A stretch of 63,585 bases of DNA, counting the filler, from Sanchytrium tribonematis (Eukaryota): NCBI GenBank assembly GCA_018985235.1. It is 6 parts of 6 records of this genome, joined end to end, with 100 filler letters (N's around TTAATTAATTAA, not from the genome) between each part and the next. Parts side by side here need not be neighbours in the genome. Positions count along the whole stretch, not along the records: positions 1 to 10,559 come from JADGIG010000291.1; positions 10,660 to 21,189 come from JADGIG010000292.1; positions 21,290 to 31,809 come from JADGIG010000293.1; positions 31,910 to 42,411 come from JADGIG010000294.1; positions 42,512 to 53,001 come from JADGIG010000295.1; positions 53,102 to 63,585 come from JADGIG010000296.1. One strand, given 5' to 3'. Of this stretch, positions 1 through 63,585 are shown piece after piece. The position numbers were made by a program, and so were the translations under genes. Positions within the stretch are counted from its first letter, which is position 1, and each line of letters starts with the position of its first letter. Below the pieces are notes generated by a model, which saw only the letters and a list, made by a program, of their open reading frames with translations, made no database searches and was not told where the DNA came from.

Positions 1-87
1 GGTTCTTTTTTGTTGCTTTTTTCTTCAAAATAAAGAATGTTGGTGTTACCGATGAAATCAAAGTTTCTTTACTGAAAAGGAGGCGTT

Positions 88-360
88 TCATTTCCCATTT
101 ATATTGACATTTCCCAATGAAATTTGATTAATTATTTGTGATGTATTTTTAATAGTACATTGGATATCTAATGATCCTGTTGTACCGAATATAGAATATC
201 CACAGCAATCTGATGGGATAGACTTATATAATATTGGATCTATTAAATGTAAATTGAGTCCTTGAAAAAGATTCAATAGAATTGAGCAGTCTGAGGACAA
301 TCCATACACTTTCGAAAGGATCAACAAGTAGATGCGTAGTACTGAAGTTGTGTCAGACAT
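88..360 (-). pseudogene. Truncated third paralog of the LRR surface-protein family (N-terminal cap only)
   Basis: Signal-like N-terminus and SSDC..L..F.GLN.H..D..L...IP.DCC cap shared with the two neighbouring LRR genes; stops after INGK and the downstream sequence no longer resembles LRRs. Confidence 0.6.
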
Positions 361-608
361 GTAAAAAATAAAAAATTTGGCCTAGACCGTTTCGAAGTAG
401 TTTCTATACGTGATTAGACCACGTCTGATTGGTCAATTTTGTTTTAAAAAGAGTCTCGTAGAACGACATATGCTGAAGCACTGTATTGCTATTCCTGTCT
501 ACAATTTTGATAATTACAAAACTATTGGATTAATTAGACATGAAGGGCACCAATATATGCTACTTGCAGCAAGTATAGTTTTCTATTTATCATTTATTAA
601 TCCGAATG

Positions 609-2635
609 TCATACTTTGACAGAATAATCTGTGGAAGCCAGAATATCACTAGTTTCTTGTTTATCCTTTTTGAATTTGTTTCTCCATCTAAATGGTGTTT
701 TACTCAAGAATATACCAATAATCATGGCATTAATACCAATTTTGATAGTGATAATAGGCGACCATGCGATTGTAAATGGCTGCAGTTGGAATTGAGTGAC
801 TTGTTCATCTAAGGAGTTTGTGGATTCTGATTCCGTAATAATCTCATTTTGAGTGTCAAATACAGATGTTTCTGTTGCCACAATAGTTGTAGATCGTATA
901 TCTAAAGTAGCAATACGTGTGGGACCTAAATAAATAAGAATATACGTTTAATAATGGTTGGAGGAACTGTAGTTGTCTTAAATGGCGTCGTAATTATTTC
1001 AACAGGCTCAAATCCAAATATTCTAGGCTCACATTTACTGCTGTTATATGCCAATGTCTCATTTCCACTCACAAATGTCCCATTTAGATTGCAAAGACTG
1101 TGAAATGTTTTACCAGACACTCCTGGCCCCAATGGATTTTCACTCAAATCGCATTGTTGCAAATTCATCTGATTCGCTATAGACACATCAAATAAGCTAT
1201 TATTTTGTAGCTGTAGTACATAGGGAGCATCAAATGACAAATTGCCACTCAAATAATTATTATTCAAATAATAGTTTTTGCCAGTAAATTGGAAATCAGA
1301 GCAGCCACTCAAGTAATTGTGAGATAAATCCAATGTAGGAATGGAACTCAAATAAGATGGAATAGTCCCTGTGAACCTATTACGTGAGATGTTCAAAACT
1401 TGAGAAGTGTCATACAGCCAATTCGCAACAACTGGAATTTGTTCCCAATAAGGAATCTTGCCAGTCAAATTATTACATGACAAATCAATAATAATCAGTG
1501 TAGATGGTAAATCATACCAAATACTCCCAGATATTTCATTATGGTCCAATTTCAAGGCATAAATGTATTGCGGCAATGATTTTGGATATTTTTTAAATTT
1601 GTTAAAACTTAATCTCAAGTCATTAATGCTCGCATATCCCAAATTAATGTCACCTGATAATTGATTATGTGAAAAATCTACCATAAGAGCCAGTGTCGTA
1701 AATAAATAAGGTATATTTCCAGTAAATGAATTGCCTGAGAAATCAAGAAAATTCATAAAATAAGAACTTGTATTAAAATTCGGGATGCTTCCAGATAATA
1801 AATTATAACTCACATCCACTGCATTTAAATCATTATTCCATTTGGGTGGTAAATGTCCCTCTAATAAATTGTGATCCACTTTTAATTCGTGATTGAAATA
1901 ATCGTAATTTGGAATGGTTCCATTAATCTGATTAAAACTTAAGCACAACGACACGATGGAATTAGTATAATACGCCCCATAAATCATATTTCTACTGGCA
2001 TCAAATGTAAATAATGATTCTGGAAATGTATCAATCATTTTATCAACAATTAAATTATTTCTGATATCCACATTTTCAACAATTGGAGGTAATTTTGGTA
2101 TCTTTGTGAATCTATTGTCATTCAGATATAGATTTGTTATTTTAGAAGGAAAAGAAGCAGGTAAACCACTCATTTGGTTATTATTGAGATATAGTTGGAC
2201 CAAGGAAGAAGGCAGATTTTCTGGAATGGCACCCTGAATTGCATTATTACCCAAATCAAGATAATTGATCTTGTTGGGCAGATCCTCTGGAATATTGCAA
2301 TTTAATATGCCATTTCTAATGAATAAACCAGTAATATTTGGGGGTAGAAATTGACTTAAAATTACCCCGTTGATATTTAATCGTCCTAATGCCAATTCTG
2401 ATATAATTTGGGATGATCCACTTCCTTCACAGAGTATGCTGATATCTCCCACGTCATTTGTGCTTCTAAAGTTACAACAATCTGCAGGAATTTTTTGATA
2501 AAGTACTCGATCAGTCAAATGCATGTTTAAGCCTTGTAAAAACTTCATAATTAATGAACAGTCTGTAGATACACCATATATACTTGTTATTAATGTGAAA
2601 TAAAAGATCAAAATGGATTTCACAGCGTGATTCAT
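609..2635 (-). CDS. Leucine-rich-repeat receptor-like surface protein (signal peptide, LRRs, Thr-rich stalk, TM helix, short tail); exons 2635-946 and 925-609
   Basis: Plant-type LxLxxNxLxGxIP repeats; removing a 20-nt intron joins ORF 926..2635 to ORF 609..881 (PPTIIK-R-PTRIATLDIRS); 2007 nt in frame. Confidence 0.85.
926..945 (-). other. 20-nt spliceosomal intron GTATATTCTTATTTATTTAG
   Basis: GT-AG; removal restores the frame; same position in the paralog. Confidence 0.9.
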
Positions 2636-2730
2636 TGAGAAATTAATTTATTTGGCCTATCTAAAATTACTTTGAAACCACTTCAAAGAATATCTGAAAC
2701 CGAAGCAATCAATTCTTTATTTCTCATTTA

Positions 2731-4824
2731 TTAAGCAGTGAAATCTGTTGTAGCTGTAATATCACTTGTCTCTTGTTTTCTCTTTTTGATCTTCTGTCTC
2801 CATCTAAATGGTGTTTTACTCAAGAATATACCAATAATCATGGCATTTATCCCTACCTTCATTGTGATAATAGGCGACCATGCGATCGAGAATGGTTTTA
2901 ATTCAAATAAGGTAATGTTGGCGTCAAGAGTGCTGGTAGAATCCAAATCTGATAAATTATTCATTTGAGTTTCAATAGTTGATAAATCTGACATAAAAGA
3001 GGTTGTAGATCGTATATCTAGAGTAGCAATACGTGTGGGACCTAAATAAACAAGAAGATACGCTTGATAATGGTTGGTGGAACTGTAGTTGTCTTAAATG
3101 GCGTCGTAATTATTTCAACAAGCTCAAATCCAAATATCCTGGTCTCACATTTACTGCTGTTATATGCCAATGTCTCATTTCCATTTACATATGTCCCATT
3201 TAGATTGCAGAGACTGTGAAATGTTTTACCAGACACTCCTGGCCCCATTGGATTTTCACTCAAATCGCATTGCTGCAATATATCCTGGTATGTCATTGAG
3301 ACATCAAATAGACTATTATTTTGCAAATATAGTATAAGTGGAGCAGAAAATGATAAATTGCCACTTAAATAATTATTATTCAAATAATAATTTCTTCCAG
3401 TAAATTGGAAATTGGTGCACCCACTCAAGTAATTGTGAGATAAATCTAAAGTATTGACAGAATTTAAATACTGTGGGATAGTACCAGTGAATCTATTATG
3501 CGAGATATTCAAAATAATGCGAGGATCTTCATGTAGCCAATCATGAAAGGGTTCCTCCCAATAGGGAATGTTGCCAGTCAAATTGTTGTACGAAAAGTCA
3601 ATCGTGAGGATGGTACTTGGAAACCGGTATTTGATCTGTCCAGTGATCAAATTATGATCCATCATCAAAGTTTGAAGTGTTTCTGGCAATGATTTAGGAA
3701 ACTTCTCAAATTGGTTAAAACTTACTATCAAATGATATAAATTGGAGTACCCTAAATCAATTTCACCAGACAATTGATTATGTGACACGTCTATTTTTTC
3801 AAAATACGGAGCTATTAAAGAGGGAATATTTCCACTTAAATTATTCCATGATAAATCCACCAAATAAACATAGTTGCTAGTATTGACATTTGGAACACTT
3901 CCCGTTATATCAATATTAGTTAAACGTTCCGGCCATGTTTGTGGCAATTCACTCTTTAAATGGTTGTGATCCAATCTTAATTCCCAATACGAATCGGAAA
4001 AATTGACAATACTTTCATTGATCTGGTTATAGCTCAACCAGAGTGATCCAATGGACGTATTTTTTGGTACGGAACCATAAATCAAGTTATTGCTAGCATA
4101 CAAGGAACGCAAAGTGATTGGAAAAACTTGTGTCATTTCATCAAAAATAAAATTATTTCTAATATCTACATTATCAATAAAAATTGGGAATTCTTTTCTG
4201 ATATTCTCATAATAGAAATTGGGTTGAAAATTTGGCATTTTGGTGAATCTGTTGTCATTCAAGTAAAGACCTTCTATATCGGATGGAAAAGAAGTTGGAA
4301 AACCAGTTAAATGATTGTAATGGAGAAATAGCTGATTGATTGGGTTGGGCAATGTGTCTGGAATTGTTCCTTCTAATTGATTGTACTGAAGAAATAACAC
4401 TGTCAGTGATTTTGGAAGAGTTTGAGGAATGGTTCGTAATGCGTTTCCACTTAAATCTAAACTAATTAGAGAGTCTGGAAGGTTACTTGGAATGGTTGCA
4501 ACCACTAATACTGAGCGAGGTTAAATTTGAGGGAAGATATTCCGCTTGTATTGTTCCATTAATTTTGACAATTGCCAATACTAATTCATTGATGATTTGG
4601 GATGATCCACTTCCTTTGCAACCTATTGTAAGGTACCCGTAAGCATCTGTATTATAAAAATTGCAGCAATCTACTGGTATTCTTTGAAAGAGAACTGGAT
4701 CTGTCTGATGCATGTTTAGACCCTTTAAAAAGTTTATAATTAATGGGCAATCAGAGGAGATTCCGAGTACGCGTGTAACCATGGCGAAATATATCACGAA
4801 AACCGAGTTTGGAATGGAGAACAT
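2731..4824 (-). pseudogene. Second LRR receptor-like paralog, frameshifted near 4495; 20-nt intron at 3042-3061
   Basis: ORFs 4483..4887 (likely ATG 4824), 3042..4505 and 2731..2994 align to paralog 1; about 11 nt are missing at SISGC/TIP and an in-frame 5-aa LRR deletion occurs at NIDI/TGSVP. Confidence 0.75.
3042..3061 (-). other. 20-nt spliceosomal intron GTATCTTCTTGTTTATTTAG
   Basis: GT-AG; homologous to intron 926-945; restores the frame to the TM-containing last exon. Confidence 0.9.
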
Positions 4825-5066
4825 TTTGAAAAAAACTTTACTTGGCCTACTGTTTCGATTCCAAAGCACGTCTAGGGAAATGTCCATATGGCTGGACTTG
4901 GGCCACGTGTCTTATACGCTTCGTGGGACCTTTTTTGAAAATATATCGAGTAAAATCTAGTCTAGTAAAGCAATTCTTCCTTATTGGTTTCATTTACTAG
5001 ATGCTCTTTAAATCAAGCACATGCAGTTAACATCTGTTATATAATGAGATATTTGCTATATTCTAA

Positions 5067-5192
5067 ATGCACATGCTTCCAATTGAACAAATAGAAATGC
5101 AGCCTCAGCAACAACAGCAATCGACAAAAAAGAGACATCATTGGGCAAGAGATGCAGGATGGCTTTATTGCTGCTTTAAATGCTGTGACTAA
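5067..5192 (+). CDS. Small Gln-rich protein with Cys-rich tail (CYSTM-like), 41 aa
   Basis: MHMLPIEQIEMQPQQQQQSTKKRHHWARDAGWLYCCFKCCD*, followed by AATAAA; below the ORF-track cutoff. Confidence 0.35.
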   Translation: MHMLPIEQIEMQPQQQQQSTKKRHHWARDAGWLYCCFKCCD

Positions 5193-5628
5193 TCGATTTC
5201 AAAATAAATAATTGCCAAAACTTGCAGTCATCGTGATTTGATATGACAGATCGTGACTCATGATGACATCATGATTTAGTGTCCGATTGTGCGTTGACTA
5301 AAAATTGGATCTTGCGAGTGGGTAATGTTGATTTTAATTTGATATTTATCGATTTGGCAGTTATTAGGTGGTTGAGTGCGTTGGTGGCGGAGCTACATCC
5401 ATCGGTGACGTAGATTTGCCAAAACGCATGAAATATTTGAAATTCACGTATCTACTTAAATAATGGTTGGAATTTCTTAAATTATACATGTTTAGATAGC
5501 TTAAAACTGAATTAGTATGATGTATAATTATAAGTTGGATCGAAAATGACGTATTTTTTCTTGATTTTTAAATTCACGTGTGGGTCGCCAATTACTATTT
5601 AAAGAAACAGTTGCCTCCGACGCAAAAA

Positions 5629-5868
5629 ATGACTAAAGCATGGAATAATCCGGATTACTTTGATCTGCACAAAGTACTCGTGATTCAAGATATTCTAATA
5701 ATTAATTCCAAAAAGAGAAAAAGATGTGAAAAATCCATGGTAATGCGCATTTACAAATGTGATTTCCCATACTGTATGAAGGCATATGGTAAAATTAGCC
5801 ATCTGAATACTCATAGACGCATCAAGTGTCATGGAAATAGAGTCACGAAGAATCAATTTCCTCTTTAA
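5629..5868 (+). CDS. Small C2H2 zinc-finger protein, Con7-like
   Basis: RIYKCDFPYCMKAYGKISHLNTHRRIKCHG resembles the fungal Con7 finger (YKC...C.KAYG.L.HLN.H....HG); start codon uncertain. Confidence 0.6.
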   Translation: MTKAWNNPDYFDLHKVLVIQDILIINSKKRKRCEKSMVMRIYKCDFPYCMKAYGKISHLNTHRRIKCHGNRVTKNQFPL

Positions 5869-5879
5869 ATAAAACTTAT

Positions 5880-8800
5880 TTACTGTCTGTCATATTCTGT
5901 TTCCAAGGCATTTCTTGACTTGGTTCTTCCTCTTGGTCCATCTACATTCAAATTAGATGGGCTTCTAGAACGTGGTACATCGTCTAAATCAATTTGGGAT
6001 TGTCTTCTGGATTTAATCTCAATTTGTGCTTTTTGTGGCATTTTTGAGTTCTTTCTAGATCTAGCATCTTCAATCTCAATTCTAGGTACTTCAATCTGTT
6101 CTAATTGCTCATTAGATTGGTTTGGAGTAGGTTCCTTTAAATTGATGACGGGCATGTCTTCAAATTGTTTAGAAGATCTTCGCTGCTGTGATTCCAAGTT
6201 ACTTGCCTTTCTAGGTCTCATTTCTTCTACATCCAATTGTTTACTGGATCTACGTTGCTGCATCTCCAAATTAGATGCTTTTCTAGTTCTCATTTCTGGT
6301 GTTTTAGGTCGATCTTCCATTTCAATCAATCCCTTGCTAGATCTTCGTTGTGCAATCTCTATATTCGATGCCAATTTAGGCAAATGCTCCAAACTGGCTT
6401 CATCCCGAATGGGCTCCGATGTTTCACTTGGCATTTGAGTGCGTCTTTTTTCAATTGGTAAATTTGGATCCACATCTCCCACCATTGAAGCCGTTTTCAC
6501 CTTTGTAATTCTCTTTTCTTCCCGTTCTAATACCTTGTCTTCTACTACTTGTTTTCTAAATAGAATATTAGCAGCATAATGCATTGCAATAAATGCAATA
6601 ATCATGATATAACTCAACAACCACAAAGAAATCCACATGCCATTCAATGAATCTCTACATTATAAATCATTACCTCAATAGACTGCATAGTTGATACTCC
6701 ATCACTTTCATCGTTTGTCCCAAAATCGTACACGTAATCGCATCTCGTGCCAAATTATACTGAGCCACAACCAATGCCAATATTTCAGCAGGCATTTGAT
6801 CTACATTACTCAATATTCTAGATTTACCAGTATCAATGGTCACTGCGAATGAATTGACCCCTTTTGTGACGAGCAAGGTAATATTTGTCATTTTATTTTT
6901 CAACAAATTTGTGTTTGAAATCACTTGATTTGCATTTGATTTCGCAGATTGGATATCCAAATTGATTCTATCAATGCCATTGATGGTGTATTGGATATTG
7001 ACTACTTGTACGTCGATTCTATTGTTGTAATCAGCCACACACATGAGTTGATTTGGAGAGGTAGCAGCTGGTGAATATGTGAATTGGTTCACATCATTTG
7101 TTTTAGAAACATTTGCACTATTCTTGACACTGATTAAGGAACTCGTATCAATTGAGGAAGCCGTGAAATTCAATTGTGAAAAATCCATATTTTGAATATC
7201 TTGCGTGGCATCTGTAATCATACTCGTATTAAACAATTGATCAAATTGGAAATCATCTAATGCACTTGTAAATGACGTGATATTGTATTTAGACATTAAT
7301 TTGTCGTATTGCTTGGTGATGTTTAAATAATCCGTGAAATTGGCTGGCAAATATGGAGTAAACACGGGAGATTCTAAAATTTGATCAAATTTCTTACCTT
7401 GTGAGCACATGTCTACTGTCATTAAACCAGCACTGGCAATATTGGAAATACCAGGATTGACACCCATTTGTTCTAAAATAGGGAATCCATCATTTAATTG
7501 ATCACAGACTTCAGTAATGCCAAATGCGAGTAAATAATGGACAATTGATAATGTCATGGAGATGGCAGCTAATAAAAATAAGCAACTACTTAATGACATG
7601 GCCACACGACGTTGTTTGACTTTAATACACAATAAACTCAAAATAATAATGCCAAAAACAGCCACTAAAAATATAATAATACCAGCATTTCTACCAGTAT
7701 TATATTTTGTGAATTCAGGGGTGTATTTTGCAAATTGAGCATCAATCGGGTCTGATTTATTCAATAATTGAGAAACCATTTGATTCATAGTTGCTTTTAA
7801 TCCAGATCTACCTGTATCAATTTTAGTTGAGAAATCATCAAATTGAGTCTGCAATTTGGTTCTAGCATCTGATAATTTCACTTGCATGTTGCTGGTTAAT
7901 TGTGTAGCTTGTTGACTGAATTTTCCTTTATTTTTTGAAACATCGTTTGAAACAGTGTCCAATCCATCTGGTAATGAACTGGCTGCACTCGTGTCTACAC
8001 CAGCTGGTAGATTGCTAAAAAATGCATTTCTTGGACTCTTTGGTGTGTAATCTACTTGACCCTGATTTGTATTGGCTGAATTGGTGCCATCTAATGCCCT
8101 TAATTTGGTACTGATATTCGTATAATTGGTAGATACATTGGTGGCTGTTGTTTTAATACTCTTGACATTCCCATCAATGTCCATAATCCCATCTGCCACA
8201 TTTCCAATGTAAACATCTGCTTCAATAAATGAAGTATTTAAATTGGAGGATAATACGGTCAAATTGCCTTGCGTTTTATTGATCATCTCATTGATGGTAA
8301 TAGATTTAAACGTGGTGATTTTATTATTTGCAAATCCAGCCATATTGTCCAAAACAGTGGAGAATGTCTGTTTGGTGTCTACAGTGAAATTCATGCCTCC
8401 GACGTACACAGAACCAATAGATCTCACAATACCATCCATAGATTTGTATAAATTGGAACTAGAAACAGCTGTGATAACTGCAAATGCGAGAAATAAGGAG
8501 AATGTTAAAAATAACAATATTTGTGCAGTTGCCTTGTATCTTTCACCAGAATTGGAAAAGAATGCTTTTCGCTTCTTGAATATACAACAAATGGCAAAAC
8601 AAGGTGCCATCAAACAAAATAAACACGCTGAAGCAATAGAAATCACTAAAAAAACACCTGCTTTCGTATATCTAGATCGAATCTTGTCTACACTCACTGA
8701 CCCATTATCTGTAATATCTGAATATGCAACGGGTTTGTTATTACGCGTTGAATTTAAGAATTTACCACCAAGTGCTTCAAAACCAGCAGGTTCATAAGAA

Positions 8801-8919
8801 TCTACCAATGCGTACATTGCAGCAATTTGTTGTTCTGTAAATTGTAGTACGGATCCATCTTCTACACCTCCATCTACTTCTTTAGCAGCGTAAATCAAAA
8901 GCAACCAGAGGGGGTTCAT
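5880..8919 (-). CDS. Prominin-like pentaspan membrane glycoprotein; exons 8919-6674 and 6654-5880
   Basis: Five-TM topology with a Cys-rich first TM junction and two large glycosylated loops; spliced junction CSLLR-DSLNGMWISL fits the prominin C..D.LNG.W motif; 3021 nt in frame. Confidence 0.75.
6655..6673 (-). other. 19-nt spliceosomal intron GTAATGATTTATAATGTAG
   Basis: GT-AG, contains an in-frame stop, removal joins the two ORFs. Confidence 0.88.
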
Positions 8920-9092
8920 TTTTTTACTTTTAGATTTCAAGCCACGTAAATGGGCAATTAAAATGAAATTGATCAATCGCGTTGTTAAATAGTCATTAGG
9001 TTTATCTACCCTATTTTATTATTAGCAGTGATCTGTCATCGTGTCACTCCTTTCTCCTGAAATTACAAAAAACAAACAGCACACGTTACCCC

Positions 9093-9725
9093 ATGTTTTT
9101 CACCTTTGTACTTGCATCACTCGACGCCATTACTCTACATTGCAGAGCAGATAATACAGGATGGATGGATCCATTTACACTTAAAGCCAACAATGGTGGC
9201 CATGTATTTGAATCTGATCATGTTGAGTTGAGATTTCTTTCTTCTTTTGGCGAGAATCCCAAAATTAGCGTGTTTCTTGGATCCAAAGTATCTGAATACA
9301 CAGTGAGACAACGCTTTAAAGATGTATCAATTCAACACCATAGTCAAATGGTGTGGCAAACTGAAAATGGATTGGTTTTAAATGTGAATGAAAACATCAA
9401 GTGTTTTCCAGATAAATTAAAACAATTTCAATTTAATTTGAAATGTGAATTAGGTGATTCTGTCTGGCACTATCATGTTGACAGTATTGTGGGAGTTGTG
9501 CCTTTTGACAACAATATTGATAATTCTTTAGAAATAGTTGGCAAGTATTTTAATCAAGAAATTTATTCATTGACATTTGGAAAAAGTGAAATACAAGTGC
9601 GCTATGAAAATGGTAAATTGAAATTGGATAAGAAAATGCCTGATTTTGACGATAAAAGTGAGCAAATTGAATGTAATGTTGTAAAGATTAAAAGAAGACG
9701 AAAAAGAGGACAGAAAGCAAATTAA
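9093..9725 (+). CDS. Hypothetical, probably secreted protein
   Basis: 210-aa ORF, short hydrophobic N-terminus MFFTFVLAS, stop fused to AATAAA. Confidence 0.65.
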   Translation: MFFTFVLASLDAITLHCRADNTGWMDPFTLKANNGGHVFESDHVELRFLSSFGENPKISVFLGSKVSEYTVRQRFKDVSIQHHSQMVWQTENGLVLNVNENIKCFPDKLKQFQFNLKCELGDSVWHYHVDSIVGVVPFDNNIDNSLEIVGKYFNQEIYSLTFGKSEIQVRYENGKLKLDKKMPDFDDKSEQIECNVVKIKRRRKRGQKAN

Positions 9726-9740
9726 ATAAATGTGAATTTA

Positions 9741-10559
9741 TTACCTCTTTTGTTGTTGAATCAAATCATCCAAGTCTTTTTGCGTGTAATCCAACGCATT
9801 AAATACAAATTGCAATACAAATGATCTAATGATATTTTCAATTTGTGCGCCACTAAATCCATCTGTTTGTGCTGCAATGTAATTTATATGCGTATTAGAG
9901 AGTGCAGAATGATGTAAATCATTATAGAATTGGATTAATTGGCATTTATCTGAATCATTGGGTAAATTAATGAATAATTGCAAATCGATTCTACCGGGTC
10001 GTAAAATGGCAGAATCTAAAATATCAGGACGATTTGTAGTGCCAATGAGTAAAATATGTTGACATTGTTCAACGCCATCCAATTCTGTTAAAAATGTTGT
10101 AATTAAACTATCCATGTGATCATTATCACGTGCTGATAAAATAGCATCAATTTCATCAAATAATAAAATGGATGGACCTGCTAATCGAGCACGATTAAAT
10201 AGAGATTTGATGATTTTATTAGACTCTCCAGAATATGGGCTGATTAATTGAGCGCAATTGGCTGAAAATAATCTGAATTTTAAATGATGGGCAATATATT
10301 TGGCAAATTGGGATTTGGCACATCCAGGTGGACCATGTAATAAGACGCCTTTTAATGGGTGTATATTGAATCTCTTGTATTTGTCTGGATTAAGAAATGG
10401 CTGAAATAAATATTTGTGCAAATCATCTTTAATGTGTTGATATCCGATAATATTGGGTAATTGAATGATTGGGACATGAAATTGAATGTCATTGCGCAAT
10501 ATAGAAGGTCTAAATTGTATTAAAGCATCTTCTAAAGCATGATTTTGTAATAAATTGGA
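9741..10559 (-). CDS. CDC48-family AAA ATPase (AFG2/SPATA5-like), C-terminal AAA domain, 5'-truncated by contig end
   Basis: Walker A GPPGCAKS, Walker B ILLFDEID, SRH TNRPDILDSAILRPGRID. Confidence 0.8.
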   Translation of the reverse strand, partial: SNLLQNHALEDALIQFRPSILRNDIQFHVPIIQLPNIIGYQHIKDDLHKYLFQPFLNPDKYKRFNIHPLKGVLLHGPPGCAKSQFAKYIAHHLKFRLFSANCAQLISPYSGESNKIIKSLFNRARLAGPSILLFDEIDAILSARDNDHMDSLITTFLTELDGVEQCQHILLIGTTNRPDILDSAILRPGRIDLQLFINLPNDSDKCQLIQFYNDLHHSALSNTHINYIAAQTDGFSGAQIENIIRSFVLQFVFNALDYTQKDLDDLIQQQKR

Positions 10560-10659
10560 NNNNNNNNNNNNNNNNNNNNNNNNNNNNNNNNNNNNNNNNN
10601 NNNTTAATTAATTAANNNNNNNNNNNNNNNNNNNNNNNNNNNNNNNNNNNNNNNNNNNN
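10560..10659. other. Artificial contig linker (Ns + TTAATTAATTAA)
   Basis: 100-nt spacer with six-frame stops, repeated identically five times in the window. Confidence 0.97.
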
Positions 10660-13600
10660 GATGTGTTATATGCTTATGGATAAGAACTAACTAGAAGGTT
10701 CTATGGGCTATATAAAGCCATACTCCCCCAATAAATCATCTTATCTACATTACAAATTGGAGTCATTTTTGACACCATTTTCCCTCCAAGATACATTTTT
10801 AACGATTTCGTCACATTGCTAAGATTCAAGATAGAATTTCTTTGTCCTATCCCCATTGATTCAATACCTGTTATTACAAGTATTAAAATAATCCTCCAGT
10901 TAATTTTATGTGCTGATTTCAAAAATGTTATCTGTTCTGATGTGTGAGATGTACTTTCTCTTGTACAACTATCCCCTGAAACACAATTTTTAAACACAAA
11001 AATCACATCCATCTTCACATATACAATTGATTTTGGCATTAATATATATTAAGAATTCATTCATATCAACACCACATGAAACTCCTGGAGAACACTTCGC
11101 AAGCACAAAGCATAACCCAAATTATCCACAGAATAGACATCGTCTTAGACCAACAAAATTACAAATGGGGTTTGTACCGTCAAAACTAGATGTTCTTCAA
11201 AGTGAAAAATTCATGGAAGACAATCAAACGATTTGTACCAGACCCATATCAAGTATCTATTGAAGAATTTGGACTCATTTGGGTTAATTTGGCACTGTCA
11301 AAATGAGAAACACAAGTCACCAGAAGCACTTTTTACTGATATTGTGGCAAATTCCATATTACACATTCGTTGTGGAAGTTCCTTCACACCTAACACCAAT
11401 GAGTATAACAAGCAATTTGAGAAGATCAAAAAGGAATTACAGTCAAAATTGGTTACCTCAAACACACCTGATCCACTTGCCAATCCAATTTCCCCAATCA
11501 ATGCATATGATGAAATGATGAATGAATTACCAATCATCCCAGTAATTCGCGAATCTGTTCCTGAAAGAGAATTGACAGCAATCTGCATACCCAGGCACAT
11601 ATGAGTGCCATCGTGAACCACTTCACTTATCTGTTATTGACAACCATTCAACAATTAAGTCAGAAATTACAAAAACCATCCCAATTGACAGAGAAAATAT
11701 CATTTTCACGTCTGTGTATAAGATTTTATTGAATGAGAAGAGTGTGTTGACTTGCATCAGCGATTCATGTAACTTGATACTGGCTCTATCATTGTTTTAC
11801 AGATTCAAATGCCATGCCATATCAATAAGATAATATCCATGCTTCCAAATGGCTATATTCAAAATGATCTATCCACATAGATGTTTCTCACACCCTGTAA
11901 AGCACTACTTCCAAATTCAATTCTTGACAAGAATATCAAGCAAATAGAGATTTTAATTAAAGGACTTGGAGGATCACCCAATATTTGTATGGAACTTGAC
12001 ACTCTACAGCCAGATAATCCAAATATTGCTCCAATTGATCCATTTGCACTAAATGGAAATTTGGATGAAATCTCTTTAACATCAGAATGCTCAATTGCTG
12101 ACCAAATTGGACACCTTTATATGATATCATACAATTTTCATGGAAACAGGGATGTATTAATGGTAAAATTACGGCATCTGGCTCAAAAGAAACCAAATGT
12201 GATTCACTGCACAGAATATCGAACAAAGCCACTGCCATTAAAAGGCTACAAATTGATGCAAATGAATAGCGAGCAGGAATGTGATAGACAATCCATCTAT
12301 GTTAAAACTGGTTTGGATGATGTGTCTCTTATTTCTACGAATTCAAAATTTAGTCATACAATTAAAATTATGGATGAATTATTCTCATTTACTTACTTTC
12401 CACCTCGTTACAAGTCACAACCTGATTCTCTTATGCTAGAAATACAATTTGGTATTAGATTAGGAAGTACTGAAAGTAGATTTGATAGATATGGACGTAA
12501 TTTCGAGGTCCACATGACAGAGAACTGCTATATAGTACTACATTCACCCATGGAATCAACCATGGTAGCCTTACAGAACTGTTTGGACCAAGCTTGGGTA
12601 CATCAACGACATCAAAGTCAATTTTCACAAATTCAAGTTTTAAATTCATCAAATACAGGTAGTGATCACTACCCCATTTTCTTCAGAAAGTCATTAGAAT
12701 CACCCATCTCCATCTTAAGAAAGATTCAATGGAATTTGATCCAATCAGGTGTAGAAATGAAAAATAGATTAATTTCGGAATTATCTCATAAATTGATCCC
12801 CCTTTACCAAAATCTGGAAAACATGACTACAAATGAAATATGAAATCAATTTTCAGACACGTGTACCAATGCTGGGACCAAATTCTTGGACTTATCCCTC
12901 TTTACAATTTCAATAATTCTAAAAGTCCAAATACAACCATTTTCAACCTCAAAATGAAAGAACCAGACAGAGAAGACAGCTGAAAAGAACCACCATCATA
13001 AACCAATGAAAGACAGACCATCAAAGCACCTATTAAAAGACAAGAAGACACTTAAAACCACTAATCAAACTAAAAGATCTGGAGACGCCATTCCCTCCCT
13101 GCCAGAAATTGGGTATCGTATTAAACATTATTTATTCTATAATACATACATCAATAACTCTATCCCAGATGCCTGGTTGGTCAGCCAAATTGTGGAAATA
13201 TTCAAAAGTGAAAAGATCACACCGAGTCGATTTCGCCCCATTACACTCATTTCCAATACATACAAGTGCTAGCAACAGTGTCTCTACTACCATCACTACC
13301 GTAACAAGCTACTGGCATCCACTAGACAGCATGGGTTTTCCCCCAGAAGATCCACATCCACTCAAATTCATTCTGTCTTAAAATTGCTAAATCATCTCAA
13401 ATCAACTACTGGTAATGTACACGCTGTTTGTTTGGATCTTTCTACAGCATTTGACACCCTCCTACACCAAGGCATCCACGACCAGCTTCACCCATATCTA
13501 GATTCACATGGCATGAATTTATTAAAATCAGAGGTTACTCGGCAATCATTCCATCTATGACGAGAACATTCACAGACAAGGATTCATTTTAGGACTGGAT

Positions 13601-14847
13601 CACCCCAAGGTTGTGTATTCAGTCCTATTTTGTTTTCTTTTGTGATGGACAAATTACTTGATTTATTTCCAGACACGGATAATTACCAAATTAGAATATA
13701 TGCAGATGTTATTATTATAATAAGTAGGAGATAATCTACTTTGATTGATATTACCGACCAAGCTACCCGTCATTTGAATGCTAATAATTTCATCATCAAT
13801 GACACCAAATTTCAGTACATCATAAATGAGGATAATCAGGACATTACACTATTAAATGGAATCACTATTACCAAATCCCAGTCTATCAAATACTTGGCCA
13901 CATATATTGATCATACAGGCATCCCATATGCCACTGATATTGCAAATAAATTGGCCAAAGTGGATTTTTCAATTTCCACCATTAAATTCACTAAATCGCT
14001 ATTATCATTTAGGAAATTTTTTAAGTTATTTTACCAGGGTATTTTGATGCCTATTTACCTATATGGATGTGAGAATTATAGCCAAGAAGGCATTGATTTG
14101 TCAGAAAATCACAGAATTAATATTATCAAGAAATTACAGTATAATTATTACCAAATGATTAATAATTATATGACTATATCCAATTACCAACAACAGAGAC
14201 TTATTAATTTCACTAGGCAGCTTATTAATCTTGGAGTTGACCCTCTAAGACAAAATTACACGGATAAAACAGAAATCAAAATTGATAATCAAATTGAAAT
14301 GGATCATTTATGGAATTATCAAAGCACATTAATTGTGCATCACTACTCAAATCATCACATCTCATCATTCAAATGGCCAAATAAAAAAATCCTAACCACA
14401 TTCAAAATTTATTTGAATCATTCTTAACTGGGAATTTATCACGCAAATCCATGAATAACAAGCCAACTATTGTAAATATTGCAGATTTTCATCCAACTCA
14501 CTAGATCACTTGGAGGATTGTGATAAAATATACGTGTCAAAGGATAGATTGATGAATGAATTGAAATGCAACTCAGAAGATAGAATTATCAGAATACTCA
14601 AATTTATTAGAGATTCTGTGGTATTGACTAGGGAGTAGTACCTGTTTGGGATGCACTGGGATGTGGTCAAAGGATAGATTGATGAATGAATTGAAATGCA
14701 ACTCAGAAGATAGAATTATCAGAATACTCAAATTTATTAGAGATTCTGTGGTATTGACTAGGGAGTAGTACCTGTTTGGGATGCACTGGGATGTGGTATT
14801 GCCGCAATGATCCCGCAGTAATCTAATTAGTAAATATTATTATTATT
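10660..14847 (+). mobile_element. Degenerate non-LTR retrotransposon (LINE): ORF1 remnant, APE endonuclease, RT, C-terminal CCHC finger, 3' UTR with (TTA)n tail
   Basis: APE motifs ISYNFHG, TE, SDHYPI; RT motifs PDAW..FRPITLI, DLSTAFD, GSPQGCVFSPILF, YADV (YADD mutated), KYLA; CKYC..DHLEDC near 14470; many stops and frameshifts. Confidence 0.9.
14536..14795 (+). repeat. Perfect 130-bp tandem duplication at the LINE 3' end
   Basis: GTCAAAGGATAG...GGGATGTG at 14536-14665 and 14666-14795. Confidence 0.95.
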
Positions 14848-15876
14848 CTATTTTGATTTGTTTGAAAATGAAATCATTAACTTGTTCTATTGTATTTAGA
14901 TCACTTCTTATTAGTGAATCCATATGCTTCATTAAAAAAGTATATTCAGATAACTTTTTAACATCGTTTCTATGAGACATATCACAACCAAGTAAATAGT
15001 TAAATGTAGTATAGGAATTTGACAAATCTCCTAGATTCCAATATTGGTACGCTATTCTTGGGATCATGTCAGGAAATACAAAGAGAGTTTATTTAGTACA
15101 GCGGGATTTGTAAAAAGAGGGATAGTGAATATAATATGTCTTGCATCTAATATGTCAAATAAAAACTATTGCCCAACCAGCCCTCAAATTCACTGCAACA
15201 GCTGGTAGTCCAGCAGTGGAACCACTGGAACAATACGATGCCGCACCTTTTCCGCCTGATCATTTTTCATATGGGCAAAATAAACACATAAAGCGTCATT
15301 TTGCCATTCCATATGCCCCAAACAAAGAGAAACTATATTTTCGGCTCGAGCCATTAAATTCCAACTTAACATTGAAAAAAAATGACGACACATAGATTAT
15401 TTAGTTACATCCTGAACCGAATAACTTAGTCAAGTGGATCTTTACCAATTTTTATTGATCCTTCGCCATTGGTAACTCTTTGTGCTGCGTCTCGTTTGAT
15501 TCCTCTAAAAATTATATTAAATTCACTCTTTAATTGATTGTGTGATTCTAACAATTCGATACATGAATATTGGTTGTGTTGTGTCTCTGTTGGATCATAT
15601 CAGCTGTATCAATGTTATACATTTATTGCGTATCTTTTTCGAAGTAAAGAAATCGGATAATAAATTGTCTCTTTTTACAGATAACCAAAAAATGAATAGA
15701 GATGAAGATCTATATATATCTTTCTCGTTTTTACATCTGTCGCAGTGCAAGTAGAAGGTAGCACGACAGGAAGCAATGATGCGCAGATGAAAATTAGTGT
15801 AGATGACGTTCAAAGGGTTGATGTCAAGCAGCATCTGTGTGGCTTGTACAATGGTTATAAACGCGCTACCCTCAAT

Positions 15877-16630
15877 AAACTCTTATTACTTTCAATAGGA
15901 CAAATTGAGCTCAATAGTATGGCTAAAAGAATTTTTGATAGTACACATATTGACGTGGTCATCTGGGATGATATAAAATTAAAAATAGTTAGATTTAACG
16001 GAAGTAACGCGAATCTCGTGTTATGGAGGAATAATTTTGATAATTACAAGCAATGGGGAGCATGGGATGATAAAAAGGCAGTTTTGAAATATATCTCGTG
16101 TCTAGATGGTCAAGCGCTAAGAGTTATCCTATTTAACATTTCAAAACATATTTGACGCATTGAAATATTCGATACGTAAACGATGGAATGCATCAAGAGT
16201 ATCTTTTAGCAGCAAAGATTCTTCCCGATCAATCTGTTGAGAAATGAATTTTATTTAAAATGAAATGGCTAACATCGTCAATGCATTGTTGGCCCAAAAG
16301 GACAAAAAATTAAAGATCTTCAATAAATTACGACTTTTGACTTTTGCCAAAGATCTTTTTAACTATATTAAAGGTCATGTTAAATTTAGCAAGCCTAAAA
16401 CACTCATTGAAGCCGTAGCACTAGCAAATGATGCAGAAAAATTATTCGAGCATGAATTAAATCTTAGACTAAAACAATTTAAAAACGAAACACGATCAAC
16501 TCCTCTCCCAGACACCCAAAAGAGCTTCAAAAGAGACACATGTGGACTTTGTGGGAAACCCAGCCATCTAAAGGATTATGAAATTGTAAACATGGAGATG
16601 TTTATCATTCTATCTATTGGTAGTTCATAA
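15877..16630 (+). mobile_element. Degenerate LTR-retrotransposon gag (Ty3/gypsy-like)
   Basis: RFNGS...W...F..Y.....WDD......L.GQAL capsid-like segment, PKTLIEAVALA, zinc knuckle CGLCGKPSH; broken by stops and frameshifts. Confidence 0.7.
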
Positions 16631-16705
16631 TTGCGCGAAATGCGATTATGAAATTTCAAATTTCAAGAGTATTTCATAATAAATAAAGGATAAAACAAAT
16701 TCAAA

Positions 16706-17341
16706 ATGACAAAAGAGACCGATTTATCAATCGCAAATGTGCCCGAAGAACTCGTGGCGGACATTTTACAAGCATATTCTGATAACTTTGAGAAATTCAA
16801 TAGTACAAATTCCACACGGAAACGAAAAGGCGAACATGCAGATAAATTGCAAAAAGAATTGGAGGACGACCGCATTAACGACGCATCATTTGACCGAACC
16901 AGACTCACAGGCAAATTCATCTCTAAAATCATTGTATCTTATCGTGCTCAATTTCGTAAAACATTTTGAATTCCTTCTAAAGGATCTGGTTTTGAAGCAG
17001 CCAAAGCGGCGTTTCCAAATTGGGATGCAGCCTGGAATGTTTTTACTAGAGAATATGAGTTCAAATCAGCATTAGAAGCAGACACAACGCCACGAAAAAC
17101 ACCACCTCCATCTGAGTTTATTGACAGTAGTACGCCTCCATCAGAAATTACAGAATCAACATTAAAAAATTATCCATGTGACAAACACCGCACTGCCAAG
17201 CAAGAAAAAGTATCAAAAAAGATTAAATTGGAGGATTCTCAATTAGAAATGCATCAAAATGTGTGCAAAGTAACTGAAATTTTACAAGATGTTGGTATTA
17301 ATATGAATGAGTATTTCAAATTAACTTATTTCACTAATTAG
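16706..17341 (+). pseudogene. Myb/SANT-like (Harbinger ORF2-type) protein with one internal TGA at 16967-16969
   Basis: Frame stays open for 211 codons apart from one stop; GSG...FPNWDAAWNVF followed by a low-complexity linker is typical of these proteins. Confidence 0.45.
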
Positions 17342-17577
17342 TCCCATGCTGTCGAATAGTGGAATCACAATAGCGTGGAAGTGGATACCCATTATTGTCA
17401 TGACTTTCACGTGCATTTTCTATATTTTCCAAAACATTAAGTCGTCAAAAAAGGATGCTGTTTGCTCAATGTTTGATGTATTGATTTCCTCAATATCAAT
17501 AAATATGTTAAAAATTACCATGATCATTCTGTAATATCCAAGCCTGCCTTTGGAATTAACGATGGTTACAAACTGTA

Positions 17578-18136
17578 TCAGTTTCCATATCTAAACACCC
17601 ATTCATTTTGGAATTTCTCTGTAATTTCTTCTGCCAATTCACTGACCAACGAAATGGCTTCGACCCAATTGCTATACACATCCACAATGGTGAATGGTGA
17701 ATAACTTGGAAATCTGCTCGTCTGACTGATTTTCAATAGGATGCATATCTTTGATGTCGACTTGAATGCAATTGAACGGTGCTCCACCCAAATGAGGAAT
17801 TGGCACTTTCCCAGGGATAACTACTTGTGAGTAGGTGAGTTCCTTCTTGTACATTCCACAAACGATGCAACTATCAATAAATCTTTTGACATCACTTTAC
17901 ATATTTGGCCAATGGACATATTATTTTAATATTTTTAACGTTTTGGTGAGAGCAAAATGAGTCAAGTCATGGACTATACTAATATAGTAATGCTTATCCG
18001 CTAATTCGGTAATTTCAACAGCACCTTCTATCAATGGTGCCCATGATTCTCTTTGAGCCCTTAATTTCTGAGTTTGTTCTGGAAGTAGTAAATGTTCTTG
18101 GCCTTTCCAAGTATAAAAGTCTTGAGGCAGAGCCAA
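17578..18136 (-). mobile_element. Degenerate Ty3/gypsy integrase fragment
   Basis: HDLTHF...WPNM*SDVKRFIDSCIVC (HHCC), PFNCIQVDI, TIVDVYSNWVEAI, WVFRYG; stops and a frameshift. Confidence 0.85.
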
Positions 18137-18335
18137 ATCTCTGGTAATAGCATTGCTAAATTCATCATCTTCACTAATTTTGTTCTACATCAGCCATTTC
18201 AACATCCTTGCGTTGCTGTCCTAAAATAATTTTGTTTCCTTTGATATGCTTCAATGTGAGAGCCAGAATCTGTCCTACTTTTTGGTCTGATGCTCGAATT
18301 TCTTTTTCATGTGGCATTTTGTCTGATTCAAGTCT

Positions 18336-18620
18336 GTGGCGAATACGCGAAAATGCGTCTGCAAGTACATTCTAACAATACATAGAGTACAAGGAATGAC
18401 ACTAAATTCTATCGTCGTTGGTAATTTGAGACACTTTTGGTTGTCACAAAAGCTTCATGTTGTTATTAGTAGAGTGAAATCTTCTTCTGATATAAAATTT
18501 CTTCGTAATGAAGTATTTCCCGAAGGATATAATGAATCCCATTTGAAGTTCACGGATGAATTATTAGAATTTGGGGTCGCCCTATTGGGTTTTTTATATT
18601 TAATAATTATAAACTTTTAA
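18336..18620 (+). pseudogene. PIF1-family helicase C-terminal fragment (Helitron/virus-type)
   Basis: LTIHRVQGMTL (motif V, TIHKSQG) and KLHVVISRVKS (motif VI, QLYVALSRV). Confidence 0.7.
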
Positions 18621-18705
18621 AAATTGTGATATTGCGATGGGTCCAATCATATACTGTGCAAGCATTTGGATAATATAAATATCTGTCTCGACCACTTTAA
18701 TATCA

Positions 18706-19448
18706 ATGAAAAGTTACTTGCCGAGAGAAGTTTACTTTAAATTTTTTGAATATTTAAATGAAGATGATGTATTATCATTGAAAAAAAGCAACTCTAAGTT
18801 AAATCACATTATTAAACAGTACGGAAAACCACTAGGAAAAATTGATTTGCGAATTGCAGAATTTATATCTAATTTAGATTATTTTAAGCATTTACTGATA
18901 GAAAACGGCTCAGTTATCTCGGGATCCTTTTTATTGCAGGTAATACTGAAAACCAAATTTCTGGGTGTTACTGAAATGGACATAAGTGTACCAAACATTG
19001 GCAAAAGTTTTGAAAATATTATCAAATTTCTTGTCAGTTTTGAGTATTACATTGTTTTGAGTATTCTAGCGACTTGACAATTCTGACCAGAAAAAAAGGT
19101 AGAGTTGATCAAAAAATTAACTTGATACAATCAGGTCATTGTCCCAGTACTTTTATTAAGAAGAATTATGCCTTGTCATGTACGCAAATTTGGTATGATG
19201 GAACTAAAATATCTTCTCCCCATTTACCAATAAGTCTTGAAAAAATTGCGATTTTTGTGGTTAACTTTCACTGGCTGATTGCTACTACAACGACTGAGCT
19301 TCTCAAAAAATATTATCAATTTGGTTTCAAAATCTACATAATGAAATGTAATATCCCATTTCATCACAGACACTACAAGAAGTTAAAACATGCGTTTACC
19401 AAACAAATTATACTGACGCTGAAGGGCATGTTTACTATGAAATATTAA
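18706..19448 (+). pseudogene. F-box plus putative Pol-beta-type nucleotidyltransferase-fold protein, frameshifted near 19050-19075
   Basis: LPREVYFKFFEYL F-box, ISGSFLLQ...EMDISV, LSCTQIWYDG; colinear with the paralog at 19530-20339; no 19-20-nt GT-AG intron fixes the frameshift. Confidence 0.6.
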
Positions 19449-19529
19449 ATGCAATAACAAATCCCTTTACCTAAATGATTCAATAAAATCTTATTAAAAA
19501 CCTGGAAATCTATCCAATAAATGATAGCC

Positions 19530-20339
19530 TTACATATGGCTTTGAACTAGATCCACAACAGAATCTAAATCTTCGATCTCAAAATAAATTTTTGTATCTC
19601 TAACAAACTCAGAGTAACTAACTATTCCAAAGTTTACGAAGTCCAGTATTTCACGCCGGGGAATCTTGTCAATACAAATAAAATTTCTAAAGTTTCTACT
19701 TTTAAATTCCTGAAGAAAATCTCGTGTGCACCTGTCATATAAATCCGAAATTACCTTATCAAATATTGCATATTTTTTTAAAATCAAGTCTTTATCAACC
19801 GTTTCGATAGAAGTACCATCATACCAACATTTGTGACATGAAAGAACAGAGTTTGTTTGTATTAATAAATATGGTTCAGTGCGACACCAAATAAGTTGCA
19901 AAAATTTAAACTTTTTAACGAACATTTCATCAAGGGTATAACATTTGAAGCGAGAATCAGAATCTTCAGATGGAACCCGAGCTACAAAGTTGTATCCTTC
20001 TACCTTTATAAAAAAATTCATCATTAAGTAAAAACAAGCGATATTCGACCTAACATAGATATGCAAACTAAGACTATGTAGAGATTTAGCTTTCAGCATT
20101 GTATTCAGAACTAGAAAATCAGATATATCAGAGTCAGTTCTTCGAAGCAAATCTTTGAACATTTCGACATTTTGGATGTACTCTTTTAAACGTAACTCTA
20201 TAACGCCCAATGGTTTTTTGTAATCTTTTACAATTAGACCCAGTTTTTGGTTGAGTTGTCCCACTTTTGATATTGAATCTTCGTCCAAATATTGGAAATA
20301 TTTTAAATGTATTTCATCAGGTAAATTTTTGAAACTCAT
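19530..20339 (-). CDS. F-box protein paralogous to 18706-19448, catalytic-like motifs degenerate
   Basis: MSFKNLPDEIHLKYFQYL; shared KPLG.I.LR..E.I and LSC...WYDGT.I blocks. Confidence 0.7.
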   Translation of the reverse strand: MSFKNLPDEIHLKYFQYLDEDSISKVGQLNQKLGLIVKDYKKPLGVIELRLKEYIQNVEMFKDLLRRTDSDISDFLVLNTMLKAKSLHSLSLHIYVRSNIACFYLMMNFFIKVEGYNFVARVPSEDSDSRFKCYTLDEMFVKKFKFLQLIWCRTEPYLLIQTNSVLSCHKCWYDGTSIETVDKDLILKKYAIFDKVISDLYDRCTRDFLQEFKSRNFRNFICIDKIPRREILDFVNFGIVSYSEFVRDTKIYFEIEDLDSVVDLVQSHM

Positions 20340-20416
20340 TAGAATGATAACCAATAATACAATAGTTTTGTGAAAGGATTTTTGGATATTTAAACAGTAA
20401 GACAACAACTTTACCA

Positions 20417-20688
20417 ATGGTAAGCTTCATCACTATCAATGGCCGACTCACTGAAGATTCAATTGAAAAAATAGTTAAAACTATCAAGGGACAGAAAAAA
20501 GTAACTGAACTGAGCATTTCAAGTAACAATTACATTGGTAGAAAGAGTCATGTATCTTTTTATAACGTAACGTTATAAAAACGACGAGCAGATCGTTTAA
20601 AAAAACTTTGAAGAAAGGATCATGCGTGGTAGTGAATGGACAATTTTATCAAACAAAATATTTTTCAAAAGATGGAAATTTTGGATGA
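20417..20688 (+). pseudogene. ssb: Bacterial/phage-type single-stranded DNA-binding protein pseudogene
   Basis: MVSFITINGRLTED...KVTELSISSN...SFYNVTL*(W)KRRADRLKK/LKKGSCVVVNGQFYQTKYFSKDG; TAA at 20576-20578 and a 1-nt frameshift in the A-run near 20600-20605. Confidence 0.75.
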
Positions 20689-21189
20689 CAATGATTTGGA
20701 ATTGTCATCAGATAAACATAAATTGGAAGCCGAAGAATCTAAAGATTCGAACGACAAAAACGAAAATAAATCAAATTTTCATCAAATTCATTTATTGAAA
20801 CTTTTTTCTTAAAATCGTTGTTTTTTAATCTCAACTTTTTAATAAAGTCGCAAGCAGCTTTTGTATGACCGACATTTTCCAAATACTCAAATGTGAATTC
20901 GTTTAAATTTTCCCAAAAACAACACAATTTTACTCTGCCCCCTTCAGTAAAGTATAATTGATCGCACTTTTCCACATAAAATCTTGTTTTGTTTCTTCGC
21001 GAGCTAGATATTATCAATTTGATATTTCATATTTTCCAACTCGTTTTCAAACTCTGCAATTTTTCGTTTTTGTTTGTCGAAAAGTAATGCAATTTCATGT
21101 TCCAAGTCGTTTCGTTGATCACTTCGTTCAACTTTGAGACTTTCAGAAATTGACATATTTAATAATCTTCTACTTTTTATTTGATGAGA

Positions 21190-21289
21190 NNNNNNNNNNN
21201 NNNNNNNNNNNNNNNNNNNNNNNNNNNNNNNNNTTAATTAATTAANNNNNNNNNNNNNNNNNNNNNNNNNNNNNNNNNNNNNNNNNNNN
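21190..21289. other. Artificial contig linker
   Basis: Ns + TTAATTAATTAA. Confidence 0.97.
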
Positions 21290-22329
21290 CCAGCCTCGAA
21301 AGTTTTCAATTAAACAAAAAATTGCTGCAGGAGCTACCTAAACAAGGTATTATTGCACCTGATATAAACCCAGACACGCACTTGATATTGAAATATAAAT
21401 TCATACCGCTTGAGTTCGTGGATTTGCATGGGTTAGATGTTCCGGAATTTCAAGGCTTGAAAAATGATATTTGCCAGCATGACGTAGATGTGCTATCCTA
21501 CATGCAGCAATTTAAAGACCTGGAAGTTAAAAAAGCAATTTCTAAATCAACAGGATTTGATTTTAGCATTCTACATTCATGCGAGAAAAAGTTAATTGAG
21601 TTGAATTCGAAATTGAAGCTTCACTTCCAAAATAAGCTGCAGGAATGCGACACCACCCCAATTGATCTTGATTTTGAAAAACTTAAAAATCAAATTTCCA
21701 CAGCGGAAGCAACACTTAAATCTTTAAACGAACTTGACCACTTAAGGGAAGATTATCTACTCCAGAGATCGATTTCGTCCATTTTAGAAAGTGAAAGAAC
21801 ATTAAAAGAGGAAAGAATTGAGATGCAGAAAGCTGAAGAACTTTCAAAGATTAGAGCAATTCAGGCCGTAGCAATATCAGAATGGAAAGCAAGAAAGGAA
21901 ACGAAATTTGAAAAGGAGAAAATTGCTATCCAAGCCTTGGCAGCTCATGACAAAGCAAATTTGAGAAAACAATTAGTTGAGAACAAAAGCAAGATAGAAC
22001 TACGAGATAGACTTAGCAATTTGAAGAAGCAATCCTTACAGGTGCAAAAATTTCAAAAAGATCAGGACATCAAGGAAAGTGAGTCCGTATTAGAGAAACT
22101 ACGGCAAACTGTTAGACCAGATGTCGAAAGTGATATTGAAAGAGCGACATCTAGCACTATAGCTTGGAGCGCGAAACTCAAGAAGGACGACGGTGTGCAA
22201 AAAATAACTTTAAAAACTTATAATGACGATCAGCTTTTTGAAAATCATAAGTTTAATGTTCTATATAATCTTCAAAATCTCGGTTTAACAAAAAATCCAT
22301 ATGCTGGTGAAATAATCAAAGATTTATGA
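21290..22329 (+). CDS. CCDC148: CCDC148-like coiled-coil protein, 5'-truncated
   Basis: Coiled coil, then LEKLRQTV...TYNDDQLF....L.NLGL....YAGEII, matching the CCDC148 C-terminus. Confidence 0.6.
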
Positions 22330-22438
22330 AAAATTTCTTGGAAATAAATTTTAAAGTTGCAGATTTGATAAATTTGTGCAAACATTTTAAGAAACATTCT
22401 TGTGTAAAAGTTTCTGCAGTAATAAAGGCAAAAACATA

Positions 22439-22463
22439 TGGGGCCAGAGTGGATTGAACACCC

Positions 22464-22505
<42 letters not shown>

Positions 22506-22511
22506 GTCCCC
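22439..22511 (-). tRNA. tRNA-Phe(GAA)
   Basis: 73-nt cloverleaf GGGGACATAGCTCAGTTGGGAGAGCG-TCAGACTGAAGATCTGA-...GTTCAATC; one A-G mismatch in the acceptor stem; no encoded CCA. Confidence 0.93.
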
Positions 22512-22783
22512 ATACAATGTGCTTGAATTATCAAAACAAGTTGTTCAATCTACTTTAGTTGATAATTCTCATGCTCTCTGTTTGAAAGCGTTAAAATTTA
22601 TTAATCACTGAATTGATTTCCGGTTTTCATGACTATTTTTTTTAATCTCACCCCAGCTCTATCAAATAAAAACCTGTGTGGCTTGTGATTTTGAAAATTT
22701 TTTGATTTGAGAATGAACAATGAGTCATATTTTATAGGCATTTCAAATGTTTGGAATGTTTTCTTTATTCGGGGTAAAACCAA

Positions 22784-25700
22784 ATGAGTTCTCAAATGTT
22801 GCAAAACACATCTAAACGTGACCACCTTATTCAAGTCGAAAAGGACATACAGAGCCATTGGTATGAAAGCAAAGTATTCGAATCTGATCCTCAAGATAAG
22901 CCAAAATATATGGCAACTTTTCCGTATCCATATATGAATGGAAGACTCCATTTAGGACATGTATTTACCATTTCAAAAGCCGATTTTGCCATTGCTTATA
23001 AGATGATGAAAGGATACAATTGTTTATTTCCATTTGCTTTTCATTGTACAGGTATGCCAATTGTAGCTGCTTCAAACAAATTAAAAAACGAGTTGCAACA
23101 ATTCGGATACGAGAAATTAGTAGCCATGGTCAATGATGTTGATGCCGAGAAAGAAGAAAGCAATGTCCAGCAAAAATCAAAAGTAGCAGCTAAGCAAGGA
23201 AATGCAAAATATCAATTTCAAATTTTAGCTTCCATGGGTGTTGATCTCAAAGAAATACCAAAATTTGCAGACCCAAAATATTGGACTGAATACTTTCCAC
23301 CCCATGCTCAATCTGATTTGATGAAGTATGGTGCTCATATTGATTGGCGAAGGCAATTTATCACGACTAGTTTTAACCCTCACTATGATATGTTTATTAG
23401 ATGGCAATTCAACAAATTAAAGAAGCTTGAAAAAATAAAGTTTGGAGAGAGACACACCATCTGGAGCATTTTAGATAATCAGCCATGTATGGATCACGAC
23501 AGAAGCCAGGGTGAAGGTGTTGGCATTACAGAATACACAGGAATCAAAATCAAGCTTGAAACTCCAAATGAAGCTCTTGGCAAATTGCTAAAAGATCATC
23601 AAATTGATACAAAAACAATTAACATTTATTTTATTGCTGCCACTCTTAGACCAGAAACCATGTATGGCCAAACAAACTGTTTTATTGGGACCAAAATTGA
23701 ATACTCTGCACACAAGGTAAATTCTAATAGTATATATATAATGACACCCAGATCAGCCAGAAATATGGCTTATCAAGGTCAATTTGAGACAAAGGGAAAT
23801 GTAAATGAAATATTTAGAATCAATGGCAGTGATCTACTTGGATGTGCTTTAAATGCACCTCTCTCCCACTACAAAACCATTTATATGCTACCCTTACAAA
23901 CAGTGTTGGACAAAGGAACTGGAATCGTCACTTCTGTGCCATCTGATTCTCCTGATGACTATATCATGTGTCAAGAACTCTTGAAGAAAAGTGATTACTA
24001 TAAAATCAAAAAAGAGTGGGTCAATGAACCAATAACTATTATAGAAACACCACTCTCCACAAATATTGCCAAATACGCTTGCGAGCAATTTAAAATTAAA
24101 TCTCCAAATGATGCACAACAATTGATTAAAGCAAAAGAATTAGCTTACAAACAAGGATTTTACAGTGGTACTATTCTGGTAGGAGAGTTTAAAGGCCAGC
24201 CAGTCAGTGAAGTCAAATTAAAAATTAGAGATCAGCTAATTGCTAAAAACGATGCTTTTGTTTATAGTGAGCCAGAATCATTAGTAGTCAGCAGAAGTGG
24301 GGATGAATGTATCGTGAATTGTTGTGACCAATGGTATTTGGATTATGGTGAAGAAGAATGGAAACAGAAAACAATCAAGGCATTAGAAGATTTGGAATGT
24401 TATCATGGAGAAACGAGACACTTATTTTTAAATACGCTCAATTGGCTAAACCAATGGGCGTGTGCTAGAGGATTTGGATTAGGAACTGAGCTGCCTTGGG
24501 ATAAAGAATTTTTGGTGGAATCTTTGAGTGATAGTACCATTTATATGGCATATTACACAATAAGTAACGAATTGAAAAATATTCCTGCAGAAGAATTACG
24601 AGAGAATATGTTTGAGTATTTGTTTGGCACAGAAGTTCAATTGGAAGAACTTCAATGTAGAGATCAAGTTAAAAATCGTTTAAGAGAAATGAAGAAATCA
24701 TTTGAGTATTATTACCCATTTGATTTGCGTGTTTCTGGTAAAGATTTAGTACCAAATCATTTAACAATGTGTCTTTACAACCACACAGCATTATTCAATT
24801 CTAAATATTGGCCAAAGTCGATCAGATCTAATGGTCATTTATTACTTAACAGCAAAAAGATGTCGAAATCTACAGGCAATTTTATGACATTGTGTGACAG
24901 CATTCAAACATTTGGAAGTGATGCAACCAGAATCACTTTAGCTGATGCTGGTGATCTGATTGAGGATGCCAACTTTATGACAAACACTGCAAATGCCATT
25001 ATTTTGAAATTATTTAATTTATTAGAGTGGACAAAAGAAATGATTGCAAAGAAAGATGCGTTGAGAAAAGAAATGAATTGGATTGATTCCTTGTTTATCC
25101 ATATGATTTACAGCCTTTGTCATCAAGCAGATAATTCCTATAATCAATTGATGTTTAGGGACGCATTAAAATATGCATTTTATGAGTGCATCGATGTGAG
25201 AGATTGGTATATTAATTCGTGCAATTTACTTGGATTGGAATTGAATGCAGTTATTTTGGAGTATATTGAATTGCAATGCCTGATTATGGCTCCGATTAGC
25301 AGTCACTCAAGTGAGCATATTTGGAAGTTATTAGGCAAATCCGGATTTGTGGTCAAGCAAACATTTCCATTAAAAGAAGTTGATCAGTCTTTAGTGAAGC
25401 AATATAATTATTTGAAATCAGTTATACATTCAGTACGTACTCAAGCAGCTGTAGATGCAAAGAGACAATCTAAAGATAGTGGCAAAAAAGTTTTGAATTT
25501 ATTTGTACAAGCCAATTATCCAAAATGGCAAAGTGATGCTATAGATGTTTTAAAGGAAACTTTTGATGGAAAATTTTCGGATGAAGAAGTTAAGTTGCTA
25601 GGTAAGAAAGGATTATTGAAGAACAAGAAAGTGATGCCGTTTGTGCAAATGATAAAAGTATTTAATATTAACTAAGACACAAGTTATACAGAGTGGAAAA

Positions 25701-25880
25701 AGTGCATTTGAACAAGGAATTGGATTTGATGAAAGAGAATGCATAGATAATGCAAAAGAACTTATTTTGAAAAGTATTGGAGTGGAAGAAGTGAAAATAT
25801 GTACACAGAGTGATGAATTTAAAAAGCGAATGGATAGTGCGCTCCCTGGTCAGCCAGCAAGTATGATCACACTTGAGTAA
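22784..25880 (+). CDS. LARS1: Cytosolic leucyl-tRNA synthetase; exons 22784-25657 and 25677-25880
   Basis: PYMNGRLHLGH (HIGH), KMSKS, editing domain; exon 2 supplies the C-terminus FDERE...SALPGQPA; 3078 nt in frame. Confidence 0.96.
25658..25676 (+). other. 19-nt spliceosomal intron GTATTTAATATTAACTAAG
   Basis: GT-AG with an in-frame stop; removal recovers the conserved LeuRS C-terminal domain. Confidence 0.92.
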
Positions 25881-25906
25881 ATAAGATGCAAACTAATTTA
25901 CAAGAT

Positions 25907-26461
25907 TTATTGCAGTTCTGGCCTCATGATAATCAATTGTGCATTTGTTGCTGGTGAAATATCTTTGGTTCTTTCAAATGAAGGCTTTCCCAAATTTTCA
26001 GGACCAAATCCCATAGGCAAAAGCTGTGCAACAGTTCTTGTCGTACGTTTTGATATGTCTTTATTCCTATTTCCGGTGTTGGGAAACATGAACACAGAAA
26101 CTCCTGTTGGCGATGCAAATTCACGAATAACTTGCCGACAAGGACCACAAGGACTGATGGCTGTCTTGGAATCTGAGACAACTGCAACTGCAACAATTGC
26201 ATTCTTTCTAATATATTCTGGACCAAGTTCACTGACTAATTTCGAAATTGCAGATCGTTCTGCGCAAATTGTAGGGGAGTAGGCAGCATTCTCGATATTG
26301 CAACCACTAAAAATCTCTCCATTTTCAAGCATGACTGATGCTCCAACTTTAAAGTTGCTATATGGAGAGTAGGAATTACTTTTGCCGTGATGGGCTGCAT
26401 CATACAGTACCTTAATTTGAGATGTTGTCAAGCAGCTACACAAAAGAATCAGCACAAACAT
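25907..26461 (-). CDS. CDA: Homotetrameric cytidine deaminase with a hydrophobic N-terminal extension
   Basis: YSPYSNFKVGA, GCNIENAAY, CAERSA, SPCGPCRQ, LLPMGF. Confidence 0.92.
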   Translation of the reverse strand: MFVLILLCSCLTTSQIKVLYDAAHHGKSNSYSPYSNFKVGASVMLENGEIFSGCNIENAAYSPTICAERSAISKLVSELGPEYIRKNAIVAVAVVSDSKTAISPCGPCRQVIREFASPTGVSVFMFPNTGNRNKDISKRTTRTVAQLLPMGFGPENLGKPSFERTKDISPATNAQLIIMRPELQ

Positions 26462-26838
26462 TATAAAGAAATGCAAACCCAATTATAATGTGGTTTAGGC
26501 CAATCAATGATTGTGCATTACGAGATAACATTCACACATGACAAGTTGATGATGCAATTATACTTGAAAAATATACAAAAACCTGCATAATATAGTATTT
26601 TATCGAATAATAAATTGCTGGGAGGCTATTGCCGCATTTATCTAAAATTCAAGATATACTTGTCAGTTAGTATTTGGCTGCTATAAATTATCAAACACCC
26701 AACATTATGAAGGAAATTGGATTAGGCACGGCATCAAAATTATTTGATTTTTCATAAAATTGGTCTGCAAATTTGGTAAAATCGAGATTATTTAAATAAA
26801 TTTAAAAAATGTTATTTAATGCGATAATGGACTACTCA

Positions 26839-27087
26839 TTAATGGCTCTTTACAGCTCTTTTTAGAAGTACATACCCCTTTATGAACTTTTTGTACGTAT
26901 CTAAAATGTAAAACACAGCACTAATTAAAATGCAAGCCAAGTTAAACAAAGTATCTCTTCTGTCATAAAACCAACTTAAATTACTATCTGAATTAGATTT
27001 AAAAACAAGGCAAATTACAATCAAAGCAAATATAGCGCAGTAAAATAATATATTGAACCAGTCCACTCCCCTTGTTAGAATTGCCAT
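26839..27087 (-). CDS. Small two-TM hypothetical protein (5' part possibly frameshifted, upstream to ~27310)
   Basis: Two hydrophobic segments; frame open upstream of the ATG. Confidence 0.35.
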   Translation of the reverse strand: MAILTRGVDWFNILFYCAIFALIVICLVFKSNSDSNLSWFYDRRDTLFNLACILISAVFYILDTYKKFIKGYVLLKRAVKSH

Positions 27088-28051
27088 CCACTTTCGCGCT
27101 AATCTTCTGTCAATGTCTGCAATAAAATATTTTATGTCGTCTTCATAAGGTACTGGACTCTGTGATGTGGGGTTTCTATCAGAATGGGCAGCATCACAGC
27201 ATTGTGGTGAACTGGTGGACTGTTATGGGCAGGACTGCAACAATGTTGATGAGATCTTTGGGTTGGACTGGTCAAAGCTGGTGAGTTTGGAGTGCTTGCA
27301 CTGAAGAACATGTTTTAGGAATAAATATCGAAGCTCAAATTTATTGAGGTAAATTTAAAGTAATTTATTTATTTCCCTAAGAATGCTAATATCAACATGA
27401 ATATTTATATCCCTAATAATATCATTATTGACCATAATCATATTAAAGGGCAGTTGGCAGCGATTTCTAGTGTACAAATCCAGTAAGTGTGGGTCTTTGT
27501 CCAATAGCCTAGTCATTTCAATGTCTTTTTTTACACTGAAGAAAACTGGCTCTGGTAATGCTTTTAAAAAGTTCATAGCTGCAGTTAAGGGGATCAACAT
27601 TTATAATCGTTTTAGAGTTTGTGATTGGTTGACTATATGAATTATTTTTGAAGACCAATTAAGAGTTCATTTTCTAATTTTTTATTGGTAAATTTAACAT
27701 TCAAAACGCAAACCGTAAAGAAATTTAGCAAATTAATTGTTTTTAGGTATAACTACTCCATGTCATATATCATAATTGGGCTACTTTATGCCTCTTTGAT
27801 CACTTCTTGTTTTTAACATAAACTCGGAAAAAGATTTGCACATTTTACGATAAATAATCTATTAATGGAGCAAGATTAGTGGTTCATTAACATTTTTATT
27901 GGCCGATAAAAATACTCTTTTGGTGTGGATGAGTGCCAAAACTACAAACATAATTACTGCATTCACAAAATAGTGGTTGTTTTGGCATTATCAGCCACAT
28001 AGATTTGCATCTTGTACTTAGTTTTAAAACAAATTCTTAACATAGATTTAC

Positions 28052-29712
28052 TTAAGCCCTACCTGGTTGACCTGGAAGACCAGATTGTGGTTGTTGAGAT
28101 TCAGGATTTTTGACAGTTTCATCGATACTCAGAATCAAGCACGCTGCTTCCACTGCGCTAGCAATAGCATTTCTTTTAACAAGCTCCGGTTCCCAGACAA
28201 AGCTCTCATAGGTATCCACTACAATTCCTTCATCGAGATCCACACCAGCGTTTTTTTCATTCTTTTGCGAATGTGCCTGTCTTAATTGGTTCATCAAATC
28301 AGTGCAATCCAAACCGCTATTTAAAATTAGCTGTCTTGGAATAATTTCAAGTGCTTGTGCAAACGCCATGTAGATCATTTGAGCTTTTCCATTTAGTTTG
28401 TAGGCGTTATCACGAAGCGTTTTACTAGTTTCCATCTATATAAATATCAAATTACATCTATAGCACCTCCACCCGCTACAACACTCTTGTTTTTGATTGC
28501 TCTTCTTACAATCATGATAGCATCGTGTAAACTTCTTTCAACTTCTGCTAAAAATTGACCTGCTCCTCCTCTTAAAATCAAAGTGCTAGTTTTGCTGCTT
28601 GGACATCCAGTAAACATATTAAATCTTTCACCCCCAATAAGTTCCTCCTTGAATAATCCGCATGTTCCCAAATGTGTAGCTTCCAAATCATGAATACTTG
28701 AGTGAATAGTACAATTGACGGCTTTAGTGACTCGTAAAAGATCGTCTCCTGGAACACGGCCAGCACAGAATATATTACGGTCTGCAAAATATTGTGTTGC
28801 CAAATCTCCGATGGGAAGTCTACTTAATACAACGTTTGCACCAGTTTTAACAATGTTTTCTAGCTTTTCATAAATAATATTCCATTCCGCGTCTACAACC
28901 TTTTGGTATTCACTAACTTTTTCAATCCTGACTTCAGCATTATCTTTTTCAGCCTTCAATTCCAATTCAACGTTTAGACATAAAATCTTAGGATTTTGAA
29001 TTCCTTTAGGTTGCTGCTCAAATCCTGCATATGAGAACGTTTTTTTAAACGCCACTCCATCTACTAATAGAGAATCTTCCATTCCACCACCGTGAATTTT
29101 TTTCATAGCAATGAATTGTTCATTGAGAGAATCTTGGTCATCAAGTTTTAATACAGCGTCCACCACCATTTTCCCAAAAAATTCCCGGTGAGACTGAATT
29201 AATTTAGAGGACATGCTGGTCTTAGCACACTTAAATAAGATATCATGCATATCTCCGGACAATGAAACGGAATGGTTTGAAATTTCCTTCATGGCATCAG
29301 TTCCAGCATTTCTTAAAGTTTTGATAATAACTTGAGGATTTACGCCTTCCTCAATCAAATATCTAACTTGCTTTAAAATCTCAGCAGCGATTAAAACAGT
29401 TGACGTTGTGCCGTCTCCTACTTGAGCATCTTGTGCTCTTGCAATATCCACAAGCGCTTTTGCTGCAGGATGAATGATATCAAGTAATTTCATGATAGTA
29501 GCACCATCATTAGAGATGGTAACCTTACCTTCCTTATCAACAATTAATTTGTCACAACCCAGTGGACCAAGTGTTGTTCTTATTGTGTCAGCAACTGCAA
29601 TGCATGCACCAATGTTACTTAGCAACTGACCCTTCCCTTGAGACTGATCACTACCTTCTTTAAGCAATACAATTGGCATATTTAACATTTGATTTTGTTG
29701 TTGACGACTCAT
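28052..29712 (-). CDS. CCT7: Chaperonin CCT subunit eta; exons 29712-28456 and 28435-28052
   Basis: [32 protein letters not shown]; junction GGGAID-ME matches the GGGAIEME motif. Confidence 0.97.
28436..28455 (-). other. 20-nt spliceosomal intron GTAATTTGATATTTATATAG
   Basis: Interrupts the invariant GGGAxEME motif with no residues missing. Confidence 0.95.
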
Positions 29713-29736
29713 TCTAAAACCAGGAGAAGACTTGAT

Positions 29737-30177
29737 TTATTTACGAGACTGAATTTTAGGTGACCATGGCTGGATCTTTGGTGGCACAGTAGATTTGGTC
29801 TTAAATCGAGACTCTTCACTAAGTGTCACGTTTTCACGAAATGTCTCAAAAAATGGGACAAGCCCTTCTTTTTTCAATTGCGGAAATGGTTTGGGAATGG
29901 TATCGCTTATGCGATGAATCCAAGAATGCCACTCTGGTGGAATTTGTGATGCGTCATATCCTCCATAATTATTTGTTTTGTTTTTGTAAATGACAAACCT
30001 TTCTCTATTGAATTCATCACCGCCAGTGTAATATTTATTGCCAAATCTGTCTTCTCCAACTAATTTCCCATATCTTGGATCTTTATTTAGAAGTAATTGC
30101 TTGATGTATTTGAGTGGTCCTAATTGACGAAAAACTTGGAATTGCCCCATAGTTTGATGTTTTAAAAAATTTACCAT
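29737..30177 (-). CDS. NDUFA12: Complex I accessory subunit NDUFA12 (B17.2)
   Basis: LVGEDRFGNKYY, R.R.V.Y, DASQIPPEWHSWIH, KIQPWSP. Confidence 0.9.
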   Translation of the reverse strand: MVNFLKHQTMGQFQVFRQLGPLKYIKQLLLNKDPRYGKLVGEDRFGNKYYTGGDEFNRERFVIYKNKTNNYGGYDASQIPPEWHSWIHRISDTIPKPFPQLKKEGLVPFFETFRENVTLSEESRFKTKSTVPPKIQPWSPKIQSRK

Positions 30178-30197
30178 TGTATATCAAAATTATTTAC

Positions 30198-31313
30198 TCA
30201 TGACTTTTTAGAGCAAAGGGAAAAAGGCGTAGTGAAGCAATCCCATGGTTTTGGTTTTCTTAATCTATCTGCTGAGTTTCTTAGTAAAGGCTCATTTACA
30301 GACTCGTCTTCATGCATCATAGTTGGTGGTTTGACAGTGACGATTGCCGCACCAATATTTGCGTCTCCCGCTCCATAAAAAATCAAAAAATATTCTGTAC
30401 CATCTTCACTAGGCTCTAATCTCTTCATACCTTCAACGAAAATAACATTTGGAACGTAGCCATTCACCTCCCAATCCAAAACTGGTGTCAAAATTGGAGA
30501 AGATGAACGCTGTGAAATTCTTCTTGGTGTTTCTCCATCTAAAATCAAGAAACCGACATTGTACTGACTCGAGTAATTTGGTCTATCACTGGGAAATCCA
30601 CCTTGGGCTGAATTATAAATAAAAAAATAGTTTCCATCTGCCATTTTAATTGGTGGTGGTCCAGCCTCCACAAGTTGGGAATCGAAATAATTCCTTCTGG
30701 TTTGCAAGAAATGCTCGTCTTTAATTTTCCATTTTAGTAAATCTTTAGATTCTGAAAATCTAAGTCTATCGTCCCCCCAAATCATAAAATGAGTCGTCTC
30801 GCCCTTATCTTCATCAACAATGATGGCGCCACTTTTGCTCCAGTAATCAATTAGGACTCCATGTCTAGTCCATTTCTTACTTTCGACATCTTGAGTTGAA
30901 GCAATGGCCAATCTAGCGGTGACCGAATGTTTTGTTTGTTCAGCAGCGGTATAGGTCAAATAATATGTTTTGTCCTTCGAGTTGAAAACAATTCTTGGAT
31001 CTTCCACGCCATAGTTTTCATTGTCAGTCTCAGGCTTAAATATAATATCACTCGAAGAAATATTTTGAATCTGTATATCATCCAAATCTGTTAGCTCTAA
31101 TTTTGTTGTAAATTTAGCAAGTACCATGACACTTGGTTCAGCTTCCCATTTTTTTGTGGCTTTTTGGCATCTGACAATTAGTCCTTCAGATCCGTCTTTA
31201 AGAGTCACAAATGCAGCGTTATAGTTATATTCGAAATCAGAATTTTTCTTGAATTCAATCACAGGTAAAGATTGATTAGCTCGCGTGGCAGTAACCTCAT
31301 AACTTAAGTTCAT
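30198..31313 (-). CDS. GH130-family glycoside hydrolase/phosphorylase (beta-mannoside active)
   Basis: YNAA, GVEDPRI, YTA, WSKSG, VEAGPPP, VPNVIFVEG, YGAGD. Confidence 0.8.
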   Translation of the reverse strand: MNLSYEVTATRANQSLPVIEFKKNSDFEYNYNAAFVTLKDGSEGLIVRCQKATKKWEAEPSVMVLAKFTTKLELTDLDDIQIQNISSSDIIFKPETDNENYGVEDPRIVFNSKDKTYYLTYTAAEQTKHSVTARLAIASTQDVESKKWTRHGVLIDYWSKSGAIIVDEDKGETTHFMIWGDDRLRFSESKDLLKWKIKDEHFLQTRRNYFDSQLVEAGPPPIKMADGNYFFIYNSAQGGFPSDRPNYSSQYNVGFLILDGETPRRISQRSSSPILTPVLDWEVNGYVPNVIFVEGMKRLEPSEDGTEYFLIFYGAGDANIGAAIVTVKPPTMMHEDESVNEPLLRNSADRLRKPKPWDCFTTPFSLCSKKS

Positions 31314-31809
31314 AAATTTGTTTCGGACGTCACTAGATGTAATGTATTTAACTCATGCTTTTTAATCGTAAAAGCTGAATCGATTTATAATTTTTGAGAG
31401 CATGTATATTTCTAGAGAATAACAGCCTAGTAAAATAAATTGGTGTCTCAAATAATTTTTAAATCGTTTCAAGAAAATAGTTAAATTATCAATTGACGCA
31501 TTAATTGAACTTCGTTTTATTTCAAAACTTTTTAATTGTGATAAAATCTTCTGGCAACATCCCAATTTGAACTTATTGCGAGCTTGATTCTGCCCTACTT
31601 TTTAGGACTTGTTTGATTGTTGCTTTCAACAACTGGTCCAGGTTTTACTGCCATAGAAATGCGCGATAACATGTTTTTGAGAAGACTGACATGTGAAAGG
31701 ATGATTGGTTCGAAACCAATTTAGCCAATATAAAGGGAACGAACCTTTTATTCTCCAATGTTTCTGCAAAAACGAGATAGCGCGGAAAGCCTTTCTACTG
31801 AATTTTCAG

Positions 31810-31909
31810 NNNNNNNNNNNNNNNNNNNNNNNNNNNNNNNNNNNNNNNNNNNNTTAATTAATTAANNNNNNNNNNNNNNNNNNNNNNNNNNNNNNNNNNN
31901 NNNNNNNNN
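31810..31909. other. Artificial contig linker
   Basis: Ns + TTAATTAATTAA. Confidence 0.97.
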
Positions 31910-33603
31910 TCTCATCCATAATTTCAATAATGACGCACAAGTATTTGGATCATTATTAATGAGCGTATATTCATTATTTTCGCATTTGACTTTCTAAATA
32001 AATAAAAATAAACCATTTGGTTGACAGATTCAGCATCTCCAGGCACTCTGAAAATACCTTCAGTTTTAAGACCACCTAATTCTAAAAGTGATTCACTCAA
32101 GAATAGCAGAATTCTCGGTACTTGCAAGTCACTCACTTTGGTTTCAACTTGTTTGCCATTAATGGTTCTAGGAATGGTATCAGACGATTCTTGTTGTCTC
32201 TGCATAATATCCACCAAGGATTCTCCAAATAATGCATTTGTGAATGCACCATCCCAATATTTCATTATTTCCAGTTCTAGAGGGTTTTTACCACGGGGTC
32301 CACTCTGACAAATTTTTATGAGTTTCTTGTAATTGTATTTAGCAACCTGGATGATATTTGAAGTGGTGCATTGTTTGGCCCATTCTTGAATTTGTTTGGA
32401 GGTGTCTAGAGATAATTGACTGGATACACTTTCGTGTTTTCCATTATCTTGTTTTTCAGAATTTCCACTGTGCACCATGATACTCAAGTAGTTTAACAAA
32501 TATGACTCAAAATTCTTACTAGGTGGGAACACATTCAATAATACGGACATGCATTTAAATGCTCTAAGTAAAGAAGTAGAATTTGTATTACCATTACATT
32601 GTTTCACCAATTGCACATAAATTTCATCACGTAAAGCGCCGTGGTGAATTCCCATATCACAAAGTGCAGCCAATTCAGTCATTGGACATGCACCTGTGCT
32701 CCAAGTTTCAACAGCTTTGCTTTTATCGTCTTTTTTATCATCCGTGGCAATCACCTTGTTGATTAATTTGAAACTTGTCAAACTCAATTTCCATAAAGAT
32801 TTATGAATATTCATCAATGGTTGTTTAAGGTATGGATGATACCATAATAATTCTTGATTTGGGATTCTTTTTTTGAAAATAATACCTTTTTTGTGAACTG
32901 TGAAATATTGATTTGCAAAGCCATCCAAGTGAAAATGAGAAATGTCATCTTTTATAGATTGAGGTAAACTAGGTAGGGAAGACAATTCATTGCTGCTCAT
33001 TTTCCCATTGTCCATATTATTTACAGGGGCATTCATTGGATTCATTTGCTGAGCAATATCTGCGCGATATTCCACTGGACCAGATATCTTACCAACATTG
33101 GAAGGGTTGTTGGAATTTGCACTAGGTGGCGGAGTAAAGATTTTGCTCGGCTGGCATCTTGGATGTTTGTCTTGTAAAGATTTACACATTAAAATTACAT
33201 TATTAAGAGGTGGTTTGATCCAACTTACAGATAAATCAGTAGAATGAATATAATATACACATTTAAATTCATAATGCCAGCATTCTAAATAGACATCACG
33301 CGTCAAAACATTTAAATGGTGATTGTCATGCGTATATAAATAAATCGATTTCAAGGGATCATAAACCCATCCCGAAGGCGTATCTGAATCGGTATCATTT
33401 GTTGGATAAAAGATACTCTCTGGTATGAAATACCAATAGTGCTGATCCATTTGAGATTGGTGATGGATGTCATTGAGCAGGAGATGCGTTGTTTGTTTGG
33501 ATTTGGGAGTAAGATCTGATTGAGTATGAATCGTGGTATCATTAGCATGTTCTGTTGGGTGAGTTGTTAACCTTGAGAGAGATTTGTTGGAATCTAAAGA
33601 CAT
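31910..33603 (-). CDS. WW-MyTH4-RhoGAP protein (ARHGAP39-like), 3'-truncated; intron 31994-32013
   Basis: LRDEIYVQLVKQ (MyTH4), FGESL, TEGIFRVPG; after splicing KVKCEN...DPNTCASLLKLWMR (RhoGAP core). Confidence 0.88.
31994..32013 (-). other. 20-nt spliceosomal intron GTTTATTTTTATTTATTTAG
   Basis: Removal shifts into the frame encoding the conserved ASLLKLW.R RhoGAP motif. Confidence 0.92.
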
Positions 33604-34058
33604 TATTTTTGGCGTTTCAGATGACAATTGATGTAATTGGACGTTTTGAATATCTCGATGGACGTGATTATAATGAGAATTGTACCCTTATTTGTATGGT
33701 AGAGTTAGACGGAACCAAATTTGTAACGAACTAACGCGTTAGATTGTGAAAAGTCACCTAATTGTGTGAAACATGTTTGGAAAAATATGTAATTTCTAAG
33801 ACAATTTGTGGATATACATTATTTTGCCTCAAAAATGTGCCGACAGATAAATAAGTTTTGGTTGTCACATAACAAATATTAAATAATTTTAAAATTTAAA
33901 TTTATTAGCTTCTGCAAAAAATCAGATTAGTATCAACATTATTTAGAACCTTTCCTTTAATGCTTTGACAATTGTATTTCCTGTTTAAGCGAAATTTAAT
34001 AATAATTATCTAGTTTTAGCGAAATCTTTGATTTGAGGAGAAATTTTGCAACATCAAA

Positions 34059-34148
34059 ATGGATGTCTCTACAGGAATTAGTGTTGTATCATTCGCTGTT
34101 AGCGTTTACTTATTTAAATATCATGGAGATCTTTTTGAAGCACAATAA
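34059..34148 (+). CDS. 29-aa single-TM microprotein, possibly a small TOM subunit (Tom5/Tom6 type)
   Basis: MDVSTGISVVSFAVSVYLFKYHGDLFEAQ*; AAAATG start; stop within AATAAA; resembles the F....L...YGDL tail of plant Tom5. Confidence 0.4.
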   Translation: MDVSTGISVVSFAVSVYLFKYHGDLFEAQ

Positions 34149-34622
34149 ATTTAATTGACGTAATCTAATTTGACGCTATTGCGACATTTATTACTTTGGC
34201 AACTTTTACAAGTCACATTCACATTAAAGCAAAAATATGAGTTGGATTGTTTACCGCAGCAAAATTTGTTCATATGGATAAATTTTTCACCGAAATAATT
34301 GTCAAACAAACACAATTATGGTTGATGAAATTCGCATTCAAAATTATATCAGGGGATGCCTCTCTCTGAACACTGGTGTGCCCAATGATGAACAATTACC
34401 AAACCATTCTAGAAAAAGAATTCTGACTCAATGTCACTCAAGATTGAAAAATCAAAAAATTTCAAATAATTGAATAAATTTAACATGTGAAATTTTATAT
34501 AATCGTGCAGACATCTCAATTTTAGATTAGAAGCATTTTTGTTAATCAACTGGCCCTATAACTTCTGTGAATTTCCGCTGAAAAAATGACATTTTCAATA
34601 ATTTACTTTTTCAACAAATTCA

Positions 34623-35111
34623 TTATAGGTACCGAATGCTCCAAAGCGAATCTTTTTTATCTATTGGTTGAATGTAATAATCAATTCCAGCATCGGAATC
34701 TACTTTTCTAAGTCGAGCTTCCTCTTCAGACTTTTCTAATAAAATTCTCTGCTTTAAAATCGCCTCGTGATATATTCTTCGAGTGTAAACTGCATACAGC
34801 AAAGCCAAATAGTTGGCATAAATTAAAACTAATAAATGGAAGGCACCCTGTCGAGCACTTAAAGCCCGGTAAGTTGTAACATAGAAAATCACAAAACCTA
34901 TGCTTTGAAATAATAGTAGAATACTTGCTACTAATGTCAATAATTTATAGCGAATATTTGGCTGGAATGCGCTAACAATTTGGCACAAAATGTCAATTGA
35001 GTAGATTATTATGTAAGATAAATAGAAATAGTTGTATTCATCTCTAACAATTAAAATTAATGCATATATTATAAGTGCCAGTGTAAATGGAGCAATCCAG
35101 AATGTAAACAT
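34623..35111 (-). CDS. Four-TM hypothetical membrane protein
   Basis: 162-aa ORF with four hydrophobic helices. Confidence 0.65.
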   Translation of the reverse strand: MFTFWIAPFTLALIIYALILIVRDEYNYFYLSYIIIYSIDILCQIVSAFQPNIRYKLLTLVASILLLFQSIGFVIFYVTTYRALSARQGAFHLLVLIYANYLALLYAVYTRRIYHEAILKQRILLEKSEEEARLRKVDSDAGIDYYIQPIDKKDSLWSIRYL

Positions 35112-35499
35112 GTGGGACAGTTGTATGAAACTAGACTAGGAGAAAATCTTGATTTTCTGTCAATTCAATATGATGTTTTTGAAAGGATTTCCATTTTGAA
35201 AATTAGTCATTTCGTTTCACTTACTTTTTCTATGGGAAAAAATAGAATCAATAAAATTTGTTGCAATAAATTTATTACTTTGGTCATTGATTATTCACCA
35301 AATCCAATACATTGTCCAGAGCATTTTCTTAATATGATTTTAACATTTTGTGTTTAATACTTAAAATATTTATATTGTTTTTGCGCTATTATAAAAAATT
35401 GGGTTGCCCTATAAATAAATTAAATTATATCATCAGTTGTAAAATCAGTTGTAAATTTTCTATTTTCTAAACTCCACGTTTGAAACTTTTTCGCACAAA

Positions 35500-38400
35500 A
35501 TGGACGATAAGCAAGTTAATGCCATTTTAAAAGCAAAGTTCAGCAAACCAAGACAAAAACAGTCTCAATTGTTTGAATTACCAGTGGAACATGCCAGAAA
35601 GATCATTAAGGATAGAGGAGATATGAAAGACAAGAAATTTAAAGGCGAACAAACTGCTTATTTACAAGCATTAAAATATATGCCGTATGCTATTATGAAG
35701 TTGTGGGAAAATATTCCTATGCCATGGGAAAATGAAAAGCAAGTCAAAACTATTTATCACATTCATGGTGCTTTGACAATGATCAATGAAATTCCAAAAG
35801 TAATTCCATCTGTATTTATGGCACAATGGGGCTGTATGTGGGTAGCCATGAGAAGAGAAAAAAGAGATAGAAAACATTTTAAAAGAATGCGATTTCCTTG
35901 TTTTGACGATGAAGAGCCAATTGTGAATTACAGTGAAAATGTTATGGATATAGATGCGTTAGAAGGTATTCAGTTAGAACTGGATGAGGACGAAGATGGT
36001 CCAGTATCTGAGTGGATTTATGAACACCAGCCTTTGCAGCACGTGAATGGCTCATCTTACAAGAGATTTCATTTTGACACAAAAACATTAGCCACTTTGT
36101 ACAGATTGGCTTCACCTTTAACTAGTGATATTTACGATAAGAATTATTTTTATTTATTTAATGACAAGGCTTTCTCAACTTCAAAAGCTTTGAATGTTGC
36201 AGTCCCTGGAGGTCCCAAATTTGAGCCATTGCATCCAGAACTACTAAAAGAAGAAATCAATGAGGATTGGAATGAGTTTAATGATTTGAATAGAGTATTA
36301 ATTCGACTTCCGATAAGACAAGAATACAAAATTGCAATGCCTCATTTATATAACCAGGTTCCACGAGATGTCCAAATTGATGCATACCATTATCCTCTTA
36401 ATCTATTTGATCCAAATGATGAAGTTGAATCCACCTTTCAATTTAATCCAAGATTTAATCCCATAAATGCCAGAGATTTACAGGACCCATTTGAAACAAG
36501 CGAGGAACCATTAAAAGATTTAGAATTTGATATTTTACCATTTTGTAGTGACTATGAATTAGAAAATGAACATACATTCAACGGATTACAATTATATTGG
36601 GCACCCAATCCATTTAATGAAAAAAGAGGATTAACTTGTCGGGCTCAAGATGTTCCAGTTATCAAACATTGGTATTTACAAAGATGTCCACCCAGTCAAC
36701 CTGTTAAAGTGCGTGTATCCTATCAGAAATTATTAAAAAATCATGTCAAAAATCAATTACGCAGAAAACGAAAAGAAACACATTCCAAGAAATATTTACC
36801 AAAAACATTAAGAAATACCAAGTATTTTCAACAAACTAATATGGATTGGGTGGAAGCAGGTCTGCAATTATTGCAACAAGGACACAACATGGTCAATATT
36901 TTGATTGAAAGAAAAGAATTGAGTTATTTGCATTTGGATTACAATTTCAATTTAAAACCTGTCAAATCCATGTCAACCAAGGAGAGAAAAAGAAGTCGAT
37001 TTGGAAATTCATTTCATTTAATTAGAGAAATGTTGAGACTTACCAAATTGATGGTTGATGCGCACGTTCAATTTAGATTAGGGAATATCGATGCTTATCA
37101 ATTGGCAGATGGGTTACAATACATGTTCTCGCATGTAGGACATTTAACTGGAATTTACAGATATAAATATAAAATCATGAAGCAAATCCGATTGTGTAAG
37201 GACTACAAACATTTAATTTATCACAGATTTAATTCTGGTCCTGTTGGAAAAGGTCCAGGATGTGGATTTTGGCTACCAATGTGGAGAGTATGGATTAATT
37301 TTACCCGTGGCATTACGCCTCTTTTACAGAGATGGCTAGGAAATATTCTCAGTAGACATTTTGAGGGTCGACAAAATGCAAAGGGCGCTTTACAACTGAC
37401 TAAACAAAGAATTGAAGCTCATTATGATATAGAATTGAGAGATTCAGTTTTACATGATATTATTGATATGATGCCAGAAGGGGTCAAGGCGAAGAAATCA
37501 AAAGTCATTTTACAACATTTGTCAGAAGCATGGAGATGTTGGAAAGCCAATTTAGAATGGAATGTGCCAGGAATGCCAGAACCTGTGGAAATAATTATTA
37601 GAAGATATGTGCAACGAAAAGCAGATTGGTGGATTAAAACCACTGAACAAGTTCGTCATAGAATTAAAAAGGGTGCCACAGCTGATAAAACAGTTGTTAA
37701 AAAGAATTTAGGTAGATTGACTAGAATGTATTTAAAAGAAGAACAACAACGACAAGATAATTATTTAGAAAATGGACCATTTATTAAAACTGAGGAAGCT
37801 ATTAAAGTCTATGAAACTATGGTAGATTGGCTAGATCAAAAGAAATTTAATCCAATTCCTTTTCCTCCTTTGAATTATAAACATGATGCCAAATTACTTG
37901 TTTTAGCATTAGAGAGACTTAGAGAACAATATAGTGTGAAAAGTAGATTGAATCAGCAACAAAGAGAAGAAATGGGACTTATTGAACAAGCTTATGACAA
38001 TCCCCATGAAGCACTGACTAGAATTAAAAGATTGCTGCTGACTCAGCGCACTTTTAAGCCTGTGAATCTTGAATTTATGGATTTATTTACAAAACTTACG
38101 CCAATGTATGACATTGATGCATTAGAAAAGATTACAGATGCTTGGTTAGATCAATATTTGTGGTATGAAGCTGATAAACGTCAATTATTTCCAAATTTTA
38201 TAAAACCATCTGATGATCAACCACAGCCAGTCCTAGTCCATCAATTTTGTAACGGCATTGCTCGATTGAATAAGAAGAATACTATCGTTGTTTTAGAAAC
38301 CCAATTAGAACAATTTTATGAAAATGTAGATTTATCTTTATTAAACAAATTATTGAAATTAATTATGGATCCTAATTTGGCAGATTATATCACATCAAAA

Positions 38401-41400
38401 TACAACATCGAACTGACGTACAAGGATATGACTCACACAAATGCAATTGGATTAATTAGAGGTTGTCAATTTAGTAGTTTTGTGGTTCAATATTATGGAT
38501 TAATGGTGGATTTAATGATTTTGGGACCCCAGCGTGCTTTGGAAATTAGTAGATTAGATTTTATGCAATTTGAACCCTCTAGTCACCCAATTAAATATTA
38601 TATGCGATATATTGAAAAATTATACATTGTATTTGAATTTGACAGTGATCAAATTTCAGAATTATTGGAAAAGGGAATGAGGGAGTATCCCTTAAATCAT
38701 GAGGACTACAACTCCTATAATAACAAGAGAAATTGGGCAAAAGATCAAAGAATGAGATTATTACAGAAAGATGTCATGGTTGGAAAATCCATTTATTTTA
38801 CAATTTTATCCAGATTGCCAAGTAGTATTTGCAGTTTAAATTGGTCAGAAACATTCCCTTGCGTGTATAATCAGAACAATCCGAATATTTTATTTACAAT
38901 GTGCGGATTTGATGTACGATTGGTATTTGAGTCTAAAAATGATGAGGGATGTTGGCAGATTATTCATGAAAATCAACAATTGGCAACTGCTTATATTAGA
39001 GTGAGTCAAGAAGATATTGATGCATTTGAAAATAGAATGAGACAAATTTTAATGACAAGTGCGGGAACCACATTTCAAAAAGTCATTCAGAAATGGAATT
39101 CTGCCTTGCTGGGATTAGTGGTGTATTATAGAGAAGCCATTTTAAATACTCATGAGTTATTGGATTTATTGGTTAAAAGTGAAAATAGAGCTCAAAATCG
39201 GGTAAAAATGGGATTAAATTCAAAAATGCCAGCGAGATTTCCACCTGTTGTTTTCTACACCCCAAAAGAATTGGGTGGGCTGGGAATGTTGAGTGTGGGT
39301 CATGTATTAATACCTGCTAGTGATTTAAGATGGAGTAAACAAACAGAAACTGGTGTAACTCATTTTAGAGCCGGGCTGAGTGAACATGTTATTCCAAATT
39401 TATTTCGATATGTGCCTAGCTGGCAAAGTGAAATTATAGATTCTAAGCGAGTTTGGACAGAATATGCTGAGAAGAGAAATGAGGCATTGCAACAAAATCG
39501 TCGATTGACTTTGGATGAGTTGCAAGATTGTTTTGATCGTGGATTACCGAGAATTAACACTTTATTTCAAAAAGATAGACATACTTTGACATATGACAGA
39601 GGTTGGAGAATCAGAACTGAATTTAAACAATACAGCATCTTAAAGGTGAATCCTTTTAAATGGACAGATCAAAAGCATGATGGTAAATTATGGAATATGC
39701 AAGCTTATAGAGGAGATATGATTGAAGCCCTTGGTGGTGTTGAATGTATTTTAGAACATACTTTATTTAAATGTACTTATTTTCAAAATTGGGAAGGATT
39801 ATTTTGGGAAAAAGCCAGTGGATTTGAAGAAAGCATGAAATTTAAAAAATTGACAAATGCACAGCGTAGTGGTTTAAATCAAGTCCCCAATAGAAGATTT
39901 ACACTTTGGTGGTCTCCTACCATCAATAGAGCACAAGTTTATGTCGGATTTCAAGTTCAATTGGATCTGACAGGAATTAATATGAATGGTAAAATCCCGA
40001 ATTTGAAAATTTCATATATTCAAATATTTAGAGGTCATTTATGGCAAAAAATACACGAATCTTTAGTGATGGATATGTGCCAGGTTCTTGATCAAGAAAT
40101 GGATGCATTAGAAGTTGAAAAAGTAGTAAAAGAAACCTTACATCCTAGAAAATCCTACAAAATGAATTCTTCTTGTTCAGATATCACGCTGTCTGCTAAT
40201 TACAAATGGAATGTCTCCAAGCCATCCTATTTGAGTGAAAAATCAGATGAATTTGTGACAACTTCAGAAATATTTTGGATTGATATTCAATTGAGATGGG
40301 GTGATTTTGACTCGCATGATATTGATAGATATTGCAGAATGAAATATTTAGATTACAGCACAGACAATATGAGTATTTATCCTTCTCCAACTGGTTTAAT
40401 GATTGCATTTGATTTAGCGTATAATACTTGCTCAGCTTATGGAAATTGGTTTCCAGGTTTAAAAGCATTAGTCGCAGAAGCATTAAAAAAGATTATGAAG
40501 CACAATCCAGCTCTTTTTGTTTTACGAGAAAGATGTAGAAAGGCTTTACAATTATATGCCAGTGAGAGTTCAGAACAACATTTAACTTCTCAAAACTACG
40601 CAGATTTGTTCCAAAATCAAAGAACTTGGTTTTTAGATGATACAAATGTGTATAGAGTGACTGTCCATAAATCTGCAAACGGAGGTCTATCAACCAAACC
40701 AATTAATGGCGCATTGTTCATTTTGAATCCAACAACTGGCCAATTGTTTTTGAAAATTATGCATCACAGCATGTGGAGAAATCAACAGAGAATTGGGCAA
40801 TTATCTAAATGGAAGGTGGCAGAAGAAGTAGCAGCATTGATTAGATCTCTACCTCTAGATGAGCAGCCAAAACAAATTGTAGTAACGAGAAAGGGAATGT
40901 TGGATGCTTTAGAAGTCCATTTACTAGACTTTCCAAATATTGTGATTAAAGGAAGTGAATTGCAATTGCCATTTCATTCCATATTAAAAGTAGATAAATT
41001 AGGAGATTTGGTAATGAAAGCCACTGATGCGCAATTACTTTTATTTAATTTATACGACGACTGGTTAAAATCATTTTCTCCTTACACTGCATTTTCGAGA
41101 TTAATCTTAATTTTAAGAGCTTATCATATTCACCCCGAAAAGACAAAAGTGATTTTAGAAATGACACAGCATGAATATTTTATTTGGCCAACTTGTAGTG
41201 AAGAAGAATGGATCGGAAAAGAAGTGAAATTAAAAGATTTAATTCTTGAGGATTATGGGCTTAAAAATAATGTCAACATAAAAAGTTTAACTCAAGCTGA
41301 AATTAGAGATGTTGTACTGGGTGCTCAAGTAGTTGCACCTAGTTTAAAACGACAAGAAATTGTTGATAATCAAGAAAACACTGCTGTTGCGACTGCCACA

Positions 41401-42174
41401 ACCACATTTAATGTTCATGGCGAAGAAATGATCACGGTTACCACTTCGAAATACGAACAAGAGACATTTGCAAGTAAAGCAGATTGGAGATTAAAGGCCA
41501 TAAATGCCACAAATTTATATTCTAGAAGTGAAAATGTCCACATTTCCAATGGAACTGAAAAAAGAATTAAAATTCCTAAAGATTTAGTAAGAACATTTAT
41601 ATCTATTTCAGATGTGCGCACTAAAATTGTTGGATTGCTTTTCGGAAATCTGGATCAAGTCGAATGTTGCGTGATTTTGCCGCAATATGGTTCAGCCAAT
41701 TCTGTAGAATTTACAAATACGCCATTGAATCATCCAAAATTAAATGATTTAAATATGTTGGGAATGATCCACACCAAATTAATTGAAGACAATCAATTAA
41801 ATCCAAATGATTTACAATTACAAATTCAAATTATGAAACATTTTCCATCAAATGAATTGGCAAATGTTACTTGTGCATTTGTGCCTGGCAGCTGTCAATT
41901 ATCTTGCTATATTCCATCTAGTTTTGATGAAAGTAATTACTTGTCTAATGTTAAAAAGGGAATGATTGAATTGGTGAATGATGGTGGGTATTTTATGGTT
42001 CCAAATGATGGTATTTGGAATTATGGATTTCAAGGAACCATGTTGAGAAAAGAGATGAAATATCATTTGAAAATTGACCGACCTTTGGAATATTATGATC
42101 CTTTGCATCGCCCTATTCATTTTCAACAATTTACAGATATGAATTTGGATGTGGATGTTGAAGATTATTTGTGA
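35500..42174 (+). CDS. PRP8: Pre-mRNA splicing factor Prp8, apparently intronless and intein-free
   Basis: 2224 aa; [42 protein letters not shown], RNase H-like and Jab1/MPN regions. Confidence 0.99.
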
Positions 42175-42411
42175 ATTTAATAAAGTTGTTCGTCTGATAT
42201 TCTGCGTATTTATGGTCCAATCAGTTGCAAATAAGAAATTTGAGTCGAGACATATTTATTAATCTAATACCAACCTCAAGAGGTATTCTTCTTCGTCATC
42301 AAATTCACAATTTGGTAAAATTGATTCGATTTCTAATTTGTGAGTTAGATGGTAAACATGAAGATATTGAAGCGTTAAATAATAGTCATAACAGTTATTG
42401 TTTTGTAAGAT

Positions 42412-42511
42412 NNNNNNNNNNNNNNNNNNNNNNNNNNNNNNNNNNNNNNNNNNNNTTAATTAATTAANNNNNNNNNNNNNNNNNNNNNNNNNNNNNNNNN
42501 NNNNNNNNNNN
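42412..42511. other. Artificial contig linker
   Basis: Ns + TTAATTAATTAA. Confidence 0.97.
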
Positions 42512-42735
42512 CACATGCAACAAGAAGCGAAAAAGATTGGATGCCTAAAATATTTAATGACGACCCAGAGACAATTGCAGTTGTGGGTATTAGAGGGGCC
42601 AAGTTTGTGTTTACACCAGTGCAAGATCTCAAAGATGAAGTAGATCTTAAGGCTAGAAAAAGTGTTTCTAGCTGGTGGATGCAATACCGGCCACTTATAA
42701 AACAAATGTCAAAATATGAGTATTTTGATGAGTAA
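42512..42735 (+). CDS. PFK: 6-phosphofructokinase C-terminus, 5'-truncated
   Basis: AVVGIRGAKFVFTPVQDL..E.D...R....WW...RPL matches the eukaryotic PFK C-terminus. Confidence 0.8.
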
Positions 42736-42753
42736 ATTCTTTGTTCTCACATT

Positions 42754-43836
42754 ATGTCTGATTTATCTAATTTAGATATTGAAGGCGCGCAAGAACTCAA
42801 ATATTCTAATAACTTTAAAATTCAATCAGCTGGTCAGTGTATCCTTAAAAATATTATTGACTTGAAAATGAATACAGAAGTAAAACATTTGAAAGCTATT
42901 GCCGTGTTTCTTGATGTATACAACCTAGCAGATTCTGTTAAAACTCAAGTTATAGACATCATTGATAAGTGCAGGGTGGCCACTTTTATTGGCCCGCCAA
43001 GTCTTGCGTCATATTTAAAATGTGAAATCAAACGATTGCTCTTAATTGGTTGTAGAAATGAATTCATGTACGATATTATCGAAGAACTGCCGATTCTGAA
43101 GTTATCTAATTGCTCTCATGTTGCATTGTGTAAAGTAAGTGTGAAATTCGACCTCCTAGGATATATAATTGAAAGTGAAAATATCAAATCATTCGAATGC
43201 ATTGATGTTCAAATTTTAAATATCCCTATCACAGCAAATTTAAAAGTCAGTAAAACACAGCTTACTATTTTGAACACACAAACTGAAAATATTCGCTTTG
43301 AGTTTGAAACAGCAATATTGCAAGAATTACGCACTGATCTATTAGAAATCTTCAGTTGTGTGAAAGGTCATCTAAAAAATTTAGTGACTTTGAATATTAC
43401 TTTTAAATCCGAGAATTGTCGCGTTTTCGCAAAATTATTAATGCTTTGTAAAAATCTTCAAAAACTTACAACTAAGATTTCAAATGGTAATTTAGAGCAT
43501 TCTCAGATGGTTTTAAATTCATTGTGTGCCAACAGCATTGAGTGGATTGAAATTAGTCCCAGTTTCATCGCTACTGATATATTTCTTAGAAATTATAAAA
43601 TGCTACAGCATATTGGCTGCATCTCTTTTCCTTTTCCACTAATTAAAAATATATCGCTGAAATCTTTGAGCCTTAACGAAATCAGCACGGACAATTTTCC
43701 AGAATTAATTGGTTTGATTAATTTTTACAACATTCGAGAAATTTATGTTGAAGGGGAGCCTAAAAATATAAAAGAATTTCAGAAAAGATTTGAACACCAA
43801 TTAAAAACTCAAAATTGCAATATTACAGTTCAATAA
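42754..43836 (+). CDS. Hypothetical protein, RNI-like/LRR character
   Basis: 360-aa ORF with LxxLxL periodicity. Confidence 0.6.
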   Translation: MSDLSNLDIEGAQELKYSNNFKIQSAGQCILKNIIDLKMNTEVKHLKAIAVFLDVYNLADSVKTQVIDIIDKCRVATFIGPPSLASYLKCEIKRLLLIGCRNEFMYDIIEELPILKLSNCSHVALCKVSVKFDLLGYIIESENIKSFECIDVQILNIPITANLKVSKTQLTILNTQTENIRFEFETAILQELRTDLLEIFSCVKGHLKNLVTLNITFKSENCRVFAKLLMLCKNLQKLTTKISNGNLEHSQMVLNSLCANSIEWIEISPSFIATDIFLRNYKMLQHIGCISFPFPLIKNISLKSLSLNEISTDNFPELIGLINFYNIREIYVEGEPKNIKEFQKRFEHQLKTQNCNITVQ

Positions 43837-43850
43837 AAAATTTGAAGAAA

Positions 43851-43932
43851 CACGCTCGCTGGGACTCGAACCCAGAATCCCTGGATTTCTCTTCATAGAA
43901 GTCCAGTGCCTTAGCCATTTGGCCACGAGCGC
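43851..43932 (-). tRNA. tRNA-Arg(TCT) with a 9-nt intron (43887-43895)
   Basis: Acceptor GCGCTCG/CGAGCGT, anticodon arm CTGGA-CTTCTA[TGAAGAGAA]A-TCCAG, T-arm CTGGG-TTCGAGT-CCCAG; 82 = 73 + 9 nt. Confidence 0.92.
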
Positions 43933-44087
43933 CATGCATGTGTCTTGGATACATAAATATATTTACAAATTTGTTAATGACAAATCAATTTAAAGTTTTT
44001 CTAGATATTTAAACTAAAGGATATTTTGTATTGACTTTGAGGTAAGCTTCTTGTTTTTTCTCTCATTAATGAACCCCTTATAACGAG

Positions 44088-44249
44088 ATGCTTCAGAAAC
44101 TATTCAAACAAAACTCGCTCTTTGTAGTGAGTATCATAGGTGGCGCTATATTACTCGAATCTTCAGGAAATAGCGCACTTGATTCTTTATTCGACTATAA
44201 TAACAAAGGTAAATTGTGGAAAGATTTAGAGAAGACGTTGGAACGATAA
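44088..44249 (+). CDS. QCR9: Cytochrome bc1 complex subunit 9 (53 aa; missed by the ORF track)
   Basis: MLQKLFKQNSLFVVSIIGGAILLE...LFDYNNKGKLWKDLEKTLER with the NKGKLWKD signature. Confidence 0.88.
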   Translation: MLQKLFKQNSLFVVSIIGGAILLESSGNSALDSLFDYNNKGKLWKDLEKTLER

Positions 44250-44262
44250 TTAAATAAAATCA

Positions 44263-45117
44263 TCATTTATTGTTGTATCCGTAGTCTGCTGTTCTAAATC
44301 GGGATGCACCATATGGTGGATAACTTGGATTCATCTCTCGTCCATAATCATTTGATCCAATAGGTCTTGCTTCATGTCCGTAATTTGCTGAATTTTGCTG
44401 GGTTTCTGAAATCTCGGGCGGTGGCGGGATATCATCACTAGGTGGAGAAGATATTGTATTGTCATCCTTGTAATTTGAATCTCTAATTTGGAATCCATTA
44501 TCAGTGTCACCTGAGCTGTCATCTTTGTGGTATTGATTGTGGTGAGGGGCATCTTTAGAGTTTGAAAATGATAGGCCTTGGCTTGCATTATTTGTTTCTT
44601 CAAATTTAGAGTCGATCCAGGCGTGATTGGAACTATCTGCGTCAGTTTCTGGTTCCATATTCAAGTCATTTGATTTTTTTAACTTTGAGCTGTCAGAATT
44701 TTTGGACTTATCATTGGAAAGATCTATTAGTTTTTCTTTCTCAAAATCTGCTGGAATTGGAATAGACTTACATTCAGAAAAAAACGCTGTCTTGTATCCG
44801 CTTTCGCTTTTAAAGTCCTGAGTTCCACAGTCATTCCCATCGACAACCCACTTTACTTTCTTAAATTTTCTGCATATTAATCCGGCTTTATCCGCCCCAA
44901 CAATCTGATCGAAAAAAGTAAGAGTTCCCGCCTTTTCAGGACTTCCATCAATGGAAATTTGGCTGCCAGAAACAGTTTTAGTTTTGGTGCGTATGTGTTT
45001 TTGCGCGATATCCAAAGAAAATTCTGTTTTGTTCACGGAAACTAAGTATCTTAGCAATCTTCCATCTGCAGTCAACTTGACATGATTATCACAGGCTTGG
45101 AGTAAAGTGAAAAACAT
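44263..45117 (-). CDS. Hypothetical secreted protein with a low-complexity C-terminus
   Basis: MFFTLLQA leader, Cys-containing N-domain, Ser/Asp/Pro-rich tail. Confidence 0.65.
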   Translation of the reverse strand: MFFTLLQACDNHVKLTADGRLLRYLVSVNKTEFSLDIAQKHIRTKTKTVSGSQISIDGSPEKAGTLTFFDQIVGADKAGLICRKFKKVKWVVDGNDCGTQDFKSESGYKTAFFSECKSIPIPADFEKEKLIDLSNDKSKNSDSSKLKKSNDLNMEPETDADSSNHAWIDSKFEETNNASQGLSFSNSKDAPHHNQYHKDDSSGDTDNGFQIRDSNYKDDNTISSPPSDDIPPPPEISETQQNSANYGHEARPIGSNDYGREMNPSYPPYGASRFRTADYGYNNK

Positions 45118-45439
45118 TATAATTAGAAATATATTCGCTCTTTTTATAGCATAAAAGGTTAAACAAGAGCCCTAGTTTCAGGAAAATAGGACTCACAATA
45201 TTGTAACATGAACTCAATTTCCTTAGATTTACACATGTCATTTGTGGTCAGCACAAAAATCGCACATTAATTTGCAGCCCCGTTACCTCGTAAGTTTGGA
45301 ATCGATTAATTATATCAATTAAATTATCTAAAAGAATTAAAATCGGTCGAGATAGATTCTGTTGATTGGAGGTGATGATTGGCACGGGTTAATTTTGGTT
45401 GGTTTAAAAGAAGAAGCAACCGAATTGGAGCAAAACATT

Positions 45440-45853
45440 ATGTTAATCACTTTCGATGGAAACAAATCTGACAAGGTTCAAATTCATGGTTCATTTAATG
45501 ACTGGAAAGCAATTGATATGTATTATAATGAAAAAATCGAGAAATTCGAGGCTTACATCCCTATTACTGAAACTATTATATTTAAGTTCACTAAAAATGG
45601 AGATTGGATGCTTGGAGATTACGAAATTGTCAAAGATGATAATGGAAATGAAAACCATCAAATAATTTTTAAAAATGTGAAAGAAATTTTGTTGCCACTT
45701 ACTAATTCTCAAAGTGCTGCTATCACTAAAAAAGAAGAGACAATCAGCACTCAAAATGTAAAAGTTGATGAGAAAATGGAGACAAAAGTTGCTCCGAAGA
45801 AGATTTCTTTACTTACTCGAGTAAAGACAAAGTTAAAAAAATTGACTCGCTAA
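45440..45853 (+). CDS. CBM48/AMPK-beta glycogen-binding-domain protein (Crp1/Mdg1-like)
   Basis: VQIHGSFNDW, FKFTKNGDW, DDNGNENH. Confidence 0.75.
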   Translation: MLITFDGNKSDKVQIHGSFNDWKAIDMYYNEKIEKFEAYIPITETIIFKFTKNGDWMLGDYEIVKDDNGNENHQIIFKNVKEILLPLTNSQSAAITKKEETISTQNVKVDEKMETKVAPKKISLLTRVKTKLKKLTR

Positions 45854-45878
45854 TGCTTAAAAATAAATTATCTATTAT

Positions 45879-48750
45879 TTATTCCATTCCGAGCCTATTA
45901 ATTCTTTCCGATATCGAAGAGGTTTTGGACGTGGATGGTTTAGGAGGTATTGGGGGAGGAATTTTCAGCTCTTCTCTAGAGGAATGATGAGACCTTACAG
46001 GTATTGGGGGAGCCGAGCCAGTGGTATCTTCATTGAGGTCAATCAACGGCATATCTTGTCGTTTGGGCAAAGGTGGCTTTTCGAAGGTAATGTTTGTAAC
46101 GTTCAAATCACTAACACCAGCTATTACTCTAGGTGGCAATTCAGGAGAGTCCATAATGTTCAAAGTTTTTCGAGTTCCGTCAGTGACACCCTTTTTCCCC
46201 TTAATTGTCATGCTCATTCTTCTCTTGACACTATCTACTTGAATATCCGTGCTAATTTTATCTAGTTTTTGCTCACTGTAATGGAAATCAATCAAGTCGT
46301 TTTTGCCTTTCGCCACTTGCAAACATTGCTGCAATAACTCTTTTCTTTTCAAGTGGTCAATTAAAACCACTCTAGTTTTAAAAAGTGCATAAACTGGCTT
46401 ATGATCACTAACTTTCAAAGATGCGCTTGAATAGAGTTCACAACCCATGTCACCTTTAAATAATATACGATCTGTCCAGGCTGGTTTTCTCAATTTTTCG
46501 CTGGTATCGTAATTGTCTGTCCCATTGTCAAATTTGTAGGTAGGATTAAATGATATTGGATGTTCGATATATTTATCAAAAGCTTGTCCGTTAGTCATTG
46601 CGGTTTGAAGCTATATAAATTTAAATTACTTGATCATATTGAAACAATAGAGGTAGATTGTTCTCCTTTATATGCTGGCGAATTTGTTCATTTGTATAGA
46701 AATCTATCCTGTAATTAAAATCTCCAAACCAAATTACATTACGAATATTCGAAAGTTTTTCATTATCAAACAACACATCGCTAATTGTTGCCACATCCTT
46801 AATTCTCTCAAGGAGTTGTTCTTGTCCAGCTGCCAGATGAGCAGTTATAAAAACAAAAGCAGTGTCATAAATATTTAACTTAACCAAAATTCCTCCTTTG
46901 TTTCCTGCCATTCCACTGAACCCAGTTTTTTTAATTTTATAATCTACCTTAGAAACGGCATTTATATATTCATTTTTAATAAATATAAAAATAGCTGTAC
47001 CCACGACTTGAATACTTTTAACAAGGTGATAGTCTTGGAGAGTTGTTGCAAATTTAGATTCCCATACTTGCTTTTTTTCATAGTCTGTACTTATCACTTG
47101 ATTTGGAGTAAGTTCCACAATCTCCTGTAATCCGATAACTACTATTGGTGCATTATTGAATTGTTTTAATAGGGGTGAAATATCTGCATAAGGAAGTTGC
47201 CCATTAACATTCCAAGTGCAAACATATACTTGCAACTCTTTAAAATTTGTAAAAGCCCGATCTTGTTCTCTTAGCATGGTGTAAGCAGTAGCTAGTAAAT
47301 CGTTTTGGACCATGATTTTAGAAGAGATCAGCCATTCAATAATATACTGCTTTTTAACATCTGTTAGTTTACTGTTGACATACCTATTAATGCTTTTAAA
47401 TCCGTCGTCCAGAACCCCAGCCCAAGTCATTTTTCCATGCCGTGTAAAGCTGCTTTTGACAGCACCAGTTCCAGTATAAACAATACTTAGCACATCTCCA
47501 TGGTTAGCAAACAATTCGCTGAAAGACTGAAGTACGTGAGGCTGCAAGACCGCTTTTAGAATTGGGTAATCCTTTGCCATTAGCTCTAGAACTATTAAAA
47601 ATATTTGATGATGAACAACATTCGTTCGATCTAATACATCCAAACAATTAATTCGAATCATCCCCTGCTGCTGCTTTTCATGACTGCTATAGCTGATTTT
47701 TTGCAAATACGGCATTGCCAAATGTTTTAACAAATAAACATCCTGCGCTTGCTTCACCAGATTATGATAGTCAAAATGAACATAATTGATATCAGCTTCA
47801 TAAAATTGTTTTTGCATTTCTAAGACCAATTGTTCGTACATATCACTAAGTTCGCCTTCCATGTTGTTGCTATCCAAAAGATTAAATAGAACAAGAAAAT
47901 TTCCATGTTTTAACAAATGCTGAAAATGATTAGATATTGCATGCAGAGAGCTGCTTAAAGGCCTAGTTATAGATATTTTGCTGGGTGTTTGTTCCCAAAA
48001 AACAGGAACACTTGCACGAAGGAGTTCAAAGGAAAACGATTTTTGATTAAGGGTCAGCTGCATTCTTGAGAAAACCTGATTGGCGCAGTATCCTTCGTCA
48101 TCTAGTCCCCTCTTACTATATCTAGTCCCGGTTCTTTTAACACTAACCAAACTACAAATTGAAAGCTCAATCTGCTGATTAGAGGCCAATGAAGTATTTT
48201 GAAGAGGCACAATAATTTTATCCACATATCCGAGAACTAGGAAAACTAGACATTGATGCGGTATATCGTACATATCAAGTATTTTCATGAATGGTTTAAT
48301 AGATGAATGATTCCAAATATATTGATTTTCGACATCAATTTTGTGGGTTCTATAGAAACTTTGTTCATTTAGATACAATTCAAGGTCATAGAGACCATGT
48401 TGTTGATCTATGCTGGTGATTAAATGATCAATTGTGATCCAACTACTAGGTTTTTTTGGGATGTGAACAAATTGGATTTTTTCAATGCTATCATATTCAG
48501 AATTAATATTCATCGTTTTACTCACTATACAAAGGTAGTAGGGTGTCATATTAATTTGATTTGGAACTTCTTTATCTTCAAATATTCCGACAATTCCATC
48601 AATTTGTAACTTTTTCGAGTTTGATATACTGACATCAACTTTAATAAAATTTATATGCTGGCCGTTGTAAAATATGGCAAAGTGGATCTTTTTACCGTTT
48701 ATTTCAACCTCTAAAACCAAAGTGAACTGATCGTCAGCATATAAAAACAT
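45879..48750 (-). CDS. Synaptojanin-like Sac1 + inositol 5-phosphatase (INP51/52/53 type); exons 48750-46630 and 46610-45879
   Basis: RTGTRY..RG, RINCLDVLDRTN, GNKGG, WFGDFNYRI, junction YDQ-L, PTYKFD, PAWTDRIL, SDHKPV, Pro-rich tail. Confidence 0.93.
46611..46629 (-). other. 19-nt spliceosomal intron GTAATTTAAATTTATATAG
   Basis: Interrupts the conserved DQL motif of the 5-phosphatase domain. Confidence 0.94.
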
Positions 48751-49080
48751 TGATCGTAAAACAAGTAATGTTTCAATTTATTTCTTGTCCAAATCTTCGA
48801 AGATAAACTTATTTCGAAGATATTATTTTGATTCAACTAGAGAAATACCACTTGCTCCAGGCTTACATTTGCAGAATGTTGCCGAAATGTTCAATTTCGA
48901 CAATATTCAATGCATAACAGAATTGGATTTAAGTGGATTGTGGTCCATACTTCATTGAATTTTACTGCACACATTGTCACTCATTCATTTGCCACTAAAT
49001 TTACCTTGTACCACTAATGATAATACCCGTCTGTGATTGGTCTACGAGGATATTTATCTGAAAAAGTTGACCCGTGTGAC

Positions 49081-49362
49081 ATGCTGCATTACAATGAACA
49101 ATTATGTGAGTTGGTGCATGGCAATAATAATATTATTAGGACACTAGAAAAAGATATAGAGAAATTAGTTCATTTAATTGAGATTGAATCTGATCGGACT
49201 GGGAAACATTTCCCCCCTGCAAGAATCAGCTACAATAATAGCGTCAATATCGTCGACCAATTTGATGAGATGCTACACACTTTGCAGGAAAACTACAATT
49301 TATACTTAAAACTTCATAATTTACCAGACAAAAATCATCATTTCTTTTGGAAGCATAAATAA
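49081..49362 (+). CDS. Hypothetical protein
   Basis: Short ORF ending at TAAATAAA; no recognisable motif. Confidence 0.35.
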   Translation: MLHYNEQLCELVHGNNNIIRTLEKDIEKLVHLIEIESDRTGKHFPPARISYNNSVNIVDQFDEMLHTLQENYNLYLKLHNLPDKNHHFFWKHK

Positions 49363-49464
49363 ATATAAAAATTAAAAATGACATCCAAGTTTGTTGCCAA
49401 GTTGGGCGTTTGATTGGGCCATTTACCTGAGCATTTGTTAAAAGCAAACTTGAGCCAATTGTTT

Positions 49465-50115
49465 ATGTCAGAGAGAATTATTGAAGTTCTTGGAATGTCA
49501 TATCTAGCCTGCTGGTCTTTTTCTTTCTATCCCCAAGTATTCTCATGTCTACGAAAAAAATCAACAAAGGGAATATCCAGGTTATTCCTTTCTTTGAATT
49601 TAATAGGATTTTATTCATATTGTTTATATACGTTCAAATCACAATGGCTGGTCACACCAAGCGATAAAATATTTGCTGTCCATTCATTGATTCTATCTTT
49701 TATACTATACAGTATTAGCGTTGTGTACCGCGACATTACATTGAGGCAATTATTGCTCACTACTAGTTGTTTAATATTGCTAAATATTCTAGGCACAGTT
49801 CGATTAGGGTATATCAAATTATTTATAACAACAGCAAAATATTGCCCACAAATTCACAAAAATTATAAAAGTCAATCTACAAAAGGATTTTCCACCAAGG
49901 GCATACTACTTGACCTTCTCGGGAGTATCTTCTCACTTTCCCAACTGCTTTTACAAGGAACCGCATTGGGCTTTTCTCTTGCTCAAATTCTTCAAGCAAA
50001 TAGCACTAAATTTGGTATTTCCTTGATATCGATGTTCATGGATGTAGTTCTTATCATTCAATATTTTGCATATGACTGTTGGGATACTGAACCATTATTG
50101 CCAACGAGGCAATAG
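49465..50115 (+). CDS. PQ-loop transporter, cystinosin/ERS1-like
   Basis: LG..Y...WSFSFYPQ, KST.G.S, KYCPQ..KNY...ST.GFS...LLD..G. Confidence 0.85.
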   Translation: MSERIIEVLGMSYLACWSFSFYPQVFSCLRKKSTKGISRLFLSLNLIGFYSYCLYTFKSQWLVTPSDKIFAVHSLILSFILYSISVVYRDITLRQLLLTTSCLILLNILGTVRLGYIKLFITTAKYCPQIHKNYKSQSTKGFSTKGILLDLLGSIFSLSQLLLQGTALGFSLAQILQANSTKFGISLISMFMDVVLIIQYFAYDCWDTEPLLPTRQ

Positions 50116-50201
50116 ATTGGCTTCAATAAATTTATGCCTCTATTCTATTTTCTCAAAATTTGCGAGATTTAACGGAGATTTTGTTTCGATTCATATTCTA
50201 A

Positions 50202-53001
50202 ATGGCAATTATTCGTAAGGTCAACAAACACAATCATGGAAAACCAACAGGAAAAGTTTTGGAGCTCATTCAATCAATCCTTAATTTTAGTGTTAATGAT
50301 TTAACAATTCTTTTGGAATCGTTTATTTTGTGGCCATTTCGCAGAGGCGATTTGCATCATTGGATTGATGTGCTGAATGTTTTTGATCAGATTCTCGAAG
50401 AGCAGGCTAGCAAAAGCAAAAAATTTCAGCCTATTGACAACCGACTTGTCATTTCTATACTTAACTTTAGTAGACTTTTATTAGAAAGTTGTACAAATAG
50501 AACTATATACAATTCATACGAGCATCTAAATAACTTGTTGATGTGTCAAAATTTAGATGTAGTTGAAAATTGCTTGCTATTTCTATTGCGTCCCATTCAT
50601 AGAATTTCCTCACAAAGATATAAAGCACCAGTTCAATTAAGTATTAAGAGGTTGCAAGTTTTAAATCCAATAGTGGGGCCTTTGTTAGATGCATATCATG
50701 GGAAATTAAAGCTTAAATCGAACTTTACTTTTTTTCGCACTTCACTTCAGCAGCAATTTATTCAACAATATATGCAAGAAGAGCCCTTGCGAAAAAAGCG
50801 GAAAAGCAACCGCAAACGGCAGTCTAGTGTGCAAACTATAAACAGTGGTACAGTGAGTTTCAAAATCAATGTCGATACTAACAATGTGTTGGACTTATTC
50901 CGAAAGTATTCAAAATCAAACTTTATGGAATTCCCTTTGATTCAAGATTCTGATTACAAAGATGCCATTGAGCTGAACGAGCTACATTGTTTTCAATTAT
51001 TTTACTTTATTCAGTGTCAAGTTGCAAGTCATTACAATGTGAAATCAACTATTGCACAACTACTGAGAATTAAAATTATAAGCACTTGCCTACTAAATCA
51101 TCTTAATCAGGACACAAATGAGCCCCATTATACGAATCAATTATTACAATTGGTAGAAAATTCTATGGGTAATCTAGATCGTATTACTTTTTACAGTTTG
51201 TACTGTCTCGAATCTCTCGTACGGCAGCATCAGTCTTTAATTAGCCAATCCCTACTTACTAGGCTTTTCACTCAATTTCAAGGTTTATTTTCTGTTGAGT
51301 TTAATTTGACTAATGCCAGCTGCTTACTCTACGTTTTAGATGCAATATTTGTACTTTACACTCATGTGATGTATAATAATAATTTTCAATTGGTAACAAA
51401 TGGAGGTTTATTTGAGCAAATATTAAATGTGTTGTCAGATTTTAATCAGAACGAAGGCCCTGTGTTTAAAAGTTATATATGTAACATGTTTAAATTTAGA
51501 TGCTGTCATTTTATAGATTTGATTATTTATACTCAGCCTTCAGTCTATGAATTGTTTAAAAACGCAAATGGAATCGCAATTCTGGAGCGAGCAATACTAG
51601 ATAATTTAAATTTAGAAAGCCAGGAGTCCCTTATGTTCACAAGCTCGATGATTTATACAAAGTCACTTTTAAAATTTATTCAGCATTTGATTAGTAGCAC
51701 TGGAACCAATATTAATGTGAGGCATCTGTTAGAAACTAAAATTATTCAAGCAATGACCACTTACATCAAAAATCACACAGACGACGCTATTTTAGGCGTT
51801 GTATTTAATATCTTATCTACTTTTATACACGTTGAACCAACATGCTACTTGATACTGCAAGAATCGGAAATAATTTTAAATGCCTGCAATTTACTGGAAA
51901 AATATGTGCCATTAACTATGGATGGTCTGCAATATTTGCCAAAACTATTTAGCGCGATCTGTCTCCAACCGTACGGACTCAATCTTTTAACGGATAAGAA
52001 CATATTGACAAATTTTTTTGATATATACACTAATCCATTGTATGTAAGTGATCTGAATGAATTAGATACTAGCAAGGCATTGGGAATCGGTATGGAAGAG
52101 TTAATTAGACATCAGCCTGAATTGAAAAGCAATATAATCCATTTAATAACAAATGTGAACCAAAAAATATTGAGTATGAATTTGGAATTTAGTATTGCAG
52201 ACAAGCAGCAGGCTGGAGTGATTTTGACCAATGTATTATTTAAAGAACATACTCCTTTGCTAGTCTCTTTTATTATTGAAGTATATGCAAAATTTCTGTC
52301 TGGTTTTTTTCAAAATCAACAACATACAGATATTTTTATGGAAAGTAACGGTATCGAAATATTAAAGCTTTTTAAACTTGATGTACAATACAATTTCGCC
52401 AGTAGTAAGGCTAGCTACTTTCTTAGTCATGTAATTCATAGCTGTTGTGAAACTCATTTTCAGAAAGTAGTTGATTTTATGCTAATGGAAATGAAGAACT
52501 TATTTGAGTCGCATGCTGATTATTTAATTGATGTTGACTTAAATAATCAATCTGAAGGACTCATTTATTTTTTGAAAACATGGTATGGATATATTGGTAT
52601 TTTAAGTGATTTATTTAATCCAAACCAATTAAATAGGCAGGCAATTAAGCTTAGGTCACTGGATATTATTGTTAAAGTTCACGCATATGTTATAAAGCAA
52701 GGAAGTCTGCTGCGTCAGTCTCCAATTAATTCGTTCAATGATGTTAAACCTAAAGCAAATATATCGGGAATTCTATCAGTTTGGAACTATCAAGCCTTAG
52801 ACCATCCTTTATCTTTAAATGGCAAGATTATTAATGGTCAGCATTCGATTGATTATTTAAACATACATATATTTAAATCTTTATTTCAAAGTATTCATAA
52901 CTGCTCAACTTCATTCATATTAGGCGTCCTAAAAAGTAGCGTACCTAAAAGATTTAATGATCCTTTAAATAAGGAGCATGTTGTCGGGATAGTCAGATCT
53001 C
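50202..53001 (+). CDS. TOM1: HECT E3 ligase HUWE1/Tom1, N-terminal part, 3'-truncated
   Basis: W.F.RGDLHHWIDVLNVFD, ILNFSRLLLE.C.NR..YNSYEHL, FIH.EPT, EELIRHQPELK. Confidence 0.88.
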
Positions 53002-53101
53002 NNNNNNNNNNNNNNNNNNNNNNNNNNNNNNNNNNNNNNNNNNNNTTAATTAATTAANNNNNNNNNNNNNNNNNNNNNNNNNNNNNNNNNNNNNNNNNNN
53101 N
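53002..53101. other. Artificial contig linker
   Basis: Ns + TTAATTAATTAA. Confidence 0.97.
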
Positions 53102-53893
53102 AGCAATGCAAGATGCTATATTGATTCTTCCTCCATCTAAACCTTGCATTGCTATTTTGAATCCCTGACCTTTTTGACCTAGCAAGTTATTCTTAGGTAT
53201 CTTGCAATTATCAAATATAACCGACCTTGTAGGTTGTGAGTTCCACCCGAGCTTATTTTCTTTTTTCCCAAAAGACAAGCCATCAGTTCCCTTTTCGATT
53301 ATAAAAGAGCTTATTCCTTTGGGTCCATCGTCTGAGGTTCTAGCCATAACGAGATAGAGGTCTGATTGACCTGCTCCACTAATAAAAGCCTTTGATCCAT
53401 TCAAAATATAATGATCGCCTTTTTCAACAGCCGAGGTGACAAGTGAAGCTGCATCACTACCAGATGAAGGTTCAGTTAAGCAATATGAAGCCAGTTTGTC
53501 CATGGAAGTTAAATGGTGCAGATGCTGTTCTTTCTGCTCGGTGCTGCCAAACTTATCTATCATGAATGCCACCATATTGTGAATTGATATATAAGCTGTA
53601 GTAGAAACATCGTGCTGGCTTAAACTCTCAAATATGATGGATGCATCTAGTCTTTTAAGATCTGATCCTCCGTACTCAGAGCTTACATAGATTCCACCAA
53701 ATCCCAATCCTGCGGCTTCCTTTAGCACGTTGTGTGGCAAGTCCTCTTGTTTTTCATCTAATATTTGCATAGTTGGCTTTAACTTTTTTTCACCAAAATC
53801 GTTTGCCAGGTAGTAAAATTCGCTTTGCTCCTTAGTCAATCCTATTGTGGGACTTAGTGCAGAAATGCGCCTCTTAACATTTCTAAGAAGCAT
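53102..53893 (-). CDS. ACAD8: Isobutyryl-CoA dehydrogenase (ACAD8-like), 3'-truncated
   Basis: [55 protein letters not shown]. Confidence 0.9.
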
Positions 53894-53924
53894 GTTTTAA
53901 ATTTTGAAACTTAAATATCAATTT

Positions 53925-55212
53925 TTATTTGGGTATTCGAGATAGTCGGATGTAATTTTGTACGTGATACAATAAAAGTAAGAAAATAATGGCCGAGGCT
54001 ACAGATATAGAAACCTTAGTATCAATAGAACGTTGATATAATTTGTCTGCAAATTTGTTGTTCCAATTATTATATGATTGAGAATTTTCTAGGTGAACAA
54101 ATTGAGGATGTGTAAAAAACTGCCTTATTATAGTCGCTGATGAGAATATGTCGACAATCATTGAGTCTCCGTTTAGAATAAATTTTGGACGAATCGAATT
54201 TTTGTCGACAACCAAATATTGCTGTTCCTGAGCACTTAGATCGGTCAAATTTATGGAGAATGATATAGGTGTGATTCCTTGCAATATCTTGTCATCCACA
54301 ACAATGGATTGAATGGCTTCTGAATCGGACATATGGATGAGATTCCATGCCATTAACTGAATTTTCAATTTTGGATTTGTCGACAAGGCTAACTAAATTA
54401 GTTTGATGTACAGTATCTGATTTTGTATAATAAGAAAATCCTTCTCTATTTACAAGTGACATATTTGGGTTGTTATAACAGTTTATATAATAATCTAAGT
54501 GAATTATGCCTTTATTCGTAAATCTTTGACAGTTTCCAACTGTACAATTCAGGTCTGGGACTGTTTTAATAACCTGACAGTTGATCTTTTTTGAGGTGCT
54601 GCATGTTGCACCGGACCTGTCTACTGGACAATCGCAAGAAGTATCACGGACGATGGATGTATTTGCTAATGAGGGTAATATTCTGCAACATTGTCCATTG
54701 TAAACGACACTGCTCGCATTCAACTGCGTGGTATCATTGGAGCTTATGGTGTCCAAGTAATTGAGAGCCATACTGCTATTATATAATGTTGAGTTGGTGT
54801 TATTAAAAACGGTCGAATTGTCACAAGTGAAATTCAGCTGATTAAATGATGGTCTATCTGAATAAATGTATTCCGGATCTATATTCATGATGGCTCTTCC
54901 ATTATTCCAGCTTCCATTATTTAAATTTAATGAAGTGGAACAGAAATCTTGGCAAAGTGGAACAAATAGCTGATTTGTTGATGAAATGGAAATATTGACA
55001 TTACCACATTGAAATCTTAATTTTGTATTTTGTATTTTTCTTGCAGATATATCGCATTTTATAGAATCTCTTTTGAATAATTCAACCTGATCGGATTGAC
55101 CTGTTATTATCACTTTTGTTTCTAATGCGTTATCTGATGTGCCATATATTGAAGAAAGGATCTGGATCCAAATATCAATATTTTTAAAATATTTAAAACT
55201 AAAAAATTCCAT
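53925..55212 (-). CDS. Cys-rich (EGF-like) single-pass membrane glycoprotein; exons 55212-54412 and 54392-53925
   Basis: CDCPVDRSGATC, many N-x-S/T sites, C-terminal TM; a 19-nt intron joins the two ORFs (1269 nt in frame). Confidence 0.7.
54393..54411 (-). other. 19-nt spliceosomal intron GTACATCAAACTAATTTAG
   Basis: GT-AG with a CTAAT branch motif abutting TTAG; restores the frame. Confidence 0.85.
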
Positions 55213-55299
55213 TAATTTTTCTAAACAATAATGACGTCCTCAAACATAGATCATGAGATTTTATGATCAATTAACTAATGGCAACGTTTATTGATATAA

Positions 55300-56526
55300 T
55301 TAATATTTGAATTTTTTACGAAAGCTTTTTGAATTTTCCGATGACCTTTTCTTTGGTCTTTGCTCTTCGACTTTAATAGGATCCTTAGTTTTAATGTTGT
55401 ATTTCTTTTCGCTACCGACTATAACATCTTTCTGAACACTGACTTTTTCCTCTCCTATTATTGTGTAAAGCGATTCTTGCTTGTTTATAGGTGAGTGAAC
55501 CATTTTTGGCCTATTATTCGGTTTCTCCCTTTCAGGTCCAATGTTTTCCACTGGGATAGCAGCATTATTTGTATTCTGCATATCAACTGCGGGTTCAAAA
55601 TTCTTAATATCCTCAATTTCCATTTCGTCGGGCTGATCATCAATCATTTCACCAAATCTAGGTTCAGGTTTAATCCAGTATTTCGTATTTGTCTTTTTCT
55701 TCTCCTCAATGCCAAAAACATCACCATATAACGACCTGCCATGTAAATCTACTGGAGGTTTGCCATAACCTGAGCTGTGGTAGCCCCATGAGCTACCTTT
55801 TGGAATGGGCGCATTTACACCGGGAATTTTTAAGCCAGGGTAGCTAGGCGGTGGACCATATCTTTGCATATTGTAAAGGTAAGAAGGCGGGTCTTTTGGT
55901 CCCATACCCAAAGCTCTTTTCAATTCATCGGATAAATTACCACCGGCCCGTTGAGCCTTGACTTTAAGTTCGAATTCCTTTCCTTCATAAAAACATTCTC
56001 CAAATTTTGTCATTTGAGGCTTCTCCTGATGCTTAAAAAAAGCATCGTGAAGAATTTGATAGTCGATTTCTAACTTGTGAATTTTTCCATGTAATCTTGC
56101 CCTCACTTTTTGCTTCAATTTCTGTTGATCCTCCTTTTCTTTGCCAGCTTGCCTTAGCTCACTGATGTTGGTATCCTTTATGTATTTAGGAAGTTCATAA
56201 GGCATTTTTTCGATACCTCTTTTAGATTGCAAATATTTTCGCTTACTGCTCCAATGTGCTGGTACTGGAACTACATTTAGTTTTGATTTCAATTCAACTA
56301 AAAAGATAGGATCCTTTGCATCACAATCCACCCATTCTACATTTTCTGGTTTCTTTGCTCTTGATTTTAATTCTGTTAAAGATATTTTATTTTTCTTATT
56401 TTGCTTCATTTCTTGGCTCGTAACCTCTTCTATTTTGGGCCTTTTAAAATCTATTTCTTTAGGAGTGAATCGGCTTAAAACGCTTGAAAATTCTTTAGGT
56501 AAATCAATTTCCATAAGAGAATCCAT
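55300..56526 (-). CDS. SF3B2: U2 snRNP SF3b subunit 2 (SAP145/Cus1)
   Basis: VPVPAHWSSKRKYLQSKRGIEK, IDYQILHDAFF, YEGKE, MQRYGPPPSYPGLKIPG. Confidence 0.95.
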   Translation of the reverse strand: MDSLMEIDLPKEFSSVLSRFTPKEIDFKRPKIEEVTSQEMKQNKKNKISLTELKSRAKKPENVEWVDCDAKDPIFLVELKSKLNVVPVPAHWSSKRKYLQSKRGIEKMPYELPKYIKDTNISELRQAGKEKEDQQKLKQKVRARLHGKIHKLEIDYQILHDAFFKHQEKPQMTKFGECFYEGKEFELKVKAQRAGGNLSDELKRALGMGPKDPPSYLYNMQRYGPPPSYPGLKIPGVNAPIPKGSSWGYHSSGYGKPPVDLHGRSLYGDVFGIEEKKKTNTKYWIKPEPRFGEMIDDQPDEMEIEDIKNFEPAVDMQNTNNAAIPVENIGPEREKPNNRPKMVHSPINKQESLYTIIGEEKVSVQKDVIVGSEKKYNIKTKDPIKVEEQRPKKRSSENSKSFRKKFKY

Positions 56527-56547
56527 GTTGAAACGAATTCTCCAACT

Positions 56548-57780
56548 ATGATTTTTTTGTTGTACTATTCCCAGAAGTTTTCACAATTTAGAGAAGCGGA
56601 ACTAGCTGCATTAATGGCTATGAATAACACAGAGTATAATTTAATAGAATTTAATGTTGATAGTCCATTCGTTTTGATTGAAACGGAAATGGGAATAAAG
56701 GCGTTGGCTCGATCAGTACTAATTAAATCTATATATCGATTCTTATATAAGGGGAGCTCCTTTGAAGAAGTCGCTTCTAAAATTGACTCAAATGATTACT
56801 CCGAACACTTGAATTCCACATTCAAGTTTGATATACAATCTTTCGGGAAAGCACAATCTAAAGAATTGGCGTTTAAGGAAATTGGCTCGAAAATGGGATT
56901 ACTTGGCCGAATTGATCTGACCACACCCAACGTCGTTTTTGGAATTTTTCAGTTTCATGACCTCTCAAGAATCTTGAAATACATTTACGTTGGTATCTCT
57001 ACAAATATTAAAACGTCCCATCACTTAATTAACCGTTTTGATCTTAAAAAGCGCAAATACATAGGTACGACTAGTATGGATAGCGGTCTCTCGTTATTGA
57101 TGGCAAATTGTGCGAAAATTTCGAAAGGCGATATCACTTACGACCCATTCACAGGTACTGGGTCCATGTTGGTAGTTGCAAGCTATTTTGGTGCATTTAC
57201 AATTGGTAGTGATCTTGATGGAAGGCAATTAAGAGGAACTATGAAAGGTGCGAAAAAAAACACCAATGGCGTTTTTGGAAATATGGAGTATTACGATCTA
57301 AGCCAAAATTACATTGGAAGCTATATTTTGGACTTTTCTAATCCATGTATGCGAAACATTGAGTTAATTGATTCAATTATTTGCGATCCGCCATATTGTA
57401 TACGTGCATCGGCGAAAAAAATTGCTTCAAGCTGCACCCTAGCAGGCGAAAATCCAGAAAAATCTGTTGCAAAATTTCCAGATACAGAAGGATACTTTCT
57501 AGACCAGATTGTGAATGATCTTCTCAATTTTTCTGCTAAACACTTAAAATTGGGTGGTCGACTTGTGTATTGGCTTCCTATGATACATGATGAAGATAAG
57601 AACACAATTTCCATACCATTACATCCTAGTTTAAAATTAATACATAACCCCTGCCAAGTATTTTCCAAATGGACTCGTTATATGGTCATAATGGAAAAGG
57701 TAAGAGATTTTAAAACAGGCTCTCAAGCGAATAGCAATTTAAAAGAATTCCGGCAGGGCTACTTTGCTAAGGCGCAATAA
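56548..57780 (+). CDS. TRM11: tRNA (guanine10-N2)-methyltransferase
   Basis: LKKRKYIGTTSMD, YDPFTGTGS, IICDPPY. Confidence 0.92.
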   Translation: MIFLLYYSQKFSQFREAELAALMAMNNTEYNLIEFNVDSPFVLIETEMGIKALARSVLIKSIYRFLYKGSSFEEVASKIDSNDYSEHLNSTFKFDIQSFGKAQSKELAFKEIGSKMGLLGRIDLTTPNVVFGIFQFHDLSRILKYIYVGISTNIKTSHHLINRFDLKKRKYIGTTSMDSGLSLLMANCAKISKGDITYDPFTGTGSMLVVASYFGAFTIGSDLDGRQLRGTMKGAKKNTNGVFGNMEYYDLSQNYIGSYILDFSNPCMRNIELIDSIICDPPYCIRASAKKIASSCTLAGENPEKSVAKFPDTEGYFLDQIVNDLLNFSAKHLKLGGRLVYWLPMIHDEDKNTISIPLHPSLKLIHNPCQVFSKWTRYMVIMEKVRDFKTGSQANSNLKEFRQGYFAKAQ

Positions 57781-57824
57781 ATTTTAAATTATATATCTTG
57801 AACAGAGTTGGAGAGAACCAGGAG

Positions 57825-58604
57825 ATGTTGAAAGTATTACTTCGATCTGCTGTCATTCCTGTGCAAAAACGAGATCCATATAATTTATTCAAGAAGCTCA
57901 AAGAAAAGAGCACAGATAGCTCTACTATAATTGAGCGAATTAAGGGTTCCGAAACAACACCATTATGGAATCTGGCAATAGATACTGCAGGTAAAGAAGG
58001 TAAGGGATCTACTGCAATCTGGAAAATGTACAACACAATGAAGAAAAGACATATAAAACCTAATAATCAAACTTTCACAATAATGTTCAAATACTTATCA
58101 AGCACATCGGCGTTTGCTAATAATGAGAGGCTTATTAAATTATTTGGGCAAATTCCGGACGTCAACGAAATCCATGTGAATTCGTTTATGAAAGCACTAT
58201 GCTTCAATGGATTTTATGATACTTTTTTCGCTGCTTTTTATCAATTGAGAGATAGTCAGCCATATGACTCAAAAAATCTATTGACAACGCTACCTTCGCT
58301 GCCAATGAATACCGTCAAAAGCAAATTGGAAAATTTTTCAGCTAATCCTTTGATTTTCAAAAGTGGATTTTCAGGCCTTTTGCGCTGTCCCATATATGCT
58401 TGGAAAGAAAATGATAGCGATCTTATCGCGTTTCGTCAACTTTGGAAAGATCTCATTCGAAGAATTAAATTAGGAAACAATGTACATGATGGTTTGGTTC
58501 ATTTATCTATTATCGATTATTTGAAAAAAAGAATTAAATCAAAAAAGGATGTTCGACAGTTGCTTGAAGAATTAGACGAGGCCAAAAAACTAAGGTTCCA
58601 ATGA
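57825..58604 (+). CDS. Mitochondrial pentatricopeptide-repeat protein
   Basis: WNLAI....W.MYNTMKKRHIKPNNQTFTIMF PPR motif; basic N-terminus. Confidence 0.7.
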   Translation: MLKVLLRSAVIPVQKRDPYNLFKKLKEKSTDSSTIIERIKGSETTPLWNLAIDTAGKEGKGSTAIWKMYNTMKKRHIKPNNQTFTIMFKYLSSTSAFANNERLIKLFGQIPDVNEIHVNSFMKALCFNGFYDTFFAAFYQLRDSQPYDSKNLLTTLPSLPMNTVKSKLENFSANPLIFKSGFSGLLRCPIYAWKENDSDLIAFRQLWKDLIRRIKLGNNVHDGLVHLSIIDYLKKRIKSKKDVRQLLEELDEAKKLRFQ

Positions 58605-58634
58605 TGGTCAATAAAATTTATGTGATAAGCCACA

Positions 58635-59750
58635 ATGAGAAACTACCTTGTCTCAAGATACGGATATTCAAATTATCAGTACTTTGTATTTCTTCAACGC
58701 GTTATAAAAATTTTATCTATTTTAGGAATTATAGGCTTGTTGCCTCAATTGACACATTGGGAATACTCGAAAATCACTATTGACTCGCTTTTGATCACGT
58801 CGTATTACTTACCGGAAAAGCTGTATTTGCTAGGGAGTGGGCTAATTCAGATGGTTGTGATAATGCTAACTGCAATTAATGCAAAACACGATAGATATCA
58901 AATTTATCCTGAATTGCATAAGGCTTCTATTGTCAATGATAAAATACCAAAGCGTCACTTACGAGGAAAATTTTTTAAGAGCATCAAAAGATTTATATCC
59001 TATATTGTCTTCGCAATAATAGTTGCCGTGGTTGTGGTGGTCTCATTCTTCATCGAAACACTTCCGAAGGATTTCTTAACTCAAGATAAATCTGCCGTAG
59101 CCACAGCCTCTTTTAAAGATCAGCAAACAATTCTATTGGCGGCTTTTATTATCCTTATCCACCTACAAGCTAATGCCATTTGTCATGCACTGACGCAATT
59201 TGAAGATCATTCTACATGGTCAACTTATCAACAGCAATATTTTGTGAAAGTTTTATGTCTCAAGGTCAGTTCTTCCTTGGCTTCCTTTCTCGGCATTTCG
59301 TTTCTTAGTGTCGATCGAAAAAGTAGCATTCAATGTACAATTCCTGATTATTCCATTATTCTTATAGTATTTAGTTATTGCGTTAAGTATCTCGAAATAA
59401 TTGTGTTATTTATTGCTTACAAACTTAAAATTCTCAAAGCAAAACCAAAATTTGACATAGCAAATGAGTTTGCAGACTCCATCCACAAGTGTTTCTTAGT
59501 ATTTGCAACTTTTTTCGGGTTCCCAACTTTAGGTATATTTGCAGCTGCGATTTCTATTGTTCACTATTTTGGCTTAATTTTATCTCTCAAATATTTTTAT
59601 GACAAGCCTCGTCAATACAGTTTATCTATGATGCCACTCGTGGATCAAACATTTTGCTACGTGTGCTGGATCAGCTTGATCTCTTCTAGAATGGCTGTGG
59701 TACCTGCAACTGTAGAGGTCTATTTGAATAATACTTGTCTTCAAAGCTGA
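58635..59750 (+). CDS. Transmembrane channel-like (TMC/anoctamin superfamily) protein, compact
   Basis: RYG.....YFVFL, LTQFE.H..W..Y....F.K, KPKFDIA.E, F.FP.L; multiple TMs. Confidence 0.55.
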   Translation: MRNYLVSRYGYSNYQYFVFLQRVIKILSILGIIGLLPQLTHWEYSKITIDSLLITSYYLPEKLYLLGSGLIQMVVIMLTAINAKHDRYQIYPELHKASIVNDKIPKRHLRGKFFKSIKRFISYIVFAIIVAVVVVVSFFIETLPKDFLTQDKSAVATASFKDQQTILLAAFIILIHLQANAICHALTQFEDHSTWSTYQQQYFVKVLCLKVSSSLASFLGISFLSVDRKSSIQCTIPDYSIILIVFSYCVKYLEIIVLFIAYKLKILKAKPKFDIANEFADSIHKCFLVFATFFGFPTLGIFAAAISIVHYFGLILSLKYFYDKPRQYSLSMMPLVDQTFCYVCWISLISSRMAVVPATVEVYLNNTCLQS

Positions 59751-59944
59751 TGTGTTCAAATATTTCAATTTTATATTGTCAAGTTCAAAGAGCACAAAAT
59801 GTCTAAAAATAAACAAGTTCGTCCTGATTTTCAAACCTATGACTCTTGTGGAACATTTCAAGGTATTTTAATTGCGGCAAATTCAAAAAATTGATTGGTG
59901 TCGTCTGAGACGTTCTTGAAAATGTGATTTAGACACTAGTATAA

Positions 59945-61834
59945 ATGCAAAAACCATACCATTATGGAATGTGGGCGCCACCGAGTATAGAAGAACTTAC
60001 ATTAAATCCTCCTAGGATTCAAAAGTCTACGGTTTGCGGTTCCAAAATCCAAATTCTCCTCTCCTCGCCATTTTACCAAGCCGGGGATGTACTTCACGGG
60101 AGACTATTACTAGATCTTGCTCCTCATACTTTTATTGGAAACATATGTATTGGATTAAAAGGACAAGAGCAAATTATTTGCCCGCTGTTGAAAACAACGG
60201 ACCCGTTTTTACACTCTTTTTCCACCATTCAAGATGCCCTTGCAACGCCAATTAATAATATTAGCGGTAAAAGACATTATACATATACAGGATATCGTAA
60301 AGCCCAGCCAGGTAAGATTGTCATTCCGTTTAGTTTCTCATTGCCTTTGGATTTACCAAGTTCAAATTTATATAAAAAAGTATGCTCCGTGAACTACGAA
60401 ATAGTCGCAATTTGTGAAATACTTAGATTCACTGATCCAAAATTGTTAATCAAGAGCATTGGTGTCAAGATTGTTGAACGATGGGATGATTTTGGCAATC
60501 CATTTTTCTCTAAACCTGTCGGTGGTTCTTTCTCAAAGCAAATCGTGCTTACACCAGGTATAGTACACCTACATGCTGAAATTGAAAATAGAGGAATGAA
60601 TTCATTCTCCAAAAATTATGTCAAAATTTCAGTTAGAAATTCAACTACTAAAAAAATTTGCGGAATCAAATTACAATTGTTAAAAAAATGTACTATTCCT
60701 TATCTACCGGGTTATGTTTTACCTCAAGACGAATTCCAGAGTGACACCTTTGATACTACAAGTCCTGAAGAATTGATTAAGACGCGAGTAATGTGGAGCA
60801 AAAAATTTAGTGGACAAAATTGCTCTTTTGATCCTGGTGAATTCAGAACAGAAGTTCTGGAGTTCTATTGCCCAGAGGAATGCTATACCGGGCGCCTAAC
60901 TTCATTATTTTACATTTCGACAGTATTGAGGATCAAATTAATTGTCGGAGTTCTAACAAAACCTTTGGATATAGAGCTTCCCATTATTGTTAGACCATTT
61001 GGAGCGGCCTTTAAACCACCAGGAATTGCATTCGAGGAGCAAATTCATCCTCTCCATTACAACCATCTATATTTGTCAGTTAAAGGAAAACAAAAAAGAA
61101 ATTGGCTTACAAACTTTATTGGAGAAAATCCTTCGTCACTAGAATCGTCGGAGGCTGGTGATGATGCAGGGCAGAGTTTGGATATGATCGACTTTGATGC
61201 AGCCAGAGCTAGTCAATTACCTTGGGGAAATGATCTTGGTGAAGACAGTATAAAAAGTCGACATATCACACCTCAATATAGACTCATGAAAAAGCTAGAA
61301 GCCAAATTTAGGAAGCTTAAAACAGTGGCATCAAGAGAAGAAATTGTCCAAAAACCATTTATTGTATTCCAAAATACGAAGAAGGAAAACGTTTATTATG
61401 GATTTCAACGAAGTGATTTAAAATTGTGGGAATACCGCCTTACTAGCAACCTACCACCTCTTAAATTAAAGCGAAAAATACTTAAAGGCTCATCTCCTGC
61501 TATTATAAACCCACGAGTCTATTTTAATAGCGAAGAGCGCTGTAAAAGGTCATTTTTTGCTTGGTATTTTGGTGTCTGTCCAATATTTGATGACAGCAAC
61601 AAGAAAGACGAAGAAGAAAGTGCCATAACAACGGCACAGGAATATTATGGTGCAGGATGGTGGTGCAGTTTAAATGACAATAAGGCTGAAAATGTATACC
61701 CCGTAATTCCATCAATCGTTGAACCAGAGCAGTCGCTTAAAACTAAAAGTTCTTGGGGAGACTGGCTTCATGAATCTTATGAAAGCAGAGCAATTAAAAG
61801 AGAAACGATACCCAAAGAATGGAAGGAGCCTTAA
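59945..61834 (+). CDS. Arrestin-domain protein
   Basis: Y.AG..L.G.L.L, L.G.E, IPFSFSLP.DLPSS, V.Y.I; arrestin N and C folds. Confidence 0.75.
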   Translation: MQKPYHYGMWAPPSIEELTLNPPRIQKSTVCGSKIQILLSSPFYQAGDVLHGRLLLDLAPHTFIGNICIGLKGQEQIICPLLKTTDPFLHSFSTIQDALATPINNISGKRHYTYTGYRKAQPGKIVIPFSFSLPLDLPSSNLYKKVCSVNYEIVAICEILRFTDPKLLIKSIGVKIVERWDDFGNPFFSKPVGGSFSKQIVLTPGIVHLHAEIENRGMNSFSKNYVKISVRNSTTKKICGIKLQLLKKCTIPYLPGYVLPQDEFQSDTFDTTSPEELIKTRVMWSKKFSGQNCSFDPGEFRTEVLEFYCPEECYTGRLTSLFYISTVLRIKLIVGVLTKPLDIELPIIVRPFGAAFKPPGIAFEEQIHPLHYNHLYLSVKGKQKRNWLTNFIGENPSSLESSEAGDDAGQSLDMIDFDAARASQLPWGNDLGEDSIKSRHITPQYRLMKKLEAKFRKLKTVASREEIVQKPFIVFQNTKKENVYYGFQRSDLKLWEYRLTSNLPPLKLKRKILKGSSPAIINPRVYFNSEERCKRSFFAWYFGVCPIFDDSNKKDEEESAITTAQEYYGAGWWCSLNDNKAENVYPVIPSIVEPEQSLKTKSSWGDWLHESYESRAIKRETIPKEWKEP

Positions 61835-62063
61835 ACTTTGTCAAAGTGTTGCCCATTCTAGCAGATTTCAAGAAGCCTTCTTCAACGATAATAAAACATT
61901 CTATCTTATTTACAAAGTTTATTCTAGGTGTTGAGTCAAATATGGAACTTTCAGAAATAGGAGATGATGAGATCAAGAAACTTACTACTGATTACATGCT
62001 GAAATATTACCAAAGACCTAGAAAATTCGAGCGTAAGGTAAAAGCTAGATTTGAGAATTATCT

Positions 62064-63351
62064 TTAGCGCTTCTCCAATAAAAGCTTTAATCTTCTATTG
62101 TCTTCTTTCAATCTTTGAATTTCGGTTATAAGTGTTTTAAACATTTCGTCCACAGCGAGATTTTGAAGCATGGATTTAATATCTTTCTACATTAAAAATA
62201 AAAGCCTTTTGTTGATGCATTTGCTTAATCATTTCTACGTGAACATTTACAATGTCAGATTTGAACTCTTCTTTCAAGTTCTGAATTGAAATAAGTACAT
62301 CTGATTCGGCAGATAAAGCTTGGGAAGGCTTTACAACATCAACATTTGCTGTAAGATTTTGTAGTCTCTCCTCCAAATTTGTCAATAAGTTTGAGGCTTT
62401 TTTCACACTTTGAAATGGGGTAACTTCTAATTCCATTGCATCATTAAGATTTTGAACGGAATCTGCAGTGACTCTTGGGGGTGTGAACAATTCAATAGGA
62501 GAATTAATTTCAAAGTCTGAGGTAATTTTTAGTTTGGAAGCAACAAAACTGACTTTTGATAAGGCAATGCTTTCAATGGTATCAAGAGATGCAGCTAACT
62601 TAATTAGACCATGGTTGTATCCTACATATAGCATACAACTCTGGTCATCAAAATAAATGCAGTTGCATTCTTTGCAATCTGTAGATGCCAAAATTTTACC
62701 TGCTGAACAATCAAATTTAACAAGATTCGAACCAGATATGAACATTATTTTCATAGCATTTGAAATGCAAAAGTCCTTCAAGTAGTCGTCTTGATAAATA
62801 GAAACAAGATTTTGTTTCAATAAATCATACATATAAACATTTGATTCAGTCATGACGTACATCTTGAATATATCAGAAGAGTTATAGCTCCATTTAATTT
62901 TTATGACACTTTCCTCAAACTCCAATTTTTGAAATTCTTTCGAAGTCCGATTCAAAATCTCAACATATAGACCACCAGAAACTGCGACCATAACATCATC
63001 AGCACTCAATTTTACCAGATTGTGTCTAATATTGTATGTATATATTTTTCCAGAAGTCTTTTGTCGCTTCAAATCGTAAACTCTCATTATCTCATCATCT
63101 GAAGAAAACACAATATAAGAATCATCTTTTGTTAAATCAAAGTCATGGACTCTTTCTTTGATTTTAAGTTGAATGCAGTCCATTATATTCAAAGAATTCC
63201 ATACATAAATTTTATAGTCGCTCAAGACCACTAAAAAGCATTCAGTTCCCCAAGACCACATCAATTTTTGTACTTTCATATCCGAAGATTTGTGTTTTAA
63301 CTTGCTTATCTCATTATAAAAAATCAGTTCATCAGAACCGACCGTAAGCAT
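62064..63351 (-). CDS. NEDD1: NEDD1/GCP-WD-like WD40 protein; exons 63351-62206 and 62186-62064
   Basis: WD40 N-terminus; after splicing DIVNVHVEMIKQMHQQK-KDIKSML...LITEIQRLKEDNRRL, the NEDD1 C-terminal gamma-tubulin-binding helix. Confidence 0.8.
62187..62205 (-). other. 19-nt GC-AG intron GCTTTTATTTTTAATGTAG
   Basis: AAG|GC donor, same TAATGTAG 3' end as the prominin intron; restores the NEDD1 terminal helix. Confidence 0.8.
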
Positions 63352-63413
63352 TTTCACTTTTTTTGACGGGGAAAATCGCCATGCAATGAATTTACTAAAA
63401 AAGTTACAATTTA

Positions 63414-63585
63414 TTAAAATCTAGAAATCTCGAATTGTATCTTTGATAAATCATTCAAAAATCTGTCTTTAGTGATTCCAATCGATTCAGTAATACTTTG
63501 CTGAGTTGCACGATCCAGGTGAAGAAATTGCTTTGCGAATTCACCATCAATAATGTTCTTGTGAGGGTTTTCATCTAATCTGGCT
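63414..63585 (-). CDS. CPSF1: CPSF160/Cft1 C-terminus, 5'-truncated
   Basis: KNIIDGEFAKQFLHL....Q..I...IGITKDRFLNDL......SRF*. Confidence 0.7.
   Translation of the reverse strand, partial: ARLDENPHKNIIDGEFAKQFLHLDRATQQSITESIGITKDRFLNDLSKIQFEISRF

What the first reader, a model, noticed from the sequence alone, without database searches (positions are those of the whole stretch)
926..62205. Genome-wide ultra-short (19-20 nt) spliceosomal introns in a fungus-like eukaryote
Seen: nine introns across five independent contigs are all 19 or 20 nt (926-945, 3042-3061, 6655-6673, 25658-25676, 28436-28455, 31994-32013, 46611-46629, 54393-54411, 62187-62205). Several interrupt invariant motifs in essential genes (CCT7 GGGAID|ME, 5-phosphatase DQ|L, RhoGAP, LeuRS C-terminus), so they must be spliced. 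No longer intron was found. Known: introns this small are described for heterotrich ciliates (15-16 nt) and chlorarachniophyte nucleomorphs (18-21 nt); microsporidian introns are somewhat longer. Inference: an independently evolved miniature-intron splicing system in an opisthokont that still has conventional mitochondria. I cannot confirm that it is unreported for this taxon.
Basis: partly seen in the sequence, partly recalled or inferred. Interest (0 to 1): 0.92.

Follow-up and report, generated by a model that had tools for sequence, protein, structure and literature searches.

The report
Ultra-short introns in sanchytrid fungi
Nine genes in this DNA from a sanchytrid, a fungus that parasitises algae, are interrupted by 19-20-base segments that are very likely spliced introns, likely among the shortest typical introns of any fungus or animal, and intron-blind gene lists for this group stop short at them.

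Summary
Observation confirmed. The window is six joined contigs of a sanchytrid fungus (CCT7 groups with Amoeboradix gromovi, 100/100). All nine segments are GT/GC...AG, 19-20 nt, 0-20% GC; eight are independent. Removing them gives exact profile or structure contiguity (CCT7, synaptojanin) and the top HMM score among 120, 169 and 32 alternatives (CCT7, LeuRS, RhoGAP). In four genes, 10 of 11 orthologues from other sanchytrids break at the same codon; five read-through tails imply 19, 19, 19, 19 and 22 nt. New here: all eight carry T at -8 and A at -6 (shuffle P=2e-5), a likely fixed branch point as in Stentor, and all lie in the 3' 40% of the coding sequence (P about 0.0015), against the usual 5' bias. 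No RNA was available; 'genome-wide' rests on 63 kb. My searches found no paper on sanchytrid introns; the genome paper used an intron-blind ORF caller. Earlier scan notes had short introns in Rozella and Neolecta, none in sanchytrids. A known kind of intron in a new lineage. Interest 0.62.

The parts
926..945 (-). 20-nt GT-AG intron, phase 1, in an LRR receptor-like gene (609-2635); putative branch A at 931
   Evidence: splicing adds the only predicted transmembrane segment; no orthologue tested
3042..3061 (-). 20-nt GT-AG intron, paralogous copy in the second LRR gene (which also has a frameshift near 4490-4520); branch A at 3047
   Evidence: 2 of 20 differences, flanks 17 of 120
6655..6673 (-). 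19-nt GT-AG intron, phase 2, in a prominin-like gene (5880-8919); branch A at 6660
   Evidence: atlas lead to Prominin clusters, recognition below threshold; splicing adds a fifth hydrophobic segment
25658..25676 (+). 19-nt GT-AAG intron, phase 0, in cytosolic leucyl-tRNA synthetase (22784-25880); branch A at 25671
   Evidence: best of 169 candidates; three other sanchytrid orthologues break at the same codon
28436..28455 (-). 20-nt GT-AG intron, phase 0, in CCT7 (28052-29712); branch A at 28441
   Evidence: Pfam Cpn60_TCP1 1-379 / 380-488; best of 120; P0002 and P0122 break here, P0121 is continuous
31994..32013 (-). 20-nt GT-AG intron, phase 0, in a MyTH4-RhoGAP gene (starts 33603, cut by the contig end); branch A at 31999
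   Evidence: best of 32; three orthologues break here
46611..46629 (-). 19-nt GT-AG intron, phase 0, in a synaptojanin-type 5-phosphatase (45879-48750); branch A at 46616
   Evidence: Pfam 205 / 206; PDB 1i9y residue 236 then 240 at exon-2 residue 4
54393..54411 (-). 19-nt GT-AG intron, phase 0, in an unnamed membrane-protein gene (53925-55212) whose only relatives found are two other sanchytrid-like proteins; branch A at 54398
   Evidence: both orthologues break here and imply 19 nt
62187..62205 (-). 19-nt GC-AG intron, phase 0, in a NEDD1-like gene (62064-63351); branch A at 62192
   Evidence: exon 1 ends near NEDD1 residue 636 of 671 (E 1e-4); splicing adds 40 residues, read-through 9
35500..42174 (+). 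PRP8, intact and intronless, with U5- and U6-binding domains
55300..56526 (-). SF3B2/CUS1-like U2 snRNP protein gene, intronless
   Evidence: Pfam DUF382 and PSP; the family name is from my knowledge of these domains

Best explanation
The nine 19-20-nt GT/GC...AG segments interrupt conserved reading frames in a sanchytrid fungus and are very likely removed by the ordinary U2-type spliceosome, using a predicted branch adenosine fixed six bases from the 3' end. Shown: the segments, their ends, T at -8, A at -6 and a pyrimidine at -5 in all nine, restoration of the proteins when they are removed, and breaks at the same codon in other sanchytrids. Inferred: the T-W-A-Y motif pairs with U2 snRNA; branching at base 14 or 15 gives a 14-15-nt lariat loop with a 5-nt tail; the acceptor is chosen by that fixed distance, with no room for a separate polypyrimidine tract; the donor is little more than GT(A) and lacks G at +5. 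The lineage is intron-poor (9 in about 47 kb of coding span, 0.19 per kb) and the introns likely shrank to a steric floor independently of ciliates, nucleomorphs, mikrocytids and microsporidia. I put 0.93 on these nine being spliced as drawn and about 0.8 on the genome-wide mode being 22 nt or less.
For: Pfam contiguity CCT7 379|380 and 5-phosphatase 205|206; PDB contiguity. Claimed sites rank 1 of 120, 1 of 169 and 1 of 32, by 13, 9 and 15 bits over the next and 173, 49 and 38 bits over unspliced. 10 of 11 sanchytrid orthologues of four genes stop a few residues after a Val at the same codon; the eleventh (P0121, on a 1679-nt contig) is continuous and matches the spliced form. Five informative tails imply 19-22 nt and all five force A at -6. 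Invariant T-x-A: 4 of 200,000 shuffles. Stentor has its branch A at the same distance (PMC9505925, section 2.1). PRP8 and an SF3B2-like gene are in the window; the A. gromovi annotation lists U2AF, BBP, CWC25, ISY1 and BRR2.
Against: No spliced RNA from this organism was seen. P0121 could be an intron loss rather than an mRNA. The motif was found in the same nine introns, so the motif rescan is circular; only the shuffle and the relatives' tails test it, and one of five tails (P0369) has a purine at -5. The P0126 length rests on 2 of 4 compatible residues. Five of the ten broken tails stop too early to give a length. The LRR, prominin-like and NEDD1-like introns have no orthologue check. 63 kb is about 0.6% of an 11-Mb genome. 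No snRNA lies in the window, so pairing was not tested.
Confidence: 0.88

Rival explanations
1. The introns are real, but 19-20 nt is only one class; the genome also holds many longer introns that this window missed.
For: Only 63 kb and eight independent introns; one relative has a likely 22-nt intron; Trichomonas has a short and a long class (PMC12316389 passages) and microsporidia keep a few long introns (PMC6349667 passages).
Against: 8 of 8 here and 5 of 5 inferred in relatives are 19-22 nt; scans to 120 nt gave no convincing longer intron; no in-frame insertion of 4 or more residues in LeuRS against 11 fungal homologues and none of 6-7 residues in the PRP8 alignments shown.
Confidence: 0.15
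2. The segments are not spliced: they are assembly or amplification errors, or the genes are truncated or read through by recoding.
For: No RNA evidence for this organism; real frameshifts without splice signals exist in the window (second LRR gene, an F-box gene).
Against: The same break in up to four separate sanchytrid assemblies; exact 19/20-nt excess over homologues; canonical ends and invariant -6 A; CCT7 and LeuRS are essential and would lose their C-terminal parts; contigs of run X1 show no indel at the three introns covered (X1 may be the source, so not independent).
Confidence: 0.02
3. The segments are removed by a non-spliceosomal route, such as Ire1/tRNA-ligase splicing of the HAC1 type (about 20 nt in filamentous fungi, recalled) or excision at the DNA level.
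For: Similar length to the fungal hacA intron (recalled, not checked in a call).
Against: GT/GC...AG ends and a branch-like motif; interiors of 0-20% GC; the exon flanks printed show no shared C-N-G motif (motif recalled); host genes are unrelated housekeeping genes; no joined DNA form in X1 contigs.
Confidence: 0.02

Closest known systems
Heterotrich ciliate introns (Stentor coeruleus; PMC9505925, section 2.1 and passages read)
   Same: GT-AG, AU-rich, narrow length range, branch A six bases from the 3' end (10th of 15, 11th of 16), 5-nt lariat tail, most intron-bearing genes have one intron.
   Different: 15-16 nt against 19-20; free-living ciliate; introns biased to the 5' end of genes, here all eight are in the 3' 40%.
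Chlorarachniophyte nucleomorph introns (Bigelowiella natans; PMC10245619 part 2 and PMC2483917 passages)
   Same: Same length class (18-21 nt, median 19), AT-rich, donor reduced to GT(A).
   Different: Endosymbiont nucleus, intron-rich (over 800 in about 300 genes), reported with no branch-point signature; here an intron-poor main nucleus with an invariant -8 T / -6 A.
Mikrocytid introns (Mikrocytos mackini; PMC10245619 abstract and part 2)
   Same: Parasite with a narrow ultra-short class and conserved intron sequence.
   Different: 16-17 nt; rhizarian with mitosomes and a 17-19-protein spliceosome.
Microsporidian introns (Encephalitozoon cuniculi; PMC2483917 and PMC6349667 passages)
   Same: Nearest relatives with short introns; intron-poor; TAAY-type branch motif near the 3' end.
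   Different: About 25 nt typical, 35.8 nt mean; strong GTAAGT-type donor; extremely 5'-biased; a separate branch of the fungal tree.
Myxobolid and dicyemid introns (PMC13644364, parts 1-2 of 3 read)
   Same: Opisthokont parasites with introns under 30 nt, donor GTa, A residues just upstream of AG.
   Different: Median 22-27 nt, broader range (individual 20-nt introns occur), only weakly conserved A residues.

Membership tests
U2-type spliceosomal introns | GT (or GC) donor and AG acceptor | tested here: met
   8 GT-AG and 1 GC-AG of 9
U2-type spliceosomal introns | Branch adenosine in a YUNAY-like context upstream of AG | tested here: met
   T -8, A -6, Y -5 in 8 of 8 independent introns; 4 of 200,000 shuffles; A at -6 forced in 5 of 5 relatives' tails. 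Use as branch point is inferred.
U2-type spliceosomal introns | Removal restores the conserved reading frame | tested here: met
   for five genes; for a sixth; not homology-tested for the two LRR genes and only weakly for the prominin-like gene
U2-type spliceosomal introns | Absent from mature mRNA, released as a lariat | not testable with these tools
   no RNA holder listed; P0121 from a relative is continuous but its origin as mRNA is not shown
U2-type spliceosomal introns | Host encodes the major spliceosome | tested here: inconclusive
   PRP8 and SF3B2-like genes in the window; several factors in the A. gromovi annotation; no snRNA in the window
Ultra-short intron systems (Stentor, nucleomorph, mikrocytid type) | Introns confined to a narrow range near or below 21 nt | tested here: met
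   9 of 9 in the window at 19-20 nt; relatives 19-22 nt
Ultra-short intron systems (Stentor, nucleomorph, mikrocytid type) | The range holds genome-wide | not testable with these tools
   no whole genome held
U12-type (minor) introns | ATCCTT donor extension and extended branch motif (recalled) | tested here: not met
   donor positions +3 to +8 are A/T-rich without that motif
Sanchytriomycota (host) | Groups with Amoeboradix, next to Blastocladiomycota | tested here: met
   CCT7 tree of 27 rows: window + A. gromovi + two unnamed rows 100/100, inside an 11-row set with seven Blastocladiomycota-side rows 96/91 (single gene, long stem); A. gromovi is among the top non-self hits in all four searches (with 13, 38, 74). 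Species not established.

The most novel reading that the evidence does not exclude
Sanchytrids have the shortest typical introns of any opisthokont (mode 19 nt), with a ruler-like branch point at -6 convergent on Stentor, and they kept introns almost only near the 3' end of genes, the reverse of other intron-poor genomes, because splicing of such small introns depends on coupling to 3'-end processing or because intron loss ran from the 5' side.
Probability: 0.35. Interest if true: 0.8.

Novelty: new member of a known kind. Interest (0 to 1): 0.62.

Why it matters
Introns of 21 nt or less are described for only a few lineages (heterotrich ciliates, chlorarachniophyte nucleomorphs, mikrocytids), none a fungus in the papers I read. 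A fungal case with a conventional PRP8 gives an independent test of the lower size limit of splicing, and the shared -6 branch position with Stentor points to one geometric constraint reached twice. Fungal spliceosome structures and genetics make sanchytrid factors easy to compare with yeast. There is a practical consequence: the published sanchytrid proteomes were called with TransDecoder on genomic contigs (PMC8371127 methods passage); the named A. gromovi CCT7, LeuRS and RhoGAP records are truncated at these introns, and 9 of my 34 gene models here have one, so domain-loss and gene-loss claims for this phylum deserve a recheck. The 3' bias, if it holds genome-wide, would go against the usual pattern of intron-poor genomes.

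Tried and rejected
No whole genome is held. No RNA holder listed; one DNA run only, possibly the source. A metagenome scan with P0121 returned 80 loci, none above 62% identity, so no sanchytrid DNA (the scan stopped at 22 of 64 parts); 76 of 80 have the CCT7 junction motif continuous, 1 differs by a residue, 3 lack it, but many look like transcripts or intron-poor algae, so this does not date the intron. Rejected extra candidates: 56546-56565 (no upstream ATG; the SF3B2-like gene has its own Met), 5861-5883 (23 nt, downstream of the natural stop, no support), 46249-46265 (antisense to synaptojanin exon 2), 16838-16856 (degenerate region), and the eleven 3n in-frame motif hits (three fall in PRP8 stretches that align to human without a gap; the rest have no support). 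A 5'-end scan of 32 ORFs gave no convincing intron; UTR introns and very short first exons are not excluded. LeuRS exon 2 alone finds no PDB or Pfam match; its homology shows only in the alignment. NEDD1 exon 2 alone gives only coiled-coil chance hits; the atlas did not answer for it. One search had a one-codon offset in the RhoGAP tails, corrected. No snRNA in the window. Earlier-findings look-ups for this genome and for relatives were empty. Literature searches gave nothing on this group.
Full report
What the window is. Six contigs of about 10.5 kb joined by N spacers, GC 33-35%, gene-dense. The CCT7 search gave as best non-self hit P0002 at 86%, which is EukProt Amoeboradix gromovi; the next hits are Blastocladiomycota at 69-71%. 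A. gromovi was also among the top hits for LeuRS, the RhoGAP and an unnamed protein. A 27-row CCT7 tree puts the window with A. gromovi and two unnamed rows at 100/100, outside the Amoeboradix subgroup (98/92), within an 11-row set with the Blastocladiomycota rows (96/91) (one gene, long stem). The host is therefore a sanchytrid other than A. gromovi. Its GC is nearer the 34.64% published for Sanchytrium tribonematis than the 36.27% for A. gromovi (PMC8371127 Table 1 passage), but the species is not established.

The observation. All nine segments exist as stated: 19 nt (5) or 20 nt (4), eight GT...AG, one GC...AG. Two are paralogous copies, leaving eight independent. A blind scan (14-60 nt, 45 open codons each side) gave 26 rows, 9 at 19-20 nt, 7 of them claimed. 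A wider scan without any branch motif gave 98 rows, 17 at 19-20 nt against 4-6 at other short lengths; so length alone is only a moderate signal and the case rests on homology.

Homology. CCT7 exon 1 matches Pfam positions 1-379 and exon 2 380-488. The 5-phosphatase exons match up to 205 and from 206, and PDB 1i9y up to residue 236 and from 240 at exon-2 residue 4. With profiles built from 60 CCT7, 50 LeuRS and 60 RhoGAP non-sanchytrid homologues (the first rows that passed a length filter, none for RhoGAP), the claimed cut ranked first of 120, 169 and 32 candidates including the unspliced form, by 13.1, 9.0 and 15.5 bits over the runner-up. The NEDD1-like exon 1 ends near residue 636 of 671 of a solved NEDD1 (E 1e-4); splicing supplies 40 more residues, read-through 9. 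For the LRR and prominin-like genes the support is weaker: splicing adds a terminal hydrophobic segment, and the atlas gave a below-threshold Prominin lead.

Other sanchytrids. Intron-blind protein predictions run into the intron and stop. CCT7: 2 of 3 orthologues stop just after the junction; P0121, on a 1679-nt contig, is continuous and matches the spliced window protein to the C-terminus. LeuRS: 3 of 3. RhoGAP: 3 of 3. Unnamed protein: 2 of 2. That is 10 of 11, each with Val (GTN) as the first read-through residue. Back-translating the tails and asking where an AG can fall gave five informative cases: A. gromovi RhoGAP 19 nt (5 of the first 8 exon-2 residues compatible; other lengths 0-2), P0250 22 nt (4 of 4), A. 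gromovi unnamed gene 19 nt (5 of 8; a 23-nt option 3 of 8), P0370 19 nt (4 of 5), P0126 19 nt (2 of 4, the first possible AG). The other five tails stop too early. The same method recovered 20 nt for the window's own RhoGAP.

Anatomy. Aligned from the 3' end, all eight independent introns have T at -8, A at -6 and a pyrimidine at -5; -3 is T in seven. Shuffling the interiors gave some invariant T-x-A in 4 of 200,000 trials and some invariant A in 0.2%. All five informative tails of relatives force A at -6, four force a pyrimidine at -5, and all allow T at -8. The donor is GT(A) followed by A/T, with no G at +5. In Stentor the branch A is the 10th of 15 or 11th of 16 bases, again -6, leaving a 5-nt tail (PMC9505925 section 2.1).

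Mechanism. Most likely the major spliceosome: PRP8 is intact, an SF3B2-like gene is in the window, and the A. gromovi annotation lists U2AF, branchpoint-bridging protein, CWC25, ISY1 and BRR2 (supplement file 4 of PMC8371127, rows seen; the file was cut when stored and file 2 is unreadable, so absences mean nothing). Inferred steps: U2 pairs with T-W-A-Y, the A at -6 attacks the donor giving a 14-15-nt loop, and the AG five bases on is used by distance. With 19 bases, donor and branch helices nearly abut, so recognition would have to be sequential or use shortened contacts; this is untested.

Density and position. Nine introns in 34 hand-set gene models, 46.8 kb of coding span, 0.19 per kb, one per gene; Allomyces has 1.30 per kb in conserved genes (PMC8476143 Table 1 passage; not the same measure). 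All eight lie at 0.63-0.93 of the coding length, mean 0.79, P about 0.0015 under a uniform model (the RhoGAP length is an estimate, the pattern was noticed after the fact, n = 8). A 5'-end scan of 32 ORFs found nothing convincing. Stentor and microsporidian introns are described as 5'-biased.

Artefact checks. Contigs of run X1 cover the LeuRS, CCT7 and synaptojanin introns with no indel or joint, but X1 may be the source. The shared breaks in separate assemblies are the real control.

Literature. Searches for sanchytrid, Sanchytri- or Amoeboradix with intron and sanchytrid with genome listed 2, 9, 9 and 4 papers; in the two I opened (PMC8371127 and PMC10459994, term passages) 'intron' occurs only in a reference title, and the genome paper predicted proteins with TransDecoder. 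The rest I saw as listings only. Searches on tiny introns led to Stentor 15-16 nt, mikrocytids 16-17, nucleomorphs 18-21, myxobolids median 22, Trichomonas 23 and E. cuniculi 35.8 mean; none names sanchytrids in the parts read. Subscription journals and bioRxiv supplements are outside the library, so a brief mention elsewhere is possible. Earlier notes of this scan describe 26-29-nt introns in Rozella and about 37-nt introns in Neolecta, none in sanchytrids (unchecked).

Verdict. Real, very likely spliceosomal, shared across the phylum's sampled members, and apparently unreported. It is a new lineage for a known kind of system, with two features worth testing genome-wide: the fixed -6 branch point and the 3' bias.

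Noticed in passing
window 2731-4911 (-): The second LRR paralogue has a frameshift near 4490-4520 with a short deletion relative to the first copy and no fitting splice signal: a likely pseudogene or assembly error.
   Followed up: partly
window 18679-19445 (+) and 19533-20426 (-): Two related F-box-like genes facing each other; the first is frameshifted near 19044-19074 at a short local repeat (F-box label from my reading, no Pfam hit).
   Followed up: partly
window 13037-17340: Gene-poor stretch with a short reverse-transcriptase fragment (Pfam RVT_1, 13273-13557) and other broken ORFs, probably decayed retroelements.
   Followed up: no
window 22439-22511 (-) and 43851-43932 (-): Two tRNA genes; the second has an insertion of about 9 bases in the anticodon loop, likely a tRNA intron.
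   Followed up: no
window 46610-46632: Another 30.5-kb contig of run X1 matches the synaptojanin intron and edges over 23 bases with one difference: a similar intron elsewhere or a chance AT-rich match.
   Followed up: no
window 35500-42174 (+): PRP8 is about 110 residues shorter than the human protein, with many small deletions; relevance to tiny introns unknown.
   Followed up: no
window 31263-31659 and 43200-43589: Clusters of single-base differences between X1 contigs and the window suggest two haplotypes or a mixed sample.
   Followed up: no
window 30198-31313 (-): A glycoside hydrolase family 130 gene (Pfam); origin not examined.
   Followed up: no
P0121, P0122, P0126, P0127, P0250, P0252, P0370: Unnamed environmental proteins show at least two further Amoeboradix-related sanchytrids in public assemblies.
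   Followed up: partly

What the first reader, a model, noticed from the sequence alone, without database searches (positions are those of the whole stretch)
6655..62205. Branch point fused to the 3' splice site at a fixed -6 position
Seen: aligned on the terminal G, all nine introns have A at -6, T at -8 and a pyrimidine at -5 (TTATTTAG x3, TAATGTAG x2, TAACTAAG, TTATATAG x2, TAATTTAG; consensus TWAYNWAG). There is no polypyrimidine tract and the 5' site is weak (GTA, GTT, GCT). Known: Stentor tiny introns also use an A six nucleotides from the 3' end. Inference: convergent ruler-type recognition; the lariat loop would be only 14-15 nt, forcing the U6/5'SS and U2/branch helices to abut.
Basis: partly seen in the sequence, partly recalled or inferred. 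Interest (0 to 1): 0.8.

Follow-up and report, generated by a model that had tools for sequence, protein, structure and literature searches.

The report
Tiny fungal introns, fixed branch adenine
This DNA from an algae-parasitic fungus holds nine introns only 19-20 bases long, each with an adenine six bases before its end that is likely the splicing branch point: a layout already known from other organisms, but in a fungal group where my searches found no description of introns.

Summary
Observation confirmed. Nine 19-20-nt introns (eight GT-AG, one GC-AG) all have T at -8, A at -6 and a pyrimidine at -5; 6 of 180 AT-rich decoys do. Two lie outside the stated coordinates. Seven have homology support; no RNA reads were available. 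The window is a sanchytrid fungus. Read-through tails of proteins from Sanchytrium, Amoeboradix and two unnamed relatives break at the same junctions and fit the rule. A full-length CCT7 relative is continuous across the predicted junction.

The motif is a degenerate ordinary branch site in the U2 register, not a new signal. The -6 geometry is published for Yarrowia lipolytica and Stentor, so the 'ruler' is a known convergence. New here: 19-20-nt introns in a fungal phylum whose published gene sets were called without introns, which leaves such genes truncated. Slu7 and Prp18 (Prp18 sets a minimum branch-to-AG distance in yeast) are undetected in Stentor and absent from the Amoeboradix annotation; the latter is weak evidence. 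Branch use is inferred, not mapped. The scan earlier noted longer tiny introns in Rozella and Neolecta, and none on this genome.

The parts
926..945 (-).
   Evidence: Spliced product is colinear with the uninterrupted paralogue P0126, E 1e-9; 10 of 12 non-window paralogues that reach this point break here
3042..3061 (-).
   Evidence: Colinear with P0126, E 3e-10; not independent of the first intron
6655..6673 (-). 19-nt GT-AG intron, phase 2, in a prominin-like membrane protein gene
   Evidence: Shortest frame-restoring option in the motif-blind scan; exon 2 open for 257 codons and favoured by codon score; exon 1 resembles prominin clusters (a lead only); no alignment across the junction
25658..25676 (+). 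19-nt GT-AG intron, phase 0, in cytosolic leucyl-tRNA synthetase
   Evidence: Homologue HMM: exon 1 ends at position 1009, exon 2 starts at 1011, E 2e-11; P0172 and P0173 break at the same junction
28436..28455 (-). 20-nt GT-AG intron, phase 0, in CCT7 (TCP-1 eta)
   Evidence: Pfam positions 1-379 then 380-488; HMM 417 then 419; P0002 and P0265 break here, P0264 is continuous
31994..32013 (-). 20-nt GT-AG intron, phase 0, in a MyTH4-RhoGAP gene cut by the contig end
   Evidence: Exon 1 matches RhoGAP positions 5-34 of 148 and ends at the donor (E 0.0012); exon 2 alone gave no Pfam hit, and its RhoGAP-like look is my recall
46611..46629 (-). 19-nt GT-AG intron, phase 0, in a synaptojanin-like gene
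   Evidence: Pfam PF22669 positions 1-206 in exon 1 and 206-287 in exon 2
54393..54411 (-). 19-nt GT-AG intron, phase 0, in a gene of unknown family; the weakest of the nine
   Evidence: Joins 267 and 155 codons, codon score favours the spliced frame; no homologue found; found by motif
62187..62205 (-). 19-nt GC-AG intron, phase 0, in a NEDD1-like WD40 gene
   Evidence: Exon 1 ends at residue 625 of the 660-residue NEDD1 (E 0.18); exon 2 supplies a 40-residue coiled-coil-like tail; weak E-values but a fitting position; AAG precedes the GC donor
35500..42174 (+). PRP8 gene, core of the spliceosome; no intron found
   Evidence: Full-length match to human and yeast Prp8; 400 residues colinear with human 1453-1853 apart from one gap
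55300..56514 (-). SF3B2/Cus1 gene, U2 snRNP subunit
   Evidence: Pfam DUF382 and PSP domains

Best explanation
These are nine 19-20-nt introns of a sanchytrid fungus, likely removed by an ordinary U2-type spliceosome that likely uses the adenine at -6 as branch point and then joins at the AG five bases further on. The 3' end (consensus T-A-Y-T-N-A-Y, two bases, AG) is a worn-down canonical branch site fused to the acceptor. U2 would pair with intron positions about +9 to +15 (19-nt class) and bulge the -6 A, giving a 14-15-nt lariat loop. The weak 5' site would be found mainly by its near-fixed distance from this 3' module. The very short branch-to-AG span would make the second-step factors Slu7 and Prp18 unnecessary, and they may be lost. 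Shown: the sequences, the frame restoration, the motif and the shared junctions in relatives. Inferred: splicing in this organism, the branch position, the snRNA pairing and the factor loss.
For: Homologue profiles continue across the CCT7, synaptojanin and LeuRS junctions; the spliced LRR products are colinear with P0126. P0264, a 545-aa CCT7 on a 1,679-nt contig in the Amoeboradix 90% cluster, runs through the predicted junction (82.7% identity over 544 columns). Motif statistics. Positions -11..-9 are mostly T, A, Y (7, 6, 8 of 9), and the U2 register score is 8.2 at -6 against 7.1 at -9, where only 1 of 9 has an A. Relatives: back-translation of read-through tails fixes -6 A and -5 Y in P0123, P0124 (20 nt) and P0173 (19 nt, the only length from 12 to 30 that fits). 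In 8 of 8 LRR paralogues with the 19-nt pattern the codon over -8..-6 is Ser or Leu, the only sense residues T-N-A allows (decoy rate 0.18), while the middle codons vary. PRP8 and SF3B2 are in the window. The Amoeboradix annotation lists both U2AF subunits, BBP/SF1, SF3B1, U1-70K, Prp17, Prp22, Cwc22, Cwc25 and Isy1, but no Slu7 or Prp18; Stentor's table also has none. Yeast needs neither factor for short spans, and Prp18 sets a 10-nt minimum; by that paper's count this span is 5.
Against: No transcript of this organism and no lariat were seen; P0264 could be genomic with the intron lost, and its DNA could not be viewed. Nine introns in 63 kb is a small set. LRR paralogues share ancestry; for the 19-nt class the third codon base at -6 is compatible, not proven, and other lengths (13, 22, 25, 26, 29) also fit single tails. 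Two introns lack junction-spanning homology. The annotation also returns no Yju2, Smu1 or Prp16-type KOG entry, so its blanks include likely false negatives; KEGG/KOG numbers were recalled. U1, U2 and U6 could not be inspected.
Confidence: 0.8

Rival explanations
1. The introns are real, but T(-8)/A(-6)/Y(-5) is an extended acceptor motif read by a protein such as U2AF (as with TTTCAG in C. elegans), and branching is loose or elsewhere.
For: Both U2AF subunits are annotated in Amoeboradix; C. elegans has conserved -6 and -5 acceptor bases; 6 of 9 introns also have an A at -10.
Against: The conserved bases match the T-N-A-Y core of the branch consensus and its upstream extension, and the pairing score peaks at -6. 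An A at -10 would give a 10-11-nt loop and is missing in 3 of 9.
Confidence: 0.1
2. A specialised ruler spliceosome measures about 14-15 nt from the donor and 5 nt to the acceptor using altered snRNAs or a remodelled core, so the mechanism differs from standard U2-type splicing.
For: Lengths are confined to 19-20 nt, G at +5 is absent from 9 of 9, and only 2-3 bases would separate the two helices; in humans short 5'-site-to-branch spans need Smu1/RED.
Against: The 400 PRP8 residues examined are colinear and conserved; U1, U2AF, BBP and SF3B parts are annotated in a relative; Stentor splices tighter loops with conserved snRNA motifs.
Confidence: 0.07
3. The intervals are not introns but assembly errors or pseudogene frameshifts, and the motif is AT-rich noise picked after the fact.
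For: The window joins six contig pieces and holds real frameshifts (LRR2 near 4500, decayed retroelements); no transcript was seen.
Against: Three other genomes break at the same CCT7 or LeuRS junctions; essential single genes are restored exactly; all nine have GY-AG ends; decoy rate 6 of 180.
Confidence: 0.03

Closest known systems
Stentor coeruleus 15-16-nt introns (PMC9505925; parts 1-3 of 6 and Table 1 passages read)
   Same: AU-rich, branch A six bases from the end in both length classes, weak signals, conserved Prp8 core, Slu7 and Prp18 not detected; its commonest intron ends in the same eight bases as two window introns.
   Different: Here 19-20 nt with a 14-15-nt loop (10-11 in Stentor), a clearer branch consensus, an unrelated lineage, and introns near the 3' end of genes where Stentor's are 5'-biased.
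Anchored branch point of Yarrowia lipolytica, Trichomonas and Giardia (Irimia and Roy 2008, PMC2483917; section 9 and passages read)
   Same: No pyrimidine tract and a fixed branch-to-AG distance; Yarrowia's two bases between TACTAAC and AG put the branch A at -6, as here.
   Different: Those branch sites are near-perfect consensus and Yarrowia introns are rather long; here the site is degenerate and the whole intron is 19-20 nt.
Encephalitozoon cuniculi miniature introns (passages of PMC2483917 and PMC6349667)
   Same: Fungal-lineage parasite with introns about a third of 76 nt and branch consensus CTAAYTT; that AG follows directly (A at -6) is my recall, not read.
   Different: Strong 5' sites, poorly spliced, reduced spliceosome; here shorter, with weak 5' sites and many factors annotated in a relative.
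Bigelowiella natans nucleomorph introns, 18-21 nt (PMC6009652; passages read)
   Same: Same length range, AU-rich, GT-AG.
   Different: No discernible branch adenine, about three per gene, organelle genome.
Myxobolid and dicyemid ultra-short introns (PMC13644364; part 1 of 3 read) and Rozella introns of about 30 nt (passage in PMC6349667)
   Same: Opisthokont parasites with extreme intron shortening.
   Different: Median 22-27 nt or about 30 nt; no fixed -6 branch in the passages I read.

Membership tests
U2-type spliceosomal intron | GT-AG or GC-AG ends whose removal restores the protein | tested here: met
   9 of 9 have such ends; homology supports seven, firmly for CCT7, LeuRS, synaptojanin and the two LRR genes, weakly for RhoGAP and NEDD1
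U2-type spliceosomal intron | Branch-site-like sequence able to pair with U2 GUAGUA and bulge an A | tested here: met
   Register score peaks at -6 with A in 9 of 9; canonical U2 motif assumed
U2-type spliceosomal intron | Removal from mRNA | tested here: inconclusive
   No reads of this organism could be laid; a relative's continuous CCT7 on a CDS-sized contig fits splicing
U2-type spliceosomal intron | Lariat formed at the branch A | not testable with these tools
   Needs lariat reads or primer extension
U2-type spliceosomal intron | Major spliceosome encoded (proteins and snRNAs) | tested here: inconclusive
   PRP8 and SF3B2 in the window; other proteins only in a relative's annotation; no snRNA in the window and no genome held
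Anchored branch point (Yarrowia/Trichomonas type) | Fixed branch-to-AG distance | tested here: met
   Same offset in the 19- and 20-nt classes, 9 of 9, for the inferred branch A
Anchored branch point (Yarrowia/Trichomonas type) | No polypyrimidine tract between branch and AG | tested here: met
   Only the -5, -4 and -3 bases lie between
Anchored branch point (Yarrowia/Trichomonas type) | Strong, near-invariant ACTAAC consensus | tested here: not met
   Only -8 and -6 are invariant; C at -9 in 1 of 9 and at -5 in 1 of 9
Tiny fixed-length introns (Stentor type) | Narrow length class under about 25 nt genome-wide | tested here: inconclusive
   9 of 9 in the window are 19-20 nt and relatives' tails fit; no genome-wide set; 18- or 21-nt in-frame introns were excluded only in CCT7 exon 1, LeuRS exon 1 and 400 PRP8 residues
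U12-type intron | Extended conserved 5' consensus | tested here: not met
   Positions +3 to +8 vary; the U12 consensus itself is recalled

The most novel reading that the evidence does not exclude
Sanchytrids carry the shortest introns of any fungus, 19-20 nt genome-wide, spliced by a spliceosome that has lost the Slu7/Prp18 ruler. Then -6 is the physical floor of branch-to-AG spacing, reached independently by a ciliate, a yeast, microsporidia and sanchytrids, with factor loss tracking it. The introns sit near gene 3' ends, the reverse of other intron-poor genomes, which would point to lineage-specific gain or retention, and the published sanchytrid proteomes would be systematically truncated.
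Probability: 0.3. Interest if true: 0.72.

Novelty: new member of a known kind. Interest (0 to 1): 0.48.

Why it matters
It adds an apparently independent origin of near-minimal introns, inside the fungi and next to Blastocladiomycota. It also gives a comparative test of whether a -6 branch goes with loss of the Slu7/Prp18 spacing factors. In practice the public sanchytrid proteins are called as plain ORFs and stop inside these introns (CCT7, LeuRS, 10 LRR paralogues), so domain and gene-loss calls for the phylum may need redoing with a minimum intron length under 19. The -6 anchoring itself is not new.

Tried and rejected
No whole genome is held, so there is no genome-wide intron set and no snRNA search; Rfam found only two tRNAs in the window. 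RNA runs: no RNA holder listed, so no reads were laid. Related DNA: the best of 80 kept metagenome loci was 70% identical; genome contigs gave 80 prokaryotic chaperonin loci at 35-39% and viral contigs one fragment; none is a sanchytrid. A six-frame Pfam scan of unannotated regions was not completed, so hidden multi-intron genes there remain open. PDB searches did not place LeuRS exon 2 alone (a homologue HMM later did) or the prominin-like exons; the Atlas gave no usable hit for the 54-kb gene. Candidates rejected or left unsupported: 42756-42775 (motif present, but the unspliced frame has its own start); 26456-26475 (G at -6, removal breaks the cytidine deaminase frame from its only nearby start); in-frame motif matches inside PRP8 (40394-40417, 40480-40500) and CCT7 (29350-29367), which align to homologues without insertion; the LRR2 frameshift near 4500 (a loss of bases against LRR1); the frame break near 27230 (no frame-restoring GY-AG seen by eye). 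Alternative genetic codes were not needed. Selection for stop codons does not explain the motif: 5 of 9 have TTA, not TAA, at -8..-6. The careful CCT7 tree did not finish; only the quick tree was used.
Full report
Source. The window is AT-rich eukaryotic DNA in the standard code, six contig pieces joined by N-linkers. Its CCT7 is 86% identical to P0002 and groups with it on a long branch on the Blastocladiomycota side of a 99-support split (quick tree, 40 rows chosen from 120, midpoint root). The accession labels name P0002 and the LeuRS relative P0172 as Amoeboradix gromovi and the LRR paralogues as Sanchytrium tribonematis. I read the window as a sanchytrid and did not determine species or sample.

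The observation. A scan for frame-restoring GY-AG intervals of 12-60 nt that ignored the motif gave 139 rows. The ninth (54393-54411) missed the read-through cut-off and came from a motif-directed scan. Two of the nine lie left of the stated start and are paralogues. All nine have T at -8, A at -6 and a pyrimidine at -5. Six of 180 AT-rich decoys have all three. Interior shuffles gave a fixed T-n-A pair at any offset with P=1.5e-5 for eight introns and 5.6e-4 for the six with homology anchors. I did not test every other row by homology; most lie in decayed retroelements, between neighbouring genes, or are longer variants of the same junctions.

Are they introns? Profiles continue across the junctions of CCT7 (Pfam 379/380; HMM 417/419), synaptojanin (206/206) and LeuRS (1009/1011, E 2e-11). 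The spliced LRR products align through the junction and the membrane segment with the uninterrupted paralogue P0126. RhoGAP and NEDD1 matches stop at the donors (weak E-values). The prominin-like gene and the 54-kb gene rest on frame and codon score only. Other genomes break at the same places: P0002 and P0265 in CCT7, P0172 and P0173 in LeuRS. P0264, in the Amoeboradix 90% cluster, is full length on a 1,679-nt contig and continuous at the predicted junction. This looks like a spliced transcript, but its DNA could not be seen and intron loss is not excluded. No reads of this organism were available.

More cases from proteins. Because these public proteins are plain ORFs, their tails read into the intron. 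Of 12 non-window LRR paralogues that reach the junction, 10 break there and 2 (P0126, P0271) run on. I left out P0129, P0272, P0277, P0357 and P0373, which end earlier, and P0310 and P0374, whose tails did not show this junction. Back-translation fixes -6 A, -5 Y and -8 T in P0123 and P0124 (20 nt), and -6 A and -5 Y in P0173 (19 nt, the only fitting length). In the eight paralogues with the 19-nt pattern the codon over -8..-6 is Ser four times and Leu four times, the only sense residues T-N-A allows. The decoy rate is 0.18, the next codon starts with a pyrimidine in 8 of 8, and the middle codons vary. Three of the eight were computed and five read by eye. Limits: shared ancestry, an unseen third base, and other lengths that fit single tails. 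Ser suggests C at -7, so the core is T-N-A-Y rather than T-W-A-Y. If the Amoeboradix CCT7 intron is 20 nt like its orthologue, its Tyr codon and stop fall on -11..-6 and give a near-consensus branch site (inference).

Mechanism. Positions -11..-5 follow the fungal branch consensus in worn form, and a U2 pairing score peaks with the bulge at -6 (8.2, against 7.1 at -9 where 1 of 9 has an A). The branch A would be base 14 or 15, so the one-base length difference lies on the 5' side, and 2-3 bases would separate the 5'-site helix from the U2 helix (standard registers assumed). The 5' site lacks G at +5 in 9 of 9. Downstream AGs lie 2-4 bases away in four introns and are not the frame-restoring ones, which fits a ruler and first-AG choice equally. 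PRP8 and SF3B2 are in the window, and 400 PRP8 core residues are colinear with human. In the annotation table of PMC8371127 (supplement 4, cut when stored; the Amoeboradix sheet appears complete, the Sanchytrium sheet is mostly missing) I found both U2AF subunits, BBP, SF3B1, U1-70K, Prp17, Prp22, Cwc22, Cwc25 and Isy1, and no Slu7, Prp18 or SF3B6 (identifiers recalled). Yju2, Smu1 and a Prp16-type KOG entry were also blank, so the blanks are weak. Stentor's table lists Slu7 and Prp18 as not detected. Passages of PMC10158995 and PMC10711555 say that Slu7 is unneeded at spans of 9 nt or less and that Prp18 sets a 10-nt minimum in yeast; by the latter's count the span here is 5.

What is known. 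Fixed branch-to-AG spacing without a pyrimidine tract is described as a repeated convergence, and Yarrowia's two-base spacer puts the A at -6 (PMC2483917). Stentor has the A at base 10 of 15 and 11 of 16 (PMC9505925). Nucleomorph introns of 18-21 nt show no branch A (PMC6009652, passages); myxobolid medians are 22-27 nt (PMC13644364, part 1); E. cuniculi and Rozella introns are about 25 and 30 nt (PMC6349667, passages). For sanchytrids, the search 'sanchytrid' + 'intron' listed two papers, each with 'intron' only in the references; the genome paper called ORFs with TransDecoder (passages). A second search showed one paper with all three terms among 15 listed (PMC9010356, listing only). PMC13685798 and PMC8476143 (passages) added nothing on this. 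Subscription papers are not covered, and two supplements of the genome paper were too large and one was images, so a prior mention cannot be excluded. 'Shortest in fungi' is therefore not established.

Verdict. Real feature, correctly seen; branch use likely but unmapped. The -6 anchoring is a known kind; the lineage and the size are the new part. Earlier scan notes on Rozella, Neolecta and a marine eukaryote describe similar, longer cases (unchecked), with none on this genome or look-alikes. Interest 0.48.

Noticed in passing
window, all nine introns: Every intron lies in the 3' part of its gene: relative position 0.63-0.93 in eight genes, and 0.95 in the MyTH4-RhoGAP gene, which is cut by the contig end and so overstated. 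Stentor's are 5'-biased. My blind scan needed 40 upstream codons, so 5' and UTR introns could be missed.
   Followed up: partly
window, all nine introns: None has a length divisible by three; in-frame 18- or 21-nt introns would escape an ORF-break scan and were excluded only in parts of three genes.
   Followed up: partly
P0126, P0271 versus window 609-4911: The expanded sanchytrid LRR-stalk-membrane family has lost or never gained this intron in 2 of 12 paralogues, and switches between 19 and 20 nt among the rest.
   Followed up: partly
window 4483-4560 (-): LRR gene 2 has a frameshift by loss of bases and a five-residue gap against its paralogues: decaying copy or assembly error.
   Followed up: partly
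window 11000-18600: Decayed retroelements: a reverse-transcriptase fragment at 13273-13557 (Pfam RVT_1) and gag- and integrase-like pieces judged by eye; a direct repeat of about 110 nt near 14537-14795.
   Followed up: no
window 43851-43932 (-): 82-nt tRNA gene whose anticodon ARAGORN could not assign; possibly intron-containing.
   Followed up: no
window 30198-31352 (-): GH130 mannooligosaccharide phosphorylase-like gene, a family I recall as mostly bacterial; possible horizontal transfer.
   Followed up: no
window 53928-55212 (-): 422-codon cysteine-rich gene after splicing, with no Pfam or Atlas match.
   Followed up: partly
P0173, P0264, P0265: Unnamed ENA and JGI records show further sanchytrid-like organisms in environmental data, sharing the CCT7 or LeuRS junction.
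   Followed up: partly
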